64,000 nucleotides of DNA from a virus. Numbering within the stretch: the first letter of the stretch is position 1; the number at the start of each line of letters is the position of its first letter. The position numbers and the translations under genes were made by a program. The notes below the pieces were generated by a model. The model had not been told where the DNA came from and did no database searches. It was given only the letters and a program-made list of their open reading frames with translations. Shown here one piece after another: positions 1 to 64,000 of this stretch. The stretch lies in IMG/VR virus record IMGVR_UViG_3300029238_000243; one strand, written 5' to 3'.

Positions 1-1683
1 ATGAAATGGTTACGAAAAGGTGCTTATAACACCGTGAAAGAACTTGTACAAGCGAATACCGGTATGAGTGCAAATGATCTTGCGTATGATGCACGTAGTT
101 ATTATTACCCAGGAATCAAAGAAGCAGCAGAATTATTCATGGACCACATCAGACACGGATCAAAGATTCTGGTATGGTGTGATTATGACACAGATGGAGT
201 TGACTGCAAATTCATCATGAGTTATACCCTTGCGCGTCCAATGAAGATCCGCAATATTGAAATCCTTTGTCCGGGACGCTACAGTGACGGATACGGAATC
301 AAGCCATCTATCGTGGAACAGTTTGCAGGTACTGATCTTTTAGTGCTCTGTGATAACGGGATCGCAGCAATCGAAGCTGTTGACCTTGCTCGTGAAATGG
401 GAATGGATGTCATCATCCTCGATCATCATGATCCAAGAGTAATTGAAGGACAGGTTGTCATGCCGAATGCGAATGTGATAGTCGACCCACATCTTACCGG
501 TGGATATATCATGGACGGGACTGGAAATCAGATTGGTGAATTCAGGGATCTTTGCGGTGCTGGAATCACATGGTATTTCACCCATGAAGTCCGGAGTATG
601 TGTGACTGGATGAGCGATAAACAGAGATGGTATCTCGACCAGATCGCTTACATTGGAGCTACGTTTGGTACTGTTGGAGATGTCGTTGACCTAAAAGACG
701 ACAACAGAAGAATCGTTAAACAGGGTCTCACAAATCTCAACAAAGGCATGGGAACTTCCGGAATCAGACAGCTTATGTACAAGTTGTATCTGAACAACGT
801 ATCGAGTATGGATATTGGTTTCCTGATCAGTCCGATCATTAACGCCAGTGGACGACTCGAAGATACCGGAGCAAATCGTATTGCAGCACTGCTCTGTACA
901 GACGCGAACGATGAGGATGCAAAAAAAGCTCTGTATGCTGAAGTTGACCGAGCAATTGAAGTCAACAAGAAACGGAAAGCGATGACAAAGGAGTCTGTTG
1001 AACGCGTTGTTGAGAATTACGAAGCAAACGGCGGAAACGATCCGTTTATCGTCTGCTATGATGAATACACGGTTTCCGGAATCGTTGGGCTTGTAGCTTC
1101 AGAACTCGTAAATCGATATCACAGACCAGCCCTGGTGTTTGCACCATCTGGAAAAGACGACGGTGTTATCAAAGGATCCGGACGTTCGATAGAAGGTATT
1201 GGAATCAAAGGTCTTTTAGATCAGGTTCAGCAATATCTGACGACATACGGTGGACATCCAATGGCATGTGGGGCAAGTCTTTTGATCGATAATCTGGATG
1301 CTTTTGGAGACGCAGTCAACGCAATTACACCTGTTCTCGATACAAGTGACGCCATTATGTACGACCTCGAATGTACTTACACTGAAGCGGCGACAAAACT
1401 TGCAGAACAGGAACAATTTGAACCATATGGCGCTGGGAATCCACAGCCTGTTTACCGGATCAATGGCGTCGAGCTTTGTGAACCTGGATATATGGGCGGT
1501 GATTCGCAGCATGTCAAGTTCCAGACAAAGGACGCCGACATCTTGTGGTTCGACGGACGAAAAGCATACGAAGACCTTGGATCTCCAAAGATGGTAGATA
1601 TGCTTGTAACGATGAGTTATCACGAATTCAAAGATCAGGTTACCGTACAGATGCAGGTCATTGACATGAAACCTGCGGATTAA
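1..1683 (+). CDS. RecJ-like DHH-family single-strand DNA exonuclease. It starts at base 1 of the window and may be 5'-partial.
   Basis: It has the DHH phosphoesterase motifs (CDYDTDGVDC; VIILDHHDP) and RecJ-like domain order. Confidence 0.75.
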   Translation: MKWLRKGAYNTVKELVQANTGMSANDLAYDARSYYYPGIKEAAELFMDHIRHGSKILVWCDYDTDGVDCKFIMSYTLARPMKIRNIEILCPGRYSDGYGIKPSIVEQFAGTDLLVLCDNGIAAIEAVDLAREMGMDVIILDHHDPRVIEGQVVMPNANVIVDPHLTGGYIMDGTGNQIGEFRDLCGAGITWYFTHEVRSMCDWMSDKQRWYLDQIAYIGATFGTVGDVVDLKDDNRRIVKQGLTNLNKGMGTSGIRQLMYKLYLNNVSSMDIGFLISPIINASGRLEDTGANRIAALLCTDANDEDAKKALYAEVDRAIEVNKKRKAMTKESVERVVENYEANGGNDPFIVCYDEYTVSGIVGLVASELVNRYHRPALVFAPSGKDDGVIKGSGRSIEGIGIKGLLDQVQQYLTTYGGHPMACGASLLIDNLDAFGDAVNAITPVLDTSDAIMYDLECTYTEAATKLAEQEQFEPYGAGNPQPVYRINGVELCEPGYMGGDSQHVKFQTKDADILWFDGRKAYEDLGSPKMVDMLVTMSYHEFKDQVTVQMQVIDMKPAD

Positions 1684-1734
1684 AAAACAAAATAGAGTCA
1701 GCCACAAACTGGCTCTATTTTTCTATTATTTGTT

Positions 1735-1774
1735 AATTCATTGACGAGATTTCCAAAAAGTGAGCCTTATCATG
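1735..1774 (+). promoter_or_regulatory. Class-A conserved promoter-like box (ATTGACGAGATTTCCAAAAAGTGAGCCTTATCAT).
   Basis: It is one of 11 copies of the 35-nt motif, and it points into the 1920/2031 ORF. Confidence 0.45.
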
Positions 1775-1919
1775 AATGTGAAATACATATAGACAAGTAT
1801 TGGAACCAAGATTTCGGCAACACAATTTCAGGTATCATCATTGATACTCTTTCACATCTTTTGCCATAGTTCTGGCAACCAATCATACCAAAGATAACAA
1901 CGACAAAAACAGTATTAGT

Positions 1920-2660
1920 TTGCGAACATCCGGCACATATTTAGTTTCAGAACGAGAAAAGTTGTGTCTAAAGTTGTGCCTAAAATTACGCAAACAGGAG
2001 GAGGGAGCCAATAACTTTGGCGGAATTTTTATGACAACAATAGAGACACAATTTGAATCACATTTACAATCACAGGTTAACAGAGCAATTATCACAGGAA
2101 ATTGGGCACAGATTAGATATCTCTTGCAAAGACCTGGTATCAATGCTTCCGTCATTCAGGATGTATTTACGGATCTTGCAGATGGGATTGCAGACGCTTT
2201 TGCAGTAAACAAAGTACTCCAGAAATTATTAAGAGGTCCTGTATCATTGACACTCGGTGAATTTATCAGACTGCTTGATGCGGTCAATCCGGAATCATTG
2301 AATCCAGGTCAGTTATCCAGAAAAAAGATAAACGAGCTTTCGAAAGTTATGAATATCACTCCGTTTGCTGTCCGACTGCAGCAAAGATTAACAGAAAGCA
2401 ATACAAACGTGATCAACATCACAGCGAAGAAAAGTCCTGAAGTCTATATCACGAAGACATTAAAACCAATCCAGGATCTTTATGAACTTTATCAGTGGGC
2501 GAACATTCAGGATCCAAAATATTACGACACTGTCTTAAACGTAGACAATATGTTTGAGATATTAGGTGACAAAGAATCGGATCATACTATTGCCCTCAAC
2601 GACATGTTGGAGTCCGAATACGAACAGCAATTGAAAGAAACCGATCATTCCTGTGAATAG
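1920..2660 (+). CDS. Hypothetical protein. The real start may be the ATG at 2031.
   Basis: A long ORF with coding-like composition that follows a class-A box. Confidence 0.5.
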   Translation: MRTSGTYLVSEREKLCLKLCLKLRKQEEGANNFGGIFMTTIETQFESHLQSQVNRAIITGNWAQIRYLLQRPGINASVIQDVFTDLADGIADAFAVNKVLQKLLRGPVSLTLGEFIRLLDAVNPESLNPGQLSRKKINELSKVMNITPFAVRLQQRLTESNTNVINITAKKSPEVYITKTLKPIQDLYELYQWANIQDPKYYDTVLNVDNMFEILGDKESDHTIALNDMLESEYEQQLKETDHSCE

Positions 2661-2706
2661 CACTACATACACTTAGCACCGTAACAGAAAGAGAGGAAAA
2701 CAAATT

Positions 2707-4428
2707 ATGGGTTCAGGAGAAGCTCAGGTGTCCATGGCGGCACAAAGTATTAACACAACGATGAACGTAGCGAATACAACAGTACAAACACTTATGCAGC
2801 TTATGTTAAAAGAGCAGACAAAAATGCGAAATCCAGAAGCTTTAGTTGTAGATATTCGTGATCTCGACAAAGTATTGAACGGATTAAACGAAGCTGGTAT
2901 TCCATGGTCAACAAGCATGCAGCGTGTTCCGGTTTATGAAAGAGACACAAATGGTGACTATGTGCTAGGAAAAGATGGTAAACCAATTTTACTTGGTTTC
3001 GAAGAAACGCCAGCGAGAACACCAGATGGTATGAGTTGTATTATCATGGTCAGCGGACATGACAGACCAATGTTAGACCCTGATACGGGAGATGTTATAT
3101 TAACCAGCAAAGGAAACACAAAGATGGTCGGCGGCGATATTGATAAAGCTGTTATGATCAGAAATACGGTCCGCGAAGAACGTATGAGAGAAAACTTAGT
3201 AGGATTCAATCTTGGAAACGATGAAGTCTATCAGGGGGATTATGTAAAATTTGAGTTTCCGGGTCTGGAATCCAGATCCCGGTTTGCAGATGCATTTGGT
3301 TCTGCTTTCTCGTTAAAATGTGTGATTCCGGAAGATTTTAATGACCATTCCATTTATGTCAGACAGGACGCCTTTGAAGAAGGCTTGAATGGAGAACACT
3401 CTCCGGCTGCCAGAGCATTAAAGGAATACTATTTTAAAGAGCAGTTTCCGGAATATGCTGATTATCTGAATCGAACAGACAGAGATCTAAACACAATGAT
3501 GGAGCGTGTAAACAAAGCAGCACTTGATCCAGGTCTGATTATCAGATTTGAGAATCCATTCGAAACCGAAGAACTTTCAGCCTGTACAGAAGAGGACTTA
3601 AAAAACGATATCATCTATGTCAAAGATCAGCGTGGATATATCAATATTCCGGATATGAACGGAGATATGCCGGATCCTATTGATCTGACAACTGAAAATG
3701 GACGAAATGCTTTTGTATATTCAGCTCGTAAACTTGGTTATCTGTATTCATTTGAGGGACTGCAGCCAACAGAGGAACAGATCCATGATTTTGCAATCAG
3801 ATCTTGCCATGATAAAGAATTCCTCGCATTCCAGAACGATATTGCAAGTTTGGGTGCTTATTATGAAAACTATATTAACGACAACATCAAACTTGATTTC
3901 AAAGACGGCGACAAATCAGTGGATCCACAAAGAGGTGCGACATGGTCAAACATTGAAGTGCGGATCGATAATATGGCGCTCGTTGGTCATGTAAACATTG
4001 ATATTTCACCGACAGATCCAGATAAAGATCAAAAATCAGCAACCGCAGCAGATCTTAACGAAAAGATCAGAACTGTAAAAGAGACATCTCTGGAACAAAA
4101 TCTTACGGTTACTATTGTGGACGGCAAATCTTTATCCGCAAATCTGTATGCAAATGGTTTGGTTCGGAATTCAGATGATATTGCAATCAAGAATGAAGAT
4201 GTTATTTCTGGAACTATAAGAGGAGATCGCAGAGATGCACTCGATGCATTCCAGCAAATGTATCTCAATAACGAAGATTCAGGACACGACAGAGATATTC
4301 CTGATGAGGAACCAAATAATCAGGATATAGATATTAGCAATTCATTTCTTGATGAAACTGGAGAACCGATTCCATATGATCAGGATGACATCGATCACGA
4401 CGACGATAGTTCAACACTTCAGCTCTAA
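2707..4428 (+). CDS. Hypothetical 573-aa protein with an acidic, D-rich C-terminus.
   Basis: A long ORF with an RBS (gagaggaaaacaaattATG). Confidence 0.6.
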   Translation: MGSGEAQVSMAAQSINTTMNVANTTVQTLMQLMLKEQTKMRNPEALVVDIRDLDKVLNGLNEAGIPWSTSMQRVPVYERDTNGDYVLGKDGKPILLGFEETPARTPDGMSCIIMVSGHDRPMLDPDTGDVILTSKGNTKMVGGDIDKAVMIRNTVREERMRENLVGFNLGNDEVYQGDYVKFEFPGLESRSRFADAFGSAFSLKCVIPEDFNDHSIYVRQDAFEEGLNGEHSPAARALKEYYFKEQFPEYADYLNRTDRDLNTMMERVNKAALDPGLIIRFENPFETEELSACTEEDLKNDIIYVKDQRGYINIPDMNGDMPDPIDLTTENGRNAFVYSARKLGYLYSFEGLQPTEEQIHDFAIRSCHDKEFLAFQNDIASLGAYYENYINDNIKLDFKDGDKSVDPQRGATWSNIEVRIDNMALVGHVNIDISPTDPDKDQKSATAADLNEKIRTVKETSLEQNLTVTIVDGKSLSANLYANGLVRNSDDIAIKNEDVISGTIRGDRRDALDAFQQMYLNNEDSGHDRDIPDEEPNNQDIDISNSFLDETGEPIPYDQDDIDHDDDSSTLQL

Positions 4429-4451
4429 TTGGAAACGAGTATCAGAATGCA

Positions 4452-4490
4452 GAAAAAGAGGAGACATTTCATTGTCTCCTCTTCTTTTCA
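4452..4490. terminator. Bidirectional rho-independent terminator between convergent genes.
   Basis: The hairpin AAAAAGAGGAGACA-TTTCATT-GTCTCCTCTTCTTTT. Confidence 0.5.
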
Positions 4491-5618
4491 TTCTTTGTGT
4501 TCTGTTTCTTTTTGCTCATCTGGATCTCCAAGCTTTTTCGCAGCCTCTTCCAGTTTTAATTTAAGGATTTCTAAACGTGCAGATATTTCTGGCAACGCTC
4601 TCGATTTCTCTGACATTTTTTCAAGCGCCTTAAGATCGTTAATAACCTTATCAATCATGTTGTTTGATCTTGTTAACGCCCTCATTCGTTTCATTTCAGC
4701 ATTCGATAACGATGACATAATCTCTTTTTGTTCCGCTTGCATTTCGTTGATTTTTGATTCTGCAAGTTCGCGTTCCTTTTCATTGCTTGCTTCTTCTTTC
4801 AGCTGCTCGAACGCCTTAATCTTTTTATCCGTATAATCAAGTCTTTCGTTTGCCGCTTCTTTTGTCTTCTGTAACTCTCGTGCTGCCTGAATATCATCCT
4901 CTGTCAGTTTGCCTTCTTCTTTTAAAACCTCAGCAAGCATCATCTGCTCCGTCTCTCCGAATCCAGCAATTTCCGCAGCCGTATTAATGGTAATTATTTT
5001 GTTTTCCCAAGCTTCGCGTAATTCCGGATTCAGTTTTGTGATTGCGATATACTTATAAATCTGACGTTCCGTCATCCTGTAAGAGTCTGCAATCTTTTTC
5101 GATACACGTTCATCGTCACCGTCTGTATTTTTCATTTCATACAACTCCAATAAACGTTGAATATCTTTGATGTTCTTTTCTAAAGTCTGCGTACGAACCT
5201 GAGCATTTGCTTCGATCAAGGCGATTTCTTCATCGACTTTTGACATTTCTGGCCTCACATGACACGGAAGCAAAGCCCCAGGAAATTGTTCTTTGAATTT
5301 ATCCGGATACTCATCACGAATCAAACGGCAGGCTCTTAATCGTCTTTCTCCAGAAATTAGCCGGACCTCTCCGTTTTCGTTTTCCTTTGTTGTTACAAAG
5401 TTGTGAAATAATCCGTTTTCCATAATACTGAACGCTAGAGACTGAATATCAATTTGATCGAATCTCTCATTCAGTTCGTTTGTAATAATTTTATCGATGT
5501 TGATATAGCGCATTCCGTATGCATTGCTCGCTCTTTGTTCATCAATATTTGTTGAACCCGGAAGCTTTCCGGATGATGTTACGCCCGGCATAAACTTAGG
5601 TCGTGTTGTTGTACTCAT
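4488..5618 (-). CDS. parB: ParB-like partition / nuclease-domain protein.
   Basis: It has the ParB/Srx motif LISGERRLRACRL and a coiled-coil Lys/Glu-rich C-terminus. It overlaps parA by 4 nt. Confidence 0.8.
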   Translation of the reverse strand: MSTTTRPKFMPGVTSSGKLPGSTNIDEQRASNAYGMRYINIDKIITNELNERFDQIDIQSLAFSIMENGLFHNFVTTKENENGEVRLISGERRLRACRLIRDEYPDKFKEQFPGALLPCHVRPEMSKVDEEIALIEANAQVRTQTLEKNIKDIQRLLELYEMKNTDGDDERVSKKIADSYRMTERQIYKYIAITKLNPELREAWENKIITINTAAEIAGFGETEQMMLAEVLKEEGKLTEDDIQAARELQKTKEAANERLDYTDKKIKAFEQLKEEASNEKERELAESKINEMQAEQKEIMSSLSNAEMKRMRALTRSNNMIDKVINDLKALEKMSEKSRALPEISARLEILKLKLEEAAKKLGDPDEQKETEHKE

Positions 5619-6535
5619 GTTTTGTTTGCTCCTTTCTTCGTCGATTTCTTATTTGTTTTCTTTTTCGAATTAGTTCCGTTCTGAAATTTTCGTACTTTTA
5701 TGAATTGACGTCCGTCCAAATAATCAATAGCTTTTAAAAGATCCATATAATCGTTCACACATTCGTTTCTCTTATTAGGAGACAACATCAACGGAACGAA
5801 ATCGGTACTTGACTTTGCTAAAACTTCAGACATTCTTATTGGAGTCGGAAGGAACATGTCATTGAGCATTTCCGCATACCCTGCAAACATATCTTTTGCT
5901 CTGTTTGTGCGTGATTTCACTTTTGTCATAAAAACATATGCCTTTTTCTTTTCGTGAAGCTCGTAATACGTTTCGATTTCTGCTGCCATGTTGACAATTT
6001 TAACAACAGATTGGTATCCGAAGTTATCCGCCTCAATTGGGCACAAAATAGTATCGCAAGCGATACCGAGTGCTGATGAAAGTGTTGTGATCGCCGGAGA
6101 ACAATCAATAACAATATGATCGTACTTAGTTCCAGCAATTTGTAATAAATTATTTCGGAAACACATGATTGCATTCGCATTTTCATTATGATTCACTTCG
6201 TCATACAGATCATAGTGTAGTGACTCGATGTCATCACATGTTGGAACTATGTCAAGGTTTTCTAGTTTTGATGGAATGATCGTTTTCTCTACTTCTTCTA
6301 ACGTCAAGTCTTTAAGAACCAGGTCTCTCATTGATACTTCCGGAACTTGTTCAATATTCTTCGCCATCATATCGGTACAATTTCTTTGGAAATCCATGTC
6401 AACAATCAACACACGTTGTCCTGATATCGCAAGTATTTGGGCAATCATTGCAGTACTCGTTGTTTTGCCAACGCCGCCCTTGCTACTTTCTATTGCTGTG
6501 ATATGATATGTTTTTTGTTCTGCATTTGTGTTCAA
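5615..6535 (-). CDS. parA: ParA/Soj-family partition ATPase with a TTG start.
   Basis: It has the deviant Walker A motif KGGVGKTT, and an AGGAGGG sequence lies 9 nt upstream of the TTG. Confidence 0.85.
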   Translation of the reverse strand: MNTNAEQKTYHITAIESSKGGVGKTTSTAMIAQILAISGQRVLIVDMDFQRNCTDMMAKNIEQVPEVSMRDLVLKDLTLEEVEKTIIPSKLENLDIVPTCDDIESLHYDLYDEVNHNENANAIMCFRNNLLQIAGTKYDHIVIDCSPAITTLSSALGIACDTILCPIEADNFGYQSVVKIVNMAAEIETYYELHEKKKAYVFMTKVKSRTNRAKDMFAGYAEMLNDMFLPTPIRMSEVLAKSSTDFVPLMLSPNKRNECVNDYMDLLKAIDYLDGRQFIKVRKFQNGTNSKKKTNKKSTKKGANKT

Positions 6536-6599
6536 TGTATTGATCCCTCCTTTTTATAACTCAACAGTATAATGGATTCCCCCGCAGTTTGCAAGGTTT

Positions 6600-7410
6600 T
6601 TCCTGTTTGAACTAATACAATTTTCGTACACATTGTGATGTTTCATTTGTTTTGGTTTCGTTTGTTCTTTTTCCGTATGTTTTGAACTAATACGAATCAC
6701 TGAGTTTAGAAACATAAAAGAGAAGCCATAATGTTTCATAATGTTTGAATGCTATGATCGTTTCCTATTCTTTGTTTCCGCATATCAAGAACCAGTACAA
6801 AGTATGCGATTGTTTGGAAGCAGAATGCCGGAAACAGACCAGGTAACAGGTTCTGGATTTGTATTAGTTTAATTCCTATCATTTACCATTAGGGTGTTAC
6901 TTCGAACTAGTACTACGACCATGTTTATTGGTTGAATCAGCATTTGAATCAGTTCGTCAGTGTACAATGTTATGTTTATATCATTTTTGAACTAGTTCAA
7001 TGCAAATTCAATACTACTTCAATTTGACTTCAATTAAACTTCAATATAGTTCCCTCAAATCACAGGTAAAGAACTGGTTCAAGGTTTTTAATATTGTTTC
7101 TTTTCCGATTTTGAACTAGTTCAAATATAATTTGTTAATAAAAATATCTATTTTCGAATTGGTTCAGTTTAAGGGTTAACTAAACTTTAAGTCAAAGTTA
7201 TGTCACGAAACACAAGTGAAAGGCAATAGAACTAATGCAAACGGTGTCATTTTATCAAAAACAGGTAAATTGTATTAATTCAAATCGGCGTTTTGTGTAA
7301 TTTGAGATACTTTGAACGAATACAATAACAGTTTTCAGGGCATCGGTACCAGATATAACGACATCCTTATTAGTTGAGTCGAAAAATATCAGTATTGGAA
7401 CTAATACAAA
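6600..7410. repeat. Array of about 11 parS/centromere-like sites (TTGAACTAGTTCAA palindrome and half-site variants GAACTAATAC).
   Basis: Copies lie near 6607, 6684, 6861 (inverted), 6902, 6988, 7070, 7111, 7156, 7229, 7312 and 7397 in a roughly 1-kb non-coding stretch just upstream of parAB. Confidence 0.55.
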
Positions 7411-7436
7411 TGGCGAATAGTCTGAACAAATTTCCG

Positions 7437-7476
7437 ATTTCCTGACGAGTTTTCTAAAATGTGAGCCTTGTTAGTT
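7437..7476 (+). promoter_or_regulatory. Class-A promoter-like box upstream of the sigma-factor gene.
   Basis: TTTCCTGACGAGTTTTCTAAAATGTGAGCCTTGTTAG. Confidence 0.45.
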
Positions 7477-7495
7477 GTAAAAGAAAGGATTGTCG

Positions 7496-7532
7496 CATAT
7501 TTGTTTGCAATATAAGTATCCATATTTAGGAT
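7496..7532 (+). promoter_or_regulatory. Class-B promoter-like box (CCATATTTAGG), placed in tandem after the class-A box.
   Basis: CATATTTAG lies 55 bp upstream of the ATG at 7582. The same decamer recurs about 18 times in the window, always oriented toward a start codon. Confidence 0.4.
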
Positions 7533-7581
7533 AACAAGATAAGTGAGCACAATATGTTGTATTTGAGAGAAGGAGAATATT

Positions 7582-8610
7582 ATGAGTAAACAGCAGGTAA
7601 GCAACAAGGAATTACAAGCACAAGATACTACTGTTATGCTTGAGAAATATATAGAAGACGAATTAATCGAATCCGAAATGGATAAATGTAAAGAAGATGA
7701 TCAGTATGTATCTGAGTATGAATATGATGAGTCTGATACTTCCGTATCCAATGATGCCATGACAGATTATATGAAACAAATTGGCAACATTAAGATCATG
7801 ACTTCAGAAGAAGAGGTTGCATGTTTTAAACGATTTGAAAGCGGAGACAGAGAGGCTTACGATGAGATTTTCAACCGCAACCTGAAGCTTGTTGTCTCTA
7901 TTGCGAAGAAATATTTTTTAGTTGCAACGAATATGGATCCACTTGATGTCGTTATGGATGGTAATATCGGTTTAATGATAGCAATTCGTAGATTTGACTA
8001 CAGAAGAGGGTATAAGTTTTCAACGTATGCTTCCTGGTGGATCAAACAAACAATCACGAGAGCGATATACAATAACAATAACATGATTAGAATTCCAATA
8101 CACGCAAACGAAGGATTACACAGATACCGTAAACTTATGGAAGAATTGGCGCAATCTGGAAAGCCGGAGCCGCCGGTCAGAGAGATTGCAAAGACAATTA
8201 ATGTTACTGAAGAACAAGTTCTAATCTTTCGAAATATCGTAAACGGAATGGTGAATCCTTCTTCCTTAAACAAACTTGCAAATCAAGAAGAAGATGCTGA
8301 TACAGAGATTCAGGATTTAGTATCTTCCAATATAAACATCGAAAACGAATATATGAACCAGGATCTTAGAGAAACTTTATTTGAAATACTAGATCAATGG
8401 ATAACGAAATATCCAGGAAAAGACAAAGAAAGACAGAGACAGATCATTATAAGGCGTTTTGGTTTAGAGACAGGATCTCCAGAAACCCTGGAAATGATAG
8501 GAGCGGACTACGGCATCACAAGAGAGCGTGTTCGTCAGATTGAGTTGAAGTTCATCCGGTATGCAAGATTACCAAAAAACAAACGAGTATTAAAAGAGTA
8601 CATCGAGTAA
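7582..8610 (+). CDS. Sigma-70 family RNA polymerase sigma factor.
   Basis: It has the region 2 motif FSTYASWWIKQTITRAI and a region 4 HTH (GADYGITRERVRQIELK). Confidence 0.85.
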   Translation: MSKQQVSNKELQAQDTTVMLEKYIEDELIESEMDKCKEDDQYVSEYEYDESDTSVSNDAMTDYMKQIGNIKIMTSEEEVACFKRFESGDREAYDEIFNRNLKLVVSIAKKYFLVATNMDPLDVVMDGNIGLMIAIRRFDYRRGYKFSTYASWWIKQTITRAIYNNNNMIRIPIHANEGLHRYRKLMEELAQSGKPEPPVREIAKTINVTEEQVLIFRNIVNGMVNPSSLNKLANQEEDADTEIQDLVSSNINIENEYMNQDLRETLFEILDQWITKYPGKDKERQRQIIIRRFGLETGSPETLEMIGADYGITRERVRQIELKFIRYARLPKNKRVLKEYIE

Positions 8611-8671
8611 CTTTGTGTGTTCATATAACATATTTAAAGTAAAAGATCACACAATAAAGGAGGAACAAAAT

Positions 8672-9208
8672 ATGTTATATGTATTCATTGGTAAATCAGC
8701 TGCCGGAAAAGATTATTTGTATCATGAATTTCTAAACTCTCATCCGGATGTCAAAGAGGTTGTTTCTTATACAACAAGACCACCTCGACCAGGAGAAGTT
8801 GATGGTATTGACTATCATTTTGTATCAGAAAGAGAGTTTATGGAAATAGTTCAAAATAATCAAATTTTGGAATACCGTTCTTATAAAACAAAGATGAATG
8901 GTGTTGCTGCAATTTGGTATTATGGATCACCAAGACTGACAGATATAAATGATGTCGATTATGCTGTCGTTCTCGATCCAGACGGAGCCAGAACAGTAGT
9001 GACCGAATATGGCGCAGAAAACTGTATGGTCACATATATAACAGCTCCAGATGCATTGAGACTCGAAAGAGCAAGAAAACGAAGCGGATTTGACCAGACA
9101 GAATGGGATAGAAGATTTCCTGATGACAATGCACGATTCAACGATGAAATGGTGACCGAGTTCAAAGAGGTTCTCGGAGATCACTTTAAAGTAATCGTAA
9201 ACAACTAG
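8672..9208 (+). CDS. Guanylate-kinase-like nucleoside monophosphate kinase.
   Basis: It has the P-loop GKSAAGKD and the GMP-kinase signature TTRPPRPGEVDGIDYHFV, with the RBS aaggaggaacaaaatATG. Confidence 0.7.
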   Translation: MLYVFIGKSAAGKDYLYHEFLNSHPDVKEVVSYTTRPPRPGEVDGIDYHFVSEREFMEIVQNNQILEYRSYKTKMNGVAAIWYYGSPRLTDINDVDYAVVLDPDGARTVVTEYGAENCMVTYITAPDALRLERARKRSGFDQTEWDRRFPDDNARFNDEMVTEFKEVLGDHFKVIVNN

Positions 9209-9301
9209 TAAAAACAGAAGAGGAGAGGAAATTATGTTTCGTTTCCTCTTCTTGAATTTGAAAGGAGTTAGACAGGTTTGTTTGAAAAGGAGAAAAGCGA
9301 T

Positions 9302-10414
9302 ATGTATTTAATGCACAAAAACAAGTTTGTTGCAAAGTTAATAACCTATCAGGGCGTGATCATAGGCGTAAGCGAAGTGTATAACGAAAAACTGCTTCCG
9401 ATTGGGATGCAGGGTAGTGTAAAATTTGCAGACTGGAAAATTCTGACATGGTTAACGAATAGGATGATTCCAAGAACCAGAACAAACATTGAAGAAATCG
9501 AAGACGAGAAAACAGTGTGGGAATATCTAAAAGATAACCATGGATTGTCTATGAATGATTGTTATTGGTTCCAGGATGTGTACACAAAAGAAGTATTATC
9601 TTGGAATGATATCAATTTCAGAGATAACGGTTACTTAAGTAAACTTCGTAGTTTTCACAAAAATACTTCTGATGATCAGCATCCATCCATTTTGTCGCCG
9701 GATTATGCAACGCCTGGAGTTTTAGAAAAGTATTGGTTTCGAAAAAATGGGCGCGATTATCTGACGAAATATGGATGGATGCCAGGTGCCCCGAGCGAAT
9801 CTGTTCTGGCAGCAAATGAGGTCGCCGTTACTCAAATTGCGAATATTCTTGGAATTCCATGCGTACAGTACGAGCAATCTATCACAGACGCCGAATACAC
9901 GTGCGTAAGTGAATGTTTCAGTAAAAGAAACGAAGACATTGTAACCGGAAAGAACATAATGGATCAGTTGAATTCTTATAATCCAATCGACATTATGTCA
10001 TATGCAAATAACCTTGGCTATAAAAAAGAGATCGATCAAATGATGATCCTTGATGTTCTTGTCGGAAACCACGATAGACATCTTTCTAATCTTGCATTTG
10101 GTATGGATGCCGATACAAGAGAATTCACGAGGTTTATTCCATTGTATGATAACGGAAGTTGTCTTGGCTGGAATAGAATGCCTTATGAAGCTTTGATTAT
10201 AAAACCGCTGGATTTGCGACCTGAAGAGGCAATCGGTTTTGTGAATACATATGTTGAGCTTCCGGACATTCGTATCCTGATTAACTGTGTCCGGTATGTA
10301 TATAATAATTATCAGATTCCTGAAGAACAGACTGAAATCGCAATCCAGACACTAACAAGCGGATACAAAGTCGTATGGGATGCGATGCAGGAACTGAAGA
10401 ATAAATCCAGGTAA
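9302..10414 (+). CDS. HipA-like serine/threonine kinase-domain protein.
   Basis: It has the HipA C-terminal catalytic motifs VLVGNHDRHLSNLAF and FIPLYDNGS. Confidence 0.6.
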   Translation: MYLMHKNKFVAKLITYQGVIIGVSEVYNEKLLPIGMQGSVKFADWKILTWLTNRMIPRTRTNIEEIEDEKTVWEYLKDNHGLSMNDCYWFQDVYTKEVLSWNDINFRDNGYLSKLRSFHKNTSDDQHPSILSPDYATPGVLEKYWFRKNGRDYLTKYGWMPGAPSESVLAANEVAVTQIANILGIPCVQYEQSITDAEYTCVSECFSKRNEDIVTGKNIMDQLNSYNPIDIMSYANNLGYKKEIDQMMILDVLVGNHDRHLSNLAFGMDADTREFTRFIPLYDNGSCLGWNRMPYEALIIKPLDLRPEEAIGFVNTYVELPDIRILINCVRYVYNNYQIPEEQTEIAIQTLTSGYKVVWDAMQELKNKSR

Positions 10415-10427
10415 GGGAGGATTCAAT

Positions 10428-10835
10428 ATGGAATACAAAAACGATTATTTTGCAGACAATCAACTTTCTGAAGACGAAATTCAGGAAGACGATTACGAGA
10501 AGGAACTCATTAACTGGTATTCTACATATCCTGTTGAGAGAAAACGCAAACTTAACAAGCGCGAACGTTATGAGAAAGAACAGAAACATCTCAAGAAACT
10601 TGAGTCTATGAATGTGCGTTATCCGCAGCCGGTTAAATATGTTGACGAAAAATGGGTGCGAGAGATTGGATATTGCAAGATTCCGAAACCATATTATAAG
10701 CGTTTGTATAGAGAGAAGATCAGTTCGTACATAAAACGTCTCGCAAACAGAAAAGTAAGACACTACAAAGGAGAGCTCCACAATGGATACCAGCATATTC
10801 ATAAAGTGTATGATTTTTGGTGGCAAATAAGCTAG
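10428..10835 (+). CDS. Hypothetical basic protein.
   Basis: An ORF with the RBS gggaggattcaatATG, directly downstream of the HipA-like gene. Confidence 0.5.
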   Translation: MEYKNDYFADNQLSEDEIQEDDYEKELINWYSTYPVERKRKLNKRERYEKEQKHLKKLESMNVRYPQPVKYVDEKWVREIGYCKIPKPYYKRLYREKISSYIKRLANRKVRHYKGELHNGYQHIHKVYDFWWQIS

Positions 10836-10848
10836 GAAGGACGAAGGT

Positions 10849-11046
10849 ATGAGCAAAATCAAAAGATATAAGTTTTCGTGCTGTGTTATTGATGCTGAAA
10901 ATTTGGTAGAGAATAGAGATTTCCCAATAAAAAGTTTCAGTACATTTTTGCATCCATTAGAATTAACAAAAAGCAATCACAAAAAGCTTATCCAATGTCA
11001 AAAGAAGAGAACACAATTCGTAGATATAGGCAAAATTGAATACTGA
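10849..11046 (+). CDS. Hypothetical small protein.
   Basis: A short ORF with the RBS ggaaggacgaaggtATG, followed by a terminator hairpin. Confidence 0.3.
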   Translation: MSKIKRYKFSCCVIDAENLVENRDFPIKSFSTFLHPLELTKSNHKKLIQCQKKRTQFVDIGKIEY

Positions 11047-11164
11047 ACAATTCGTAAACAAAAAAGAGAGCAGCCGATTATTTTGGTTGCTCTTTTGTTT
11101 TCCTTTGTTTTAGGTTTACTCATATTTAAAACAAATAACAATATTTTAATCAGGAGGGATCCAA

Positions 11165-13765
11165 ATGTCTATGCAATTAAATGAAAAACAACAAGAAGCT
11201 GCAACCACACTAAATGGCTGCCTTCTAATTGTTGCTGTAGCCGGAAGCGGAAAAACGACAGTCCTTATTAATAGGGCGGTAAATTTAGTAAACGCTGGTG
11301 TTGATCCGAAACGAATCCTGATGATTACGTTTACAAGATACGCGGCCCGGAATATGGCAACAAAAGCAAAGGAAATCGGAGATAACAAATGCATTGGACT
11401 GTACACATCGACATTCCATTCATTCTATCTTGACATGTTAAGACGATATGGCAACATCATCGGGATGGATCCAAATTTTGTAATCCTTAATTCAGACGGA
11501 AGCATCGAAGATTCCATTTCTCAGGTTATGGCAAAGTATACGGAATATGGAGAAGTAAAAGGATTCCCTAGTTTTTCTGATATCAGGGAAGCGTATTCGT
11601 ATGCAATAAATACCGGAAGACCACTTGATCAGGTGTTGTCAGAATTCAAGGAAACAATGGACTACGTGGCAGAATTATGTGACCTGTATGAAATCTGGAC
11701 AAAAGAGAAAAAAGCAACAAACAATTATACCTATGATGACCTCATGGTGAAAATGTTAGAGCTTATGCAGACAGAAAACGGAAGAAATGCCGTTTCATCT
11801 TTGTTTGATTACATTATGGTAGACGAATATCAAGATATCAATAAACCACAGAATGAAATACTGCAGCTGTTAACAAATTCGAATCCAAATGTGGCAGTAG
11901 TAGGAGATGACTATCAAGCAATCTACGGATTCAGGGGTTCCAATGTCGGTTACATTGTGAATTACGAAAAAATGAACCCAGGCACAAGAGTAGTAACAGT
12001 TGATACCAATTACAGATCATCAGACGAAATTCTAGAATTTGTGAACGCAGTCATGGATAGAAACTGTGACTTTGGAATCAAGAAGGATATGAAAGGAACC
12101 GGAAAAAGTTTCGGACCTGTTATTTTGAATCACGTGGATGACGAAGAAGACGAATACCAGCATATTGTGGATTCGATCATCCGGGTCCATTCTGAAGGCA
12201 CTCCATATTCTGAGTGTGCTGTTTTAAATTCGAAGTCAAAACCATTACACAAACTCGAATTGTTGTTAGTTCGTAATAATCTGCCATACGAGATGCGCGG
12301 TGGTAAAAAATTCTTAGATCGTGATGAAGTGAGAGATTTGATTGCGTTGATCACCTGTATTTTGGCACCTACTAGTAAGAAAAGCATGTTGTCATGGTAT
12401 CGGGTGCTGACTCAGCTGGTGACCGACGTCGGACAGAAGAAAGCAACTGGTCTTGTCGAGTGCTGCGCAGAACCTGATTTCCCATTATCTGCAACGATAA
12501 ACGGAAAGAAACCATCAGCATCTATAAGAAAACAGCTTGAAAATCTGCATGTGTACCTATCAAAGGTGCAAAACGCTACTTATGAATCCGGTTACCAGAA
12601 GGCACTTCGAATGTTGGTGGATGGTTACTATGATTTTCGTCATGATCTAATCGAAAACAGTAAGAAATACAAACAGGAAAGTAACCGGACTGACGCATTC
12701 AATGAACTGGAATCCAAACGTGAAATTTTAGAAACATTCCGAGAGATTGGAGAACAGTATATTGATTTCCAAACATTTTTGGACGGACTCACAATGAATG
12801 ACACTTCCAAAAGTTCAGATGATTGTATCTGTCTGTCTACTGTGCACTCAGCAAAGGGTTTGGAATGGGATAATGTTTATATGATGGATGTTATTAGTAC
12901 CCTATATCCTGGAAAGAACTATTCGAAAGAAGAACAGAATGAGAATCTAAGAGTATTCTATGTCGGGATCACAAGAGCAAAGAAACATCTAATTTTGTAT
13001 CATCCTCAGTTAATTTTGAGCAGAGGAGAGTATGTTCCAATAGATGTGTCTCCATATGTGTCTGAGGTAACAAAACACTATGGTTTAACATATATCAAAG
13101 AGCAGACATTGACAAATCAAGATATCGTGCACCATTATCCATTACGATTTGAGTTTGTTCCATCAAGTGTATTCGGTAAGACAGTGCGCCAAAGATTGAC
13201 GCCGGAACGTTTGGAACAGATAAGTAAGAATGTCCGTAAAATCGGGGTTTGTTCTTGTTGTGGCAGCGCTGTAGGATCAGACCATTTGTTTGCGCACGAA
13301 GTATGGGAATACAACGATTACAAAAAGATACAAGCACTTGCAGATATTATCCCTGTTTGTGAGCGTTGTAGCGCAGTTATAAGTTTCGATCATTCTGTAA
13401 ACAAGCGAAACATTGACAGAAATGATCTATTTCAATGGTATGCAAATGTTAATCGGATCCCAGTATCTGCTGCCGAAGAGGAATTAACCAGAGCTCGTCA
13501 GAAACAAAACGAAAGAGAACAGTTTATCTGGCAGCAAGATGACGGATCCGTCGATAAGGTGATCCGTCGTTATTTGGACGTGGAAAATAAAGTAGCGAAA
13601 TATCAAATTCATATGCTAACAGTTCCATATAGCAGAAACGAAGAATTCAAAGAAGACTGCTACCGATATGGAGTGCGTCCGAAATGGTTGGTTGAATATA
13701 AAGTATGGAGTTATCAGGGGAAAACAATTCCGGAACTTGATCAAAAATGGGGTGTAATAAATTAA
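11165..13765 (+). CDS. UvrD/PcrA-like SF1 helicase with a Cys-rich zinc-ribbon C-terminal extension.
   Basis: It has Walker A (AVAGSGKTT), motif II (VDEYQDIN) and motif III (AIYGFRG), and the RBS aggagggatccaaATG. Confidence 0.85.
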   Translation: MSMQLNEKQQEAATTLNGCLLIVAVAGSGKTTVLINRAVNLVNAGVDPKRILMITFTRYAARNMATKAKEIGDNKCIGLYTSTFHSFYLDMLRRYGNIIGMDPNFVILNSDGSIEDSISQVMAKYTEYGEVKGFPSFSDIREAYSYAINTGRPLDQVLSEFKETMDYVAELCDLYEIWTKEKKATNNYTYDDLMVKMLELMQTENGRNAVSSLFDYIMVDEYQDINKPQNEILQLLTNSNPNVAVVGDDYQAIYGFRGSNVGYIVNYEKMNPGTRVVTVDTNYRSSDEILEFVNAVMDRNCDFGIKKDMKGTGKSFGPVILNHVDDEEDEYQHIVDSIIRVHSEGTPYSECAVLNSKSKPLHKLELLLVRNNLPYEMRGGKKFLDRDEVRDLIALITCILAPTSKKSMLSWYRVLTQLVTDVGQKKATGLVECCAEPDFPLSATINGKKPSASIRKQLENLHVYLSKVQNATYESGYQKALRMLVDGYYDFRHDLIENSKKYKQESNRTDAFNELESKREILETFREIGEQYIDFQTFLDGLTMNDTSKSSDDCICLSTVHSAKGLEWDNVYMMDVISTLYPGKNYSKEEQNENLRVFYVGITRAKKHLILYHPQLILSRGEYVPIDVSPYVSEVTKHYGLTYIKEQTLTNQDIVHHYPLRFEFVPSSVFGKTVRQRLTPERLEQISKNVRKIGVCSCCGSAVGSDHLFAHEVWEYNDYKKIQALADIIPVCERCSAVISFDHSVNKRNIDRNDLFQWYANVNRIPVSAAEEELTRARQKQNEREQFIWQQDDGSVDKVIRRYLDVENKVAKYQIHMLTVPYSRNEEFKEDCYRYGVRPKWLVEYKVWSYQGKTIPELDQKWGVIN

Positions 13766-13851
13766 GGAAAGGATAAGGATGAGACTTAGGAAAGCATGAT
13801 TAATATAAGGCAAACACGAACAAATGCAATTATTTTTCAATTTCTTTGCAA

Positions 13852-13890
13852 TTTCCTGACGAGTTTCTGAAATTATGAGCCTTATGATAT
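13852..13890 (+). promoter_or_regulatory. Class-A promoter-like box followed by a roughly 290-nt leader.
   Basis: ATTTCCTGACGAGTTTCTGAAATTATGAGCCTTATGAT. Confidence 0.4.
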
Positions 13891-14180
13891 TCGAAACTAA
13901 ATATTGCGCTGACTGTTTAGTCCGAAGGTATGCACGAAAACAAATTGGGATGTAGATCCTGTATTGTATTTGCATGAAAGAACTAACCGGTCACAAACAT
14001 CATGAGTTTACCAGAAGGATTGTATAATCCTTACCACTGTAATTGACAGTTTGTTGTCGAAAGATAGGCGATCACACTTACACAGAGTGACGCTTTATTT
14101 GTGTGCCTAAAACAGTGGTCGAATGGTAAACGTTTGTCATATGAAGATGGGTTTCTCTGGGATTAAAAAGGAGAAACCAC

Positions 14181-14459
14181 ATGATTAGTATGACATTCGA
14201 TGACTACACAGAACTTGACGACAAGATTGCATCATTACCAAAACGTAATGAAAATTATGGTCTGGAGGAAAAAGACTTGAAGAGAATCGAAGCGGATCCG
14301 GATCGTTATTATCGTTATGTAATGTACCTTTTGAATCAGCCGTATTACGAAGTCAATGCTAAAGAACACAAATTTGATAACAAAGATGCGTTGCCACAGA
14401 ATGAGGTTACGGACCGTTTAAATGCTTTGATCCGAGACCATGTGGACATCACAGATTAG
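14181..14459 (+). CDS. Hypothetical protein.
   Basis: An ORF with the RBS aaaaggagaaaccacATG. Confidence 0.5.
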   Translation: MISMTFDDYTELDDKIASLPKRNENYGLEEKDLKRIEADPDRYYRYVMYLLNQPYYEVNAKEHKFDNKDALPQNEVTDRLNALIRDHVDITD

Positions 14460-14470
14460 AGGAAACAAGT

Positions 14471-14902
14471 ATGAAGGTCACCGATTATCGAGATATGTAT
14501 TATGCAATTTCAAATGGGATTGAGATTGGATTGTCGATCGATAGCGTGCTCGAAGAAGTGGTCGCAGAAAGAGAAAACGGTAATTTATCTGCAAAAGATT
14601 ATAACGAATTAATGGTTTTCTTCAAAGAATGCGACCGAAAACATGGAGCACAAATCGTCGAACACAACCATGCTGTTTGGTTACAGCAACAAAGAGAAAC
14701 GGAAGATCAAAACAGGCAGGTTTCAGAAAATAAAGCAAAAACACTTGGGGCTCTGTTGGAATTAACAGAAACAGAACGAGGACAAGCTCGTATTCGAACG
14801 CCAAATAATGAGTTTCCCAAAATCGATGTCCCGAAACCGGAAACAACGTTCAAGAAACCAACAACGAGAACAAAACATCAGCAAAAACGAAGGGAGTCTT
14901 AA
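14471..14902 (+). CDS. Hypothetical protein.
   Basis: An ORF with the RBS gaggaaacaagtATG. Confidence 0.55.
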   Translation: MKVTDYRDMYYAISNGIEIGLSIDSVLEEVVAERENGNLSAKDYNELMVFFKECDRKHGAQIVEHNHAVWLQQQRETEDQNRQVSENKAKTLGALLELTETERGQARIRTPNNEFPKIDVPKPETTFKKPTTRTKHQQKRRES

Positions 14903-14904
14903 TT

Positions 14905-15921
14905 ATGTATTCTAATTCATATCCACAACTTATTCAGAACTGGACAGAAGGGTTTGCAAGCAACAAACCATTTACTTTATCACCGCAGTTCTTTTCCTAT
15001 TCAGAAGAACAGAACAACGAAGATGCTGCCGGATTGATGCGCTATGTGTTCGAAGATGTTTTAGGATGGACACCAAACGATGTCCAAAATCACTGCAGTA
15101 AAGAAGTGATCGATTTACTTGGTTTGAGACCAGCATACCGCGCACTTATGTGGCCATCAACTTATGATGCAAGTGGAAAACGTGTTCCACTTGTAGACAG
15201 CAGAAGCGGATACGGATATGTTGCAGCCTTATTGTATCCAAATGTGATCCGTACGCTGGGAAAACAGAAATTATGGATCATGGAATATAACGCAATGATG
15301 TCAGGAAGAGGACAGAGAGCATTTCGTGTTGATGATTTTCTTGGCAACGATGGTTATGATCACGCAAGATTATTACTGAATCATTACCTGGTCAACAATC
15401 CAGATGAGAGATTCGAAAACATCGAGGACGTATACAAAGTATTTTCAAATCGTAAGGATGCAGAAAAGATCTTACGCAAAGCGAAATTGCTTATCATTCA
15501 GCAGGCTTTATTTAAGAGTCCGCTTGAGTATCTGCACGCCGCGCTTCCAGATGATGGCACGGAAGCTGGTTGCGATCACATGAGTTATGATTTCTATCGA
15601 TTCGAAACTATGTTAAACGGCGTCGATGAAGTGGAAAGTCATAAGCGAGAGATTATGGAACGCATCAGAAAAGATGGAGAATCCGTTTACTCTGTTGCAA
15701 AAAGTCTGTTTTTAGATGTAGATGTGGTACAGGCAAAAGTTGATTCCTGGAATGAAATCCTGGCAGATCATTTCAAAGACAAGATCATTCTGCTTCATCA
15801 GAGACATATATCTACAGACAAAATTGCGGAAAAATCAAAACTTCCAAGCGATCTTATCACAAAAAAGCTGGAAGAATGGGGCGAAACAAGGTCATCTCTG
15901 AATAAACGACGCAACTTGTAG
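14905..15921 (+). CDS. Hypothetical protein.
   Basis: A 338-aa ORF with coding-like composition. Confidence 0.6.
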   Translation: MYSNSYPQLIQNWTEGFASNKPFTLSPQFFSYSEEQNNEDAAGLMRYVFEDVLGWTPNDVQNHCSKEVIDLLGLRPAYRALMWPSTYDASGKRVPLVDSRSGYGYVAALLYPNVIRTLGKQKLWIMEYNAMMSGRGQRAFRVDDFLGNDGYDHARLLLNHYLVNNPDERFENIEDVYKVFSNRKDAEKILRKAKLLIIQQALFKSPLEYLHAALPDDGTEAGCDHMSYDFYRFETMLNGVDEVESHKREIMERIRKDGESVYSVAKSLFLDVDVVQAKVDSWNEILADHFKDKIILLHQRHISTDKIAEKSKLPSDLITKKLEEWGETRSSLNKRRNL

Positions 15922-16051
15922 TCAATGGATTGACAAACACTTATAGGAGTACTTGAAAACGGTACTCCTTTGTGTTGCTTTCGAAACGATTTCAACCAGT
16001 ATTAGTTTGTATCAAACTCGAACATATTTAGGCTGTAAGGAGGATTTCGAT

Positions 16052-17668
16052 ATGAGTGAAACAAATAAAACTACAATCGCTGCAGACTGGTGTGAAAAGA
16101 CACTTCCAGAGCTAGCACGATTTAACAAAGCATTTATAAAACGAAAAGGAAAAGGATTTGCGCACGTAATTGTGCTGACTTCTGAAAACAAAGAAGACAT
16201 CAATTATTGTTATGAAAAAGAGAGTGCACTGTTTGAGTCTTTTGGCTGGTACTGTGTTTTAATGAACGGAGATTCAGTTCCAAAAACCTGTACTTTGGTA
16301 TTCCGAACAACGCCTAACAAAGATGAGATATACAATGCTTTTGATGTTACAGGAGTCAGCCGGTCTATGATCGACAAGGATGTATTAGCGAAACTTGTTG
16401 ATATGATCGGATTTGATGACCTTACGATGGATTACTTGCAGGGTATTAATGAGAGTTATTTATTGTACCTGTTGTCGAAAGTTTCAGATTTAGGTATGGA
16501 CCGTTTCGTAAATGAGTTGCTCGTAAATCATTACAATAACACAGATTCTGATAATATGACAAAGGAAGACCTCAAGATCTTATTTGGTACAGACGACGTC
16601 AAGACACTGTGCAGTACGGCAGCTACTTGCGAAGTAAAAGAACAGGATACTAATTCTTTTGTTCCGCCGACGTCAGAGCCAACAAAAGCAGAGAGAGAAC
16701 CGGCTTCTGTAACGGGACAGGCTGATGAACCAAATAAAGCGGCTGCTAAAGAACCGGTCACACATGTAGTAGAACAAAGTGTAGAAGTCCCTGTTCCAAG
16801 ACCTGCACAACCGCAGCCAAAACCGAATCCATTACCATATGATGAGAGACCAGCAAACGAAGACAAGATTAATTCACATTCGATTCCTCATTCAAAAGGA
16901 TTTCTTTCAAGTCACGGAAAATTCCGCCCTGTTACAGTAACAAATAACGAGCGATCTGTGACTGCAAAAACAGTAGAAACGAAACAAAATGAGCCTAAGA
17001 ATGAATTAAATCCTACAATTTTAGAAGTAGAAGATAGGAAACCTGCATCCGTTCCCGAAGTAAAGCAGACTGTAATGGAAAACCAGGAAGAAAGGGAACC
17101 AAAAAGCGTTTCCGAAGATAAGAATATTGTTTCCGAAGTCGAAGAAAGCCAAACAATACCGGAACCTGTTATTTCGGAACCAAAAGAAGAGGAATCCGAT
17201 GACGACACACCAAGTGTACCGGCTCCAGTTAAAGTAAAAAAGATTTCATTTCAGTCAAAAGAGGTCTTAACGGAAGAAGATAAGAAGCAGAATGCAGAGC
17301 TGCTTCATAAAATCCGGTCCAAATATGAGCAGGCATTACAATTTGTGACAGATCTGCATAGTCCTCAGTTTACACTGTTTATCAATTTGTTCCGAGAAGC
17401 ATTAGATAACAATAAGTATACTAAGCAGTGGTGTCCTATGTATCTTGAAATCTCAGATGATCTTACAACAGAATTGTATGCGAAACTTTACGAACTGGAT
17501 CAGGTTACAGCGGAATTCAATAAGAAATTAATTCATCAGGTATTACATATTGGCTGCCCATTCTGTGCAACTGAGTGGAATGAAGATATTACTTTTGTTG
17601 ACAATGGACTTCATTATACCAGATGTCCAAACTGCAATAGTGAAAGACCATTCATGAAAGAAGAGTAA
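16052..17668 (+). CDS. Hypothetical protein with a central Pro/Glu-rich disordered region and a C-terminal CxxC..CxxC zinc ribbon.
   Basis: It has the RBS aaggaggatttcgatATG and the C-terminal motifs CPFCATEW...CPNCN. Confidence 0.6.
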   Translation: MSETNKTTIAADWCEKTLPELARFNKAFIKRKGKGFAHVIVLTSENKEDINYCYEKESALFESFGWYCVLMNGDSVPKTCTLVFRTTPNKDEIYNAFDVTGVSRSMIDKDVLAKLVDMIGFDDLTMDYLQGINESYLLYLLSKVSDLGMDRFVNELLVNHYNNTDSDNMTKEDLKILFGTDDVKTLCSTAATCEVKEQDTNSFVPPTSEPTKAEREPASVTGQADEPNKAAAKEPVTHVVEQSVEVPVPRPAQPQPKPNPLPYDERPANEDKINSHSIPHSKGFLSSHGKFRPVTVTNNERSVTAKTVETKQNEPKNELNPTILEVEDRKPASVPEVKQTVMENQEEREPKSVSEDKNIVSEVEESQTIPEPVISEPKEEESDDDTPSVPAPVKVKKISFQSKEVLTEEDKKQNAELLHKIRSKYEQALQFVTDLHSPQFTLFINLFREALDNNKYTKQWCPMYLEISDDLTTELYAKLYELDQVTAEFNKKLIHQVLHIGCPFCATEWNEDITFVDNGLHYTRCPNCNSERPFMKEE

Positions 17669-17796
17669 TTTAAGGAAGAGGATAAGGCAGTTTGGCAGGA
17701 TAATAATAGAACAACAACGAATATTGGAAAACCTGCCTATCCCTATCCTCTTTTTCTTCAAATAACGTGTATAGAAATCGAAAAGGAGTACTTAGT

Positions 17797-18117
17797 ATGA
17801 GAATTAATCGTATTGAAAACGAATTGGATATCATTGATGCTGGGCTTATCACGGAGAATCCAACCAGTGTTTTATCAGCATTTTTGAGTACGCATGCGTG
17901 GATTGTCGACGTATTGATGCTTGTTTTTGTTGTATCCGGTGTATACCGATGTTATAAAACCAAGAAACAGGACAGTGATGAGAAAGATATCAAAAATATG
18001 TTTAACGAAGACGGGACAAAGAATCAACATTATGCGCACAAAGATTATGATCCATTCCCATGTTTTACATTCGCTTTATTGTTATTTGTCGTACGGTTAC
18101 TTCTTGCAGCATTATAA
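17797..18117 (+). CDS. Small membrane protein.
   Basis: It has the RBS aaaaggagtacttagtATG and a TM helix. Confidence 0.45.
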   Translation: MRINRIENELDIIDAGLITENPTSVLSAFLSTHAWIVDVLMLVFVVSGVYRCYKTKKQDSDEKDIKNMFNEDGTKNQHYAHKDYDPFPCFTFALLLFVVRLLLAAL

Positions 18118-18216
18118 TAGCCGATAACGAAACAACGAATGCGAGATATAGATTCCTTCAGTTGAGTCCATATTTAGGATAACAAAAATGTTACATACAA
18201 AAAGGAGGAAACAAAA

Positions 18217-18915
18217 ATGGATATCAAAAAGGTCAATTATGCACTTGCTGTTATCGAAAAGGGTATTAGTGATCCAGAGTTATTATTTAAGCGTATGGAT
18301 CCAGACGTGTTGGAACTAAGCCGTATTTTGCAGATCGATGGACGAGAAGTAAAAGACTATATTGTGGATCATCTGAATGCTAAATTCGGAATGTTGGGAC
18401 TTGAGTTCAACAATTATGGAAAGACAATTGAGGTGAATCAGATAACGCCTCCGGAATATTTGTCTCTCTTTGACAGGAAAGATCATATTTTAGATATTGA
18501 TCTGGCGAAAAAGACGTACGAAGTCCGAAATTCCTGTATTCGTTGGTATGAGGATAACCTTGAACAGACGTTTTTGTGTGAACCTTTTGAATTAAGAGAC
18601 CCGTATAACATACTGAATGATTTCACTATCAGAAATCGAATGCAGTTTCTCAGAGGTCTGTGGAATCAGAATCCAGCTATTAATGCGCGTGCGATAATAG
18701 CGGATACAATTTATGTGGTGTTTCATAAAAAAGATCTGATGCAAGATCTGAATTGGATGAAACGCGAAATAGAGATCCACAATAAATTCACAGAACAAAG
18801 GAAGAATCTGGAAGCTGCAACGAAATCGTGTATTCCAAATCAAATCAGCAAAATAAAGGAATCTCAGTCTGCGGTTTCCGAATATTTGAAAACTTTGAAC
18901 TATACGGAAGTCTGA
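18217..18915 (+). CDS. Hypothetical protein.
   Basis: It has the RBS aaaaggaggaaacaaaaATG, and a class-B box lies at 18168. Confidence 0.6.
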   Translation: MDIKKVNYALAVIEKGISDPELLFKRMDPDVLELSRILQIDGREVKDYIVDHLNAKFGMLGLEFNNYGKTIEVNQITPPEYLSLFDRKDHILDIDLAKKTYEVRNSCIRWYEDNLEQTFLCEPFELRDPYNILNDFTIRNRMQFLRGLWNQNPAINARAIIADTIYVVFHKKDLMQDLNWMKREIEIHNKFTEQRKNLEAATKSCIPNQISKIKESQSAVSEYLKTLNYTEV

Positions 18916-18968
18916 TGGAAAACAAGAGAAAGAGCCGGTTTATCGCCGACTCTTCTTTTTGTTTTCTA

Positions 18969-19406
18969 CTACAGGCAACCAACGAATTTGTCATCCAAAT
19001 CCTTTTCATAGTCGTCTGTTCGAACGGAACCAAATTTAATGAATACCTGTCCAATAGGATCCATCTTTTTGATCACAGATTTTAAATCTGTCATGATCCC
19101 ATTCGCATCGTATTCAAACTTCGGTTCATCGTTATAGACGCCGGGATACCACTGTCCATCGTTTTCATCATACAAAGGTGGTTTCTGATAACATTCGGAT
19201 TCGTCTATATCAACGCTTTCCTGTGTTGTTAAGGTCGTTTTGACGGACATGATTCCAGTATCGCTGTCTATATTTGTGATGTAATTTCTCACGTTACTGT
19301 AATCAGGATTCGTATTGATTGGTCTTAATAATTCGTCTACAGTCTGACGGAATTTCAACTGATACCCAGCCTCAACAGTAATTGAAAATGTCCCTTTCTG
19401 TTCCAT
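18969..19406 (-). CDS. Hypothetical protein.
   Basis: An ORF with a class-B box (reverse orientation) at 19448. Confidence 0.55.
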   Translation of the reverse strand: MEQKGTFSITVEAGYQLKFRQTVDELLRPINTNPDYSNVRNYITNIDSDTGIMSVKTTLTTQESVDIDESECYQKPPLYDENDGQWYPGVYNDEPKFEYDANGIMTDLKSVIKKMDPIGQVFIKFGSVRTDDYEKDLDDKFVGCL

Positions 19407-19534
19407 ATCGTTTCTGATCTCCTCTCTGTGTGTTTATTGTTTCTGTTCTAAATATGGGTTGAGAGAATGCATACCATTTGTCTGCAAACAAGATAACCAT
19501 ATTTAGTGATAGAACGTGAAAGAGAGGTATTTTT

Positions 19535-20748
19535 ATGGAACCGAAAAACGAATCACTCACAAATAAGAAATTAACAGAAGTAGAAACAAACGAAGCTAAG
19601 AAACCGACAAAAAAGGATCCGAAAGAAAAGAAACCAACCGAAAAAACAAAAGAACAGGATCCGAAAGAAATGGTTTCCGAACAGCCACAGCAGTTTTTAA
19701 TTCAGTTAATGTCTGGCGATATAGATCCAAATATGATGATGGATGAAGATGCTTACACAGCAGAACAGATTGAGGATTTAAAACTCAGCATTAAGGAATG
19801 GCTTGGTCGTGTTCCGTTTACAGAGTTTCGAAACGCAATTCACAAAGATGTTATAGGACAGGACAATCTCGATTTAATACTTGCAAACGTATATAACTAT
19901 CTCACAAACGTTGCTCTCGGGAACCCAGTTAATAACAATATGCTTATGGCTGCTCCATCTGGCTGTGGAAAAACAGAAACATACCGGTCACTCCGCAATT
20001 ATTTGAAACAGAGATTCCGGAGCTTACGATCTCACAAGTAGATGTATCTGTGATTACGGAAGAAGGCATTGTCGGTGCCGGAAGTTCGATACTAGTAGAT
20101 GAGCTCATGGAGAATGGCACCAATGGTTATGGAATCGTATTTATGGATGAATTCGACAAGAAACTGATTCCTTCATTTGCAGAAGGAGCAAACACATCTG
20201 CTGCGGTCCAAAATCAGTTATTAACTATTATTGAAGGTCGTGAAGTTCCGTTTATTTTGAATGGTCAGCCAACTGGATATTATATTGATACATCCAATAC
20301 GATGTTTATTGGTTTGGGTTCGTTTAATGAATCCAGAGAGCAGAAAAAGAATGCGGCAAAGAATAATTTAGGATTCGGAGCCAGAACCCAGGATAATGAT
20401 ATGTTCGATGAGATTACAAGAGAAGATATGATTAAAATGGGAGCGAGTTACGAAATGATTGGTCGTTTCCCTTTGATTGTCAACTATCATAAGTTATCTG
20501 AAGAGGCAGTCGACAAGATTATTGACAAAACACTGGAAACGCTGAGATTAGCCTATCAGTTACCGATCGAACTGGATGCAGATATGCGAACACAATTACA
20601 TGAGTTTGCGAATGGCGTTTACGGATGTCGAATGTTAGATAGCAGCATCCGAGACCAGGTGATCAAACAGTACACAGCATGGTTGATCGGTGGCTGTAAG
20701 AAAAAGAAGATTGTAGTCCATTCGGTCACAGAATCAGAATTGGTTTAA
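19535..20748 (+). pseudogene. ClpX-like AAA+ unfoldase ATPase without the N-terminal zinc-binding domain. It is split into two ORFs (19535..20041 and 20050..20748) by a -1 frameshift around 20005-20015.
   Basis: ORF1 carries the sensor and Walker A motifs (DVIGQDN...LMAAPSGCGKTE). The downstream frame carries Walker B (VFMDEFDK) and ClpX-like segments (QNQLLTIIEGREVPF..IDTSNTMFIGLGSF; MIGRFPLIVNYHKLSEEAV). The two frames overlap between 19936 and 20041. Confidence 0.7.
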
Positions 20749-20924
20749 GAATATAGAGATCCTGCTTATTTTGAGCGGTTATAGACCCTGGTTGTTTTCG
20801 GGTAGCGTATACCTAGAATTCGAAAACCAGTCTCTGTAATAAAGTTTTATACTGTGAAGTTTACAACCCTTATTCGTTAATTCGGATAAGGGTTATCTTC
20901 TGCGTTGCTTTCTAAAGCGGAAGA

Positions 20925-21060
20925 TTTGTACTCTGTTCCTCAAGTGTATAATCATCTGCCTTTGTTTTCTTAGAAGGTTTGAACTCTGCACTCCAAGAGT
21001 AAGATCGTCTGTCTTTGTTTTCTCGAAAAATCTGTACTCTGTAAATATAAATATCATCAT
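20925..21060. repeat. About 2.5 tandem copies of a roughly 55-bp repeat (TGTACTCTGTTCCTCAAGTGTATAATCATCTGCCTTTGTTTTCT...).
   Basis: Direct repeats lie immediately upstream of a class-A box. Confidence 0.5.
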
Positions 21061-21100
21061 TCTCCTGACGAGTTTTTCAGATTGTGAGCCTTGTAATAGA
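21058..21100 (+). promoter_or_regulatory. Class-A promoter-like box.
   Basis: CTCCTGACGAGTTTTTCAGATTGTGAGCCTTGTAAT, 45 bp upstream of the ATG at 21143. Confidence 0.45.
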
Positions 21101-21142
21101 TAACAATTAGTAGTTAACGAAGAAAAGAAAGGAATTAAAACC

Positions 21143-21577
21143 ATGCATATTATATTGTTTTTATTGATCATGATAATAACTGTGTCTGTAATCTTCATTC
21201 CAATAATCCATAAATCGGTTACAGCTGATCTCGCTGCGATCGAAGCAATGGCTTTAAATGACGAGACAATGCACCCAGATATTGACGTAGCTCCCGGACT
21301 CAAAACAGAAATCTTAATCGTTGTATATGCAGTCTTGGCATTATGTCCAAGTATTTTTCTTATGGGACTATACCCTAGATTCCGGCAGCCAGTATCAGTA
21401 GAGACAGTTCCGGTATCATATGAGTCCGGAGAACAGATACCGAAAAATGTGACCGTTATTGTAGACGAAGAGAATTCAACACATTTTGAGACGATTACAT
21501 ACAAATTTGGCTTTTTGTATGAAAAGGAAACGTCATTGCACGTAAATCTCTCTGATAATATCAGCGACGCACGATAG
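21143..21577 (+). CDS. Membrane protein.
   Basis: It has two TM helices and the RBS aaaggaattaaaaccATG. Confidence 0.55.
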   Translation: MHIILFLLIMIITVSVIFIPIIHKSVTADLAAIEAMALNDETMHPDIDVAPGLKTEILIVVYAVLALCPSIFLMGLYPRFRQPVSVETVPVSYESGEQIPKNVTVIVDEENSTHFETITYKFGFLYEKETSLHVNLSDNISDAR

Positions 21578-21733
21578 AAACAGTAGAGTCGGAACCGAAT
21601 GTTTTAGAGCCGATTATTTTACAAAAACACAACTCTTTCCGAGTGAATGGGCTCCGAAAAGAGCTGTTCCGAAAGTGAAAAGCAATTCCATATTTACGAC
21701 AACAAATTGTGAAAGAGAAAAGGAGATTATATT

Positions 21734-22231
21734 ATGGTATCTATAAAACTTGTTCTTATTATTTGGCTACTGTGTTCATTGGTATCCACTATTTTGTACA
21801 TCGCTTTTGATAATGATACAGTTACAGGACTTTTTGCAGTCGGTCCGGTTGGTTGGGTTCTAAGTATCATTTGCTTCCTTGTAAACAAAATTCATCGGTT
21901 CTTCAAGTATCATTTCAAAAAGATGTCAATCTGGGATGACGGGAACGGAAATCTGTATTATGTTACGCCGAAGATGAATTGGGATATCATACATTGTGAA
22001 CTCGCAAAAGGTTACAAATTAGTAAAACAATATGCGCCGAAGTCTGAATGGAAGGATCTCGAAACATTTCCGGACGAATTTCTGGAAGTATGTCTTATTA
22101 ATTGCAGGCATTGCGTACACAGAGCTGGATGCGATGCACGTTATGAACATGGACAATCAATTCTATGCAAAACCAATGAGATCGGATGTATTATAGAATA
22201 CGATTGCTATCAATTCGATAAGACATCTTGA
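21734..22231 (+). CDS. Membrane protein with a Cys/His-rich C-terminal domain.
   Basis: It has the RBS aaaaggagattatattATG and TM helices. Confidence 0.55.
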   Translation: MVSIKLVLIIWLLCSLVSTILYIAFDNDTVTGLFAVGPVGWVLSIICFLVNKIHRFFKYHFKKMSIWDDGNGNLYYVTPKMNWDIIHCELAKGYKLVKQYAPKSEWKDLETFPDEFLEVCLINCRHCVHRAGCDARYEHGQSILCKTNEIGCIIEYDCYQFDKTS

Positions 22232-22237
22232 AAAATC

Positions 22238-22274
22238 ATAAAACAAGAAGCCACCTACCGTAATTGGTAAGTGG
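22238..22274. terminator. Bidirectional terminator hairpin (AAGCCACCTACC..GGTAAGTGGTTTCTT).
   Basis: A near-identical hairpin architecture recurs at 43996-44045. Confidence 0.45.
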
Positions 22275-22286
22275 TTTCTTGTGTGT

Positions 22287-22775
22287 TTAGAATGCCATTA
22301 CAGGCGCCGTTTCAAATGCAGGTGTTACTTCGGAGACGGCATCTGGATCTGGAAGTTCGATTCCCAGGATTGCGTTTTCCAAAAGAGCTGCGATCTGATC
22401 AAGGTCTCCGGTAAAAAGACCTGCAGACATAGACGCCAACTTATCTGTGTTAACATGTGTGTAATTATACAATGTTGTCATGATATCGTCGGATTCGTAA
22501 CCATAATCTGTAATAGTAGGGTTCCCGGATACGTTTTTGATGCGGAATATAAAGGTTCCACACCAGTCAGCCATTCCATCGGCATCCCCAAGACAGTATT
22601 CCATGCAAACAGCAAAAAGATTCACATCAGGAATAAAGACTACTGGATCACAAAGCAGAAATGTATCGTTACTAGTTAAGTCCGCTTTGATAGAATTCAT
22701 ATCGTATTCCTCAATTTCGGACTCTAATGTATCGATTACTTCCTGCAATGTTCCTGTTTTAAGTATTTCTCTCAT
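22287..22775 (-). CDS. Hypothetical acidic protein.
   Basis: It has the RBS aaggaggaattgaatATG and a class-B box at 22814. Confidence 0.55.
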   Translation of the reverse strand: MREILKTGTLQEVIDTLESEIEEYDMNSIKADLTSNDTFLLCDPVVFIPDVNLFAVCMEYCLGDADGMADWCGTFIFRIKNVSGNPTITDYGYESDDIMTTLYNYTHVNTDKLASMSAGLFTGDLDQIAALLENAILGIELPDPDAVSEVTPAFETAPVMAF

Positions 22776-22863
22776 ATTCAATTCCTCCTTTAATATGCGA
22801 TTAGTGGTTATTCTAAATATGTGCTCGAACCGTATTACGAAACAAATTTGATTTTTTTTGCAA

Positions 22864-22901
22864 TTTCCTGACGAGGTTTTCAAAAAGTGAGCCTTATCAT
22901 G
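22864..22901 (+). promoter_or_regulatory. Class-A promoter-like box.
   Basis: TTTCCTGACGAGGTTTTCAAAAAGTGAGCCTTATCAT, 45 bp upstream of the SPFH gene. Confidence 0.45.
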
Positions 22902-22945
22902 TTTAGAAACGAAAACATAACAAAAAAAACAAAGGAGGATTTAAT

Positions 22946-23902
22946 ATGTTTTTATTCGTGCTAGGCATTATTGCAACTATAGTATTATTCTTCGTTTTGG
23001 GTATTGAACTTACAGACGAAGCAGTAGAGATGCATTTTAGAAAGAGACAGTTTCTTGCTGTATTCGGACTTATACTCTGTGGTTTCGGATGTGTCCGAAC
23101 CGTACCGACTGGATATACCGGAATTTTAACTACATTCGGACGAGTCGAATCGCAGACATTAGATGCAGGTATAGCTTTTGTAGAGCCTTGGCAAAAGGTT
23201 GTAAAAATGGATAACCGTGTACAAAAAGCACAAGTAGATATGACCTGCTTCTCAAAAGATATTCAGGAAGTAACACTTACATACACCGTCAACTATCAGA
23301 TTAGCCAGCAGAATGCACAGGATATTTATCGTACAATCGGTTCTAACTACTATGACACAGTTATTGTTCCACGTGTACAGGAAGCAGTGAAAGCCGGATT
23401 TGCAAAATACACTGCAAATGAATTGATTGAAGACCGTAATAAGGTTGCTGCTTTAATTCAAACCGATTTGATTGATGATCTTGCAAGTTATAACATTAGA
23501 TTAACTGCAACCGCAATCGAAAATATCGATTTTAGTGACGAATTCACAAGCGCAGCAGAAGCGAAAGTAACAGCAGTCCAGAACAAATTAACAGCAAAGA
23601 CAGAGCAGGAAAGATTAAACCTGGAAGCAGAAGCAGAAGCAAAACGAAAAGTAACAGCAGCTCAAGCAGAAGCCGATTCTGCAATCGTAGCAGCAAAAGC
23701 TGATGCAGAGGTAGCACAGATCCAGGCAGATTCCGCTGAGTATCAGGGCAAAAAGGATGCAGCTATCATGTCATCTGTTGGTTCACAGTTAGATGCACAT
23801 CCACAGTTGATCCAGTACTACTATGTCAAAGGATGGAATGGCAAACTGCCAGAGACAATGCTAAGCGACAAGATCAATACATTGTTCCAGTTAAGCCAGT
23901 AA
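22946..23902 (+). CDS. SPFH/band-7 (HflK/C-prohibitin-like) membrane protein.
   Basis: It has an N-terminal TM helix, an SPFH-like core (GYTGILTTFGRVESQTLDAGIAFVEPWQKV...) and an Ala/Glu coiled-coil tail. Confidence 0.8.
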   Translation: MFLFVLGIIATIVLFFVLGIELTDEAVEMHFRKRQFLAVFGLILCGFGCVRTVPTGYTGILTTFGRVESQTLDAGIAFVEPWQKVVKMDNRVQKAQVDMTCFSKDIQEVTLTYTVNYQISQQNAQDIYRTIGSNYYDTVIVPRVQEAVKAGFAKYTANELIEDRNKVAALIQTDLIDDLASYNIRLTATAIENIDFSDEFTSAAEAKVTAVQNKLTAKTEQERLNLEAEAEAKRKVTAAQAEADSAIVAAKADAEVAQIQADSAEYQGKKDAAIMSSVGSQLDAHPQLIQYYYVKGWNGKLPETMLSDKINTLFQLSQ

Positions 23903-23968
23903 ACAGAATTAAATACAGAGGCTGTTGCATTGCGTAGCAGCCTTTGTTTTCTAATCAAGGAGAACCGT

Positions 23969-24664
23969 ATGGTATTATACAAATTTAAGAAACCGAATCA
24001 GGCGGAAGACAAACCGAAAACAGAGCCGAGAAAGACGTTGGATTCTAAAGATTCGGAAGATAGCGTATATCATTATGATTACATGAAACAGCTTATGAAA
24101 CAGAAAAACGGAACAAAGTCAACGAAAGCAACAGAGGAGTCTAAGAAGAGTAAGAATGGTCCTTTCTGTTTGACAAAATATGACCTACAACCATTTGTTG
24201 AAGTTTCTGTACTACTTGTTGTTATTATTTGTATTATGTTCGTTGCTGTTTTTTTATTATCAGAGCCCGATAATTCAGATACGGATATTGCACAAGCAGA
24301 ACAAACAGCAACCATCGAATCGCATTCCAATGTAGTGTCTGAATATAGTAAATTTGAAGGAATGCAGGAAAATGGGTTGCCAAAAAAGTGGATCGCAACT
24401 GTAAACAAAGACCATAAGTATATTGATTTTAGAGATCTGGCAAAAGAATACGAATACCGAGATATTACAAGGTCATTAAGCTTTACAGTAACAGAAGGAG
24501 ACGAATGTATTGTAGACTCAATCTATGATGTTGGATTTCAAACATCGTGGCCAGCATATGATCTCTGTAATGACTCGAACACAAAAACCTATAATCTTAC
24601 GGTACATGTTAGTGATTCAGATGAGATTGGTACGGTTCAGTTAGTTCTGACAGTAGAAAAATAA
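23969..24664 (+). CDS. Membrane protein.
   Basis: It has a TM helix (VSVLLVVIICIMFVAVFLL). The real start is probably MVLYKFKK. Confidence 0.5.
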   Translation: MVLYKFKKPNQAEDKPKTEPRKTLDSKDSEDSVYHYDYMKQLMKQKNGTKSTKATEESKKSKNGPFCLTKYDLQPFVEVSVLLVVIICIMFVAVFLLSEPDNSDTDIAQAEQTATIESHSNVVSEYSKFEGMQENGLPKKWIATVNKDHKYIDFRDLAKEYEYRDITRSLSFTVTEGDECIVDSIYDVGFQTSWPAYDLCNDSNTKTYNLTVHVSDSDEIGTVQLVLTVEK

Positions 24665-24761
24665 GAAGATCGAAAAGCAGGAAGAGGATATAAGAGAGAG
24701 GATTAGGATGAGGATAAGAAAAACATCTGAAACGGAATATATTCCTCTTCCTTTTTCTTGT

Positions 24762-24798
24762 ATTTCCTGACGAGTTTTCGATATATTGAGCCTTATTG
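24762..24798 (+). promoter_or_regulatory. Class-A promoter-like box.
   Basis: ATTTCCTGACGAGTTTTCGATATATTGAGCCTTATTGT. Confidence 0.45.
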
Positions 24799-24830
24799 TT
24801 AACAAGTAAAAACGAAGGGAGAATACATAT

Positions 24831-25559
24831 ATGTTTCATACAGAAGAATTAAAACAAGTCATTGATCAATTACAGAGTTCTCATGGAGCCAGTCTTGGTT
24901 ATTTTGATACCTTGCTGTTGATTACGAAATTAATCGGACTGTGTGCGGGACCGATTTTATTTGTGTTTGCAGTCTTTGCAGTATTGTATTTTGTTCCAAA
25001 ATATTTACCGCAAATTCTGATACCGCTAGAAAAAGACATGAAGCCATATTATTTTTTGTGCAGCTGGGGAGATCAAAATCTAAATGATCTTCATTTTGAA
25101 GGGATAAGGTTTACGAAGAAATATAAAGCAATCCTTGAAAAACGCGGACATCTAAGATATCAGATAACAACCGTTTTATCCTTAATTGCGTGTTTTTTGT
25201 TAAGTCCATTTTTATTCGTAAGCTTCGGTACTATGTTAACCTACATTACAGTTGTCTGTATCTTTTTATATTGGATTGTAGGAAATAAGACTAAAGATGG
25301 TTATTACCTAACAACTGAAATTGATGATATTAATTTTCGATCACTCTGCCACGAAAACCATTGGGCAATATATGGAAATATTCAAAAACTATCAAGTATC
25401 AATGAGATTGAATCCAATATCAAAGAACAACTGTACAAAGAGGTGTTCTCACTGAAAATGGATAAAGTAGAAATGACACCAATTGAGTTTGAAAAATATA
25501 TGGATGAACATATAGTATCTGACTGTTGTTCTATTCGTTTACCGTTTTCTGAAATCTAA
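24831..25559 (+). CDS. Paralog 1 of a 3-member two-TM membrane-protein family.
   Basis: The N-terminus MFHTEELKQVIDQLQSSHGASLGYFDTLLLITKLIGLCAGP is shared with the genes at 25732 and 26661. Confidence 0.65.
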   Translation: MFHTEELKQVIDQLQSSHGASLGYFDTLLLITKLIGLCAGPILFVFAVFAVLYFVPKYLPQILIPLEKDMKPYYFLCSWGDQNLNDLHFEGIRFTKKYKAILEKRGHLRYQITTVLSLIACFLLSPFLFVSFGTMLTYITVVCIFLYWIVGNKTKDGYYLTTEIDDINFRSLCHENHWAIYGNIQKLSSINEIESNIKEQLYKEVFSLKMDKVEMTPIEFEKYMDEHIVSDCCSIRLPFSEI

Positions 25560-25659
25560 CGAATTCAGTTACTGATTATTTCGGAAACAGATATTTATGG
25601 AGCAAGAGTTGAGTAAACCAATTAATTAGTTTACCGACTTTTTGCTCCCTATTTTATTG

Positions 25660-25698
25660 TTTCCTGACGAGTTTTCCAGATTGTGAGCCTTATTATCA
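25660..25698 (+). promoter_or_regulatory. Class-A promoter-like box.
   Basis: TTCCTGACGAGTTTTCCAGATTGTGAGCCTTATTAT. Confidence 0.45.
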
Positions 25699-25731
25699 AT
25701 AACAAGTAAAGGAAACGAAAGGAGATTATAT

Positions 25732-26439
25732 ATGTTTCATACAGAAGAATTACAACAAATAATTGATCAGTTACAACATGCACAAGGAAGCGGACTCGGG
25801 TATTTCGATACACTACTGCTGATTTTTAAATTAATTGGACTATGTGCAGTTCCTACACTGTTTGTTATCAGTTTAATAGTGATTTTAGTATTGGGACCAA
25901 AATGGATTTCATACAAATTAACGCCAGTGTCAGACACAATGAAGTTATACGATTATCACTTTGTTCTTAAACGAAAGAAAGACAAATATTTTTTGAAGCC
26001 GTCTGATTGGGAAGAAAGTCGTGATTATGAAAAACTACTTTGTAAACGGGGATTCTTGCGTTATAAAATAACCTGTGGCTTCTCTGTAATCGTATTATTG
26101 TTATTAAGTCCATTTCTTTTTAATGACCATACAAAAGTTCTTTTTGGTATATTTACATTTTGTATAATCGTAGGACTTGTACTTACATTGTTTTTCTGTA
26201 ACGATAGTTTTGGTTGCGATGATTGGAGCGATATAGCAAAGGAAAACCCTGTAAATAAAGCAGAAATCAGAAGTCAGTTTCGTGAGAAAATCCAGGAAGC
26301 ATTTAAAACTATAGATACAAAGAAATTGAAGGATATAGATAACCATGAGATTAACCATGAGATAGAACAAACTATAAATGCAACTGTGAATGATCGATAT
26401 TACAAAGCGGTTATCTATGTGAACATTGATGAACGATAG
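25732..26439 (+). CDS. Paralog 2 of the two-TM membrane-protein family.
   Basis: MFHTEELQQIIDQLQHAQGSGLGYFDTLLLIFKLIGLCAVP. The C-terminus diverges from the other two copies. Confidence 0.65.
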   Translation: MFHTEELQQIIDQLQHAQGSGLGYFDTLLLIFKLIGLCAVPTLFVISLIVILVLGPKWISYKLTPVSDTMKLYDYHFVLKRKKDKYFLKPSDWEESRDYEKLLCKRGFLRYKITCGFSVIVLLLLSPFLFNDHTKVLFGIFTFCIIVGLVLTLFFCNDSFGCDDWSDIAKENPVNKAEIRSQFREKIQEAFKTIDTKKLKDIDNHEINHEIEQTINATVNDRYYKAVIYVNIDER

Positions 26440-26660
26440 AATTATCGGAAACGGATATTCACGGGAACAAAAAGGAAGTAAACAAATTAATCAGTTTAGC
26501 AATACTTTTTGTTCCCTGATATTTTGTTTCCGTATAAGTGTATTCGCATCCGGTATTTTTGTGCCAAACTTATCATATAGAACACCGGCTTCTTCGTTAA
26601 CATCGGGCACATATTTAAGACGTAACAAATAAACCATCAAAAGAAAAGGAGAAAAGTATT

Positions 26661-27356
26661 ATGTTTCAAACAGACGAACTTGTAAAAATTATTAACCAGT
26701 TGCAACACGCAGACGGCATGGGGTATTTCGAGACCCTTGGATTGATCTTAAAGTTACTTGGATTATGTGTCGGTCCCGTTATGATTATTGTAGCAGCGAT
26801 CGCAATCGAATATTTCTTGCCGAAACTGGTAGCTAAAAGATTTGTTTCAGTCCCTAACGATTTCAAGCAGTATAATATTTTCATTTATTGTGATCAAGAC
26901 AAAAATCGATTCGAACATTGTTGTACAAGAATGACAGAGGATTTATTACAATATTTGAATAAACAGGAAAAATTCAGAATCATTACTTCCTGGATCTTAA
27001 TTCCAATAATCACCCTGTTTTTATCGCCGATGTTGTTCATTAACATCAACGTGACGATCATTCTTGTATTTGGCTTCTGTGTTGCTTTGTTAATCAAAGG
27101 TTATAATACCTGGACCGTATTTGATTCAAATTCAATTAATATTGCTCCTGATAATATTGCTCCTGATTACAAACGATACAAAGAAAAAGGATACAAACTC
27201 GGACAAAAAGCAGAGTACGTTTGCAGGGAATTAAACAAAGAATATCCTGATCCAACAAAAATATCTGATACAGACAAAGAGGAATGCGCAAAGCGAATTA
27301 AAGAAAAGCTCGAAGATAGTATTTGTGATGTATCGGTCAGATTAGGTCGATTTTAA
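26661..27356 (+). CDS. Paralog 3 of the two-TM membrane-protein family.
   Basis: MFQTDELVKIINQLQHADGMGYFETLGLILKLLGLCVGP. It is preceded by a class-B-like box at 26608. Confidence 0.65.
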   Translation: MFQTDELVKIINQLQHADGMGYFETLGLILKLLGLCVGPVMIIVAAIAIEYFLPKLVAKRFVSVPNDFKQYNIFIYCDQDKNRFEHCCTRMTEDLLQYLNKQEKFRIITSWILIPIITLFLSPMLFININVTIILVFGFCVALLIKGYNTWTVFDSNSINIAPDNIAPDYKRYKEKGYKLGQKAEYVCRELNKEYPDPTKISDTDKEECAKRIKEKLEDSICDVSVRLGRF

Positions 27357-27519
27357 AATGAAACAGAGGCAGGCGTAATAACCTGTCTTTGTTTTTGGAG
27401 ACGAAGCTGTAATACACTTAAACGTTAGTAGTTCAAGCATCATGGCTTCTAGGTTAAGCCCATTCATTACATATTTAAGATGTAACAAAATAACATACAA
27501 GAAAAGGAGAGTAAACCTT

Positions 27520-27657
27520 ATGAGTCGTTACTGTCCAATCGTTGACCACAATGTTACTTACCAGTTTTGCGAAGACTGTGAAGATCGGCAATGTAGTAAA
27601 CGAAACAACAAAAACAAACTAAAGGAGAACAAAAGCAATGACACATGCAGACATTGA
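27520..27657 (+). CDS. Small Cys-rich protein.
   Basis: It has the RBS aaaaggagagtaaaccttATG and the sequence CPIVDHNVTYQFCEDCEDRQC. Confidence 0.4.
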   Translation: MSRYCPIVDHNVTYQFCEDCEDRQCSKRNNKNKLKENKSNDTCRH

Positions 27658-28078
27658 CGTCCGGTATTTGAATCCGGATATTGAAAAATTGACTTATATT
27701 GATGACAAGTCAGATTGGATCGACCTTAGAGCCGCCAAAGAAATGAAACTGAAGAAAGGCGACTTTGCATTGATCCCACTTGGAATTGCCATGAAAATCC
27801 CTTACGGTTTCGAAGCATATGTTGCACCGCGTAGCTCAACATTCAAGAAATGGGGACTTATCCAGACAAATAGTATCGGAATCATCGATAACTCTTATTG
27901 TGGAAACAATGACGAGTGGATGATGCCAGTATACGCAACACGCGATACCGAAATCCATGTAAATGACCGTATCTGTCAGTTCCGCATTATTGAGAATCAG
28001 CCACGAATTATATTCCATGAAAAGGAACAGTTAGTTGGTGAAAATCGAGGTGGATTCGGCAGCACAGGAACAAACTAA
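27638..28078 (+). CDS. dut: dUTP pyrophosphatase (dUTPase).
   Basis: It has dUTPase motif 3 (IGIIDNSYCG) and motif 5 (RGGFGSTG). Confidence 0.9.
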   Translation: MTHADIDVRYLNPDIEKLTYIDDKSDWIDLRAAKEMKLKKGDFALIPLGIAMKIPYGFEAYVAPRSSTFKKWGLIQTNSIGIIDNSYCGNNDEWMMPVYATRDTEIHVNDRICQFRIIENQPRIIFHEKEQLVGENRGGFGSTGTN

Positions 28079-28322
28079 GCCGTAAAACAGAAAACAGATC
28101 TTCTTATGAGGGTCTGTTTTTCTTTGCTTGAAACTTGTACATATTTAGTAAATAAGGAACAATAAGTAACGTTCCGAATAATCCGCAATTATAAAGAAAG
28201 GAACTATCACATTGTCAACTACCCATCACAAAGGAGTAAGGAGTGAAAGCTGCCACCTTATGGTGTGCAGAGGAAACTCCGTTCATGTACAAAATAATTA
28301 GAAATATTTTGTAATTTCCTGA

Positions 28323-28360
28323 CGAGGTTTCCAAAATGTGAGCCTTATTGGTATTAAAGA
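28323..28360 (+). promoter_or_regulatory. Class-A promoter-like box inside the mini-element.
   Basis: ATTTCCTGACGAGGTTTCCAAAATGTGAGCCTTATTGG. Confidence 0.4.
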
Positions 28361-28388
28361 GTTTAGAAATAACTCTTTGCGGTTCCAA

Positions 28389-28697
28389 CTGAGACCGTAA
28401 GACTGCAGGACGAAGAGTCCTGTGAAACCTACCATGTAGGGATGTCTTGAACGTTTCTGCAACGGAGAGACTACATCGCTCAATTTATTGAGGGATTGAG
28501 TCTGTATTTCAAGACCACATCAGACAGATTTGAATACCATAAAAAAAACACTGGGAAACTTCAGAGAAGATCCAGATGTCCTGGTATTTCAAACCTTAAG
28601 TGATACCACTCCTTCGGAGTACAGTTCACTCGAGATAAACTCTCGTGATGTCCTCCTGTACTGAAACCTGCCACCTACTGGCGTGCAGATCAGTTAG
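28389..28697 (+). ncRNA. Orphan omega-RNA-like scaffold (the TnpB guide-RNA 3' region) with no adjacent tnpB.
   Basis: It is about 85% identical to the reverse complement of 61973-62200, the region downstream of tnpB, with two extra insertions of about 50 nt. Confidence 0.4.
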
Positions 28698-28859
28698 TAA
28701 GCCAAGATTATAGAACTGCTAATGTTCTATAATGCTAAGCTTCGGAGTGTGTTTGAGTAACAATTTGACAGAACAAAGAAAGGGAACGACATAGCCAGGA
28801 GTGCTCCTCCCACGACTGAAGGCGTGGGTCTCCGCACATGGCTTGTTAAAGGTATTAAG

Positions 28860-29639
28860 ATGAAAAAGAAAGCAGTAACATTGTTGTTAGCCAGTATGTG
28901 TCTCGGTATGTTAGCTACCGGATGCGGTACATCCGCTTCAACAAAAAACACAAAGACCACGGTTGCAACAGAAGCATCCGCTGAAACAGAAACAGAAGTT
29001 GAAACAGAACAGCCGGATGAGGTAGAGGCAACCGAGATAGTGATCGAAACAGAAACAGAAACAGAAGCGGTCGATGAATCAACAGAAACTGCTGATACAA
29101 AATCAGCAGAAACCGCAACAATCGGTGGCAACTATGTCGATTTTGATAACATGCAGTTTGCGATCAACGGAAAAACATATACATTAGGTCAGACTACATT
29201 ACAGGAACTGATCGATGACGGAGTTCCGTTTAATGAGGATGATATTGCAAATGCATCGAATAATTTGAATAAAAACAGCCAGTCCAGTGGATTCCGCATC
29301 ACATTAGGGGACTATTGGAGTGGACAGGTATATGTATTCAACGATTCAGATGCAGGCAAAACAGCATCCGAGTGTTACATCAGCGAAGTATACTTACCAA
29401 TGCATATTGGAGAAACACAGAACGTAATGTCGTTTGCTTTTCCTGTTGATATGACTTTAGACGAATTGCTCGCAAACGAAAGCGATCCAACAGACAACAG
29501 AACATACGAAGGTGAAAGCCACACAACTGACACAGTAGAATACAAGAAGGATTCAACTAAGTATTATGGTCAGTATGGTTACAAGTTCGAATTCCTTGAT
29601 GGAAATCTTCAGTATATAACCATTGACTACCTGCCATAA
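28860..29639 (+). CDS. Lipoprotein with an acidic Thr/Glu-rich low-complexity linker.
   Basis: It has a signal peptide plus lipobox (LLLASMCLGMLATGCG) and a (TETE)n region encoded by a gaaacagaa DNA repeat. Confidence 0.7.
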   Translation: MKKKAVTLLLASMCLGMLATGCGTSASTKNTKTTVATEASAETETEVETEQPDEVEATEIVIETETETEAVDESTETADTKSAETATIGGNYVDFDNMQFAINGKTYTLGQTTLQELIDDGVPFNEDDIANASNNLNKNSQSSGFRITLGDYWSGQVYVFNDSDAGKTASECYISEVYLPMHIGETQNVMSFAFPVDMTLDELLANESDPTDNRTYEGESHTTDTVEYKKDSTKYYGQYGYKFEFLDGNLQYITIDYLP

Positions 29640-29894
29640 ACAGAATACAATCAGAAAACAGTAAAAGAGACAGATCTTCGATTTCTGAAGGTCTGTTTTC
29701 TTTTCGTTTCTCTCCGTTTCTTTTGAAGGAAATCGAAAAGTGGCGCAACAGAATTGCCATACAAGAGCAAAATGTCTCTTACTCGAAACATTCTTCATCT
29801 AAACGACAAAATGGCTCTATGAGGCATATACGCTTCCACAGAGGCATCCACAAAATTAGAGCTTATTTTCTTACCGTTTCGTCCTTTAGTTTTG

Positions 29895-30080
29895 CTAAAA
29901 CTTCGTCAAAATCTGTTCCTTTTCGAAATCGGTTTTGTTTCTGGTATTATGAAGCAGTTTCTTTACAAATCGTTTCTGTTTCAAATTCAATTTCCGGTAG
30001 TTTGCAAGAAACTCTCGTTCCTCATTAGACAGTTCGATTTCTTTTTCTCCATTTCTGGGACCAAAGACAAAGTCAAGCAT
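29895..30080 (-). CDS. Small hypothetical protein.
   Basis: It has the RBS ggagaaataattATG. Confidence 0.35.
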   Translation of the reverse strand: MLDFVFGPRNGEKEIELSNEEREFLANYRKLNLKQKRFVKKLLHNTRNKTDFEKEQILTKF

Positions 30081-30623
30081 AATTATTTCTCCATATTTTC
30101 CAACATCTGTTTTATGTCACAAAAGGCTTCACTGTAACAAATCTTTGTTTCTTATGAATATATATATGTGTTGATATCATATACATAATAACAGTTATCA
30201 GTACATCATATATATCAGTATAGCATATTTCATAATAGATAACAGCAAAGTCTGTAAACCCTGATGTTTCCTGCATTTCGTGACCATTTGTAAGAAACCA
30301 AAGTGTCGTAAAACCTGATAGTTCGGTCACCAAAACGGAAACGTCTGTCCAGAAAACAAGAATCCACGTACCAAATTTATAAACTGTACAAATAAAACCG
30401 ATTACAGTCACAAGAAACACAATGATGTCGCAAAATCTTGATTTCTGTCCAATGTGGATAAAAATAAAAGTCCCCAATCAAGATATTAACCCACCATTAC
30501 GAGGACAAAACGATGTATCCGTACAAAATAACCACTATTTTATAGACAAAATAAAGTATACGGACAAAACAAAAAGCCCGGCATTGACATCCAGGCAGTA
30601 ACAAATATGTAGTTTTAGAATCA

Positions 30624-31754
30624 TTAAGTTCCGGGAACGAGTTTTTGGTATCCATAAATATCCCAAGCAAGTGTTCGTACCATAGCCCCGATACTTCTGA
30701 TCCGTTCCCCTTTTTTGATATATGTCTCATGGAAACGCGACAATGCTTGTACAATGCAGGATACTGGCAGTTGTAGCGAAATATTAGCAACGTCTCGAAT
30801 ATCCTCATTTGTTAAAGATAGTAGAGAAATCTTTGTCTTTTGTTTTTTGTTGACTTTTGTGATGTCTGCATTGATACGACTTAAGGCAGATTCAATTGTT
30901 GCTTTGGCATCATCTACTTTAACCGATTTGATACGAATTGGATTGTATTCTTCTTTCATTGTAATATAAAAGAAGGAACGTTCTTTTGATAACTTTACAC
31001 CGAACATCTGACAGAAATGATCTGATGTAATCGTATTTCTGATAAGTTTCTTTGTTGCATACGCTGGAAGCATGCGTTTAATGTCAGCATAAGAAGTCTC
31101 ATGAAGGATCTGATTTTTCGTTGCACCTTCAAGAGTTGAAATAACGCCTCTTAACTGAAGCCTTAGTTCATTGATCGTCTGACATCCAAGAAGGATCTTA
31201 AACATATCGTAAGACAGCACAAAATAACCACGTCCACCCTGGGATGCAGTTTTCTTGTTTTCGGTTGACGACAATAGAAACACTTGGTATGTTCCTGTAT
31301 ATAGACCTTTTGTATATGAAATATAACCACGTTCCGACAACGTATGTAAATTACGAATGACAGAACGCCTGGAACAGGATAAAATAGTTGCAGCTTCTTC
31401 TAATTCAATACGAAGGTACCCGAATTTATCCGAGCGCAAAAAGTGCAGGTACAGAAAAAGTTTGATTGCAAGTGTAGGAAGCTCTTTTTTGTACCCGAAA
31501 CGATTGTGCTCATTAATATAGGTACGAACCTGTTTTTTGACAAATTGTTTCTGATCACAGGATTTCGCACAATTAACACCTTTTTTGTAATAAGGGCACG
31601 CGTAACAGTTACTAGAATCAGGGTCCACGATGTCTGTTGTGATAACATCTGTAAGGTAATGATTCTTTTGACATCGAATTGCTGTTACGACTGCGGCTGT
31701 GTTTATAATTGTCGTATCTGGATATTCGTGTTCAAAATAGATATTTGCAGACAT
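30624..31754 (-). CDS. Putative replication-initiation / winged-helix DNA-binding protein with an N-terminal Cys cluster.
   Basis: It has a wHTH-like segment (FGYLRIELEEAATILSCSRRSVIRNLHTLSERGYISY). It lies immediately next to the iteron array. Confidence 0.45.
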   Translation of the reverse strand: MSANIYFEHEYPDTTIINTAAVVTAIRCQKNHYLTDVITTDIVDPDSSNCYACPYYKKGVNCAKSCDQKQFVKKQVRTYINEHNRFGYKKELPTLAIKLFLYLHFLRSDKFGYLRIELEEAATILSCSRRSVIRNLHTLSERGYISYTKGLYTGTYQVFLLSSTENKKTASQGGRGYFVLSYDMFKILLGCQTINELRLQLRGVISTLEGATKNQILHETSYADIKRMLPAYATKKLIRNTITSDHFCQMFGVKLSKERSFFYITMKEEYNPIRIKSVKVDDAKATIESALSRINADITKVNKKQKTKISLLSLTNEDIRDVANISLQLPVSCIVQALSRFHETYIKKGERIRSIGAMVRTLAWDIYGYQKLVPGT

Positions 31755-31839
31755 CGCGTCAACTCCTTTCTTCTAACATTTTCCACAAACATAACAGTTT
31801 AATCGACAAAAGTAAAGGGTTCCCAAAACAGCAGAAATC

Positions 31840-32625
31840 GAAACAAAAACGAATAAATCGAACCAGTAGGTACCGAATGAGAAAATATCGAAAGAAACGG
31901 TACCGAATGAGTGAATATCGAAAAAACAGGGGTCAAAATTTGTTTTATCGAAAGAAAAGTCGTTTATCGAAAAGAATGCACAGAATCGAAAGAAATAGGT
32001 ACCAAATGAATCAATATCGAAAGAAACGGTACCGAATGAGTGAATATCGAAGAAAACAGGTACCAAAATAGTTTTATCGAAAAATATAGCACCAAATGAA
32101 TGCTTATCGAAAAATATGGTACCGTTTGAAAAATATCGAAAGAAACAGGTACCAAATGAGAATTTATCGAAAAATATGGTACCAAATGAATGCTTATCGA
32201 AAAATATGGTACCGTTTGAGAAATATCGAAAAATATGGCACCAAATTAGATTTATCGAAAAATACGGTACCAAACGAGTGTTTATCGAAAAATATGGCAC
32301 CGATTGAAAAATATCGAAGGAAACAGGTACCAAATGAGAACTTATCGAAAAATGCGGTACCAAATGAATGTTTATCGAAAAATGCGGTACCAAATGAGAA
32401 ATATCGAAAAATATGGTACCAAATTAGATTTATCGAAAAATACGGTACCAAATGAGTGTTTATCGAAAAATACGGCACCAAATTAGATTTATCGAAAAAT
32501 ACGGCACCAAATTAGATTTATCGAAAAATACGGCACCAAATGAGTGTTTATCGAAAGAAACAGGTACCAAATGAATGCTTATCGAAAAATACGGTACCAA
32601 ATGAAGCAATAACGAAAGAAGCAGT
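31840..32625. repeat. Iteron array of about 26 tandem direct repeats of 29-30 bp (TATCGAAAAATAyGGyACCAAATGAnnnnn).
   Basis: The period is visible directly in the sequence. The array sits in a divergent intergenic region, and the six-frame ORFs across it are repeat artefacts. Confidence 0.85.
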
Positions 32626-32696
32626 GCCAAATTCTATCAATTGCACAACGGACCAAAAACAATTATAATGATGCTATAAGAACGGAGGATAACAGA

Positions 32697-34178
32697 ATGG
32701 GTTCGATCAAGTATTCAAAAAGTTTCATTAACAAAATAACGAGCAAAGTAGATCCAGCCATTATTGAATATCACGAAAACAGAAAAGATCGTTACAAAAT
32801 ATTTAATAAACCGATAGAATCCTTCGTGGAAAGTGTGTTAATTGAGGAACTCGGAACAACAGATAGAATAGAACTAAGAAAGATAGCTGGTGTAAAGAAA
32901 AAAGCACTTATCAGAAAGAAAAATCGATACTATAAGAATTGTTCCGACATGGTAGAGACAAATGAATGGAAAAATGAATCGGATTCCTATTTTTATCGTG
33001 ACGCATTAACCGTATACAATCTGACAGGACAGCTCGTTCTGAATGATAAAGTGTATCCGGATTTTCCATCAATGGAACAAGAACAGTTGCGTATCATAAA
33101 AGAATGGGCATTAGATAACGATACCAAAATGATCGATTTCCCTGGTCAAGGAAAGAAAACACCAAAAGCACAGGAAAAAGACTTTATTATGGATCTCACC
33201 ATCAACATATTGAATATAGCGGAGGAGGATTACGGATTTGACCTGTCTTCAGTTGTTTACGTAGGAGTTGACGACATTAGCGCGAATTCATTATTCGTAA
33301 ACAAAAAACAGATGGTCAAAAAGGAAGATCTGCAGAACGGAAAACTTGAAGTATACCGCAGCGAAGACGGAAAACACAGAACTGTCATGACGTTTCCTCC
33401 AGATATGTTTAAAAAGAAAGAGAGTATCCAACTATTCGATTCCAAAGATTTACAGATACTATCTTATCTGATACTGCAGTGGGAACAAAGTTCAAGCACT
33501 GTTCGTCCGTTGCCGATTCGAATTATTGATATATACCATGCAATCAGTGGCAATGTAAAATCGAATCCAAGTGCGAACCAGTATGAAGATATCTGGAATC
33601 GATGCTATAAGATGTGGGCATTAGGGTTTGAATCATACTCATTCGATAATGTGACCGGTGGTCGACGATTGATTGCAGAATGTGAACGAGATGAGAAACA
33701 GAATATCATTTACATTGTAATGTCTCAGTATCTGATGGATGAGATCAAGGAAAATAAGATCAGAAAGATGCCAGCAGAGCCGTTAAACAATCTGGAAGAT
33801 AATACGGCTCGCATCTTGTATTATCCATTCATGAAACAAAGAGTATCAGCTTACGAGACAGCCGTAGAAAAAGGTATGGAAGTACAAGTATATCCGATGA
33901 ATATTAAGTACGAGAGCTTCCTGCGCTGGGTAAACTTTGGAGATGCTAATAAAAAGGATAACAATGCAGCAATTACAGAAGCGCTTGAGGAATACAAAGA
34001 GAAAGGAATTTTCATCAAAAATTACAGATATCAGGCAACAAAACAAATGTATTATATCGAATTCTTTGCACTCACAGACATCGAGATCCAGGATTTAGAT
34101 TTCTATTTCAATAAATCAGAGGATAATCCGGAAGATATGATCGATCAACTGAGTATATTCTCACCGGTTATCGATTAA
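32697..34178 (+). CDS. Hypothetical 493-aa protein divergent from the iteron array. It may be an alternative or additional replication protein.
   Basis: A long ORF with an RBS (gaacggaggataacagaATG). Confidence 0.6.
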   Translation: MGSIKYSKSFINKITSKVDPAIIEYHENRKDRYKIFNKPIESFVESVLIEELGTTDRIELRKIAGVKKKALIRKKNRYYKNCSDMVETNEWKNESDSYFYRDALTVYNLTGQLVLNDKVYPDFPSMEQEQLRIIKEWALDNDTKMIDFPGQGKKTPKAQEKDFIMDLTINILNIAEEDYGFDLSSVVYVGVDDISANSLFVNKKQMVKKEDLQNGKLEVYRSEDGKHRTVMTFPPDMFKKKESIQLFDSKDLQILSYLILQWEQSSSTVRPLPIRIIDIYHAISGNVKSNPSANQYEDIWNRCYKMWALGFESYSFDNVTGGRRLIAECERDEKQNIIYIVMSQYLMDEIKENKIRKMPAEPLNNLEDNTARILYYPFMKQRVSAYETAVEKGMEVQVYPMNIKYESFLRWVNFGDANKKDNNAAITEALEEYKEKGIFIKNYRYQATKQMYYIEFFALTDIEIQDLDFYFNKSEDNPEDMIDQLSIFSPVID

Positions 34179-34206
34179 CAGAACGAAAGAAAAGGTCAAA
34201 ATACGA

Positions 34207-34404
34207 ATGAAACGACAAAAGAGAAGATATAGGAAAGAACTGCAGCAAGCGAAGACCATCATTCAGAAATTAATGTATGGGGACCAGCTGGTGTGCGAGT
34301 TCTGTACATACGAAGCCGATCAGAGTAGCCCATGTGCAAATGGAGACAAAGAATGGTGCAAAACTCATGCTACGTGGAAAGGGCTTCAAAAAACAAAAGA
34401 ATAA
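34207..34404 (+). CDS. Small Cys-rich protein.
   Basis: It has the motifs CEFC...C...C. Confidence 0.35.
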   Translation: MKRQKRRYRKELQQAKTIIQKLMYGDQLVCEFCTYEADQSSPCANGDKEWCKTHATWKGLQKTKE

Positions 34405-34407
34405 CAA

Positions 34408-34445
34408 ATGAGAAAACGACAGCTCTGGAATTCAGGGCTGTTTTT
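34408..34445 (+). terminator. Terminator hairpin (CGACAGCTCTGGAATTCAGGGCTGTTTTTCT).
   Basis: A near-identical copy lies at 35738-35775. Confidence 0.5.
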
Positions 34446-34857
34446 CTTATGCTCAGTTTTCAGTGTTTGAGAGAACTTGAAAGGATAACAGGCTTTGAAA
34501 CCCAGGATGGTGTCAAATCTTTCTTCGGGTACCCATAGGGGTTTTGACACCATGTTTTGAAAAGTCTCAGAACTATTGAATTTACTGGGTTTGCGGAGTT
34601 TGTGTTTTCAGACTCATTTGACGATTTTTTTGAAAATAACGTCATTTTTGGTATGGTTTGCATGCGTATGTTTATAGCTCTTATGATGTTGACAAGATGC
34701 TCGTATTCATATATCGAGCCATATATTTTGCATGCGATTTATCATCTCAAAAACTTTTTGGAAATATTTTTCGTTTTCTTAAAACCTGTTTGTGATTTGC
34801 TCTGTCTAATAAGTATACGGAACAAAAATTTCAAACACGAAAAAGGAGAAAACGAAA

Positions 34858-35229
34858 ATGAAAACGAAATCTGTAAATGTATTGTATGTATTATTCACAC
34901 TGGTTAAGGTAACTTTGATGGCTTTGTTTGTAGTATTTGAGGCTGTTCCAACTTTTATTGACCGGCTTAGCGAAGACAGAACAATGTTGTTCGACATTGT
35001 GGAATTCGTAGGCAGCACAGCTTCCATCTATGTGGTAGTCACAGCTCTTGTATTGGTATTTATTTCAACATTCTCTCTTTGGAGTACTTTTATTGCATTT
35101 GTCATAATGGTATTTCTTATGAGTTTATGTACCGGGAATACGGCAGCAATCGTCTTGAATATTGGGTTTGTAATCGCATTTATCCTGATGCTTCTTTATG
35201 ATCTTAGCAATTGGGTTGTAGAAGAATGA
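34858..35229 (+). CDS. Membrane protein (3-4 TM).
   Basis: It has the RBS aaaaggagaaaacgaaaATG. Confidence 0.55.
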   Translation: MKTKSVNVLYVLFTLVKVTLMALFVVFEAVPTFIDRLSEDRTMLFDIVEFVGSTASIYVVVTALVLVFISTFSLWSTFIAFVIMVFLMSLCTGNTAAIVLNIGFVIAFILMLLYDLSNWVVEE

Positions 35230-35332
35230 GAAATATTTTTTAATCTTTAAAACCTGTTAACGATTTTAATTGTCTAGTAAGTGTAACCTAAAAAAAATAA
35301 CATATAACAAAATGAAAAGGAGATTTAGAATT

Positions 35333-35734
35333 ATGGAAAATGTAACATGGAGTAAAAGAATGATAGCAGCAGCAGTAATGTCAATTGCGACACCAATCGT
35401 AACGGTTTTTATGACCGGTTATTATGCTGAAGAAGGCGGATATCTGATCGGAATTCCGATGGCTGTAGTGTCATACCTGTTGATCAATGGCTGGACTGCC
35501 CTGTTGTATGCGTTAAGTAGAGCTTTTCGTATTTTTACAAGTCATCTGACATTCCCGGGATTTAGCCTTGTGGGACTACTGATAACAATATTCTTCGTAC
35601 TTATGGGATTTGCTATTGGTATGATTTATTTTGTTTGTTGTCCGATCGTAATGCTTTTCATGCATTATTCTGAGTTGATGGGAGAAGCAGTAGAACCGGA
35701 AACGATAGATGAAGTTTCCGAAACAAATGAATAA
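35333..35734 (+). CDS. Membrane protein.
   Basis: It has the RBS aaaaggagatttagaattATG and TM helices. Confidence 0.55.
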   Translation: MENVTWSKRMIAAAVMSIATPIVTVFMTGYYAEEGGYLIGIPMAVVSYLLINGWTALLYALSRAFRIFTSHLTFPGFSLVGLLITIFFVLMGFAIGMIYFVCCPIVMLFMHYSELMGEAVEPETIDEVSETNE

Positions 35735-35737
35735 AAT

Positions 35738-35775
35738 AAGAAACACGACAGCTCTGGAAACAGGGCTGTTTTTCT
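35738..35775 (+). terminator. Terminator hairpin, a copy of the one at 34408.
   Basis: CGACAGCTCTGGAAACAGGGCTGTTTTTCT. Confidence 0.5.
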
Positions 35776-35839
35776 TTGATCTCTCGTCATCCATATTTAG
35801 TAAATATAAATATGTTTGAAAAAAGAGAGGAGAATTCAT

Positions 35840-36574
35840 ATGTTTTCATTCTTCAGGAAACCAAAGACAAAACCAAATATAGAAAACAAAAATGAGACTG
35901 CAAACCTGGAATCATTTTTGATCGGGACCGGGACTGACAGACACGGACGAACTTACAACCAGATCATCCGATATAATGATTTACAGTTAGAGAGCGATCA
36001 TTCGTATATTCAATGGGTATTTCCAACAGAAACGCAGTCTAAATATAACGCTTTGGCACCCGTAATATCTAGGGAGCAGGCAAAGAAACTCGCAGATATT
36101 GGTTTGGTGAAAGAAAACCTTCACCGGATGTTCATGAGAATGCTCCTGTTTTATGGGGTGCAGCTTATGAGTAATATCGAACTAGAAGAAAAAGAAGACG
36201 ACACGATTGTTGTGGTTACGAAAGGTCGGCGTACATCATGGGTATTCCATAAAGCGCGCATAGAAGAGTGGTTACAAAACGAAAACCATAATTTATTGCG
36301 CATTTCAAGAATACTAGAATGTTTGCGCATGTTCGAACGTGAGACTGATCATAAACTGCTCTGTAAAATCGTAAACAGCTTAGCTGAGTACAAACCGGAG
36401 ATTAAAACGTGGTTATGCTGGGAGTATTGGACTGACTATATGGTTTACGAAATGCCAGAAACAGAAAGAGTGGCTGTAAAAATGGGAGAAAGACTGCAGA
36501 AGATGAGTGACAATCAGAAAGTTATGGATAATTTGGCTACAGAACGTCGAAATCATGATGTTTTCGGAAATTAG
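35840..36574 (+). CDS. Hypothetical protein.
   Basis: It has the RBS agagaggagaattcatATG and a class-B box at 35791. Confidence 0.55.
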   Translation: MFSFFRKPKTKPNIENKNETANLESFLIGTGTDRHGRTYNQIIRYNDLQLESDHSYIQWVFPTETQSKYNALAPVISREQAKKLADIGLVKENLHRMFMRMLLFYGVQLMSNIELEEKEDDTIVVVTKGRRTSWVFHKARIEEWLQNENHNLLRISRILECLRMFERETDHKLLCKIVNSLAEYKPEIKTWLCWEYWTDYMVYEMPETERVAVKMGERLQKMSDNQKVMDNLATERRNHDVFGN

Positions 36575-36589
36575 GATGTAGTCAGATTC

Positions 36590-36632
36590 GCTATTAGTGC
36601 GTCGTAAATCAAAAGAAAAGCGACGCACTGAC
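36590..36632. terminator. Terminator with a perfect 9-bp stem (AGTGCGTCG..CGACGCACT).
   Basis: The hairpin is visible in the sequence. Confidence 0.5.
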
Positions 36633-36778
36633 AATAATAGAAAATGATTTCTGGTGTACTGGCATTCGTAAGACAGCGGCACCGGAATGAACGTTTACAA
36701 AACGAGTAAAACAACGAAATAGCACCGAAAGAGATGGTAAACTCTCAAACGGTGCTATTTTTGTTGCTGAATTATATG

Positions 36779-36997
36779 TTATTCGCCAAGCTGGTCTTCT
36801 TTTTCTTTGTTGTAACAGAAGAGTACGAGGAATAAACCAAGCACGGACATTCCAGCTGGAATCAATTTAACAAATTCGTAAATCGCTTCGTCTGTAATAA
36901 CGATTCCAAGCAATACCGTGATCACTTTTCCAACCACATAACCAAGAACCATACCAAGAAGTAACCATTTAACCCATTTTCTGTCGTAATCAGTCAT
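36779..36997 (-). CDS. Small two-TM membrane protein (holin-like topology).
   Basis: MTDYDRKWVKWLLLGMVLGYVVG... It is the last gene of the minus-strand operon. Confidence 0.4.
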   Translation of the reverse strand: MTDYDRKWVKWLLLGMVLGYVVGKVITVLLGIVITDEAIYEFVKLIPAGMSVLGLFLVLFCYNKEKEDQLGE

Positions 36998-37016
36998 AAT
37001 ACTTTCCTCCAATTAG

Positions 37017-37874
37017 TTATTCTTTATCCGAATCATGAAGTGGCTCGTCTTCTCTTGGTTCATCGACCATATGTGTAGACTCGAGAACATCATCTTTGAA
37101 ATCTCGTAAGTATTCCATAGAATATGGACTCAGCGTCATAGAAGCTGTTTTATAAGGAATCGTCGCTCCACAATGTGGACAGATTGTGGTTCTTTCCTGC
37201 TGGATCACATGAATATATCCATCCAGGTAAACAAGAGCATTCTGTTGTAAAACATCATGGTCATCATAAGCGATATCGCCATAACTAATCACAACAGGGT
37301 AATCTGCATGATCTTCTTCTCCATCAGAATCAGCAACATAAAGCTTTCGGTTTACAGCAAGCTGATATCTGCAATATGGAACGCCATTTTCAGTTTCTGC
37401 CATTGTGATAGAATCTGTAGGACAACATACACGTCCGATCACTTTAGCGATATTTGAAATCTCTGCTACATTTAACAGATAATTGAGTCCTTCTGTGTTA
37501 TTCTGAATGTTTGTTACGACAGCGCCAACGAAAGACGGATTGATAAGCTGAATAGGAGCGTCTACAGTGGTAGTTTCTCCACAAGCCTCGCAAACCTTAT
37601 GTCGAGATGACATTTTAGTACGAAACGATCCTTTTACTTCGACGATATCGTATTTCTTAAGTTCTTTGACAGCTCTGATGATCTCTTTATCTGATGTCAA
37701 AATGATCGGTCTGTCGAATTTCGGTGAAAGATTACCTGCGCGATCCCAAATATTACGTCTTAATACGTATAATGGGAACATTGCGGATGTAATTTCACCA
37801 GTGTCCGGATCCGTCACAAAACGAACATCGCCACGTAACTGACCCTTGAGCGAAATATAGTTTTCCTTTGCCAT
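37017..37874 (-). CDS. SSB-like protein with two OB-fold-like segments and two Cys4 zinc ribbons.
   Basis: It has two segments ending in LAVNRK-type strands (ISLKGQLRGDVRF...; VIGRVCCPTDS...YQLAVNRK) and the motifs CEACG...C and CPHCG. Confidence 0.4.
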   Translation of the reverse strand: MAKENYISLKGQLRGDVRFVTDPDTGEITSAMFPLYVLRRNIWDRAGNLSPKFDRPIILTSDKEIIRAVKELKKYDIVEVKGSFRTKMSSRHKVCEACGETTTVDAPIQLINPSFVGAVVTNIQNNTEGLNYLLNVAEISNIAKVIGRVCCPTDSITMAETENGVPYCRYQLAVNRKLYVADSDGEEDHADYPVVISYGDIAYDDHDVLQQNALVYLDGYIHVIQQERTTICPHCGATIPYKTASMTLSPYSMEYLRDFKDDVLESTHMVDEPREDEPLHDSDKE

Positions 37875-37984
37875 TATTTGTTTCCTCCACTAATCAATGT
37901 TTACAGGGATTTTCCCTGCTACAGTTAAATATGTGTGAGTTCTGAACAAAGGAATAACAAAAAGAGAAGCCAAAGAGCAGACTT

Positions 37985-38164
37985 TTCGTATTTCGTTGAT
38001 CAATGTCTTAATATGTATAGTCCTGCAATTATAGCAACGGCAACGATGATAAAACTTAATATACAGTATACTTTATATCGTTTGTTTTCTGGGTGCTGTT
38101 CATGCAGTTCTGTCATAATAAAGCTGCACGCTGCAGAAATAATGAATATACCCATGAAAACCAT
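37985..38164 (-). CDS. Small 59-aa membrane protein.
   Basis: It has the RBS taggaggcaacatttATG and the sequence MFLRFMVFMGIFIISAACSF... Confidence 0.35.
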
Positions 38165-38195
38165 GAATCTTAGAAACATAAATGTTGCCTCCTAG

Positions 38196-38423
38196 TTATT
38201 TTGAATTCGAATTATCGTTTTCTCTCAAAGCATCACAAATAACGTCATCGTATTTTTCGAAAACAGCATCCCGAATTCGACATATCGGAGGCTGCCCCTG
38301 ATATCTGTCACATCCACTTATTCCGGAAACTCGGAATAAAGAGAAATCATGATGTTTTGCTTTTTCTGTAATGTCATCAAGGATCATACATAATTCTTTT
38401 ACACATTCTTGTTCTCTGGTCAT
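38196..38423 (-). CDS. Hypothetical protein.
   Basis: An ORF in the same minus-strand operon. Confidence 0.45.
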   Translation of the reverse strand: MTREQECVKELCMILDDITEKAKHHDFSLFRVSGISGCDRYQGQPPICRIRDAVFEKYDDVICDALRENDNSNSK

Positions 38424-38429
38424 AATAAG

Positions 38430-38642
38430 TTACCTCTCATCAAGCCAATTTCGTAATACTGGCATAATGTCATCTTTCCAGTATCGATACCGCTTAGCGT
38501 GCCCTATACCGTTTTCAGTTTTGTTACATTTTTGTTTGCAGCAAGCATAAGCAGATTTATAGTTTTCGGGTGTGTATATGTCGTTTTCAAGCAAAAATGA
38601 CTGAATGATGTTTCCCATTGCGAATCCACTGATATAATTCAT
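38430..38642 (-). CDS. Hypothetical protein.
   Basis: An ORF in the same minus-strand operon. Confidence 0.45.
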   Translation of the reverse strand: MNYISGFAMGNIIQSFLLENDIYTPENYKSAYACCKQKCNKTENGIGHAKRYRYWKDDIMPVLRNWLDER

Positions 38643-38660
38643 AAATATACCCTCCTCCTG

Positions 38661-39083
38661 TTATTGGTTCATGACGCAGCCGGATGTCTGGAACCAATAA
38701 CAGGCTTCTCCGTTTTCGTCTCTGTCTGTTACACATCCAATGATGGAAGCCTCAAATTGGTTCCGAAGATAATCGGCTGCATTTTTATTCGGTTCATGAT
38801 GTGTGACATAATCGTCGAATATGCTTTTAACTCTCTGAAGAATAAGTTGCTTTTCGTCATCAGACAGCACAAGCGTTGTATTCGGATTAAGCAGTTCCCG
38901 AATCTTATTTACACGAATAGAGCACTGTATGTATTCGTCAAATACATCGCTATCGGGTCCTTCGAGCGTATATTTTGTGTACAAATCTATGGGAACCGAA
39001 GTCAATCCATTATACAAATTATGAACAAAACCGCTCATGATATCTTGGAAATCGTTATCGTGCACTGTTATTCGAATGATCAT
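38661..39083 (-). CDS. Hypothetical protein.
   Basis: An ORF in the same minus-strand operon. Confidence 0.5.
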   Translation of the reverse strand: MIIRITVHDNDFQDIMSGFVHNLYNGLTSVPIDLYTKYTLEGPDSDVFDEYIQCSIRVNKIRELLNPNTTLVLSDDEKQLILQRVKSIFDDYVTHHEPNKNAADYLRNQFEASIIGCVTDRDENGEACYWFQTSGCVMNQ

Positions 39084-39085
39084 AA

Positions 39086-39367
39086 TTATTCTCCTTTCGA
39101 CATACGATCCTCGATACGTTTCTGTTTGAAATCAATCCAGAACTGCATCTGCTCATCTGAAATACCATAAATCTGTTTTAAGACCTCAATACAGATACAT
39201 ACATCTGCCATTTCCTCAGCAAGATGATCAATGTTTGATTTGCCTCGAATCTCTTTGCTAATACACTGAATAAGTTCTGCACATTCCTCCATACAGACTG
39301 TTGCCTGAATGTTCGCCCCATAAAAATCGATTGCTTCTTTAACTGTGTCTTCCTTGATTGTTCTCAT
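39086..39367 (-). CDS. MazG-like nucleoside triphosphate pyrophosphohydrolase.
   Basis: It has the motif EECAELIQCISKEIRGK...HLAEEMADVCICIEVL. Confidence 0.6.
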   Translation of the reverse strand: MRTIKEDTVKEAIDFYGANIQATVCMEECAELIQCISKEIRGKSNIDHLAEEMADVCICIEVLKQIYGISDEQMQFWIDFKQKRIEDRMSKGE

Positions 39368-39407
39368 TATGAAAAGCTCCTTTGTCTTCGAATTATTTGT
39401 TTACATA

Positions 39408-39446
39408 TGATAAGGCTCAAAGTATGGAAAACTCGTCAGATTTGTT
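39408..39446 (-). promoter_or_regulatory. Class-A promoter-like box driving the minus-strand MazG operon.
   Basis: Its reverse complement is CAAATCTGACGAGTTTTCCATACTTTGAGCCTTATCAT. Confidence 0.45.
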
Positions 39447-39480
39447 GCCATTTTTTCGTATTCGTTTTATAATATCTAGT

Positions 39481-40533
39481 ATGAAAGAAGATGTAAAATA
39501 CAAAAAGCAGCAACAACTGAATAAATTGAAAGCAGATCTTCCTGATTACGTGAAAGAGTATATAAGTTATTGTGAAGGAACATTGAATCGGTCCTATAAC
39601 ACAATGATTTCTTACACATACAACATTCGTCAGTTCTTTCAGTTTTTGATAGATCAGAATCCATTGATTTCCGGATATGATGACATTACGATTGATATGC
39701 TGAATCAAATAGAGGCTCTCGATATGCAGGATTATATGAGTTATTTACGTTTGCATAAGTCAGAAACAAAAACCATCCAGAACGAAGCAAAATCACGAGC
39801 TCAGAGACTAAGCTGTATGCGTCACTTTTTTCAATATCTGTCTATATATAAGGGACTTTCCGTGAATACGGCTAAATTATTAGACAGACCAAAAGCGCAT
39901 TCAAAAAAGAAACAGCCGCTAACGAGTGAAGAAACGGTAGAATTATTGAACAATGTGAAAGCCTGTGTCGGGAAACCGGAATCTTTGTTTTATCTTGAGA
40001 ATACAAAGTATAGGAATATTGCAATTATAACTACACTTGCTTACACAGGAATTCGTGTTTCCGAATTGTGCAACCTGAATCTCGATGACATCCATAGGGA
40101 TACAATGACGATTCACGTGACAAGAAAAGGTGGCGATGATGATGAGGTTATTATAAATAATGAGGTCCGTAAAGCTATCGATCGTTATATCGATTTTGAA
40201 AGACAACCTTACGATGACGCAAACCGGGCATTATTTTTATCATCAAGACATGCCACTGGAGATCGGTTGTCAGTACGGTCCGTAGAACGAATGATCAAAG
40301 CGTATGGAGACACCATTGGGGAACATGTAACACCTCACACCTTAAGACGTACCTTCGGAACAAAACTTTATAACCAAACCGGAGATTTGTATTTGACCGC
40401 CACTGCATTGGGCCACAAAAATATTCAGACGACGAAAGATTATTATACAACGATGTCCGAAGAACGAAAGCAGCTGATCAGAGGGATTAACTACGAAGAA
40501 ACAAATAAATCAGAAGAAAACAAAGGAGACTAA
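39481..40533 (+). CDS. Tyrosine recombinase (phage-integrase / XerD family).
   Basis: It has the catalytic-region motifs LAYTGIRVSEL, HTLRRTF and LGHKNIQTTKDYY. Confidence 0.85.
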   Translation: MKEDVKYKKQQQLNKLKADLPDYVKEYISYCEGTLNRSYNTMISYTYNIRQFFQFLIDQNPLISGYDDITIDMLNQIEALDMQDYMSYLRLHKSETKTIQNEAKSRAQRLSCMRHFFQYLSIYKGLSVNTAKLLDRPKAHSKKKQPLTSEETVELLNNVKACVGKPESLFYLENTKYRNIAIITTLAYTGIRVSELCNLNLDDIHRDTMTIHVTRKGGDDDEVIINNEVRKAIDRYIDFERQPYDDANRALFLSSRHATGDRLSVRSVERMIKAYGDTIGEHVTPHTLRRTFGTKLYNQTGDLYLTATALGHKNIQTTKDYYTTMSEERKQLIRGINYEETNKSEENKGD

Positions 40534-40552
40534 ATAATAGTCTCCTCTTTTT
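40517..40552. terminator. Terminator (GGAGACTAAATAATAGTCTCC + T8).
   Basis: A hairpin followed by a T-run. Confidence 0.55.
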
Positions 40553-40559
40553 TTTGCGC

Positions 40560-42083
40560 CTATGTGGTTATTTTAGAACCTGTCTTTTTGGTTCCTTTTG
40601 TGTTAGTTCTCTTTGTCGTCTGCATTTTCTTGGAACCGGAAGTTTTGGTTCCGGCAGTTTTTGTTCCATTTCGTTTCGATGTTACCGTTTTAGTCTTTTT
40701 AACAGTAGTTTTCGAAGTTTTGGTTCCGGCCGTTTTCGTTTTCGAATTTACTGTTTTCGAAGTTTTGGAATCAGTTGTTTTTGCTGTTGTTTTCTTAGTA
40801 GCAGTAGTAGCTTTTTTCTTTGTATATGTCCAGGCATATCCATTTTTGTAGAACTTAAGAACCGTTTTGTCAGACATCAGATAATCTTCAACAACTGGTT
40901 CCGTCAGATAAAGTCCATCTGGTCCTGTCACCCGAGAGAGTGCTACATATAACTGACCGGCAGCGAATATCTTAGGTGATAGTACCATGGCGTCGAATGT
41001 TTTTCCCTGAGATTTATGGATTGTAATTGCAGCAGCCAGACGAAGAGGGATCTGTTTTACGACGCCGACCTCATCACGAAGCAGAGTATTGCTTTTTACT
41101 TTGTATTCATAATGGATAAATTCATGTTGGTATACATTAATTTCTTTCCCATCCACCTGTACAAGAACATGGTCAGGATAGCAGGAGAGTACTGTGCCCA
41201 TTTGTCCGTTCCTATACTGACATTTGACATCATTTGCAAGGAACACTACCCGGGCACCTTCTTTGAGTAAAATGATCTCGTCGATGTAATTACCGGTTGT
41301 TCTCCCTTCTTTCGTACACTGATAGGGGACCGGCATCCCTGGCAGACTGTCTAAATACATCCGGTTGATCTTTTCTACTTCAGCATTGGTTCCGCATAAT
41401 CGAATCACATTATCAGGCGGTATATCGGTCAGAAACCCATTGAAATATGGAATACACTTTTTATCTGCAAGTCTGGCTCTGTGTAATTCCTTAATAAATT
41501 CGACGTCACTTTGTCTACGGACTTCTGTCAACTCACATACTGTAAATTTACAGGTTCCCCATTCTTTTGTTGTAAAAGCGAATCCGGATGTATCGAATCC
41601 GAACTTTTTCAATAATTTAGCGTCCGAAGTTGTGACGACTGGAGGTAATTGTGAAAAATCTCCGACGACAATAAGACGGATTCGCTTGCCTTTTAGACGC
41701 TCGGCTTTCTTGAGTACTTTATACATGAAAGAAAAAGTATCATTTCTGCACATTGAAATCTCATCAATGATCACAACATCTGCTTTGATCAATGGTTTGA
41801 TACGGGATTGATCGATCTTCTTTAAGTCGGCTCCGCATGCTGGTACTGGAATTGCAAAGATCCGATGCATCGTATCCCCACCAATGTTTGCCGCTGCCAT
41901 ACCGGTTGTCCCGCATACGATAGCATTGGTTGCTGTTGCAAGATATGAATTTATAAGATAAGTCTTTCCGGTTCCGCCGGGTCCTGTAATAAATAAGTTT
42001 TTATCACTATTAAATAGTAAGTCTTTTATCTTTTCGTAATCAGTTACTGGTTTCATTTTTAATATCCTTTCTGAAATACCCAT
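40560..42083 (-). CDS. PIF1/RecD-like SF1 helicase with a Thr/Lys-rich low-complexity C-terminal tail.
   Basis: It has Walker A (ITGPGGTGKT), motif II (VIIDEISM) and the motif VVGDFSQLPPV. Confidence 0.8.
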   Translation of the reverse strand: MGISERILKMKPVTDYEKIKDLLFNSDKNLFITGPGGTGKTYLINSYLATATNAIVCGTTGMAAANIGGDTMHRIFAIPVPACGADLKKIDQSRIKPLIKADVVIIDEISMCRNDTFSFMYKVLKKAERLKGKRIRLIVVGDFSQLPPVVTTSDAKLLKKFGFDTSGFAFTTKEWGTCKFTVCELTEVRRQSDVEFIKELHRARLADKKCIPYFNGFLTDIPPDNVIRLCGTNAEVEKINRMYLDSLPGMPVPYQCTKEGRTTGNYIDEIILLKEGARVVFLANDVKCQYRNGQMGTVLSCYPDHVLVQVDGKEINVYQHEFIHYEYKVKSNTLLRDEVGVVKQIPLRLAAAITIHKSQGKTFDAMVLSPKIFAAGQLYVALSRVTGPDGLYLTEPVVEDYLMSDKTVLKFYKNGYAWTYTKKKATTATKKTTAKTTDSKTSKTVNSKTKTAGTKTSKTTVKKTKTVTSKRNGTKTAGTKTSGSKKMQTTKRTNTKGTKKTGSKITT

Positions 42084-42226
42084 AGTACCTCAGATTAAAT
42101 ATGGACGAGAACGAAACAAGGGAATTCGCAACGAATGATATTGAAAAATGTTCATTTGTCTCGATAACAAAGAGCACATATTTAGTATGAAACCACTAAT
42201 CATATATGTATGAAAGGAGCTTACAT

Positions 42227-43081
42227 ATGGATAACAGCAGTAGCAGTAGTAAATTTGATGCATCTGAATTTTTGAATGATGTATTCGGATCTCTTCATTT
42301 ATTACAAGATGAAGAAGGAACAATTTGGTTCATTGGGCGAGAAGTTGCAGACAAACTTGGGTACGATAATTTAAGTACCAAAGGACATGCAATCACTAGA
42401 TTTGTTCGAAAAGAAGACCGCAAAGCCTTGAAATATAAGGATTTGTCTGCTGCGGACAAACCTATTTTATGGACAAATCCAAATGATTTTAAAGATAAAT
42501 GGATCATCAATGAGTGCGGTTTCTATGATCTGTTAATGCATTCTGAGGCAAAATTCGCATCTGATTTCCAGCACTGGGTAACGCATGAAGTATTACCATC
42601 CGTTCGTAAACATGGTGGTTATATCATGGGTCAGGAACATCTGGAAGAGAAAGAAAGATGTCAGCTCAACAGACAGATTGGTGACCTTGCAGAAGAAGTT
42701 TACCGTCTGAGGACCAAGCTTCGAAAAAAGAATGAGAAGATGCGGGAGTTAAAACGGTCTGCAGAAATCAACCGGTTATGCCGCAGCAAGTACAAAGAAG
42801 CGCTGGATGACATCGATCGGATGACAAAACTGTTTGAGATCGAAGATAAGTACAACGAACATTTGAGACAGCGTGATGTTGACAGAGACGTCGATCTCGA
42901 AATGATGCGTGATCAGCTGCATGCACTTCGTGTCCTGGTAATTGCGCACGGAGCTTCAGATCTGATTGAAGCGGCGATCCGTGACGGACACGCAAATGAC
43001 GTAAACTTAATGGCGAATGCTGTAAAGGTAGGTTCGTCTGATTTGAAATCCAGTCATGGAACAAATTGTTTTCTGATGTAA
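42227..43081 (+). CDS. Bro-N-domain (antirepressor-like) protein with a C-terminal coiled coil.
   Basis: It has Bro-N-like sequence (IWFIGREVADKLGY...FYDLLMHSEAKFASDFQHWVTHEVLPSVRKHGGY) and a class-B box at 42175. Confidence 0.7.
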   Translation: MDNSSSSSKFDASEFLNDVFGSLHLLQDEEGTIWFIGREVADKLGYDNLSTKGHAITRFVRKEDRKALKYKDLSAADKPILWTNPNDFKDKWIINECGFYDLLMHSEAKFASDFQHWVTHEVLPSVRKHGGYIMGQEHLEEKERCQLNRQIGDLAEEVYRLRTKLRKKNEKMRELKRSAEINRLCRSKYKEALDDIDRMTKLFEIEDKYNEHLRQRDVDRDVDLEMMRDQLHALRVLVIAHGASDLIEAAIRDGHANDVNLMANAVKVGSSDLKSSHGTNCFLM

Positions 43082-43361
43082 GGAAAAAGAAATTGAGGTC
43101 ACATTTTGTGATCTCTTTTCTTATGCTCAACTTTTTGAAATTCGCAAAGCCTATGTTCTTGTTTATAGTTTTGTATTCTTGTTTGCGGATGATAAATTTG
43201 GATATAAAAATGAAGTCCAAGCGGAAAGGATAGTAATAGTTATATATTATCAGTGCGTCGCATAATAATAATTATACGACGTACCGCAGATAAAAACGGA
43301 AGTAGTGCAAGTTGAATTTCGCAAAAAGAGCCTGCAATAAAGCAAGCTCAATTCGTTTTAA

Positions 43362-43763
43362 TTATGTGTCTGCCGGAACTGGGATACCTGTAAGTGTGTA
43401 CCTTTGTTTACAACGATAACACCAACACAATCCATCCTTAAAAGGAACCATGTCAACGTCGTTACCGCAGCTACACAGGTAAGTTGCTGGTTCGACGACA
43501 GTGATACTTTGAATAATAACACCAGCATCGTCAAACTCCTCTGGATGTGACATACAATATTCATAATTTTGTTTCCAGCTTTCGTAGGAGCTGTCGTTTG
43601 TGTCTACAGTTCCGTCTTCAAAACACGGGAAACTATAACCAAGAATATCTGTTTTATCACTTCGTTTGTTTGTTTTCTGATTATGTATCCAGAATTCTCT
43701 GAAGTATTTCGGAACTTCTCGTTCTTTTCTGGGACTGATTACTTTTACGAGCTTATTCATACT
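43362..43763 (-). CDS. Hypothetical Cys-containing protein.
   Basis: It has the RBS gaaaggaaaggtattagtATG. Confidence 0.5.
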   Translation of the reverse strand, partial: SMNKLVKVISPRKEREVPKYFREFWIHNQKTNKRSDKTDILGYSFPCFEDGTVDTNDSSYESWKQNYEYCMSHPEEFDDAGVIIQSITVVEPATYLCSCGNDVDMVPFKDGLCWCYRCKQRYTLTGIPVPADT

Positions 43764-43995
43764 AATACCTTTCCTTTCTCTGAATGCGTTCCATCTTCTG
43801 ACGTCTGTTATCAGTACGTGCCGGTTTTCCACCTGGTTTCTTCTTGTATGTTTTGCAGGTCTGACACTGATGACGAAATGTACCGTCTTTTCCAAGATCA
43901 CAGTTTAATACATTGAATTTCTCTAGTTTTTGCCATAATTCGTTTCCTCCTTGAATTGTATATAAATTGTTTCGTATTAAATATGGTTCGAGAGA

Positions 43996-44045
43996 GACGA
44001 AACAAAAAAAAAGAACCACCTACCGCAACAGGCAAGTGGTTATGA
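43996..44045. terminator. Bidirectional terminator hairpin (AACCACCTACCGCAACAGGCAAGTGGTT).
   Basis: It has the same architecture as the hairpin at 22238. Confidence 0.45.
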
Positions 44046-44066
44046 GATTTGTTCAAATTAGATTTC

Positions 44067-44900
44067 TTATTTTGTGTACGTTAACAGAATGATTGATTCC
44101 TCGTCAATGGAATGGATTTCATCGCCTTTGTACATAATCTGGAAACGTTCTTTAGAAACATGATCAAGACCAAACCCGGAATCAACAATCTTAAAATCCG
44201 TCACATTTCCGGATCCGTCATAAATGCAATCATATACTGTGATACTATGATCAGCAGCCAAATTATTGTTTTTATAGACCCTGGTTGCTAAATCATCGGC
44301 TGTCATTGCAACGGAATCCACACTGACGATTGCAGCTGTTTTTGGATCCGAAATGAGATCTGCCAGCTCGTCTAAAGAAAGCATATTCTGGCTGTTGTAT
44401 ACCGTCACCTGGATAAAACCTTCTGGATCTAAAATATCAGCAATCTGAACGAGGTCGCTTGTCTGAGTTGCTCCCATAGATTCCGGAAACGTATCTTTTA
44501 CACATAAATCGTTATCCATAGCAATTTTTACAACGTCATTTTCCGTGTATAATGTAGAGTCCGTTATGATATTGATTGCATTCGCAAGGGAGGTCAATCC
44601 ACAGGTTCCGAGTGCGTAATAATCATTTTGACCCTGACGATAGAATGCATTTGGAAGGTAAGCGTCGTTTTCAATATACGGATGATTCAGATTATAATAC
44701 CAAACGTATGCTCTATTCTTGAGATTTGGGAACGCAATATTCACGATGACTAAAACAACTGCTAAAATTACGATTACAACAGCAAAATTCATCAACTCTT
44801 TTAACATTATTTGTTTTATTTTCGACCATTTCGTATTCTTTTCGTTCTGTATTCCATCCATTTGTAACCGGTTATTGTTCTCCATATTGGTTTTCTCCAT
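44067..44900 (-). CDS. Membrane-anchored protein, possibly a C39-like cysteine peptidase.
   Basis: It has a TM helix and a Q...GTCGLTSLANAIN segment. Confidence 0.35.
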   Translation of the reverse strand: MEKTNMENNNRLQMDGIQNEKNTKWSKIKQIMLKELMNFAVVIVILAVVLVIVNIAFPNLKNRAYVWYYNLNHPYIENDAYLPNAFYRQGQNDYYALGTCGLTSLANAINIITDSTLYTENDVVKIAMDNDLCVKDTFPESMGATQTSDLVQIADILDPEGFIQVTVYNSQNMLSLDELADLISDPKTAAIVSVDSVAMTADDLATRVYKNNNLAADHSITVYDCIYDGSGNVTDFKIVDSGFGLDHVSKERFQIMYKGDEIHSIDEESIILLTYTK

Positions 44901-44996
44901 TTATGTGTTCTTGATACTGACTCCTATTATAAAGGAAGAAAAATGAAAGGGCAATAAGAAAAGGAGTCCGAAATAAATCGAACTCCAAGTTTGATA

Positions 44997-45964
44997 TTAT
45001 TTTAAAGCTGTTTTCTCGAATGCATCTGCACTGACATTTACTCCGTTGGCGACCAATACTGCTTCTAGCTCTGATTTTGTATCGTAAACAGTTCCTCTGT
45101 ATTTGACGGAAGTTAACGACGTACAGGTGTAAAAGGCGTTAGAACCTATACTGGTTATATTGTTGGAGATTGAAACATATTTAAGATTTTCACAATAAGA
45201 AAAAGACATAGTTCCTATCTTCGTTACACTATTAGGAATAAAAACATTCTCAACAGTATAAACAGAATGACCATTACTACCATTGGCAAAAGCATAATTA
45301 CCAATCTGAGATACGTTATTTGGAATTACAATATTAATAACAGAAGGGTATTTTTTGTTAATTACATAATATGCTGAATTTATAGCATCGATAAAATAAT
45401 CAGGAGATCCGCCATATGGTACATAATTCTTTTCTGGATTGATTTCACTTTCTTCCCAAGAACATAACATTATCCCATTTGCATCATAAAGTCCAGCATC
45501 TATCTTTTTGTCTACATCAATCGAAAATCTAAATACTCCAGACCAATCACCGGATGTTAAGTCTTCAGCAGTGATCTTACCATCGGTCGAACATCCATCA
45601 TCTGCTGTAATCTCATTGCATAAAAACTCTGTCTTTACCTGATCAATAGTTCCTGTTACTGGTGTTTTGCCATTTGCGTCGTTTAAGGTTACTGTTGCAT
45701 CCGGAATAACGGTTACGCTTTCATTTCCGGCAATATCACCTTTGACTTTCACGTTGTAGGCAGCATTCTTGTTACTATTTAATACAATTGCTTTTGGAAT
45801 TGTAACCGAAAATGCGGATGCCTGCTCATAGTTTACGATAGCTGATTGTTTACCAGCTATATTTGTTTCCTGAGTACTGTCTGCAGCTAATGCCGGTACC
45901 GATTGTGTGGTTACCATATATAAAGCAGACAGAAATGACAGGAAACGAACTGTTTTCTGTTTCA
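44997..45964 (-). CDS. Secreted BspA-type leucine-rich-repeat protein (short paralog).
   Basis: It has a signal peptide, an N-terminal domain shared with the gene at 46166..49729, and LRR_5-type repeats (IPNSVTKIGTMSFSYC). Confidence 0.7.
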
Positions 45965-46165
45965 TAACTCTTTCCCTATCCCTTTCTTGGATGTGTGTTG
46001 TTAGGTTACATATACTAAATATGGGTGGCAGAGATACAAAGGAACGAAAATTTACGAAAATAAGTAAAAGTGATGAAAGGCTGGTAATCTCTTTATACTG
46101 GAAGGCAATAAGAAAAGGAGTCCGAAATAAATCGAACTCCTTTTTGAAATCTATTGTTTCTAACA

Positions 46166-49100
46166 TTATTCATGCGTCCAGTAACTACTGTGATATTTTG
46201 ATGTTAAATATGTAGCTGCTATAGATGTGTTTGATAAATCAGAACTACTAAGTGCTGTTGTCTTCGTACCTTCAGAATCACCTAAATACCAACCGGAAGT
46301 GTTTTCAAAAGATACATAAGTTAATTTATCACAATTACAAAAAGCTTGTTTACCAAGACTTGTGACATTTTTTGGTATAGTGACATTAGTTAAGCTATCG
46401 CAGTACATAAATGTACTATAACCGATACTTGTCACACCTTCAGGAATTATTACGTTATTTAAACTTACACAACTTTGGAACACACGTTCGTTTAATTTTG
46501 TCAAACCTGATGGAAGCTTTACTGTTTTTAAATTAGAACATGCTTGAAATGCGGCGGTTCCGATATTTACAACACTATTAGGAATCACTATACTTGTTAA
46601 TCCCTCACAACCATAAAATAATCCATCACCAATATTGGTGACACTATCAGGGATTGTAACTGACGTTAATCCGGAGCAATGCCAAAATGCATGTGTTCCA
46701 ATACTCGTTACACTATCTGGGATTGTAAGTGAGGTTAAACCTTTACAACCATAAAATGCTTCTTTTCCAATACTTGTCACATCGTCTGGGATTGTAAGTG
46801 AGGTTAAATCTTTACAACGATCAAATGCACAATCTCCAACACTTGTCACACTATCTGGAATCATTATATTTGTAAGACTAGAACAACCTTTGAATGCATA
46901 TTGTCCAACCTTTGTTAATGAATTTGGTAAATGTACAGTTTCTAACGCAGTGCAATCACAAAACGTAGCATCTCCAGTGCTTGTAACGCTGTCTGGGATT
47001 TCGATAGATCTTAAACTTGTACAACCTTGGAACACACCATAGTAATACCTTTCAGAAGTTGGATATTCTCTACCTAAAGTCTGCAAAGCACTATTTTCCT
47101 CAAAAACAACATTCGTTAATGAAATGCAATCTTTAAACACTCCATTGCTTATATTCATTACATTTCGAGGAATTGTAATTGAAGTTAAGCTAGAACAATT
47201 AGAAAATGTAAGCAGTTCGATACTTGTTACGCTGTCCGGTATTTTAATATTTGTTAGCGAAGAACAACCGTAAAATGCATATTGTCCAACCTTTTTTACG
47301 GAATTTGGTAAATGTACAGTTTCTAACACAGTACAATCTCTAAACGTAGCGTCTCCAGTGCTTGTAACGCTATCTGGGATTTCGATAGATTTCAAACTTG
47401 TACAACCTTGGAACACACCATAGTAATATCTATCAAGATCTGTATGTTCTCTACCTAAAGTCTGCAAAGCACTATTTTCTTCAAAAACAACATTCATTAA
47501 TGAAGTGCAATCTTTAAACACACCACTGTTTATATTCATTACATTTCGAGGAATTGTAAGATTTGTGAGACTAGAACAATTGTAAAACGCATTCCAATCA
47601 ATATTAGTTACACTTTCTGGAATCGTGATATTTGATAGACTAGAACATCCATTGAATGTATTATTTTCAATTGCGTTTAAACTATCTGACATGTTTACAG
47701 ATGCTAAGTGTGTACATTCATAAAACGTATAGGATCCCATATTTGTAACACTGTCTGGTATTGTAATACTTTGTAACGAGGTACATCCTTGAAAAACGCC
47801 ATACTTATTTCCACCGGCAACACCGAGAGTTAATAATTTATTATTATTGTTAAATGAAACATCATCTAAAGCGCTATCGTTACAAAACACACCAGAGCTC
47901 ATAGACTCCATTCCAGATCCAATACTTACTCTTTTAAGACTAGTACAATCCTTAAATGCATTATAATCAACGGTCTTTACATTATCCGGAATAGTAATAC
48001 TTGTAAGTGCTGTGTTTAAAAAGGCAGAATATCCTATACTGGTAACATTTTCTGGAATTGACACATTTTGAAGACTTGTGCATGAATCAAATAATCTTTC
48101 ACTGATATTTGTTATCTTACTTGGTATTGTTACACTGGTTAGATTATTACATTTGTAAAATGCACCTCTACCTATGGATGTAACACTATCTGGAATGTAA
48201 ATATTTGTTATTCCATTCATTTGGAACGCCCATGTCCCTATGTTAGTCACAGTGTCAGGAATAACTACACTTGTTAAATTTGCATAATGACCAAATGCAT
48301 TTGACCCGATATTAGTTATTCCAAAAGGGATAACAACTTTCGTTGCTGTGGGATAATTGTTTGTCAAAACGTAATAACCGGATGTTGGTGTCGTTGTATA
48401 AGGGTTTTCACCGGAAGCTGATCCATAATTCTGTGTAACATCAATACCTGATTCCTCCCAAGAACAAAGCATTACATCATTCGCGTTATATAATCCCGGC
48501 TCTTTTGCATTACATACCGTACACACATTATTTACATAATTATGATTAACAATCGCAATGTCTTGTATATCCTTCGTCTGAGCTACGAAAACTGTATTTT
48601 TAAATGTGGCTGTATATGTCGTTGTTCCTTTCGCTGTACATGTTGCAGCCTCTTTAACAGTACTAGAAATCGTTGCTTCTTCTGTTTCTACAGATGAAGG
48701 ATGATTCACACAAGTACGTTTCGCTGTACATGTCTGTCCGTCTTCAGACCAAACATAAGTTGGTTCTCCATAAGTATGTTCAAACAACTCAGAGTCAATC
48801 GTGACATCATTTTCAGTCAAAGCAGAACCAATATCTGTTTTATCATAACTATTCGCTTTGTATTGGATTGCTGATAAGTTAGAACATCCTTCGAATACAT
48901 TAGACTTTACTGTTTTAAGTGCAGATGGAAGTGACACGCTTGATAGTTTCGAACAGTTAGCAAAAGCTCCGGTTCCAATTTCGGTAACAGAGTCGGCGAT
49001 CGCAACACTCGTCATCTCATTGCAATCCCGGAATGCATAATCGCCAATACTGGTTACCGCATGCCTGGTGTTATCTTCGTCTGTTACATATTCCGGAATT

Positions 49101-49729
49101 ACAACGTCGCCTACGGTATCAATCTGATACGTATCAAGATTTGAATTTGTAAGCGATATTCCGTCACCGATCTGATTTGTATTGATTGCGAACGTGAAGT
49201 TACCAGACCAATCACCAGAAGTCAAATCATCTGCTGCTATATTACCATTTGTTTTAGTACCGTCAATCTGATTCACTCCTGTAGAAGAAAACTCAGTCTT
49301 TTCCTGGGCGATGTTTCCGGTAACAGGATCTTTTCCGTTTGCATCATTTAAGGTTACTGTCTGGTCAGGAACAACAGTGATAATATCGTTTCCAAGGATA
49401 TCGCCTTTAACCTTAACATTGTAGGTTGCTGTTTTGTTGCTGTCTAATACAATTGACTTTGGAATTGTAACAGTAAACGAAGACGCCTGGTCATATTTGA
49501 CGACTGCTGCTTTAGATCCGGAATCGTTTGTCTCCTGTTGTCCGTCGGCTGATGTCCCGTCTGTTTGAGTTTCGTCTGCTAATGTTTTGTCTGCCTGGTT
49601 TTCGTCCGCCAAGGTTTCGTTTACCACTGTTTTACCTGCCTGATTTTCGGCAGCCAGTGTTGGAATACTAGGCGTCATTGTAAGAACCGAAGCCAGAACA
49701 AGCAGACAGCTTATTGCTTTTCGTTTCAT
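46166..49729 (-). CDS. Secreted 1187-aa BspA-type leucine-rich-repeat surface protein.
   Basis: It has a signal peptide and more than 20 repeats of the form IPDSVTSIG..AF..C..LTS. Confidence 0.8.
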   Translation of the reverse strand: MKRKAISCLLVLASVLTMTPSIPTLAAENQAGKTVVNETLADENQADKTLADETQTDGTSADGQQETNDSGSKAAVVKYDQASSFTVTIPKSIVLDSNKTATYNVKVKGDILGNDIITVVPDQTVTLNDANGKDPVTGNIAQEKTEFSSTGVNQIDGTKTNGNIAADDLTSGDWSGNFTFAINTNQIGDGISLTNSNLDTYQIDTVGDVVIPEYVTDEDNTRHAVTSIGDYAFRDCNEMTSVAIADSVTEIGTGAFANCSKLSSVSLPSALKTVKSNVFEGCSNLSAIQYKANSYDKTDIGSALTENDVTIDSELFEHTYGEPTYVWSEDGQTCTAKRTCVNHPSSVETEEATISSTVKEAATCTAKGTTTYTATFKNTVFVAQTKDIQDIAIVNHNYVNNVCTVCNAKEPGLYNANDVMLCSWEESGIDVTQNYGSASGENPYTTTPTSGYYVLTNNYPTATKVVIPFGITNIGSNAFGHYANLTSVVIPDTVTNIGTWAFQMNGITNIYIPDSVTSIGRGAFYKCNNLTSVTIPSKITNISERLFDSCTSLQNVSIPENVTSIGYSAFLNTALTSITIPDNVKTVDYNAFKDCTSLKRVSIGSGMESMSSGVFCNDSALDDVSFNNNNKLLTLGVAGGNKYGVFQGCTSLQSITIPDSVTNMGSYTFYECTHLASVNMSDSLNAIENNTFNGCSSLSNITIPESVTNIDWNAFYNCSSLTNLTIPRNVMNINSGVFKDCTSLMNVVFEENSALQTLGREHTDLDRYYYGVFQGCTSLKSIEIPDSVTSTGDATFRDCTVLETVHLPNSVKKVGQYAFYGCSSLTNIKIPDSVTSIELLTFSNCSSLTSITIPRNVMNISNGVFKDCISLTNVVFEENSALQTLGREYPTSERYYYGVFQGCTSLRSIEIPDSVTSTGDATFCDCTALETVHLPNSLTKVGQYAFKGCSSLTNIMIPDSVTSVGDCAFDRCKDLTSLTIPDDVTSIGKEAFYGCKGLTSLTIPDSVTSIGTHAFWHCSGLTSVTIPDSVTNIGDGLFYGCEGLTSIVIPNSVVNIGTAAFQACSNLKTVKLPSGLTKLNERVFQSCVSLNNVIIPEGVTSIGYSTFMYCDSLTNVTIPKNVTSLGKQAFCNCDKLTYVSFENTSGWYLGDSEGTKTTALSSSDLSNTSIAATYLTSKYHSSYWTHE

Positions 49730-50040
49730 AATATTTCATTTCCTTTCTTTGTATTTGTTTGTGTTTTTCACATAATACTAAATATGGGTTACAAAGATAC
49801 AAAGGAAGCGATTTATAGGGAAACAAAGTATAGAAAACGAAAAAGAGCCTACCATATTGGTAAGCTCTCTTTCGTAACAAATAAACACACTTGGAGATTA
49901 TGGATTTCTCTCATTATCTCCATATACAAGGAAACAATCCTGCCAACGAATTTGGCATTTTTGAACCCGTCAACAATTAATTTGGAAACCGGTTTCGCTT
50001 CCGTAGAGTCTGTATACTCCTGTGTGCTCTTCAGCATTTC

Positions 50041-51975
50041 TTATGACTGATAGAGTTCTGTTTCGTAATACTCTCCTTGAAGCACACCATTATAGTACAA
50101 CTTCAAAAGTATTATATCATATGTTTCCCCATAAATGTCAAGTGTTTCTCCAGACGGTTCCAAAGTAAATGCATATCCGCTGTCTGTGAAATTCGAATAG
50201 GAACTGTCTGCTTTCTTCAGATAATAGATCTTGTCACCATAATTGAAGACTTCCAGAGAACCTATTGATCCGCCATTTATGTTTCCGCACCAGCCTTCTA
50301 CTCCGCCGTCTTCCGTAAACATGCTTAATGATATTGTCTGTCCATCATTGCTTGAGTAAGAACCCGGTGTATTCCAGAAATTGCCGGTTGGTGTATAGTT
50401 CGGAACCGGGATATTTCCGCTCTGATCAACAGTCTCCTCTTCTGCTTGTACTTCTGTTCCCTCCGGAGCCGTTTCTGTCGGTTCTTCAGTTGTTTCTTCC
50501 ACTACTTCTTCGGTTTCTGTTTCCGGAATTGATTCTGTTACAGTGATATGGGATGCATATATGGCATTCATCTCTGCTTCCCCATTTGTAACCCAATCAT
50601 TGTATGCGTCGTCAGCACCAGAGAAAATAATGTCATCTTCTGTAATGCAGTACCATTCATCAAAACTATAACCGTCAGAATTGATCATCTTGTTTATATC
50701 TTTAAATTGAGTATGTTCGTCTTCATCATAGACAAGCTCATAATCCGATTCCTCAGAATACATAAAAGTAGAATCAGCCAACACAACGTCTATATTCATA
50801 TCTGGATCTTCAATGTATTTATTATATTTTTCAGATTCAGGAACACGATTGAGCATGTAACCACCACCATCTGTCTCATAAGTAAAATATATACGTCCTT
50901 TATATTCTCCGAAATACCACTTTTTATCATTATCTTTTTTCATTTCTGAGAATCCTATATTATTTGATTCACACTGGAATAAAACTCCTCCATGTTCCAC
51001 ATCATCAATCTCATTTATATATAATTTAAGCGGATATTTATATTCACGAATACTAATATATTTTACACCGTATCTATGATCTACATTATATTTAGCCCAT
51101 TGAGGTAATTCCTCTTTCTGCTCCTGCATATGCACAATCGCTGCTGCTCCACCTCCGACAACAAGCGTTCCGGCGACAATGCCTGCGATCACCTTTGTTG
51201 CGATTCCCTTTCCGGCGCCTGCTGCTACTGTGGCTGCGGTTGTTCCGGCAACGGTACTTCCGGTTCCTGCTGCGGCTGTAACTGCTTTAGTTGCCGAAGA
51301 CACTGCAGCCGACATTGCCGGAATCTGTGTCGTCTGTGCCGCTTTAACATCCTCTTTAAGCAGCAACAGGAAGAATGGAATCGGAGCAAGACCATAAAGC
51401 TTGGTCCCCTTCTTTTCAAGATCTAATACTTTGTCCTTGATCTTTTGTCTGCCATAATTCAGGCGGCTCTTAACGGTATTCTCTGATACTTCAAGCACGG
51501 ACGCCATTTCTTTTACAGACATCTGCTCCATATAGAACATTGTGACACAGATGCGCTGTTCATCTGTCAAAGTATCAATGATCTCTTTCATCAGTCTCGT
51601 TGTCTCATTCTGGTCCATAACGATTTCCGGCTGAACAGACACACGGTCATCCACAAAGGTATCACTGATATCCTGTCCGTCTTCGGTTTCTGTTTCTGAA
51701 AACAAGGTTACCTTTCTCCGTTTTAACTCGTTTTTGGAAAGGTTCGACACAATCGTTCCGATCCAGGACTGAAACTTCTCCGGATCTTCCAAGGTATCCA
51801 GAGACTTAAAAGCCTTCACATAGGCATCCTGAACGATATCCTGAGCTGTGTGCTCGCTGTTTAAAAACTTCCTCGCCAGGTAAAAACATTTCGTATACGT
51901 TTTCTCATACAGGTACGTATACGCTTCCTGATCTCCTTTCATTGCTTTTTGTACTGCTTCAGTATAGCTATTCAT
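50041..51975 (-). CDS. ECF-type sigma factor fused to a TM segment and a roughly 380-aa extracytoplasmic C-terminal domain.
   Basis: It has ECF region 2 (DIVQDAYVKAFKSLDTL..FQSWIGTIVSN) and region 4 (LTDEQRICVTMFYMEQMSVKEMASVLEVSENTVKSRL), followed by a hydrophobic Ala/Gly-rich stretch and a long C-terminal domain. Confidence 0.75.
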   Translation of the reverse strand: MNSYTEAVQKAMKGDQEAYTYLYEKTYTKCFYLARKFLNSEHTAQDIVQDAYVKAFKSLDTLEDPEKFQSWIGTIVSNLSKNELKRRKVTLFSETETEDGQDISDTFVDDRVSVQPEIVMDQNETTRLMKEIIDTLTDEQRICVTMFYMEQMSVKEMASVLEVSENTVKSRLNYGRQKIKDKVLDLEKKGTKLYGLAPIPFFLLLLKEDVKAAQTTQIPAMSAAVSSATKAVTAAAGTGSTVAGTTAATVAAGAGKGIATKVIAGIVAGTLVVGGGAAAIVHMQEQKEELPQWAKYNVDHRYGVKYISIREYKYPLKLYINEIDDVEHGGVLFQCESNNIGFSEMKKDNDKKWYFGEYKGRIYFTYETDGGGYMLNRVPESEKYNKYIEDPDMNIDVVLADSTFMYSEESDYELVYDEDEHTQFKDINKMINSDGYSFDEWYCITEDDIIFSGADDAYNDWVTNGEAEMNAIYASHITVTESIPETETEEVVEETTEEPTETAPEGTEVQAEEETVDQSGNIPVPNYTPTGNFWNTPGSYSSNDGQTISLSMFTEDGGVEGWCGNINGGSIGSLEVFNYGDKIYYLKKADSSYSNFTDSGYAFTLEPSGETLDIYGETYDIILLKLYYNGVLQGEYYETELYQS

Positions 51976-52127
51976 TTTTCATCCTCCGTAATATGTACTC
52001 TAATATCTTTCTCACTTTCGTTTTGTTTACTGTATATCCGTTCTGGTCTTGTTGTGCCAGTTCCTGAAACCATAACATTTCCCGGCATGGTTCCTCATGA
52101 ATGATTTCCTCTCTGCGTTCATCCATG
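51975..52127 (-). CDS. Small ORF of about 50 aa immediately upstream of, and overlapping, the ECF-fusion start.
   Basis: It has the RBS aaaggagggattgcATG, and its stop overlaps the ATG at 51975. Confidence 0.3.
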
Positions 52128-52368
52128 CAATCCCTCCTTTCTGTCCGTCTACTTAAAAGACAGTAGAAAACAGGAATCGGTTTTAGGTTTTCTTCAACAA
52201 TTCAACATTTTATAACTGTTCGCTGTTTTGCACAAGCCTGTTTTCGTATATTCATGCATTTTTGTATATATTGCCGGATGATTCGTTTCCGGCATTCGTG
52301 TGCACTGAAACACATATTTAAAGTATTGAACAAAAATATATGCACACAAAAGGAGGAAACAAAAGAAA

Positions 52369-52988
52369 TGAATCAGAGAGGTTTCAGTTTAAAGAAATGT
52401 ATGGTAGGACTTGTATTGGCAATCGCAATGGTTATCCAAACACCAGTATCAGGATTTGCAGCAGATGTTTGTACGCAGAGTAACGTTGTCCAGGCAGAAG
52501 GAAAAGTTTCGAAGACCAGAGTCAACAATGTAAATGCGTACTATTTAGGAATTCCGGAGAATGTAAGACAATATCTGGAGGACCGAGGTTGGACATTCAT
52601 CTGCTCAGATCAGAGTTTTGGTAAACGATATGGGTATACAGGATCGATTCTCGCTTTAACACTTTATAACGACAAGGTTATCTATATTGATAATCGAAAG
52701 AAAGCAGAGCCCTCAATCGTACACGAAGTCGGGCATGCTATTGATTATTCCTACGGGTTTACCTCAAATTCGCAGGCGTTTAATGATATATTCGCTGTAG
52801 AACATAATAATGTAAGCTCATTTTGGAAAACGCATCATAATAACACGGACACAGCTATCGAATATTTTGCTGAAGCGTTCCAGATCTATGTGCAGCAGCC
52901 AGAAAATTTACAGACTTACTGTCCGCAGACCTACGAGTATATTCAAAATATTGTTTCCGGACTTAGACCTGAAACAACCGAAAATTAA
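52369..52988 (+). CDS. Secreted zinc metallopeptidase of the anthrax-lethal-factor / PPEP-like (M34-like) type.
   Basis: It has a signal peptide, an HEVGHAID (HExxH) motif and a downstream EYFAEAF motif (third-ligand Glu). Confidence 0.6.
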
Positions 52989-53066
52989 GCAAAAGAAAAC
53001 ACCCATGGAACTCATTTTGAGTCTGAGGGTGTTTTTGTTGTGGTACTGTATGGTAATGTATGGTAA

Positions 53067-54857
53067 TTAATCGCCGATGTCGCCAGGATCATCTAAGTCA
53101 TCGAACTCAGGATCATCCAATGCATTTTGGTCATCCAATGTCATTGTGTCTGACATATTAAGTGCGCCTATATTGATATCTCCGGTAATCGGGGCTCCAT
53201 ATTCGAGATGCTGTCTGATTTCCTCCATATCTGAAGCGCTAATACTCGGATCCGCATATTTGGATACATCGATATTATGATCCATACCATACCGAATCTG
53301 TTTCATCTGTTCATTAGTATATTCCGGATCCATATATACAGAGACATCAAGTCCGGATTCCATTCCAATTCGGATCTCATTCATTTGAAATCCGTTAAAT
53401 ACTGGATCTGCATATGTGTAAACAGATGCAAAATCTAAACCATGTCGCAATCCTTCTGTAATCTGGCGCATCTGATAAGAATCAAACTCCGGTTTCGCAT
53501 AGAACGATACATCAATACCAGATTCCAAGGCTTTCTTGAGTTCTAACATCTGGTAAGAATTAAAAGCTGGATCCGCATATTTTGAAACATCAATGCCGGA
53601 TTCCATGCCACGCCGAATTGCATCCATCTGGTATTTGTCATATTTCGGATCCGCATAAATGGAAACGTTTAATCCTTTTTCCAGACCATACCGGATCTGT
53701 CTCATTTGTTTCCAGTCATATCTCGGATCCGTATATTTTAATACATCTACATTGCTTTCAAACCCGAGCATCAACTGATGTTTCTGGTTCGTATCCATCT
53801 GACTTAACAGTGATTTCATTTCTTTTTCTGGATCTGATTCGATTCCTTTAATCATATTAACGTAATTTGTAACATTGATTCCTGCACTCAGTCCAATAAA
53901 AATATTATGCATCTGCTGTGGTGTGAGTGCCGGATCCGCATAAATAGATACATCCAAACCACTTCGCAAGCCATCTTTGATTTCCTCCATCTGTTCTACA
54001 GAAAATGCCGGATCTGCAAACTTGGTAACATCAGCAACAGGCATGCCATCCATCAGTCCAAAACATATCGTATCCATCTGCTTTTGCGTGAACTGCGGAT
54101 TTGCATAAATAGAAGCATCGACGCCCTGCTCAAGACCAAACATAATGGAATCCATTTGCTGTGGCGTAAACTTTGGATCTGCATACGGGGTAACATCAAT
54201 TCCCTTTTCAAGTCCATAGATGATGCTTGACATCTGTTCTGTTGAAAATGCCGGGTCTGCGTATTTTGTAACATCAATTCCGGAAATCAAACCGCTTCTG
54301 ATATAATGCATCTGTGTGGTACTAAGCTCTGGATTACAAAGCGCTGATATGTCGTAGCCTTCTTTCATCACCATATGCATGATTGCCATTTGATCTGAAT
54401 TATACTTTGGGTCTGCATATTTCGATACATCAAATCCATTCTCCAAACCATTCAAGATATAATACATCTGAACAATATCGTATTCTGGGTTTGCATAAGC
54501 AGATACGTCTAGTCCTTCTTTCAGACCTGTCATGATAATACGAAGCTGACCTTCCGTAAATTTCGGATCCATATATTTGGACACATCAAGATTATTTTCC
54601 AATCCTTCTCGGATGAAATACATCTTATCTGCATTGCATGTCGGATCCGCATATTGTGTCACATCAATACCGGATCGTAATCCAAGTTTGATCTCAGTCA
54701 TCTGATCTTCTGTGTACTGTGGGTCTGCATAAATAGATACATCCAGCCCGTCTTCCAAACCTTCACGAATTTCTATTGTTTGTGCAACAGTATACAAAGA
54801 CCAATCAATTTCATTCTCAAGTTGACTTACGTCTACAGGTTTCTTTTTGTCTGCCAT
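53067..54857 (-). CDS. Tandem-repeat protein with about 16 repeats of about 34 aa (consensus ..GL..G.DVS.YADP.F...QM..I...).
   Basis: The periodicity is visible in the translation, for example DVSKYADPKFTEGQLRIIMTGLKEGL. Confidence 0.7.
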   Translation of the reverse strand: MADKKKPVDVSQLENEIDWSLYTVAQTIEIREGLEDGLDVSIYADPQYTEDQMTEIKLGLRSGIDVTQYADPTCNADKMYFIREGLENNLDVSKYMDPKFTEGQLRIIMTGLKEGLDVSAYANPEYDIVQMYYILNGLENGFDVSKYADPKYNSDQMAIMHMVMKEGYDISALCNPELSTTQMHYIRSGLISGIDVTKYADPAFSTEQMSSIIYGLEKGIDVTPYADPKFTPQQMDSIMFGLEQGVDASIYANPQFTQKQMDTICFGLMDGMPVADVTKFADPAFSVEQMEEIKDGLRSGLDVSIYADPALTPQQMHNIFIGLSAGINVTNYVNMIKGIESDPEKEMKSLLSQMDTNQKHQLMLGFESNVDVLKYTDPRYDWKQMRQIRYGLEKGLNVSIYADPKYDKYQMDAIRRGMESGIDVSKYADPAFNSYQMLELKKALESGIDVSFYAKPEFDSYQMRQITEGLRHGLDFASVYTYADPVFNGFQMNEIRIGMESGLDVSVYMDPEYTNEQMKQIRYGMDHNIDVSKYADPSISASDMEEIRQHLEYGAPITGDINIGALNMSDTMTLDDQNALDDPEFDDLDDPGDIGD

Positions 54858-55047
54858 GATTCTTTTCCTCCTTCTTGAAAAATCTCTGGTTTTCTACTCA
54901 TCTAACTAAATATGTGCTCTAAGAACGTGCTATTAACGGCTTGTTTTTGTTCCGTTCATCCGGTTCCGTATATTTTGGATTTTCTTTTTGAACACAAAGA
55001 AAGCGGAACCGATCATCTCGGAACCGCAATCTTCGTCTTCCATAATT

Positions 55048-57651
55048 TTAGTCTACGATATCGCCAATATCATCCGGTTCTACATTCTCTTCCGGATAGA
55101 AACCGGTATCATTAGCATCCTGCCGGAACTCAGGAACATTCATGTCACCAGCGATAGCATCCATTCTAGGGCCAGAAATACTCATATCTCCAGCGATATG
55201 TTCGATATCCGGTTCCTTTTTACCTGCTGCCATAAGTTCGGATGCGATGTAATCGAAGTCATTTGTGGAAACGACCTTGGCATCCGGTTGTAACGGCAGC
55301 TCTTTGTTCTCTGTATACAGTTCCGGTTTCATGGTAAAGATCATATCAGCTTCTGTAGGTTCAAAAACTTCTGTTGCTTTACCAGCGCATACATAAGCTG
55401 CAACCAAGTCACCAAGTGATGGTGTATAGTTGTTTGTATACCGGTGAATCAAAGCTTCCGTTGCGTTCATATATGCTACGTTTGCAATATTCTGGAGTCC
55501 TTTTTCGTGTTCCAATGGTTTGTCTACCCAGATAAATTCGTCCTTTTCGACATCATAGATAAGAGGAACCGTTGCTGTTGATTCGGAGTTAAGGTCAATG
55601 AGTGCTTCTACGGTAGATGGTTCAAAAATCTGACCATTAAACTCATTCCATTTGTCATGCCATACATTTGGATCTAAAGAACCTTGTCTCTGCATGAATC
55701 CGAATTTTACGACATCAAGTTTATTGTATGGAACATTGCTGTAACTATTCACTGACAATACCATATACTTGATACCCGCTTCCCTACATTTCTGCTTATC
55801 GATATCCATATATTCGGCTGAGAATACAGGTGCACTTGTGATATCACCACCATGAATAGCGACAAGATCTCTGGATTTATCATCTTTCTGCACATATGCT
55901 TTCTGATCATAATAAGCGCATTCTGTAATAAGGTTTAAATCTTTATCATAGAAAGCAGCAGAGGTGTCAATATCAATACGCTCCTGATTTTGATTCTGCC
56001 AGCCAATAAACTGACGGATGATATTGCAATTTTTGTCGCCTTTCATAATGGATCCGGAAGTTAAGGAACTACCTTTTGAGGAGCTTCTCTCTCCGTTTTC
56101 TGGAAGCAGCATGTCCACAACATTCGGATCTATATAAACGCGACCTAAATTGTCATGAGTCTGAAGCTGTTTTGAAACAGAATCAATGATTCCTTTTTTG
56201 ATCATCTGCGCCTGGTCTTCTGCAAAATGATAAGTACTTTCCTCTTTTACGAAACGACCAAGTTTTGCGACATGGATGGCACGATACGGAAGTCCTTTTT
56301 CATACAAGTCAACCAGGTTATACAGCTTTAACTGCTCACGGATTGGTGTTTCATATGCGTTTGCGGCATAAATATCACAAATAGCCTGTAACTGATCATG
56401 TTTGATCCCGGCAACCGCAAACTGAATGAAGTTACGATTGAATACGCCAGGAAAATCGTGTGCCGCTTTTTCGGTCAAAGCAAGCGCATCATCGGCACCA
56501 GAACGAACGGCGTCTAAAGCTTTCTGTACGACAGCATAAGGTGATACGATTGGCACTCCAATCTCGTTTACCTTCTGTCCGGAATACAGATTATCGTACG
56601 CTTTCTGTAAACGAGAATAAACGGTATCTCTTGGTACTGATTTTGAAAAAGTCTTAAACAAATCAGGACGAAGCCAGACTGCAGTAAACAGATCGTGCGT
56701 CTTATCCAAAAGGCTATTCATCATTCTTGCTTCCGAACGTGATAATTTAAAGTAAACCTTACCGGCAAGACCTGGTTTATTCTCAATTGTTTCCTGATTA
56801 CGTTTTGTACGCCATTCCAGATGTCCATTATCACGAGTTTCTCCCTTTTTCGGATTCCAAACAAATACTTTCGCTTTGCTTTTTACCGTATGAGTCTTTC
56901 CGTTTGATAATTCCGCAGCCAGACGAAGGACATCAGTTGCTTCGGTAACCAATTTATGCAGCATATCATCTTTTGCACGAGATGTAAGGTTACTGTTTTT
57001 TGTGATGTCGAAAGCAATGGCTGCCTTATTTTCTCGGTTAGGAATAGCCTGCTCATAAACCCATGGAAACCATTCGTTTGTGTCATGCATATAGTTAAGT
57101 AACGTCTCCATTTTAGGTTTTGATAACGAAGCTGTCGAAAACATACGGTCATGCATAGTCTCATGGATCAGGTAGTAATTATCAGTTTCGATCAGTTTTA
57201 AGTCACGATGAAAGTCTTCAAGTAATGGATTACGCTCTGATGCTTCAAATTCTGGACGTAAATCCGGGTTGAGATATTCTGCCAGCTGATTGATATACTG
57301 CTCTACTTCGCTCATTTCCATTACCTGTTCAGGGAAATCAGGATAAAATACAGTAGCATTCTGGAACGCTTCCGCCTGACTGGATTCGCGCACAGAATTC
57401 ATAAGCTTCTGACATTCTTTTACGATCTCAGACTCAGGAAGCGAAACCATGGTATCAAGAAGAGAAAGAGACATGGTACGTCCATAAGCTTCAAGGTTGC
57501 GGTTTGTAGACAAAACAAGCTGCATAGCGCGATCTGATGGATTTTCATTAATCTCAACAGAAGGCATTACCCATGTACCTGTTTCCTGATAGATGACGTC
57601 ACGATATTTAGTCACAAGGTCTTTTTCGTTTAACATAATTATTTCCTCCAT
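55048..57651 (-). CDS. Large 867-aa hypothetical protein with a C-terminal TerD-like domain.
   Basis: It has a long ORF and a TerD-like segment (GWQNQ..RIDIDTSAAFYDKDLNL...AIHGGDITS...MDID). Confidence 0.6.
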   Translation of the reverse strand: MEEIIMLNEKDLVTKYRDVIYQETGTWVMPSVEINENPSDRAMQLVLSTNRNLEAYGRTMSLSLLDTMVSLPESEIVKECQKLMNSVRESSQAEAFQNATVFYPDFPEQVMEMSEVEQYINQLAEYLNPDLRPEFEASERNPLLEDFHRDLKLIETDNYYLIHETMHDRMFSTASLSKPKMETLLNYMHDTNEWFPWVYEQAIPNRENKAAIAFDITKNSNLTSRAKDDMLHKLVTEATDVLRLAAELSNGKTHTVKSKAKVFVWNPKKGETRDNGHLEWRTKRNQETIENKPGLAGKVYFKLSRSEARMMNSLLDKTHDLFTAVWLRPDLFKTFSKSVPRDTVYSRLQKAYDNLYSGQKVNEIGVPIVSPYAVVQKALDAVRSGADDALALTEKAAHDFPGVFNRNFIQFAVAGIKHDQLQAICDIYAANAYETPIREQLKLYNLVDLYEKGLPYRAIHVAKLGRFVKEESTYHFAEDQAQMIKKGIIDSVSKQLQTHDNLGRVYIDPNVVDMLLPENGERSSSKGSSLTSGSIMKGDKNCNIIRQFIGWQNQNQERIDIDTSAAFYDKDLNLITECAYYDQKAYVQKDDKSRDLVAIHGGDITSAPVFSAEYMDIDKQKCREAGIKYMVLSVNSYSNVPYNKLDVVKFGFMQRQGSLDPNVWHDKWNEFNGQIFEPSTVEALIDLNSESTATVPLIYDVEKDEFIWVDKPLEHEKGLQNIANVAYMNATEALIHRYTNNYTPSLGDLVAAYVCAGKATEVFEPTEADMIFTMKPELYTENKELPLQPDAKVVSTNDFDYIASELMAAGKKEPDIEHIAGDMSISGPRMDAIAGDMNVPEFRQDANDTGFYPEENVEPDDIGDIVD

Positions 57652-57685
57652 GATTTGATTGATATATATATGAATGATTATTAGT

Positions 57686-57722
57686 TGACAAAGAGAACGG
57701 CTGCTAGAAAAACCAGCAGCCG
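57686..57722. terminator. Perfect hairpin terminator (CGGCTGCT-AGAAAAACC-AGCAGCCG).
   Basis: The hairpin is visible in the sequence. Confidence 0.55.
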
Positions 57723-58022
57723 AATATGAATGGATACCATGCTCTTTCGAACATTACACAATCAGAACACGAAAACCATATTAGGTCTTCACATTCTGTC
57801 CTCATTTCACAAGAATTCTGATGGCAGGTCAAAAGACCAGCATCAATTGTTTTTATAGAAGTATTCCATTTCGTAATCTCTATTCGCTGATATGAACTGG
57901 TATTACACTGCAATTCTGCAATGTAAGAAAATACAATTAGCAGTTGTATGGATTTACCCAATAGAAGTATCCAGTTTCTTTGTGCGATTATTTTAATCCC
58001 CTCTACATAGTTAAATATGTGC
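57690..58022 (-). ncRNA. Candidate non-coding unit 2, about 300 nt, running from the class-B box at 58011 to the terminator at 57700.
   Basis: It has no credible ORF and contains two copies of the repeat ATAGAAGTATyCnnTTyGTAAT (at 57847 and 57960). Confidence 0.35.
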
Positions 58023-58059
58023 GGGCGATTTACAAAGTAATACGTTTTCTTGTAAACAA

Positions 58060-58362
58060 AAAGAGAAAAGCTGCCGTAACGAACAGCAGCCATAGTTTTG
58101 TGAACAGGTAAGATACCCATAAAGGGTATTATCACATACATGAGTAAATGAAAGTTACTAGCTTTCATTACTCAAACCTTCAGTTATGTAATAGAAGTAT
58201 CCTGTTCGTAATTCTCTTTGCGCATTGTGAACTGATAGGAAACACATATGTGTTTCAAATTTCTGGATTTGACATACTCAAAAATAGAAGAATAGAAGTA
58301 TTCAGTTCGTATTGCGCATGATGTCTCCATTCATCATTTTGCTTACGTATTAAATATGGTAC
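58060..58362 (-). ncRNA. Candidate non-coding unit 1, about 280 nt, running from the class-B box at 58350 to the terminator hairpin at 58060-58098.
   Basis: It contains two repeat copies (58187 and 58300). A class-A box at 58427 lies upstream in tandem. Confidence 0.35.
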
Positions 58363-58426
58363 GCATACTTGCAAACTAAAACGAGTTTTCTCTGATGAAC
58401 GACGGCTATTGTTGTTTACGAATATT

Positions 58427-58462
58427 ACAAGGCTCACTTTTTGGAAAACTCGTCAGGAAAAT
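58427..58462 (-). promoter_or_regulatory. Class-A promoter-like box.
   Basis: Its reverse complement is TTTCCTGACGAGTTTTCCAAAAAGTGAGCCTTGTAAT. Confidence 0.45.
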
Positions 58463-58559
58463 GAGAAAAAGTTTATGTTTATTGACGGATGGGTGTTGGG
58501 CATAAAGAAAAGCCACACTTTGTTGTGTGACTTTTCTTGAAATGATGGGGTATGGGATT

Positions 58560-58868
58560 AATCATTTAATCCTGCGTTATTAAATATATCAGTTTCTACT
58601 GTTACGTTATTACCAAATGCTGCTATCAACGCTGATTTGCATGTATATCTGTCCTTTATAGGTTACAGATTCTAAACTTATACAATCATGGAATGCCCCG
58701 TCTCCAATGTTTGTTACGAGTTCCTTGTTTAGCGGTAGCTGGCAGTAAGGCGGTCGTGCTGCTTACCTTCTCCACACCATCACGAGTGCCAATGTAGTTG
58801 ATGTAATTGGTTAGGTGCGTTGGTGTGGAATTGTTGAGGTAGTTGCAACGCAAGATTAGTTTTGGCAT
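58560..58868 (-). pseudogene. C-terminal fragment of a BspA-type LRR gene.
   Basis: The translation (..VTNIGDGAFHDCISLESV..) matches the repeat of the gene at 46166..49729. It is frame-disrupted and abuts the IS91-family element. Confidence 0.45.
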
Positions 58869-58974
58869 GAGATCCTCCTATAAAAAAGTGTCTGCGACAC
58901 TCTCAACTCCCCTAACCCCTCATTCATGAGGGGAAGGGGTTTTCTTATCTCTTTCTTTATTGTAAAATTCTATT

Positions 58975-60099
58975 ATGAATATATTACAATCCATCTTTAC
59001 CGATTATTATGAACACATCATTTACGAACTCCATCCTCGTCCTGCTGTCATTGAAAATGTCAACAAGATGATTCATTGTGGTGATCCTTCTCACGGTGGT
59101 GCCATGTATGGCTGTCCTCACTGTGGAAATCTTAAATTTGTTCCCTTTCGCTGTAAAAGTCGTTTTTGCCCTTCCTGCGGAAACAAATACAACCAGCTTC
59201 GTTCTTTTCATATGTCCTGTAAGCTTGTTTCTTGCGTTCATCGCCATTGTGTTTTCACTATCCCAGCGGAACTTCGCGTTTATTTTCTCGAAGACAGAAC
59301 TCTCTTAGATTGTTTATTTCATTCTGTTCGTGATGTTGTCTTACGCATGTTTTCCAAAATGAATAAAACCGAAAACTTTACTCCTGGGCTTATCTGTGTT
59401 CTTCACACTTTTGGGCGTGATTTAAAATGGAATCCTCATATCCACGCTCTCATCTCAGAGGGTGGGGCTGGTAACATCACTCCTTGGCGTCCTGTCAAAC
59501 ACTTTGATTACAATTTCCTTCGTAATGCTTTTCGCAAAGTACTGCTTGAACGACTTACCTCCCGCATTGGTCCGGCTTTTCGCAAAGTCAAAAATGAAAT
59601 GTACACGAAACACGCTGACGGCTTTTATGTCCGTGCAAAACCAAATCTTTGCACTCCTGATATCACCATTAAATACATCAGCCGATACCTCGGCAGACCT
59701 GTTATTGCCACATCGCGTATTGATACTTATGACGGTGAAAACGTAACCTTTCATTACACCAGACACGAAGACAATAAAACTGTTACTGAAACCATTCCTG
59801 CTTTAAACTTCATTCAAAAACTCATTGTCCATATCCCCGAAAAACATTTCAAAATGCTTCGCTACTATGGGATATATGCAAAACATCATAAGCAGGAAAT
59901 GAAGCTCCGTAAATGTATTTCTGCCGAAAAACAACGTTTCCTACGTTCTATTCAGGACTGGCGGCAATCCATTCTGCTCTCTTTCGGATACGACCCTCTC
60001 TGTTGTTCCGAGTGTGGTACTTCTATGTTGGTTTTAGAAGTTTACCACAAAAAAACTGCACTATTTGAACAATATCGAAAGGTTATGAAATATGGATAA
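58975..60099 (+). CDS. IS91-family (Y2 HUH rolling-circle) transposase.
   Basis: It has an N-terminal zinc-binding motif (CPHCG..CPSCG), the HUH motif HTFGRDLKWNPHIHALISEGG and the segment RYLGRPVIATSRI. A hairpin (CCCCTAACCCCTCATTCATGAGGGGAAGGGG) lies upstream. Confidence 0.75.
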   Translation: MNILQSIFTDYYEHIIYELHPRPAVIENVNKMIHCGDPSHGGAMYGCPHCGNLKFVPFRCKSRFCPSCGNKYNQLRSFHMSCKLVSCVHRHCVFTIPAELRVYFLEDRTLLDCLFHSVRDVVLRMFSKMNKTENFTPGLICVLHTFGRDLKWNPHIHALISEGGAGNITPWRPVKHFDYNFLRNAFRKVLLERLTSRIGPAFRKVKNEMYTKHADGFYVRAKPNLCTPDITIKYISRYLGRPVIATSRIDTYDGENVTFHYTRHEDNKTVTETIPALNFIQKLIVHIPEKHFKMLRYYGIYAKHHKQEMKLRKCISAEKQRFLRSIQDWRQSILLSFGYDPLCCSECGTSMLVLEVYHKKTALFEQYRKVMKYG

Positions 60100-60356
60100 A
60101 TCCATGTTCATAATAATTCTTTCTCCATAGTCAGATAGTGCAGCTAACCTAAACCAAAACAAAAAACTTCATAAACAACGTCATGGCGAAGCCCCCTTCG
60201 CTCTTTTGTTATGTCATTTTTTATTTCCAGCCTATTATACACTATTTCTGACGATTTGAGAAATTTCCTATAAAGTAAAAAAAGACCACTGCTTTAAACA
60301 GTGATCTTAATAAATCTGCATGGCAAAGGCAGATACTAGTCGTATCTGAATTTTTC

Positions 60357-60536
60357 TTATCTGGCTAAACAAGTAGAGGCTTTCTTATAAGCATGCGCAT
60401 AGCGAAAACGATCCTCATCAATTTTCTTATCTGACTCACGTACCAACTCCTGATATTTCTTTCCTGCTCTGGGCTTACTTTTCGTAGTCCCTTTAATACC
60501 AAACTGAACTGCATCACTCAATATAATCCTTGCCAT
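60357..60536 (-). CDS. Small basic protein (59 aa).
   Basis: It has the RBS aggagaaaagaaATG. Confidence 0.3.
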   Translation of the reverse strand: MARIILSDAVQFGIKGTTKSKPRAGKKYQELVRESDKKIDEDRFRYAHAYKKASTCLAR

Positions 60537-60599
60537 TTCTTTTCTCCTAACATCAATGCTCATTTCATTATTGGATGAGCCCTAATTGGCACTCTATTT

Positions 60600-61398
60600 T
60601 TAATACACAGTAATCGTTACTGCCTGGGTTGCTCCATTACAAGCGGTTTCCGTTTCAACATCATATGTATTGATGCTAATAGTGACTTCGTTTTTTCCTT
60701 CATCCAGCAACTCATACATATTCGCTTCTACCATGTTACCAGGTTTGATTGCTTTGGTCTCAAAGATAACTTCATCATCTTTTATGATCTGATACTGCAG
60801 ATATACAGTGTTCGCTTCCGGATTACCAAGACGAATCGTCGGATTATCTTTTGATACACCTAGATTTGAGTATCCAGGAATTTCAATAGATTCTGTGATC
60901 GCAGTCTCAGTCTGGTCCTGAATGGTTCCGTCCCACTTGTTATCGCCTTCAATTTCAATGTCTGGTCTATTTGGTGTCGTCGGTGCGTTTGCCGGACCAC
61001 AGCCATCACATGATCTAAGAAGTAATAACAGGATGATAATGATGATTGCAATCACTGCTGCTGCAACCTTTCGTATGGTTTTCTTTTTCTCTAGCTTCTC
61101 TTCTTTGTCTTCTGATTTGTTTCCAGAAAACTCTGAAGCCGGATCTGAGATAACTACATTTTCGGTTGCATCCTGAATATCGGAACAGCCCGCTTTCCTT
61201 AAATCTTCTTCGGTATACTTGTAGTCGGCGTCTACTTCTGACTGATCTGGGTTTTCCGGCTGTTTTGGAACCGAAGTCTCTGGCTCCGTGCTTTTGTTTT
61301 CTACATCTGCGTTTTCGATTGTTGGAGCCTTAATTTCCGGTTCCTGCTGTTTTGTGTTCTGTTTGTTTTCGTTTTCAAGTTCGATTTCTTTACTCATT
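60600..61398 (-). CDS. Exported/membrane protein. An N-terminal extension to 61688 is possible.
   Basis: MSKEIELENE has an RBS, and a class-B box lies at 61436. There is a TM helix (AAAVIAIIIIILLLLL). The alternative ATG at 61688 has a strong RBS but crosses an 18-bp DNA repeat. Confidence 0.55.
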
Positions 61399-61708
61399 TT
61401 ATTCGTTTCCTTTCCGTCATGTTTTTTCTGACGGTTTAAATATGTGCGAGTAAAAAACAAAGAAATACGATTTGAAAACGAAGCAATTCTACCGGTAAAC
61501 ACAGCAAGTCTGTTTAATATTTTTAGATCCATGGGTGTTTCATCCGGATCATCATCTTCGTACGGATCATCATCTTCGTACGAACTATCATTTTCGTACG
61601 AACGAGAACGGCGACGATGGCCATTTGATGTCATAACACGGTTCGATGTTGTTAAAGAACTCATTAAAAGTGGCGGCATCGGCATCATGATTAGCAGTTT
61701 CCTCCTTA

Positions 61709-61972
61709 TTAACCAAAATAATAAGTACCATTAACAGTATCCAAAAGTGCGGTTACATTGTTGAGTTTGATATTTAGGTTATCGAAGTCTACAATTTCCG
61801 AAAACTTTACGATATCATAACTCTTACTGTCAATAATTTCTCTGAGTTTATCAGTCGCTGCTTTCCCTGTTTTGTAGTAATTGATGAGGTTTACAATATA
61901 ATTTCCAAAAACATAGACATATAGGACAACGAATACAGCAGCAGCACAAATTGTGCGATCACGATACTCAAG
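61709..61972 (-). pseudogene. 3' part of a membrane-protein gene interrupted by the IS605-family insertion.
   Basis: The reading frame is open right up to the IS right-end boundary and contains no start codon (LEYRDRTICAAAVFVVLYVYVFGNYIVNLINYYKTGK...). Confidence 0.55.
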
Positions 61973-62200
61973 CTAACTGATCTGCACGCCAGTAGGCGGC
62001 AGGTTTCAGTACAGGAGGACGTCACTTAAGGTTTGAAACACCAGGACATCGGGATCTTCATTGAAGTTTCCTGGTGTCTTTTTTATGGTATTCAAAGCTG
62101 TCTGTTGTAATCTCTCCGTTGCAGAAACGTTCAAGACATCCCTACAGGGTAGGTTTCACAGGACTTTCGTCCTGCAGTCTTACGGTCTCAGCTGGAACCG
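61973..62200 (-). ncRNA. Putative omega RNA (TnpB guide-RNA scaffold) downstream of the tnpB 3' end.
   Basis: A conserved structured region lies between the tnpB stop and the right end of the element. It is duplicated in the mini-element. Confidence 0.45.
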
Positions 62201-62278
62201 TTTAAAATGTATATGTAAAATAGAAACTGTAGTTTTGTTCTATGTGTGTATATAAAAAGTTATTGTTCCATGTATGTG

Positions 62279-63766
62279 TTACGCAGCTCTTTTGAGTCCA
62301 AAACTGGAAGGGATATGTTTTACGGACCGTAAGATCTCGGTAATACACTGGTCATGCATATTTTTAAACTGAGGATAGTTCTGAAGGCATTTATCACGGT
62401 CTGTGTGTTCCAAAGTATCATCGGAATTCATGAGGAGAAAAGCACTGTAGAGATCACGCTGTACCCATTCTCCGTTTATGGTGTTGTGACGTCTGGAAAG
62501 TTTCTTTCTCCAGTACGTATCACTGGTATGGTCATACTGGCTTGCTTTAAACGTCCAGGTATTGACTTCGTGGTAGGTTCCTCCGGTGTAACCAAGCTTT
62601 CTCTTCAATATGGTAAGAAACTGGGATGGAGCTCTGGTCCCGATGGATTTTCCGAAGCGTTTCTTCCGTTTATATTTCCCTTTCTTATTCTTTTCCGTCT
62701 TTTTGGACCGTTTCTGTAATCCCTTGAAATTCATGTCCTCAACATAAACCTCATTGCCTTCTTCCAATAACAGGTTCGCATAGGCTTCCTGCCATTGTCT
62801 CAATGTGTCGGAACGTTTTCTCTGCATCGCACTGAGTTCGTTACGGATCTTTTTGTACCGGTTGCTGTAGTTCCAGGTTTTCCTTCCCTTCTTTATGGTA
62901 CCGTCCGCATTGTAATTGTCCGGATTGGATGCCCGTCTGGATCGTTCCAGTTTTCGCTGCATCTTCCGGATCTTTTTATCCTGTACTTCAATCCCTTTCC
63001 CAAGTTCTGTGAGATGACATTTTGTATCACTCACTGTAGCAACAGTGGAAGTACCAATATCAATACCGACCCTTCCGGTACCCACTGCATGTCTTAACGG
63101 CGGTGTCCCTTCCTGTACCAATTGTACGTAGTATCTCCATCCGGTACTGAACTTCTTTCTTACAATTCTGCAGTATTTTGTTCTGTCATTTAAAGCAGAA
63201 GTCTCGTAATACCAATGATCCGTGTTTTGATTTCCTGGTAATATCACATCCAGTGTCAGACCACGGTTCTGTCTCTTTGGGGATGCATTGATGTATACTT
63301 TTCCGTCTTTGTAGATGATCCCTGTTGTATTCTTTTTGCCTTCGAAACTTAAGAATTCATCCCATTTCTTGTAATGGATCTGTTTCCCGGTGGAATACAA
63401 TACTTTTTCCACACCTTTCCATACCGAGTCACTGATCTTCTGATAAACTGCAGAATGTACGTATTTTAAGTTACATCTCAGTTTTGTGGCGGATTTCTGG
63501 AGGTCGTATTGTGTGAGCCCGTAAGATTTTACAATAACAGATAACTGTTTTGACAGGGCTACCTTCTCTGGACCTTTCTCAAGTGCCACATACTGCTTTA
63601 AGAGATCCGTATAAGTTTTATCCCGTTTCAGTAATGTGATCTGCCGGATCGCAAAACGACGGATTGTATTACCGATCTTCGCTACTTCTCGGAAATAGTT
63701 TTCCAGGTAACGCTGGTCGGAATATTTCTTTGTATTCAGTTTTAACTCCAGCGTGTAAGTAGGCAT
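62279..63766 (-). CDS. tnpB: TnpB-like RuvC-fold nuclease (IS605 OrfB family).
   Basis: It has RuvC-I (VGIDIGTSTV), RuvC-II (EVYVEDMNFKG) and a C-terminal RDLYSAFLL (RuvC-III-like) motif. The true start is MPTYTLELKL, with the RBS ggaggaaaacgatcATG. Confidence 0.75.
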   Translation of the reverse strand: MPTYTLELKLNTKKYSDQRYLENYFREVAKIGNTIRRFAIRQITLLKRDKTYTDLLKQYVALEKGPEKVALSKQLSVIVKSYGLTQYDLQKSATKLRCNLKYVHSAVYQKISDSVWKGVEKVLYSTGKQIHYKKWDEFLSFEGKKNTTGIIYKDGKVYINASPKRQNRGLTLDVILPGNQNTDHWYYETSALNDRTKYCRIVRKKFSTGWRYYVQLVQEGTPPLRHAVGTGRVGIDIGTSTVATVSDTKCHLTELGKGIEVQDKKIRKMQRKLERSRRASNPDNYNADGTIKKGRKTWNYSNRYKKIRNELSAMQRKRSDTLRQWQEAYANLLLEEGNEVYVEDMNFKGLQKRSKKTEKNKKGKYKRKKRFGKSIGTRAPSQFLTILKRKLGYTGGTYHEVNTWTFKASQYDHTSDTYWRKKLSRRHNTINGEWVQRDLYSAFLLMNSDDTLEHTDRDKCLQNYPQFKNMHDQCITEILRSVKHIPSSFGLKRAA

Positions 63767-63803
63767 GATCGTTTTCCTCCATTTTAGTTTCTTAGCTATA
63801 TAC

Positions 63804-63840
63804 ATCATAAGGCTCACTTTTCGGAAACCTCGTCACATTT
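63804..63840 (-). promoter_or_regulatory. Class-A promoter-like box about 45 bp upstream of tnpB, inside the IS.
   Basis: Its reverse complement is AAATGTGACGAGGTTTCCGAAAAGTGAGCCTTATGAT. Confidence 0.45.
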
Positions 63841-63902
63841 TTACATATTATTTTGTTTTATTTTACTGAAATTCATCTGCACACCAGAAGGTGGCAGCTT
63901 TC

Positions 63903-64000
63903 TTTCAGATTTTCTTTGTAAACGCCATAACCTGCCAACGCTAAAAAGACAGCTAAAAATAGTACCCAAAATGCGAAATGCAGTTTTCTGTTTTCCTCTG
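63903..64000 (-). pseudogene. 5' part of the IS-interrupted membrane-protein gene. It continues beyond the window.
   Basis: The translation ..KLHFAFWVLFLAVFLALAGYGVYKENLK ends exactly at the IS left border. Confidence 0.5.

Follow-up and report, generated by a model that had tools for sequence, protein, structure and literature searches.

Two candidate plasmid-specific promoter classes and a primary-like sigma factor on a large mobilisable plasmid of the human gut

The stretch of DNA analysed here (IMG/VR record IMGVR_UViG_3300029238_000243, 64,000 nt, hereafter "the window") is, judging by its ParAB genes, parS array and Rep protein with iterons, and by a Mob_Pre relaxase in its relatives, part of a large plasmid rather than a phage. 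The plasmid family is large, uncultured, mobilisable and resident in the human gut. Its host probably belongs to the Clostridia, and its Rep-like protein is weakly similar to plasmid-encoded proteins of Lachnospira and Clostridioides. Two sigma-factor genes share one 135-kb contig: a 342-aa primary-like sigma (7582..8610, plus strand; hereafter sigmaP) and a 644-aa ECF sigma fusion (50041..51975, minus strand) with Pfam ECF domains that make up a complete ECF sigma domain. Two conserved intergenic motifs, classes A and B, together appear to serve ~33 of the ~42 transcription units in the window, or about three quarters.

SigmaP has the Pfam domains Sigma70_r1_2, r2, r3 and r4 and no region 1.1, and its best relative of solved structure is Bacillus subtilis SigA (7ckq_F, E=1e-54), with which it shares the region 2.4 Q/T, region 3.0 H/E and region 4.2 R-E-R-Q residues. 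It also carries changes specific to its clade in region 1.2 (DPVRMY to DAMTDY) and at the start of region 3.0 (ADQART to YNNNNM), as well as a clade-specific insertion before region 4.1. On sequence grounds, sigmaP is a primary-like factor of an uncharacterised clade that occurs on mobile elements. The two changed segments correspond to those that, in sigma-70 holoenzyme-promoter structures, touch DNA around -4 to -6 and -13 to -17. As the base-contacting residues in regions 2.4, 3.0 (H/E) and 4.2 are of the housekeeping type, sigmaP could simply read TTGACA/TATAAT-type promoters.

Class A is TGACGAG-N12-TGAGCCTT followed by TATnAT, and occurs 11 times in the window without a mismatch (0.61 ± 0.84 expected from shuffles); no further copy appeared in the window when up to two mismatches were allowed. 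Counting from the T of TGACGAG in the core TGACGAG-N12-TGAGCC(TT), the sites lie at 1742, 7443, 13857, 21066, 22869, 24768, 25665 and 28320 (plus strand) and 39438, 58455 and 63835 (minus strand), 0-8 nt from the positions listed in the initial annotation, which had reported all 11. Each is intergenic and oriented toward the next gene or non-coding unit. On the plus strand, the full boxes stand upstream of gene 2031-2660 (1737..1773, AATTCAT-TGACGAG-N12-TGAGCC-T-TATCAT, in tandem with class B at 1936), of the sigma gene (7438..7474, in tandem with class B at 7521), of the 14181 operon after a 324-nt leader (13852..13888), of 21143-21577 (21061..21097), of the SPFH/Band_7 gene 22946-23902 (22864..22900), of the membrane-protein paralogue 24831-25559 (24763..24799) and of its paralogue 25732-26439 (25660..25696), while the box at 28315..28351 heads a non-coding unit that duplicates the flanks of a TnpB-like gene but lacks tnpB. 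On the minus strand they stand upstream of 39367-39086 (39407..39443, back to back with a canonical recombinase promoter), at the head of a non-coding unit (58424..58460, in tandem with class B at 58358) and upstream of the TnpB-like gene itself (63804..63840, ATG 63766).

The distance from box start to ATG is 63-77 nt at six of these sites, in line with the earlier statement that a start codon always follows within 30-100 bp, but the rest have leaders of 139-500 nt, an intervening class B site or no ORF. The remark that the spacing is not the standard 17 bp is borne out: the TGAC core lies 20-21 bp from TATnAT, with neither a -35 element at 16-18 bp nor a TG extended -10, and only 71% of non-redundant sites have an A where -11 would fall. 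Class A sites showed no consensus RNA structure or covariation, no Rfam family matched the boxes, and neither box shows a palindrome or an evident direct repeat.

The class B core is the octamer CATATTTA, with 29 copies in the window against 4.84 ± 2.17 expected from shuffles. Twenty-five are intergenic, co-oriented and 20-60 nt upstream of a Shine-Dalgarno (SD) sequence and start codon; the other four (10641-, 35814-, 45176+ and 46212-), which fall within coding sequence or point the wrong way, are about the number expected by chance. All 18 sites recognised earlier are among the 25, and seven are new: 1936..1943 (plus, in tandem with class A at 1742), 8629..8636 (plus, before a guanylate-kinase-like gene), 11121..11128 (plus, directly past a strong terminator and before a UvrD helicase gene), 16023..16030 (plus, before a 538-aa gene), 21689..21696 (plus, before 21734), 37926..37933 (minus, before an SSB-like gene, 37874) and 42096..42103 (minus, before a PIF1-like helicase gene). 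The previously recognised plus-strand octamers lie at 7521..7528 (61 nt before the sigma ATG), 18169..18176 (before 18217), 19498..19505 (before 19535), 26610..26617 (before 26661, a paralogue of the two genes behind class A), 27470..27477 (before 27520), 28140..28147 (past a terminator and upstream of class A at 28320), 35792..35799 (before the OGFr_N-like 35840), 42177..42184 (before the Bro-N gene 42227) and 52313..52320 (before the ATLF-like gene 52368). Those on the minus strand lie at 19449..19456 (before 19406), 22814..22821 (before 22781), 43978..43985 (before 43901), 46016..46023 (before an LRR gene, ATG ~45955), 49779..49786 (before a 1187-aa BspA-LRR gene), 54907..54914 (before 54857), 58012..58019 (heading a second non-coding unit), 58351..58358 (the tandem partner of class A at 58455) and 61437..61444 (before 61397).

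The octamer C lies a median of 47 nt from the ATG, and SD sequences most often begin at +30 to +39. The extended element reads (C/A)C-CATATTTA, with 8-9 bp invariant, and is accompanied by an A-rich start region, GATAACAAA, an upstream signal, TTnCTTTG, and, facultatively, a TTG 13 nt before the octamer. Three registers can be proposed for a -10 element, namely CATATT, TATTTA and the TAnnnT that follows the octamer. The TTG fits the last only, with a 16-bp spacer (14 of the 25 window sites; about half lack the TTG), and the shortest leader fits only CATATT or TATTTA: at 16023 the SD starts 14 nt past the octamer C, which bounds the position of the transcription start. The A-to-B tandems reported at the sigma gene (7443/7521) and at a non-coding unit (58455/58358) are both present, and a third lies at 1742/1936.

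The same plasmid also carries canonical promoters of the TTGnnn-17-TATAAT type, confined to maintenance genes (par, the recombinase and genes beside the iteron origin). These are TTGCAA-17-TATACT for parA-parB (6566..6594, minus), TTGCAC-17-TATAAT adjoining the iteron origin (32641..32669, plus), TTGCCA-17-TATAAT for the leaderless tyrosine recombinase gene 39481-40533 (39445..39473, plus) and TTGCCC-17-TATAAT before 44900 (44926..44954, minus). Sigma-70-like matches overall were at chance level in the first 20 kb, the part scanned (66 vs. 60 ± 8). Since the par, rep-side and recombinase genes have canonical promoters, classes A and B are a different kind of element.

Both motifs recur in relatives of the plasmid. 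Two of these (L035 and L037, sigma 59% and 56% identical) retain TGACGAR, TGAGCCTTAT and the octamer amid a diverged spacer and flanks, and have an A-to-B tandem before the sigma gene. A more divergent relative from other metagenomes (L249, sigma 39% identical, GC 32%) has the same parBA/sigma/UvrD synteny, CCATATTTA before ~11 genes including sigma, UvrD and PhoH, an A-like CCCTTATATAT 74 nt upstream of class B at its sigma gene, and a canonical parA promoter. Its sigma is strongly altered in region 2.4 (WWIKQTITR to RWIQNRIQR), yet the octamer on its plasmid is the same. In a fourth (L038, sigma 42% identical), the variant TTCATATT-nn-TTATAT stands before the recJ, mob, sigma and ALP genes, and the parA promoter is again canonical. 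Across the span of 39-59% sigma identity, relatives keep the sigma-70-family gene with its A and B tandem, both noted in the initial annotation. In 1.2 Mb of related DNA, the TTG-anchored sites comprised 31 non-redundant perfect octamers vs. 1 with a single mismatch. More broadly, >120 IMG/VR stretches, almost exclusively from this plasmid family, contain the exact 17-mer CATATTTAGGATAACAA, some with as many as 10 copies in 11-13 kb, and the class A pattern had only 2 matches, likely chance, in 185,579 GTDB genomes. The sigma gene was found in the same five UViGs as class A, and other sigma-bearing IMG/VR contigs (30-40% identity) had neither motif. Every examinable lineage of the sigmaP clade has the octamer or a close variant before most genes, and this co-distribution strengthens the link between class B and the sigma.

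The motifs behave like promoter classes, as had been proposed: they are intergenic and co-oriented, keep a fixed distance to SD and ATG, combine invariant boxes with variable spacers, persist in divergent relatives and form no RNA structure. A plasmid with its own housekeeping-like sigma and two invariant non-standard boxes suggests a partly private transcription system. Our leading interpretation, to which we would give an even chance, is that A and B represent a pair of promoter classes specific to the plasmid, B read by sigmaP and A either by sigmaP or by host sigma-A with an activator; transcription start and holoenzyme are here inferred from sequence. The maintenance genes (parAB, the tyrosine recombinase and the iteron-origin neighbours) would then use host sigma-A promoters and nearly all others A or B. 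SigmaP, most likely the class B reader, would direct host core RNA polymerase to an octamer that holds or abuts the -10 region. Class A may comprise TATnAT as the -10 hexamer behind GTGAGCC (~-20 to -14) and TGACGAR (~-38 to -32), positions which set its TGAC core 20-21 bp from the -10. Its reader is uncertain: sigmaP could recognise it in another geometry or with the help of a further factor, or host sigma-A could do so together with an activator encoded by the plasmid. The clade-specific changes in DNA-contacting segments of sigmaP speak for the leading interpretation. A single sigma for two unrelated-looking motif classes would be unparsimonious, a point against it, as are the housekeeping-type contact residues of sigmaP, the unchanged octamer on the plasmid with the altered L249 sigma, the conflicting -10 registers of class B and the incomplete conservation of A at the expected -11 of class A.

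At the sigma gene itself, the A-to-B tandem may provide priming or regulation plus positive feedback. The proposed feedback recalls that shown for sigN on pBS32, a gene with SigA-dependent promoters and one SigN-dependent promoter, whose regulon is restricted to the plasmid (PMC6751061). If both sigma-gene promoters needed sigmaP, its expression would have no way to begin in a new host, which counts against the leading interpretation. The motifs and sites of the initial annotation hold, and its interpretation does so in part; the exceptions are that the element is a plasmid rather than an inducible phage-like element, that no evidence of a temporal cascade was found, and that the ECF fusion, discussed below, is a poor second candidate.

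A different reading, unlikely in our view though not to be dismissed lightly, is that host sigma-A holoenzyme transcribes both classes, and that TGACGAR, GTGAGCC and CCATATT are sites for plasmid-encoded global regulators, either activators replacing the missing -35 or repressors, much like KorA/KorB operators of IncP plasmids or MotA boxes of T4 middle promoters. The plasmid sigma would then serve otherwise, for instance in competition for core polymerase or at canonical promoters. This would solve the bootstrapping problem at the sigma gene, and it agrees with the housekeeping-type DNA-contact residues of sigmaP and with the TA-initial hexamer in both classes (TATnAT in A, and TAnnnT past the B octamer with its TTG 16 bp upstream at the sites counted above). 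The identical motif despite a sigma at 39% identity, region 2.4 included, is likewise easier to explain by a conserved host factor than by a fast-evolving plasmid sigma. However, class A has no suitably spaced -35 or extended -10 and half of class B no TTG, the plasmid's genuine canonical promoters look quite different and serve maintenance genes only, the boxes lack the symmetry or repeats of most operators, no candidate regulator was identified, and the motifs co-distribute with the sigma clade. The -10 consensus sequences of sigma-K (CATAnnnTA), sigma-E (CATAcAnT) and sigma-G (CATnnTA) resemble CATATTTA, and a host alternative sigma with a CATA-initial -10, such as these sporulation factors of Clostridia, might therefore read class B, with most cargo expressed only during development. 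Conservation across divergent plasmids, as for a conserved host factor, and the Lachnospira and Clostridioides similarity of the Rep-like protein are compatible with this, but the register fits none of the three (TA occupies positions 7-8 instead of 6-7 or 8-9), matching -35 elements (AC, ATA, GnATR) are absent where TTnCTTTG stands instead, and a replication helicase, SSB, UvrD and the sigma gene would be odd as sporulation-specific genes; we regard this as improbable.

Scarcely credible is the proposal that the ECF fusion reads class A or B. Its complete sigma domain and its place on the contig of sigmaP speak for it, but a tblastn search of 1.2 Mb of related loci with dozens of A and B sites gave no homologue, none was found in five IMG/VR relatives with the sigma, and it is absent from short syntenic relatives that retain A and B. 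ECF sigmas usually autoregulate, yet neither motif lies upstream of the fusion, and neither has the AAC/CGT hallmarks of ECF promoters. Finally, it is very improbable that the boxes are not promoters at all, and instead act in the transcript as leader or processing signals, mark recombination sites or transposon ends, or are simply co-duplicated flanks. In favour of this, the class A copies at 28320 and 63835 lie in a 104-nt duplicated segment (75% identity) associated with a TnpB-like element, and in relatives many class B copies stand before paralogous genes arranged in tandem. Against it, the other nine class A copies have in common only the 35-50-nt box, the boxes are invariant while spacers vary freely even in distant relatives, RNA structure, covariation and Rfam matches are lacking as described above, and the boxes stand before unrelated genes and always point at them. 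Moreover, the three tandem paralogues in the window carry classes A, A and B, and this difference in class suggests that the boxes are modules rather than simply co-duplicated flanks.

Broadly speaking, both promoter-like motif families are far more frequent in the window than in shuffled sequence. Class A, the bipartite box, matches TGACGAG-N12-TGAGCCTT exactly in 11 of 11 copies, against 0.61 ± 0.84 expected from shuffles, and no extra copy was found in the window at up to two mismatches; the initial annotation had placed these sites correctly to within 0–8 nt. For class B, the octamer CATATTTA gives the best description; it occurs in 29 copies across both strands (4.84 ± 2.17 in shuffles), 25 of them intergenic and aimed at the next gene, at a median of 47 nt from the ATG. 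These 25 include all 18 class B sites reported initially and seven new ones (1936, 8629, 11121, 16023 and 21689 on the plus strand, 37933 and 42103 on the minus strand), while the other four, about the number expected by chance, fall inside coding regions or are on the wrong strand. With only 4 of 29 copies misplaced, class B is not equally common inside genes in the opposite orientation, an outcome that the initial annotation had named as one that would speak against its reading. Overall, 33 of the ~42 units with an upstream gap of at least 60 bp on our approximate gene map bear A, B or both.

Numbered from the T of TGACGAG (position 0), class A consists of TGACGAR at 0–6, a spacer that passes from T-rich to A-rich, (G/T)TGAGCC at 18–24 followed by a T, and TATnAT at 26–31 (T 100%, A 71%, T 100%, n, A 77%, T 71%), with TTTCC at −5 to −1 (restricted to the close family) and a conserved TA-A-A at 35–40, the place expected for a start site. 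Some variants read TGAGCC-TATTAAT, with the hexamer displaced by one base, which suggests that TATnAT is a separate −10 module. Taking TATnAT as the −10 puts GTGAGCC at about −20 to −14 and TGACGAR at about −38 to −32, so that the TTGACA-like core TGAC lies 20–21 bp from the −10 and the 17-bp position is occupied by CGAGKT.

Class B, numbered from the C of the octamer (position 0), has C at −2, C or A at −1, the octamer at 0–7 and then (G/A)GATAACAAA, preceded by TT at −21/−20 (66–67%) and TTTG at −17 to −14 (41–54%). A TTG is present in 14 of the 25 sites, and its spacer would be a normal 16 bp only with a TAnnnT located after the octamer as the −10. Such a −10 (TAGGAT) suits the TTG but clashes with the Shine–Dalgarno (SD) sequence of a conserved 538-aa gene: this SD begins at +14 from the octamer C, so that a start site would fit only with CATATT or TATTTA as the −10, and all three registers are kept as candidates. 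Regarding the −11 A and −7 T, TATnAT of class A has each in 71% of sites; for class B, both occur in CATATT, position −7 is A in TATTTA, and the T of TAnnnT is present in ~50% of cases. When the two classes are aligned on the downstream ATAACAA and TAT, both show an invariant C at −14, the position taken by the G of TGn extended −10 promoters. A strict terminator search detected a hairpin directly upstream of 4 of 25 B sites and 1 of 11 A sites, so that the T-rich upstream signal is not simply made of terminator tails. At 11064–11128, 28100–28147, 35750–35799 and 43985–44030, B sites lie 18–28 nt after strong intrinsic-terminator hairpins whose T-tail merges into a TTnCTTTG element, forming compact terminator–promoter junctions.

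In a non-redundant set of 41 class A sites, drawn from the window and from contigs related to it, TGACGA(G/A) and TGAGCCT are unvarying and the 11–12-nt spacer between them is free, and the TTG-anchored class B sites comprise 31 non-redundant perfect octamers vs. a single one with one mismatch. The ribozyme-like look of CTGACGAG raised the possibility of a hammerhead or other RNA motif for class A, which was rejected: RNAalifold predicted 0 pairs over 22 diverse class A sites, and Rfam returned nothing at gathering thresholds and, at E ≤ 0.1, only a weak mmgR match elsewhere. The A and B boxes stand before unrelated genes, three tandem paralogous membrane-protein genes (34–46% identical) carry boxes A, A and B, respectively, and a larger duplicated segment includes only two class A copies (28320 and 63835). 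Given this sequence evidence, A and B very probably act as initiation signals, and we consider it highly unlikely that they are not promoters at all. Both consensus sequences are undescribed as far as we could find, a literal literature search for the two motifs having returned nothing relevant.

As in the sigma-A and TGn extended −10 promoters of Firmicutes, the A and B sites include a TA-initial hexamer at the right place relative to SD and ATG, and the plasmid-encoded primary-like sigma (gene at 7582–8610, plus strand) possesses the recognition residues matching sigma-A promoters. Unlike sigma-A promoters, their invariant parts fall outside the classical hexamers: the canonical arrangement places a −35 hexamer 16–18 bp from the −10, whereas TGAC of class A stands 20–21 bp away rather than at 17 ± 1, and the 16-bp TTG fit of class B requires a post-octamer −10 at odds with the SD at +14. 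Neither class has the TG at −15/−14 of an extended −10, and both have instead the invariant C at −14, provided that TATnAT or TATTTA is taken as the −10. The hallmarks of ECF promoters (AAC in the −35, CGT in the −10, ~16 bp apart) are found in neither motif. MerR-type promoters pair a 19–20-bp spacer with a dyad operator, a combination that we did not find; the class A spacer is long, but its T-tract/A-tract quasi-palindrome is confined to the close family and is lost in locus L037, whose sigma is 56% identical.

Among phages, T4 late promoters (TATAAATA) are read by gp55 and T4 middle promoters associate a MotA box with a sigma-70 −10, the phage relying on a truncated sigma (gp55) with co-factors (gp33 and the sliding clamp) or on a host sigma-70 taken over by AsiA/MotA. 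Class B resembles the late type in having an invariant 8-bp AT-rich element at the −10 and no obligatory −35 (the octamer is all-or-none, with the upstream TT/TTTG at only 41–67%), and class A resembles the middle type, with a normal-looking −10 and an invariant upstream box replacing the −35. Unlike T4, the element here is a plasmid with no sign of temporal order; no gp55-like protein was noticed among the window proteins scanned (64 kb of at least 135 kb), and no AsiA or MotA relative was found here. Bacillus phage SPO1 encodes small divergent sigmas, gp28 and gp33/34, which recognize AGGAGA-N17-TTTnTTT and CGTTAGA-N18-GATATT. The likeness lies in mobile-element sigmas that steer the host core polymerase to element-specific −35/−10 pairs marking whole gene classes, whereas the consensus sequences are unrelated and a single conserved primary-like sigma here faces two motif classes.

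Ordinary promoters also occur on this plasmid. Canonical pairs with 17-bp spacers are found before parA (TTGCAA-17-TATACT), beside the iterons (TTGCAC-17-TATAAT), 7 nt before the recombinase ATG (TTGCCA-17-TATAAT) and before 44900 (TTGCCC-17-TATAAT), and the rep operon has an extended −10 of the TGnTAGAAT type. The parA promoter is canonical in two related loci too (L038 and L249, whose sigmas are 42 and 39% identical to that of the window). In the first 20 kb scanned, sigma-70-like matches were overall at chance level (66 vs. 60 ± 8). The canonical promoters at the par, iteron and recombinase genes suggest that maintenance functions are host-driven, and that A and B are another kind of signal. 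The tyrosine recombinase gene (within 39445–40533, promoter included) appears leaderless, and a class A box on the opposite strand lies back to back with it.

Several lines of evidence identify the element as a member of a large mobilisable plasmid family. The window encodes ParA and ParB, and a Rep/DnaD-like initiator adjoins eight tandem ~35-bp repeats at 32394–32696 (CATTTGGTACCGTATTTTTCGATAAA...), which are iterons of a plasmid origin and sit between a divergent Rep-side operon (31773–32393 and 30624–31754, minus strand) and gene 32697, flanked by canonical promoters. About 10 copies of a GAACTAATACAA-like 12–14-mer, some in inverted pairs (e.g., TTGAACTAGTTCAA), occupy the 1 kb that separates parA from the sigma gene (6590–7410) and probably form a parS centromere array. 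Relatives bear a Mob_Pre relaxase, so that Rep and iterons, ParAB and centromere repeats, and a relaxase are all found in the family, with no virion genes, the window covering 64 kb of an element of at least 135 kb. The identical sigma protein is found on contigs of 134,470, 135,186 and 379,253 bp. Further products include tyrosine recombinase, RecJ, UvrD, PIF1-like, SSB-like and TnpB-like proteins, very large BspA-type LRR proteins and an ECF sigma fusion, and NrdD, ThyA and PhoH occur in loci fetched by a 17-mer scan. A phage identity was rejected, as terminase matches came only from two unrelated contigs, each sharing a single chance 17-mer, even though IMG/VR files many fragments of this family as viral. 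A 20-kb megablast search of phage and plasmid collections gave no match. Some family contigs bear 7000000xxx identifiers, which we take to be Human Microbiome Project samples. Plasmids of Lachnospira and Clostridioides encode weak relatives of the Rep-like protein, and the structures closest to the plasmid sigma are Firmicutes SigA, so that the host is probably a member of Clostridia.

To what extent the motifs follow the family can be seen from the related loci. On two short syntenic contigs (L035 and L037, sigmas 59 and 56% identical), the A–B tandem before the sigma gene is retained with diverged spacers, the first box reading TGACGAA at 3 of 3 sites in L037. At 39% sigma identity, the L249 locus (GC 32%, from different metagenomes) retains the parB-parA / sigma / UvrD arrangement and has (C/A)CCATATTTA upstream of ~11 genes, including those for the sigma, UvrD, PhoH and Band_7, with an A-like core CCCTTATATAT 74 nt upstream of the B site at its sigma gene. 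The L038 locus, which encodes Mob_Pre, ParAB and an actin-like segregation protein, carries a related composite (TTCATATT-nn-TTATAT-AACAAA) before recJ, mob, sigma and other genes. Neither A nor B was found at the loci of other primary-like sigmas in IMG/VR (30–40% identity), and the class A pattern gave two likely chance matches only in 185,579 reference genomes (GTDB). A profile search of IMG/VR for the sigma clade relied on patterns that were too generic, returning hundreds of unrelated primary-like sigmas. Other IMG/VR loci, from metagenome 3300045988 (among them L073, L054 and L016), are small-gene arrays with many DUF7666 and pentapeptide-repeat proteins, which have their own exact CATATTTAGGATAACAA per gene, or one promoter per 0.5–1.1 kb.

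The plasmid sigma (342 aa) contains Pfam Sigma70_r1_2, r2, r3 and r4, aligns end to end with SigA structures and is ~40% identical to RpoD/SigA, in keeping with a group 1/2 sigma. Region 1.1 (PF03979), a feature of group 1 only, gave no match in this protein or in the compared sigmas P0001–P0005, and is present in the chromosomal RpoD matches. Housekeeping-type contact residues are present (2.4 Q/T, 3.0 H/E, 4.2 R-E-x-x-R-Q, by comparison with 7ckq_F, 7l7b_F and 8x6f_E), and the segments that flank them differ (ADQART to YNNNNM, and R to T in region 1.2). The clade shares a two-residue insertion in region 2.1–2.2, an N-rich beginning of region 3.0 that replaces the near-universal ADQART, the change of DPVRMY to D-x-M-(T/S)-x-Y in region 1.2, and a 6–11-residue insertion ahead of region 4.1. 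Its genomic context was compared for the window, P0002, P0003, P0005 and P0034, all on plasmid-like contigs (P0004 and P0043 fell outside this comparison). A Subdoligranulum PLSDB record with a full-length sigma match was discarded as a 60%-GC chromosomal fragment with rpoB. In the window and in the 56–59% relatives, a guanylate-kinase-like gene follows the sigma gene, and a HipA-like kinase gene comes next in the window (7582–10414).

In holoenzyme–promoter structures, the non-template strand immediately downstream of the −10 runs along region 1.2, and the duplex immediately upstream of it along region 3.0; the unusual invariant bases of A and B are where these two regions lie. This match between the clade-specific changes and the invariant bases, together with the co-distribution of class B with the clade, singles out the plasmid sigma as the leading candidate for reading class B, a reading to which we give an even chance or slightly better on comparative grounds. 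Caution is warranted since region 2.4 of the L249 sigma is heavily altered and yet its plasmid has the same octamer, since a single sigma would have to serve two dissimilar classes, and since a sigma gene dependent solely on its own product could not start in a new host. In the principal rival reading, the host SigA serves both classes and the invariant boxes are sites for plasmid regulators; the TA-initial hexamers would suit it, the lack of a −35 at 16–18 bp in class A would not, and we regard it as rather unlikely. A host sporulation-type sigma reading class B appears quite improbable. The ECF fusion (50041–51975, minus strand), initially put forward as a second reader, is the least probable of all: no homologue was found in 1.2 Mb of related loci or in IMG/VR relatives, neither A nor B lies upstream of its own gene, ECF sigma genes being as a rule autoregulated, and the motifs have no ECF-type features. 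The initial proposal of a temporal promoter class read by the encoded sigma is plausible, and backed by the comparative data, as far as the reader is concerned, its temporal (phage-like) part being unsupported.

A sigma on a mobile element with private promoters is of a known kind. On the Bacillus subtilis plasmid pBS32, sigN is expressed from two SigA-dependent promoters and one SigN-dependent promoter, its regulon is plasmid-confined, and SigN (ZpdN) shows weak sigma homology, possibly as a novel subclass of alternative sigmas (PMC6751061). Both cases involve a sigma on a large low-copy plasmid and promoters (putative ones here) essentially confined to that plasmid, and the multi-promoter layout of sigN, with its positive-feedback promoter, matches the conserved A–B tandem here. 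By analogy, this tandem may pair an auto-activated promoter with one for priming or regulation, in either order. The SigN consensus (TTTACG...GATATAAT-like) differs from the A and B motifs, and SigN controls a damage-induced killing programme. Unlike SigN, the sigma described here is primary-like, and the two motifs, known from sequence alone, extend over most of the plasmid and reach its replication and repair genes. What is unusual is the primary-like sigma, the putative private promoters across most of the plasmid and the undescribed consensus sequences.

It is tempting to speculate, as a tentative model that we consider possible rather than probable, that a mobile-element clade of primary-like sigmas gives large gut plasmids a private transcription code. 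A sigma marked by the N-rich replacement of ADQART, the altered region 1.2 and the insertion before region 4.1 would steer the core polymerase of the host towards an invariant nonamer of the −10 type (CCATATTTA), with no need for a −35, and this nonamer would have stayed constant while the sigma diverged to 39% identity. The bipartite class, whose TGAC box 20–21 bp from the −10 would be unusable by the housekeeping holoenzyme, would be served by the same sigma too, either unaided or with a partner, leaving only the replication, partition and resolution genes under host control. If true, this would be a natural orthogonal sigma–promoter system on a human-gut Firmicutes plasmid, serving most genes rather than a small stress regulon, and would bear on the insulation of large-plasmid expression from the host, on plasmid establishment after transfer, and on how far a housekeeping-type sigma can be re-tuned. 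Two short invariant boxes with a matching sigma could then serve directly as parts for orthogonal expression. In addition, the motifs offer an inexpensive way to recognise fragments of this plasmid family in metagenomic sequence.

Finally, several non-coding units and a possible cargo region were observed. The TnpB-like gene (OrfB_IS605, 62279–63766, minus strand, within 61973–63902) is followed by a ~230-nt non-coding stretch (62200–61973), and a second, tnpB-less copy at 28245–28700 retains the flank that precedes the gene, class A box included (75% identical), as well as the 3′ stretch (75–98%). From its sequence, this copy looks like a stand-alone omega-RNA-like unit under a class A promoter. 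At 57690–58460 (minus strand), two successive non-coding units each end with a terminator-like hairpin, the first headed by A and B and the second by B, and four copies of GGATACTTCTAT, 110–130 nt apart, run across both; Rfam gave only a sub-threshold mmgR/suhB match there (58054–58134, 29 bits, E = 0.057). In the region 50041–52988, a 46-codon ORF precedes the ECF fusion (644 aa), which adjoins a 206-aa ATLF-domain (anthrax-lethal-factor-like) protein and sits upstream of the giant BspA-LRR proteins; this may be a cargo module with its own regulation.

Follow-up and report, generated by a model that had tools for sequence, protein, structure and literature searches.

A stretch of viral DNA of 64,000 nt (the window), from a gut phage-like genome of 320–360 kb, raises the question of what a short, gene-less segment upstream of a lipoprotein gene is, how it came to lie there, and whether the RNA that it appears to encode could be served by a TnpB nuclease encoded elsewhere in the same genome. 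The segment, at positions 28230–28697 on the + strand (468 bp), is a non-autonomous, tnpB-deleted derivative of an IS200/IS605-family transposon (IS605-type, with Y1 TnpA plus TnpB). This mini-element still has its entire structured left end, with a promoter-like box of the replicon's type inside, along with the full ∼230-nt omega-RNA scaffold and the right end. It aligns to both ends of a full element in the window: the left part matches 63917–63767 (− strand) and the right part the 228 nt that follow tnpB (62200–61973). No tnpB ORF sequence lies between the two ends, and the coding capacity is limited to unsupported ORFs of 44–61 aa. An initial annotation of this DNA had described a hairpin, a class-A promoter box, and a scaffold that had lost the nuclease ORF. 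All of these are found, far above chance, and the alignments and the conserved fold agree on a tnpB-less IS605/TnpB derivative with both ends, a promoter-like box and a complete omega-RNA-type scaffold.

The boundaries of the mini-element are set by the full tnpB-only element, which spans 1945 bp (61973–63917, − strand) and is the candidate provider of TnpB in trans. Four contigs (L256–L259) carry the corresponding empty site, in which GGCGTTTAC is joined directly to CTTGAGTATCG; the occupied site reads TTTAC, the element, and then CTTGAG. The full copy was thus inserted 3′ of TTTAC without target duplication, and it interrupts a 131-aa ORF that is intact in L256–L259. A pentamer of the form [A/T]T[C/T]AC precedes the left end in all eight independent insertion sites of the family. 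All eight also end in a common right end, GCAGATCAGTTAG, beyond which the flanks are unrelated, diverging after CAGTTAG. With the boundary defined exactly by the full copy's empty site and transferred by homology, the mini-element extends from 28230 to 28697, with ATCAC (28225–28229, + strand) as the transposon-adjacent motif (TAM) directly 5′ of its left end. The eight sites and the empty site correct the earlier estimate of a 453-bp element starting at 28245; the true start is 15 nt upstream.

The left end is built as an outer stem (GGAGT/ACTCC, 28240–28280, + strand) around an inner hairpin (CTGCCACC-TTAT-GGTGTGCAG, 28250–28270, + strand). Both stems covary across the family: the outer stem occurs as GGAGT/ACTCC, AGGCT/AGCCT or CTGAAA/TTTCAG, and the inner stem as CCACC/GGTG or CCGCC/GGCG. 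Similarly, the imperfect subterminal hairpins CTGCCRCC...GGYGTGCAG at the left and right ends, which in this transposon family take the place of terminal inverted repeats, covary among members, and the mini-element contains both. The segment AAGGAGTAAGGAGTG (28231–28245) was considered as a displaced lipoprotein or phage ribosome-binding site (RBS) and rejected; it belongs to the outer stem of the left end, which covaries in autonomous relatives. The initial annotation had placed a class-B box and RBS at 28138–28250, and this stands in part: a class-B box and the RBS AAAGAAAGGAA do lie upstream of the mini-element, but AAGGAGTAAGGAGTG is transposon stem. Internally, homology to the tnpB 5′ UTR stops near TAGAAAT and scaffold homology resumes from CGGTTCC (28380). 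At this deletion junction, between the promoter-like box and the scaffold, the sequence can be read as a short leader hairpin (AAAGAGTT...AACTCTTT, 28356–28378, + strand).

The promoter-like box within the left end, TTTCCTGACGAG-N12-TGAGCCTTAT (28315–28348, + strand; core at 28321–28346), belongs to a class of sequences, here class A, that recurs across the window. The pattern GACGAG-N12-TGAGCCTT has 11 exact copies in the window, where 0.02 would be expected by chance, and the mini-element's copy is exact. Most copies are followed on the same strand by an RBS and a start codon. From this copy number, orientation and spacing we infer that the class-A box is a promoter. The other ten boxes were considered as solo remnants of transposon left ends and rejected as such; none of the ten has the left-end hairpin, and most of those inspected precede an RBS and start codon. 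A class-A box also lies within the full element, at 63809–63834, upstream of tnpB. In autonomous relatives the same position holds tnpA behind a TGGTATAAT-type promoter; the phage-borne lineage has thus exchanged both for a promoter-like box of the replicon's type. The mini-element's box is exact in all contigs examined except two, L045 (GGCGAG, one change) and L262 (a change in the spacer).

Downstream of the junction, the omega-RNA-type scaffold occupies 28380–28697 (+ strand) and runs up to the right-end boundary (...GATCAGTTAG). The scaffold of the full copy lies at 61973–62200 (− strand; by alignment and fold), with its would-be guide at 61953–61972. The two scaffolds differ by 20 substitutions over 233 aligned positions, or 91% identity; the ∼85% identity claimed earlier is too low once the mini-element is realigned to the reverse complement of 62200–61973. 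We aligned nine right ends, namely those of the full copy in the window, L001, L005, L129, L130, L132, L133, L135, and the mini-element. The consensus structure contains 57 pairs in 10 helices, with compensatory changes at 24 pairs. Paired cells account for 96.4% of the alignment at these positions, as against 33–39% in controls in which partners were slid by 1–3 columns. Likewise, the covariation score is 0.325, compared with 0.04–0.06 in the slid controls, and none of 500 shuffles matches the observed values. The region after tnpB thus corresponds to a conserved, structured RNA whose end coincides with that of the transposon, the arrangement of an omega-RNA. No Rfam family matches at the gathering threshold anywhere in the window, nor at E-values up to 1 over either right-end region.

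Of the 57 consensus pairs the mini-element keeps 56, and unpaired columns hold 16 of the 20 positions at which it differs from the full copy. The fold z-scores are −2.7 for its scaffold and −3.5 for that of the full copy. These features fit an RNA that still folds. Conservation of the pairs does not by itself prove selection on the mini-element, because an unsampled full-length parent could have passed the pattern on. The exceptional pair lies in the right-end hairpin (CTGCCACC-TAC-TGGCGTGCAG, 28668–28688, + strand), which has a single, mini-specific A.C mismatch. At this pair (304/314), every other aligned member has G-C or A-U. The mismatch is an observation that speaks against current activity.

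Two insertions interrupt the scaffold of the mini-element. Both had been noted earlier as segments of about 50 nt, and they measure 44 and 45 nt. Insertion 1 (28473–28516, + strand), defined by alignment and predicted fold, forms a hairpin and lies in the junction after helix 5, and among IMG/VR contigs it is confined to copies of this mini-element. Insertion 2 (28605–28649, + strand) is a micro-repeat with two hairpins, nested in the scaffold, flanked by GTGAT and itself ending in GTGAT. Members of this repeat occur in 24 IMG/VR contigs and in both orientations. The repeat is polymorphic in related phage contigs, with one copy present in L001, L002 and L004 and missing from L003 and L005, and its hairpin 1 shows one compensatory change. 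It could conceivably represent an exceptionally small element moved by a single-strand (Y1-type) transposase. Both insertions fall between helices, and each is predicted to fold as self-contained hairpins. Together they add 89 nt of extra hairpins to the scaffold, which speaks against current activity.

The full element encodes the candidate partner for this RNA, a TnpB of 495 aa (62282–63766, − strand). It matches Pfam PF01385 just over the cutoff (34.5 bits) and phrog_506 with an E-value of 2e-39. The family has more than 4,300 matches, proteins of about 490 aa, and the catalytic-type residues D236, E343 and D438 are invariant in 21 members. This subfamily lacks the usual CxxC zinc-finger cysteines, and FRASQYDH stands in their place. 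An AF2 model (pLDDT 87.5) matches TnpB structures (8iaz, 8h1j, 8exa) and Cas12f structures with a Foldseek probability of 1.0. A sequence search of the PDB gave no match for this TnpB, and the matches came from the fold search alone. In the relatives L130, L133 and L135, whose TnpBs are 83%, 69% and 65% identical, respectively, a Y1_Tnp (Pfam) gene lies directly upstream of tnpB, which marks this as a genuine IS605-type lineage. In the 64-kb window, tblastn found no Y1 tnpA (best E-value 0.05). Bacterial relatives are at most 44% identical, and a scan of GTDB genomes for the right-end pattern gave no matches, indicating that the close lineage is absent from the species representatives. All long contigs with the gene next to the full element carry that element at 100% identity, so that an intact TnpB is present in the same genome as the mini-element. 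The mini-element was considered as a deletion product of this resident copy and rejected: its left end is clearly L001-like and its scaffold is 92.7% identical to that of L001. It does not derive from the copy at 62–64 kb, since it is slightly closer to the L001-type sister element of other phage contigs.

How the mini-element came to its present site can be read from its relatives. It occupies the same locus in more than 40 other contigs, at 96–100% identity. Every contig with the exact dUTPase or lipoprotein protein carries it there except L037, in which the dUTPase is followed by different genes. In L045, the mini-element and its right flank are kept and the left flank is a different one, with the change at 28224, one base before the TAM; a different left flank beside the same right flank points to recombination rather than transposition. 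Both L037 and L045 were considered as empty sites and rejected, as both are module exchanges. Besides these exchanges, look-ups with the exact dUTPase and lipoprotein proteins returned occupied sites only and no empty site.

A relative without the mini-element is contig L260, which is ∼90% identical and whose lipoprotein allele (P0142) is 91% identical. L260 reads ...AAAGAAAGGAAACTATTTCAC joined directly to GATGAAAAAG (class-B box...ATAAAGAAAGGAAACTATTTCAC, then GATGAAAAAG), with homology to the window over 28119–28207 and again from 28859. The DNA absent from L260 corresponds to 28211–28858 (+ strand) and comprises 648 nt, that is 19 nt, the 468-nt mini-element, and 161 nt, with the insertion point directly after a TAM-type pentamer, TTCAC. 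This comparison of relatives establishes an insertion and not ancestral sequence, as the initial annotation had proposed. Within the 161-nt part lies a hairpin (28809–28828, − strand) similar to the right ends of elements from another IS605-type family. This remnant, CCCACGCCTTCAGTCGTGGGAGGA (− strand), matches the right ends of the elements in L071, L198, L220, L205 and L213 (ATCCCACGRCTTSAGYCGTGGGAGKATGTCAAG; blastn-short E-values 0.003–0.04), which form another Lachnospiraceae TnpB element family. Judged from its sequence, the 648-nt event is composite or multi-step. Successive IS605-type insertions at the same spot would fit, as would movement of the mini-element with captured flanks through alternative cleavage motifs. 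The use of such motifs has been reported (Meers et al. 2023, PMC10055086).

The insertion changes the context of the lipoprotein gene. In the window, a class-B box (CATATTTAG...) and the phage RBS AAAGAAAGGAA lie at 28140–28204 (+ strand; RBS at about 28194–28204), and in L260 they run straight into the lipoprotein ATG. Comparable boxes precede the ORFs at 7518, 18166 and 35789, at distances of 27–64 nt. That the class-B box and RBS of L260 adjoin the ATG upholds the earlier proposal that the lipoprotein gene was parted from its promoter. The proposal needs two amendments: the separating DNA is the composite 648 nt, and the gene gained a box and an RBS in exchange. Its present RBS, AAAGG, 7 nt before the ATG, comes from the inserted DNA. 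No terminator-like site was found on the + strand from 28122 to the lipoprotein gene (28860). The gene has thus been re-wired, not simply orphaned: its new RBS is accompanied by a class-A box in the same orientation.

The mini-element occupies a single locus, with no second copy in the window, in 255 fetched loci, or in pattern scans of IMG/VR. Searching 1.37 Mb of fetched loci with a scaffold profile (nhmmer) revealed no further tnpB-less copy; the reach of this profile stopped short of the right ends in relatives with ∼40% TnpB identity. Near- and distant-mode searches of INPHARED phages with the mini-element and the DNA around it gave nothing. Gene-less derivatives of the PATE or MITE kind have both ends and no coding capacity, and the mini-element shares these features. 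Among the loci scanned, there are neither several dispersed copies nor signs of transposition of the mini-element as such. Its single known locus makes ‘deletion derivative fixed at one locus’ the safer label.

If the scaffold is used as an omega-RNA, its guide would be the flank directly after the right end, TAAGCCAAGATTATAGAACT (28698–28717, + strand). This flank is unique in the window at up to three mismatches, and the flank sequences bear out the claim that the mini-element and the full copy would carry different guides. In the full copy, the 20 nt past the right end match exactly what adjoins TTTAC at the empty site. The canonical empty joint of the mini-element would be ATCAC joined to TAAGCC, that is CCCATCAC followed by TAAGCCAAG. 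The pattern TCAC-N0-3-TAAGCCAAGATTATAG had no match in IMG/VR. In JGI metagenomes it had 11 matches, all in sequences unrelated to this phage and none an empty-joint allele. Translation of the flanks suggests that eight of the 11 lie in a Der/EngA-like GTPase gene; the other three are other sequences. We rejected these matches as guide targets because their number is about what chance predicts.

We propose that transcription would start from the class-A box ∼30 nt upstream of the scaffold, supplemented by read-through from the class-B box, and would yield a transcript running from the scaffold through the flank TAAGCCAAG... into the lipoprotein mRNA. TnpB from the full copy, 34 kb away, could then bind and trim the scaffold part. 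The resulting RNP would recognize ATCAC plus TAAGCCAAGATTATAG, which is the joint left behind if the mini-element were excised precisely. Cutting of that joint and repair from an occupied copy would keep the mini-element in place. Selfish maintenance by cleavage and repair is a published role for this family (Meers et al. 2023, PMC10055086). Incidentally, the inserted DNA has put the lipoprotein gene ∼650 nt from its class-B box and RBS, with the co-oriented class-A box and the new RBS in exchange. Loading in trans by the resident TnpB is plausible given the intact D-E-D triad and the modeled TnpB fold. We rate the chance that the RNA of the mini-element is made and able to load TnpB as even. 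As the 64-kb window has no tnpA, the mini-element may not be excised at all, and homing would then not be needed. Several further observations speak against the mechanism: the canonical joint is absent from the databases searched (IMG/VR and JGI metagenomes), the guide would not cut the one mini-less allele, which differs by 648 nt, the mini-element is known at one locus only, and its pair conservation could be inherited from a full-length parent.

Other readings of the same locus must be weighed against this maintenance mechanism. That the 468 bp are ancestral phage sequence or a chance resemblance is almost inconceivable and we consider it refuted; its sole attraction is that all close relatives carry the segment, but the segment is homologous to both ends of an element that occupies other sites, one with a proven empty site, and L260 lacks it precisely where the flanking DNA ends in TTCAC. 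A more serious contender, to which we give a minority share of belief, is that the mini-element is an inert fossil: a dead deletion derivative that nothing removes, with no TnpA acting on it and an RNA that has neither partner nor effect, in a phage genome that is itself highly conserved. Its confinement to one locus in every contig would follow, as would the missing tnpA, the mismatched right-end hairpin with 89 nt of foreign hairpins in the scaffold, and the missing empty joint. Moreover, the 99–100% identity of the mini-element between contigs does not exceed that of its flanks and so gives no sign of selection on the mini-element itself. A fossil would be less expected, however, to keep its promoter-like box at the exact consensus in all but two of the contigs examined, or 56 of 57 pairs at about 8% divergence from every known full copy. 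Neither insertion breaks a helix, and a compatible TnpB is co-resident.

The mini-element may instead have been domesticated as a regulatory cassette, in which the class-A promoter, a long structured leader and a new RBS alter the timing or level of lipoprotein expression and the scaffold serves as leader only. We consider this unlikely. It draws on the comparison with L260, where the gene has the class-B box and RBS only, and on the window, where it has gained the class-A box and AAAGG; it draws also on L045, where the left flank is a divergent gene and the box of the mini-element is the sole co-oriented promoter candidate for the lipoprotein gene. The uninterrupted + strand between 28122 and 28860, free of terminator-like sites, and the presence of the insertion in more than 40 contigs are in keeping with such a role. 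Yet the L045 box is the very one with the GGCGAG mismatch, descent explains fixation equally well, and a 230-nt scaffold is not required of a leader. More ambitious, and in our view quite improbable, is a phage-adapted split RNA-guided system in which the phage's promoter type has replaced tnpA and its sigma-70-type promoter, the full copy gives TnpB, and the promoter-driven orphan guide widens the range of targets, so that the phage, or the element, would cut related genomes with the unoccupied allele during co-infection. If so, the mini-element and the lipoprotein module would be dragged into related genomes, an RNA-guided analogue of marker exclusion by homing endonucleases.

The locus is a well-resolved natural example of the proposed modularity of OMEGA systems, in which a guide-RNA module stands apart from its nuclease gene while an intact TnpB copy is present elsewhere in the genome. 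Some of its features are less common: a transposon on a gut phage-like genome of >320 kb that has taken up the phage's type of promoter, a TnpB that lacks the zinc finger and has no solved relative at the sequence level, and a polymorphic, nested 45-nt repeat of two hairpins. The locus also illustrates how an IS605-type insertion can re-wire a host-derived lipoprotein gene, which here acquired a further promoter-like box, another RBS and a structured leader of 650 nt. With boundaries, TAM, empty site and covariation-based fold in hand, both the zinc-finger-less TnpB subfamily and the tolerance of the scaffold for added hairpins become testable.

In kind, the mini-element has been described before. 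Meers et al. (2023, PMC10055086), who use the name PATE, state that gene-less, PATE-like derivatives of IS605 elements often encode omega-RNAs dependent on a TnpB supplied in trans; the mini-element is a well-documented example rather than a new category. Like the PATE-like elements of Geobacillus stearothermophilus (Meers et al. 2023, PMC10055086), it has both ends, no protein gene, and a scaffold that abuts the right end; it would likewise need TnpA and TnpB in trans, and its predicted target is its own donor joint. Unlike them, it is known at one locus, with no evidence of spread as a mini-element, and it resides on a large phage-like replicon and not on a bacterial chromosome. Furthermore, it has a replicon-type promoter in its left end and two extra hairpin insertions in its scaffold.

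The lineage as a whole shares several features with the tnpB-only and tnpA+tnpB elements of the IS605 family (ISDra2, IS608 and ISGst2), which encode TnpB and omega-RNA. These include subterminal hairpins, insertion 3′ of a 5-nt TAM without duplication, a Y1 TnpA (here in close relatives), a TnpB fold with the RuvC D-E-D residues, and a structured RNA that extends to the right-end boundary. In contrast to those elements, the TnpB described here, at about 490 aa, has no CxxC zinc-finger cysteines and no sequence-level match in the PDB; its RNA has no Rfam match, the scaffold lies wholly past the tnpB stop codon, and [A/T]T[C/T]AC serves as the TAM.

For IscB and IsrB systems, omega-RNA loci that stand alone and act in trans were reportedly described by Altae-Tran and colleagues in 2021. 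They are similar in that the guide-RNA gene lies apart from the nuclease gene, but the RNA of the mini-element still lies inside recognizable transposon ends and its guide would be its own flank. Finally, MITEs and the miniature hairpin elements of the REP/RAYT type resemble the mini-element in being short, non-coding, bounded by hairpins, and dependent on a transposase in trans. Of the sequences at this locus, the 45-nt insertion 2 comes closest to these; the 468-bp mini-element differs from them in that it is single-copy and carries an RNA gene.

The full tnpB-only IS605-family element (window 61973–63917, minus strand), flanked by 61700–61972 and 63918–64000, breaks a predicted membrane ORF of 131 aa after codon 44. 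Four related contigs (L256–L259) contain the intact ORF (protein P0121, in a cluster of 169 sequences) together with a scarless empty site. Further evidence that IS605-type elements enter this phage lineage comes from a 1.5-kb insertion in another related contig (L031 1204–2719; ERZ28657226 scaffold_585). This insertion lies right after a 231-aa gene upstream of the dUTPase, at a position corresponding to window 27356|27357, where the window itself has none. It encodes a different TnpB of 376 aa with HTH_OrfB_IS605, OrfB_IS605, and Cas12f1-like_TNB domains. A second IS605-type insertion has probably left a remnant in the 28698–28858 interval between the tnpB-less mini-element and the lipoprotein gene, namely the hairpin CCCACGACTGAAGGCGTGGG at window 28809–28828. 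On the minus strand, this hairpin is similar to the right end of another Lachnospiraceae TnpB element family (elements in L071, L198, L205, L213, and L220).

The left end of the mini-element (window 28230–28697, plus strand) differs in one related contig. In L045 2340–2520 (ERZ28566666 scaffold_1447), the mini-element, its right flank, and the lipoprotein gene are the same as in the window, but the left flank is different and carries a divergently oriented Endonuclease_NS gene. The breakpoint corresponds to window 28224, the base immediately 5′ of the TAM. Moreover, the left end of this copy is like that of the sister tnpB element in L001; its hairpin is degenerate, and its promoter box differs by one change. 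This arrangement suggests recombination at or within the left end of the element.

At the right end, the sequence starting at 28698 would serve as the guide. Its only TAM-plus-guide match that we saw is GATCAC-C-TAAGCCAAGATTATAGAAT, found in JGI metagenome contigs (L147–L149, L151, and L153–L156), where 18 nt adjoining a TCAC are identical to the would-be guide. Translation suggests that these contigs carry the match in a Der/EngA-like GTPase gene of an AT-rich organism. Given the size of the database, we judge the match to be due to chance.

The replicon that carries these elements is very large, as related contigs from human-gut samples reach 321,813, 321,850, and 363,733 bp (L137, L140, and L141). 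A probable replication origin lies at window 31837–32651, which contains ∼17 iterons of ∼30 nt (TATCGAAAAATAYGGYACCAAATGAG). The iterons adjoin an ORF at 30624–31754 (minus strand) whose 376-aa product has weak helix-turn-helix and replication-initiator/DnaD-like matches. The window encodes an IS91-like Y2 transposase with Zn_Tnp_IS91 and Y2_Tnp domains (58975–60099, plus strand); some contigs share this gene, but otherwise identical ones lack it (L137, L140, and L141 versus L138, L139, and L142). The lipoprotein gene is probably host-derived, since a homologue with 56% identity sits in a bacterial chromosomal context, beside aspartate aminotransferase and GHMP kinase genes (L263 and L264).

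Two promoter-like boxes recur in the window. The class-A motif, TTTCCTGACGAG-N12-TGAGCCTTAT, has 11 copies against 0.02 expected, at 1743, 7444, 13858, 21067, 22870, 24769, 25666, and 28321 on the plus strand and 39437, 58454, and 63834 on the minus strand. Most are followed on the same strand by an RBS and start codon. The class-B box (..CATATTTAG.A.AA.AA..), the same as that of the initial annotation, is found at 7518–7544, 18166–18192, 28140–28170, and 35789–35815 (plus strand), with related boxes near 37923, 58009, and 61434 (minus strand); it lies 27–75 nt upstream of start codons. It directly precedes the lipoprotein gene in a relative without the mini-element (L260). The class-A motif does not resemble sigma-70 promoters; it might be read by the product of 50044–51975 (minus strand), a protein of 644 aa that has an ECF-type sigma domain. 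In the phage-borne IS605 copies, the class-A box occupies the place held in autonomous relatives by tnpA and a TGGTATAAT-type promoter.

The mini-element also contains a ∼45-nt repeat composed of two small hairpins, ACCACTCCTTCGGAGT ACAG TTCACTCGAGATAAACTCTCGTGAT, at window 28605–28649. Other copies are at L001 5334–5383 (minus strand) and 5410–5456 (plus strand) and in 24 IMG/VR contigs (L238–L255). Downstream of the sister tnpB element, at ∼5000–5500, L001–L005 carry ∼110-nt tandem units (GGTTCC..AGTAATCGAAGTGTATT..CAGCTTTCGGAACC ... GTATCAAAACTTGCACTAGTGTTGTTATTGAAT), of which we found no copy in the window. These units host the 45-nt repeat, one copy of which occurs in L001, L002, and L004 but is missing from L003 and L005. 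The repeat occurs in three sequence contexts, each with GAT or AAT on its 5′ side; every copy terminates in GTGAT(AC), and hairpin 1 shows a compensatory change. The 45-nt repeat may represent a tiny REP/PATE-type mobile hairpin element.

What the first reader, a model, noticed from the sequence alone, without database searches (positions are those of the whole stretch)
31840..32625. An array of about 26 30-bp direct repeats between a Rep-like wHTH gene and a divergent 493-aa gene: an origin on a plasmid-like replicon
A perfectly phased array with a 29-30-bp unit (TATCGAAAAATAyGGyACCAAATGA + 5 variable nt) spans about 780 bp with no spacers and no coding potential. It is flanked divergently by a winged-helix protein (30624..31754, minus) and a large unknown protein (32697..34178, plus). 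Together with parAB, the parS-like palindromes and the tyrosine recombinase, this gives the element a plasmid-style maintenance system. The lack of any virion gene in 64 kb fits a phage-plasmid or megaplasmid backbone.
Basis: partly seen in the sequence, partly recalled or inferred. Interest (0 to 1): 0.6.

Follow-up and report, generated by a model that had tools for sequence, protein, structure and literature searches.

The report
Iteron array of uncharacterised clostridial replicon
The repeat block is a real array of about 27 protein-binding sites (iterons) in the replication-control region of a large human-gut plasmid or phage-plasmid, and the same uncharacterised two-protein replication module occurs in botulinum-toxin plasmids, whose replication mechanism two papers (2007, 2010) describe as unknown.

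Summary
Window 31836-32640 carries 25 full 29-31-bp units, two 19-bp short units and two half-sites, all in one orientation, with no spacers and no coding potential.

- The array sits in a conserved module: 493-aa protein "X", iterons, 376-aa Rep, terminator, DnaA box, AT-rich stretch.
- Every relative fetched has repeats in the same gap. Within the close family they lie on the same 30-bp lattice relative to the rep start codon. They share a TTCGATA half, and the other half differs between lineages.
- Both flanking proteins are predicted to have the two-winged-helix fold of iteron-binding initiators. Rep is closest to R6K pi, X to Vibrio RctB. Neither belongs by sequence to any Pfam or NCBIfam Rep family.
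- The window's only perfect DnaA box and its least stable DNA lie on the other side of rep. The array is therefore more likely the initiator-binding, copy-control half of a split origin than the site where strands open.
- Distant homologues of both proteins, with iterons, sit side by side in C. botulinum toxin plasmids and the Lachnospira eligens megaplasmid, and 2.3 kb apart in C. difficile 131-kb phage-plasmids.

Verdict: a new variant of a known kind, of moderate interest.

The parts
31836..32640 (-). Iteron array. It has 25 full 29-31-bp units, two 19-bp short units and two half-sites. Read in the rep direction each unit is TTTG-GTACC-(5-6 T-rich bases)-TTCGATA.
31946..31983 (-). Irregular patch inside the array: two TTCGATA half-sites spaced 19 bp apart. 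The adjacent odd unit (31916-31945) carries TTTTGACCCC instead of TTTGGTACC. The position relative to the rep ATG (-237 to -168) is conserved across lineages.
30624..31754 (-). rep, 376 aa. Predicted layout: an N-terminal region with four conserved cysteines, two winged-helix domains and a C-terminal helical domain.
32697..34178 (+). Gene X, 493 aa. A second dual-winged-helix protein with an N-terminal helical domain, from an unannotated family.
31789..31817 (-). Candidate rep promoter: TTTACT, 17-bp spacer, TGnTATGTT. CTTTAC and AACTGTTATG are invariant in five lineages. It abuts the last iteron half-sites.
   Evidence: Alignment A3. It scores 8 of 12 and so falls below the threshold of the promoter scan.
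32642..32669 (+). Candidate promoter of X (TGCACA, 16-bp spacer, TATAAT), directly after the last, degenerate unit.
30571..30597 (-). Intrinsic terminator hairpin plus T-run directly after the rep stop codon. It is conserved, with compensatory changes.
30453..30461 (-). DnaA box TTATCCACA, the only perfect one in the 64 kb. A box with 8 or 9 of 9 matches is kept in all five close lineages. One also occurs about 100-170 nt after the rep stop codon in distant relatives.
30305..30449 (-). Phased GAC(A) boxes on a 20-21-bp lattice starting 12 nt from the DnaA box. Six of eight lattice positions are filled in the window.
   Evidence: The lattice was defined after seeing the data.
30150..30243 (-). 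Invariant GTTAyCTATTATGAA followed by an AT-rich stretch. Window 30156-30215 is the least stable 60-mer of the whole window, making this the candidate DNA-unwinding element.

Best explanation
The array is a set of iterons: repeated binding sites for a plasmid-encoded winged-helix initiator. It belongs to a roughly 4-kb replication module laid out as X, iterons, rep, terminator, DnaA box, GAC boxes, AT-rich unwinding element.

Inferred mechanism: one or both of the dual-winged-helix proteins bind each 30-bp unit through its two half-sites. One half, TTCGATA, is shared across the close family. The other, TTTG plus a 5-6-bp core, differs between lineages. X is slightly favoured as the binder on synteny. 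Rep is favoured on position.

Occupancy of the terminal units would repress the two divergent promoters. The many extra units would titrate the initiator and pair (handcuff) sister copies, holding this element of at least 115 kb at low copy number. Strand opening and helicase loading would take place at the DnaA box and AT-rich element downstream of rep.

Shown here: the anatomy, its conservation, the lineage-specific divergence of the repeats, and the predicted folds.

Inferred only: DNA binding, which protein binds, autorepression, handcuffing, and where opening occurs.
For: - The array is real and confined to this one gap.
- All relatives fetched have repeats in the equivalent gap. In the close family the TTCG anchors keep the same register relative to the rep ATG (-88, -108, -138, -168, -198, -217, -237, -267, -297...). 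The second half-site differs between lineages: GGTACC, GTCACGG, GACGnY, GACCCC.
- Deeper relatives have 6-12 bipartite repeats of about 25-30 bp.
- Rep's best structural match is pi bound to iteron DNA, across both winged-helix domains. X's best matches are RctB, RepA, RepE and pi.
- X-like and Rep-like genes co-occur in 7 of 8 sampled superfamily loci by HMM, and in pCLK by hhalign.
- Candidate promoters abut both ends of the array.
- A conserved DnaA box, GAC lattice and least-stable DNA lie downstream of rep.
- A separate parS-like cluster next to parAB accounts for partition.
- Whole-unit copy-number differences (13, 25, 26 and 27 anchors) occur among near-identical elements and are confined to the X-proximal half.
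Against: - There is no experimental binding or replication data.
- Neither protein is a sequence member of a known Rep family.
- No full 30-bp iteron lies next to the DnaA box or AT-rich element. Communication over about 1.4 kb, or a second site class, therefore has to be assumed.
- E. eligens and C. difficile relatives lack the downstream DnaA box.
- GC skew gives no support.
- 27 units is far more than classical iteron plasmids carry (my own knowledge).
- Some of the copy-number variation could be assembly collapse.
Confidence: 0.65

Rival explanations
1. The array is itself the complete origin. Initiator oligomerised on the iterons melts DNA within or right beside the array. The DnaA box region downstream of rep would then be accessory or unrelated, for example a transcription or termination control region.
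For: In classical iteron plasmids the iterons are part of the minimal origin (my own knowledge). The iterons lie directly upstream of rep in most loci. A conserved irregular patch inside the array could be a special site. The E. eligens iterons contain DnaA-box-like TGTAGATA/TGTGGATAA, and no downstream box is present there.
Against: There is no markedly AT-rich stretch in or beside the array: it is 64-72% AT. The least stable DNA of the window is at 30156-30215. The only perfect DnaA box lies beyond rep and keeps its position over deep divergence.
Confidence: 0.17
2. The array is a centromere-like or tethering element bound by X. It would be analogous to F sopC (12 x 43 bp), the pAD1 repeats between repA and repB, or the EBV oriP family of repeats (about 20 x 30 bp). 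Its role would be segregation rather than replication control.
For: It is a large regular tandem array of protein-binding sites. The iterons stay with X rather than Rep in the C. difficile element. The layout resembles EBV FR/DS: an array of about 30-bp units roughly 1 kb from the initiation site (my own knowledge).
Against: X has an initiator fold, not a ParB, ribbon-helix-helix or ParR fold. The element has its own ParA/ParB with at least 10 TTGAACTAGTTCAA-type repeats immediately upstream of parA. Relatives carry ParA/ParB or ParM next to the module as well.
Confidence: 0.1
3. The array is a functionless minisatellite, an assembly artefact or a cryptic coding repeat.
For: Assemblies break or vary in this region. 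Long spurious ORFs cross it.
Against: The same array appears in at least 8 independent metagenome assemblies of this lineage. The lattice position is conserved while the sequence diverges between lineages. Units of 29/30/31 bp and 29-bp indels exclude a reading frame.
Confidence: 0.03

Closest known systems
P1 plasmid-prophage replicon (oriR - repA - incA)
   Same: It is a low-copy large phage-plasmid replicon. The rep gene is flanked on one side by iterons that overlap its promoter. A second functional block lies on the other side, DnaA boxes are involved, and extra iterons act as a copy-control locus by titration and handcuffing (my own knowledge of P1; general handcuffing background in PMC5397158).
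   Different: In P1 the same 19-bp iterons lie on both sides (5 + 9), and the DnaA boxes and AT-rich region adjoin the origin iterons. Here 27 units of 30 bp lie on one side only. The DnaA box and unwinding element lie on the other side without full iterons. A second initiator-fold protein is present. There is no sequence similarity to RepA.
WH1-WH2 initiators of iteron plasmids (R6K pi, F RepE, pPS10 RepA; Pfam Rep_3)
   Different: Neither protein hits Rep_3 or any other Rep model. Rep has an extra cysteine-rich N-terminal region and a helical domain of about 100 aa at the C terminus. The unit is 30 bp rather than 19-22 bp.
Vibrio cholerae chromosome 2 initiator RctB with ori2/incII
   Different: There is no sequence relationship. 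X always comes with a separate second winged-helix protein. No 39-mer-type sites were identified.
Epstein-Barr virus oriP (family of repeats + dyad symmetry element)
   Same: This is an analogy only. oriP has about 20 tandem 30-bp binding sites for one plasmid-maintenance protein, lying about 1 kb from the site where replication starts (my own knowledge).
   Different: It is a eukaryotic virus with the unrelated protein EBNA1 and palindromic sites. The FR array acts in tethering and segregation.
Enterococcus pAD1 repA - repeats - repB region
   Same: A dense cluster of short direct repeats lies between divergently transcribed maintenance genes of a Firmicute plasmid (my own knowledge).
   Different: The pAD1 repeats are 8 bp and serve the partition proteins. 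Here the flanking proteins have the initiator fold, and partition has its own locus.
Replication regions of C. botulinum pCLK/pCLJ/pCLD, the L. eligens 627-kb megaplasmid and C. difficile phiCD211-like phage-plasmids
   Same: These are distant homologues of both X and Rep with iterons beside them. These genes are annotated as hypothetical proteins.
   Different: Identity is only 22-28%. In the plasmids the genes are co-oriented (X, then iterons, then Rep) rather than divergent. They carry 6-9 dispersed repeats rather than 27 tightly packed ones. The literature read here states that the replication mechanism of these plasmids is unknown (PMC2092393, PMC2884020) and names no initiator for the C. 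difficile phages (PMC5786514).

Membership tests
Iteron-controlled theta replicon | Multiple direct repeats of one binding-site sequence clustered next to the initiator gene | tested here: met
   About 27 units directly upstream of rep. Repeats are present in every related locus.
Iteron-controlled theta replicon | Element-encoded initiator with tandem winged-helix (WH1-WH2) DNA-binding fold | tested here: met
Iteron-controlled theta replicon | Iteron sequence diverges together with the initiator between related replicons (incompatibility specificity) | tested here: met
   The lineage-specific half-site changes (GGTACC, GTCACGG, GACGnY, GACCCC) as Rep and X diverge to 60-85% identity, while the lattice is kept.
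Iteron-controlled theta replicon | DnaA box(es) and an AT-rich unwinding element adjoining the iterons | tested here: inconclusive
   Both are present and conserved, but about 1.4 kb from the array on the far side of rep. None lies beside the array.
Iteron-controlled theta replicon | Initiator binds the iterons, and the region supports autonomous replication | not testable with these tools
   This needs EMSA or footprinting and a minireplicon assay.
Pfam Rep_3 / RepA_N / other curated Rep or DnaD families (membership by sequence) | Score above the family's gathering threshold | tested here: not met
   Rep hits only HTH_36, at 20.7 bits against a cut-off of 25. X hits nothing. NCBIfam finds nothing for six homologues either. 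PDB sequence profiles give no hit.
ParB/parS or SopB/sopC-type centromere | Repeats carry the inverted-repeat site of a partition adaptor encoded beside a ParA/ParM ATPase | tested here: not met
   parAB lie 26 kb away and have their own cluster of at least 10 TTGAACTAGTTCAA-like repeats. The proteins flanking the array are not of the ParB/ParR type.
CRISPR array | Identical repeats separated by unique spacers of similar length | tested here: not met
   The units are contiguous, with only about 5 variable bases.
Tandem-repeat protein-coding gene | Unit length a multiple of 3 and an open frame kept in relatives | tested here: not met
   Units are 29/30/31 bp. 29-bp indels separate near-identical elements. 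No gene is called in this gap in relatives.
Structured RNA gene (Rfam) | Match to a covariance model, or a conserved secondary structure | tested here: not met
   No Rfam hit in the window. In the block downstream of rep only the terminator hairpin has covariation support.

The most novel reading that the evidence does not exclude
X and Rep together define a previously unrecognised two-initiator, split-origin replicon class. It would maintain large plasmids, phage-plasmids and megaplasmids or chromids across Clostridia, including the botulinum-neurotoxin plasmids. In this reading the RctB-like X protein binds the 30-bp iterons and sets copy number and incompatibility. The pi-like Rep acts at the DnaA box, GAC boxes and unwinding element to open DNA and recruit the helicase. 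The expansion to 27 units would be an adaptive tuning of initiator titration.
Probability: 0.35. Interest if true: 0.7.

Novelty: new variant of a known kind. Interest (0 to 1): 0.55.

Why it matters
Iteron control itself is textbook, but three things here are not.

- **An unannotated module.** In every public annotation and family library checked here, the two proteins of this module are unnamed or labelled hypothetical. Yet the module appears to be the replication region of a whole set of large extrachromosomal elements of gut and pathogenic Clostridia.
- **An open question becomes testable.** Smith et al. 2007 (PMC2092393) and Marshall et al. 2010 (PMC2884020) state that the replication mechanism of the C. 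botulinum toxin plasmids pCLK, pCLJ and pCLD is unknown. This work gives a candidate fragment of about 4 kb that can be cloned and tested.
- **A practical use.** It is a plausible starting point for low-copy shuttle vectors and incompatibility typing in Lachnospiraceae and Clostridium, where genetic tools are scarce.

The pairing of two unrelated initiator-fold proteins with two different classes of phased sites is also an unusual origin architecture. So is the very large, fast-changing iteron array.

Tried and rejected
- **DNA similarity.** blastn of 28.5-36 kb against phage and plasmid collections found no match. Two earlier attempts failed because the query was one base too long.
- **Species-representative genomes (GTDB).** Scans with both protein alignments found no relatives.
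- **Are the two proteins paralogues?** A profile-profile comparison of Rep against X showed no relationship.
- **PDB by sequence.** Profiles of both families gave nothing.
- **NCBIfam.** No hit to any replication-protein family for either protein or for six homologues.
- **Rfam.** No hit across the window. RNAalifold on the block downstream of rep supported only the terminator hairpin, so an RNA-gene reading was dropped.
- **Full 30-bp iterons or lineage-specific half-sites next to the DnaA box.** Only one weak half-site each in two lineages, which is not convincing.
- **Which protein reads the variable half-site?** Domain-wise identity could not decide. The winged-helix domains are the most conserved parts of both proteins.
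- **GC skew.** The sign change near 37 kb follows gene orientation and has the polarity of a terminus, so it is uninformative.
- **Searches that added little.** The broad X alignment was too diverse for a metagenome pattern scan. The third homologue search returned only the close set. The afdb50 fold library was unavailable.
- **Readings rejected.** CRISPR, a coding repeat and a centromere were each considered and rejected (see the membership tests).

Full report
**1. Observation**

The sequence between rep and the 493-aa gene is a head-to-tail array. Anchoring on (T/A)A(T/A)CGAA gives 29 anchors from 31836 to 32610:
- 25 full units of 29, 30 or 31 bp;
- two 19-bp short units, at 31946 and 31965;
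- two half-sites next to the rep promoter.

All units point the same way. Information content is highest at TCGAA, GGTACC and AAATGA, and the two main blocks start 13 or 14 bp apart. Tandem Repeats Finder gives period 30 with 20.6 copies. It also finds 88-bp and 178-bp higher-order periods, which points to recent duplication of 3- and 6-unit blocks. The motif occurs 18 times in the array and once elsewhere in the window, against 0.38 expected by chance.

**2. The array is not coding, not RNA and not CRISPR**

- Unit lengths are not multiples of three.
- Near-identical elements differ by 29-bp indels.
- Gene callers call nothing in the equivalent gap of related contigs.
- Rfam finds nothing in the window.
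- There are no spacers between units.

**3. The element**

The window encodes the following:
- RecJ, a ParB-N protein and a ParA (4488-6535, minus strand), two sigma factors, a HipA_C-like kinase, a UvrD helicase and an SPFH protein;
- guanylate kinase, dUTPase and an SSB-like protein;
- a tyrosine recombinase, a PIF1 helicase, a Bro-N protein, BspA-type LRR proteins and an IS91-type transposase;
- an IS605 OrfB-type protein.

No virion protein appeared among 40 ORFs checked against Pfam and/or PHROGs. Identical or near-identical copies of the module lie on human-gut metagenome contigs of 115-178 kb, two of which IMG/VR lists as viral. No species-representative genome carries it.

The nucleotide-metabolism and recombination gene set resembles the replication module described for the large plasmid-like C. 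difficile phages (PMC5786514). A phage-plasmid therefore remains possible, and a plasmid is equally possible.

**4. The module is conserved and the repeats diverge with it**

Rep has only 12 close cluster representatives and X has 18. In every related contig Rep and an X-like gene of about 490 aa diverge across a gap of 740-780 bp.

All these gaps are filled with units of about 30 bp. The TTCG anchors keep the same distances from the rep start codon across lineages: -88, -108, -138, -168, -198, -217, -237, -267, -297 and onwards. The TTCGATA half is shared across the close family. The other half differs between lineages: TTTGGTACC here, TTTGTCACGG in L003/L027, TGACGnY in L010 and TTTGACCCC in L007. 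In L004 only the TTCGA lattice remains.

This is the pattern expected of initiator-binding sites that define incompatibility specificity. The irregular 19-bp patch, an odd unit at -168 and a promoter-like CTTTAC...AACTGTTATG are invariant. A sigma-70-like promoter for X abuts the other end of the array.

**5. Both flanking proteins look like initiators, but belong to no known family**

The two proteins are not detectably related to each other.

**6. A second conserved non-coding block lies beyond rep**

Downstream of the rep stop codon every lineage has about 530 bp without a called gene. Aligned across five lineages, this block contains, in order:
- a terminator hairpin with compensatory changes;
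- a DnaA box, perfect in three lineages and matching 8 of 9 positions in two;
- GAC boxes on a 20-21-bp lattice, with 5-6 of 8 positions filled in four lineages, and exactly 232 nt from the DnaA box to the next conserved block;
- an invariant GTTAyCTATTATGAA;
- an AT-rich stretch.

In the window this DnaA box is the only perfect one in 64 kb. The AT-rich stretch contains the least stable 60-mer of the whole window. A DnaA box about 100-170 nt after the Rep stop codon recurs in distant relatives: it is perfect in L012, L031 and L034, and has one mismatch in L015, L032 and L033. pCLK has only a one-mismatch box in the reverse orientation.

No full 30-bp iteron lies in this block. This is the strongest reason not to equate the array with the site of strand opening.

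**7. The wider family**

An exhaustive HMMER search finds 212 X-family representatives, nearly all 450-510 aa. The only source name found among the ten clusters sampled is 'hypothetical protein [Lachnospiraceae bacterium]'.

tblastn against PLSDB finds distant homologues of both proteins side by side in two groups of plasmids:
- C. botulinum and C. sporogenes neurotoxin plasmids;
- the 627-kb L. eligens megaplasmid.

Profile comparison confirms the pCLK proteins: X at 99.95% probability and E 7e-38, Rep at 97% and E 7e-11. pCLK has about 9 copies of AAAAAGTGTTTCAyTTTTrTCGTGCAC between the two genes. E. eligens has about 9 copies of TGTAGATATTTTTGGAGTAAAT.

In four further metagenomic loci chosen through X, a Rep-like neighbour is found in three by HMM and inferred in the fourth. 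All four have 4-12 bipartite repeats in the gap. The two genes are either divergent or arranged in tandem as X, iterons, Rep.

In a C. difficile 131-kb plasmid that matches the size of the ATCC 9689 phiCD211/phiCDIF1296T phage, the two genes are 2.3 kb apart. There the six iterons sit directly after X and none sits next to Rep. That single case suggests the iterons belong with X.

**8. Partition is accounted for elsewhere**

The 1-kb region upstream of parA holds at least 10 copies of TTGAACTAGTTCAA or TTGAACTAATACAA. This weakens the centromere reading of the 30-bp array.

**9. Array dynamics**

Among elements whose X is 100% identical, the gap is 942, 913-914, 885 or 527 bp long, with 27, 26, 25 or 13 anchors respectively. 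All differences are whole-unit indels in the X-proximal half, and the rep-proximal 330 bp is invariant. Some of this variation may be assembly collapse, since several contigs end inside the array.

**10. Mechanism (inference)**

The half-sites are about 11-12 bp apart, which suits a two-domain winged-helix monomer. With a mean period of about 29.7 bp, successive sites rotate about 60 degrees around the helix. Six units (178 bp) equal 17 helical turns and match the higher-order repeat, but this may be coincidence.

The most economical model has three parts:
- an initiator-binding array that represses both divergent promoters;
- the same array titrating or handcuffing initiator to hold a large element at low copy number;
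- opening at the DnaA box and AT-rich element.

I rate the general iteron reading at about 0.85 and the split-origin version at about 0.65. Which protein binds the array remains open. X is slightly favoured by synteny, and Rep by its promoter-proximal position.

**11. Novelty**

Iteron control is a known kind of system. Four features are new:
- the pair of protein families;
- the split layout;
- the size of the array;
- the link to plasmids whose replication two papers describe as not understood (PMC2092393, PMC2884020).

PLSDB does list a MOB-suite rep cluster for pCLK and for the E. eligens plasmid. I could not check which gene that refers to, so the claim that this module is their replicon remains a hypothesis.

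Noticed in passing
window 6536-7581: The 1-kb intergenic region upstream of parA holds at least 10 dispersed copies of a 14-16-bp palindrome-like motif (TTGAACTAGTTCAA / TTGAACTAATACAA), plus 11-bp TTCAAT repeats. It is the likely parS centromere of the ParA/ParB pair at 4488-6535.
   Followed up: partly
window 30305-30449: GAC(A) boxes lie on a 20-21-bp lattice next to the conserved DnaA box, with positions kept in four of five lineages. They may be a second class of initiator-binding sites. The lattice was defined after seeing the data.
   Followed up: partly
window 46629-47762 (inside ORF 46166-49729, minus strand): There are 69-bp and 381-bp tandem repeats inside a 1187-aa BspA-type leucine-rich-repeat protein. 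A second LRR protein lies at 44997-46166.
   Followed up: no
window 7582-10414; L012 371-2905; L031 135-962: A sigma-70 gene followed by a HipA_C-like kinase gene sits near the replication and partition genes in the window. The same pair is seen in the distant relative L012, and a HipA_C-like gene in L031. This conserved accessory pair has no known role here.
   Followed up: no
L012 16864-17518: The distant relative on a 68.5-kb contig carries a Cas12a (Cpf1)-like gene about 7 kb from its X-Rep module.
   Followed up: no
L004 2161-5288: In one related element the anaerobic ribonucleotide reductase NrdD appears split by an HNH endonuclease gene, which suggests an intron or intein-type insertion. 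A PARP-domain protein lies downstream of rep.
   Followed up: no
window 35816-36574; L010 4209-4880: A protein with an opioid-growth-factor-receptor N-terminal-like domain (OGFr_N, 1.6e-14) lies near the module in two lineages.
   Followed up: no
window 37017-37874 (minus strand): A 285-aa protein carries a weak SSB OB-fold match and a C-terminal zinc-ribbon-like motif. It is conserved next to the module in L010 and may be a replication accessory protein.
   Followed up: no
window 58975-60099 and 62279-63817: An IS91-family Y2 transposase and a 512-aa OrfB_IS605 (TnpB-like) protein sit at the right end of the window.
   Followed up: no
window 52254-52988; L031 2598-3212: Proteins with an anthrax-lethal-factor-like (ATLF) metalloprotease domain occur in the window and in a distant relative.
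   Followed up: no
L007-L009: A 68%-identical Rep lineage sits in a conjugative backbone with a VirD4/TraG coupling protein, a T2SSE ATPase and ParE/RelB and BrnT toxin-antitoxin genes. Its iterons are fewer and partly dispersed. The module therefore moves between different backbones.
   Followed up: partly
PLSDB hits H23, H28, H31: Rep-like homologues at 23-26% identity also occur on very large plasmids of Aneurinibacillus (722 kb), Pontibacillus (898 kb) and Clostridium tagluense. I did not check whether an X-like partner is present there.
   Followed up: no
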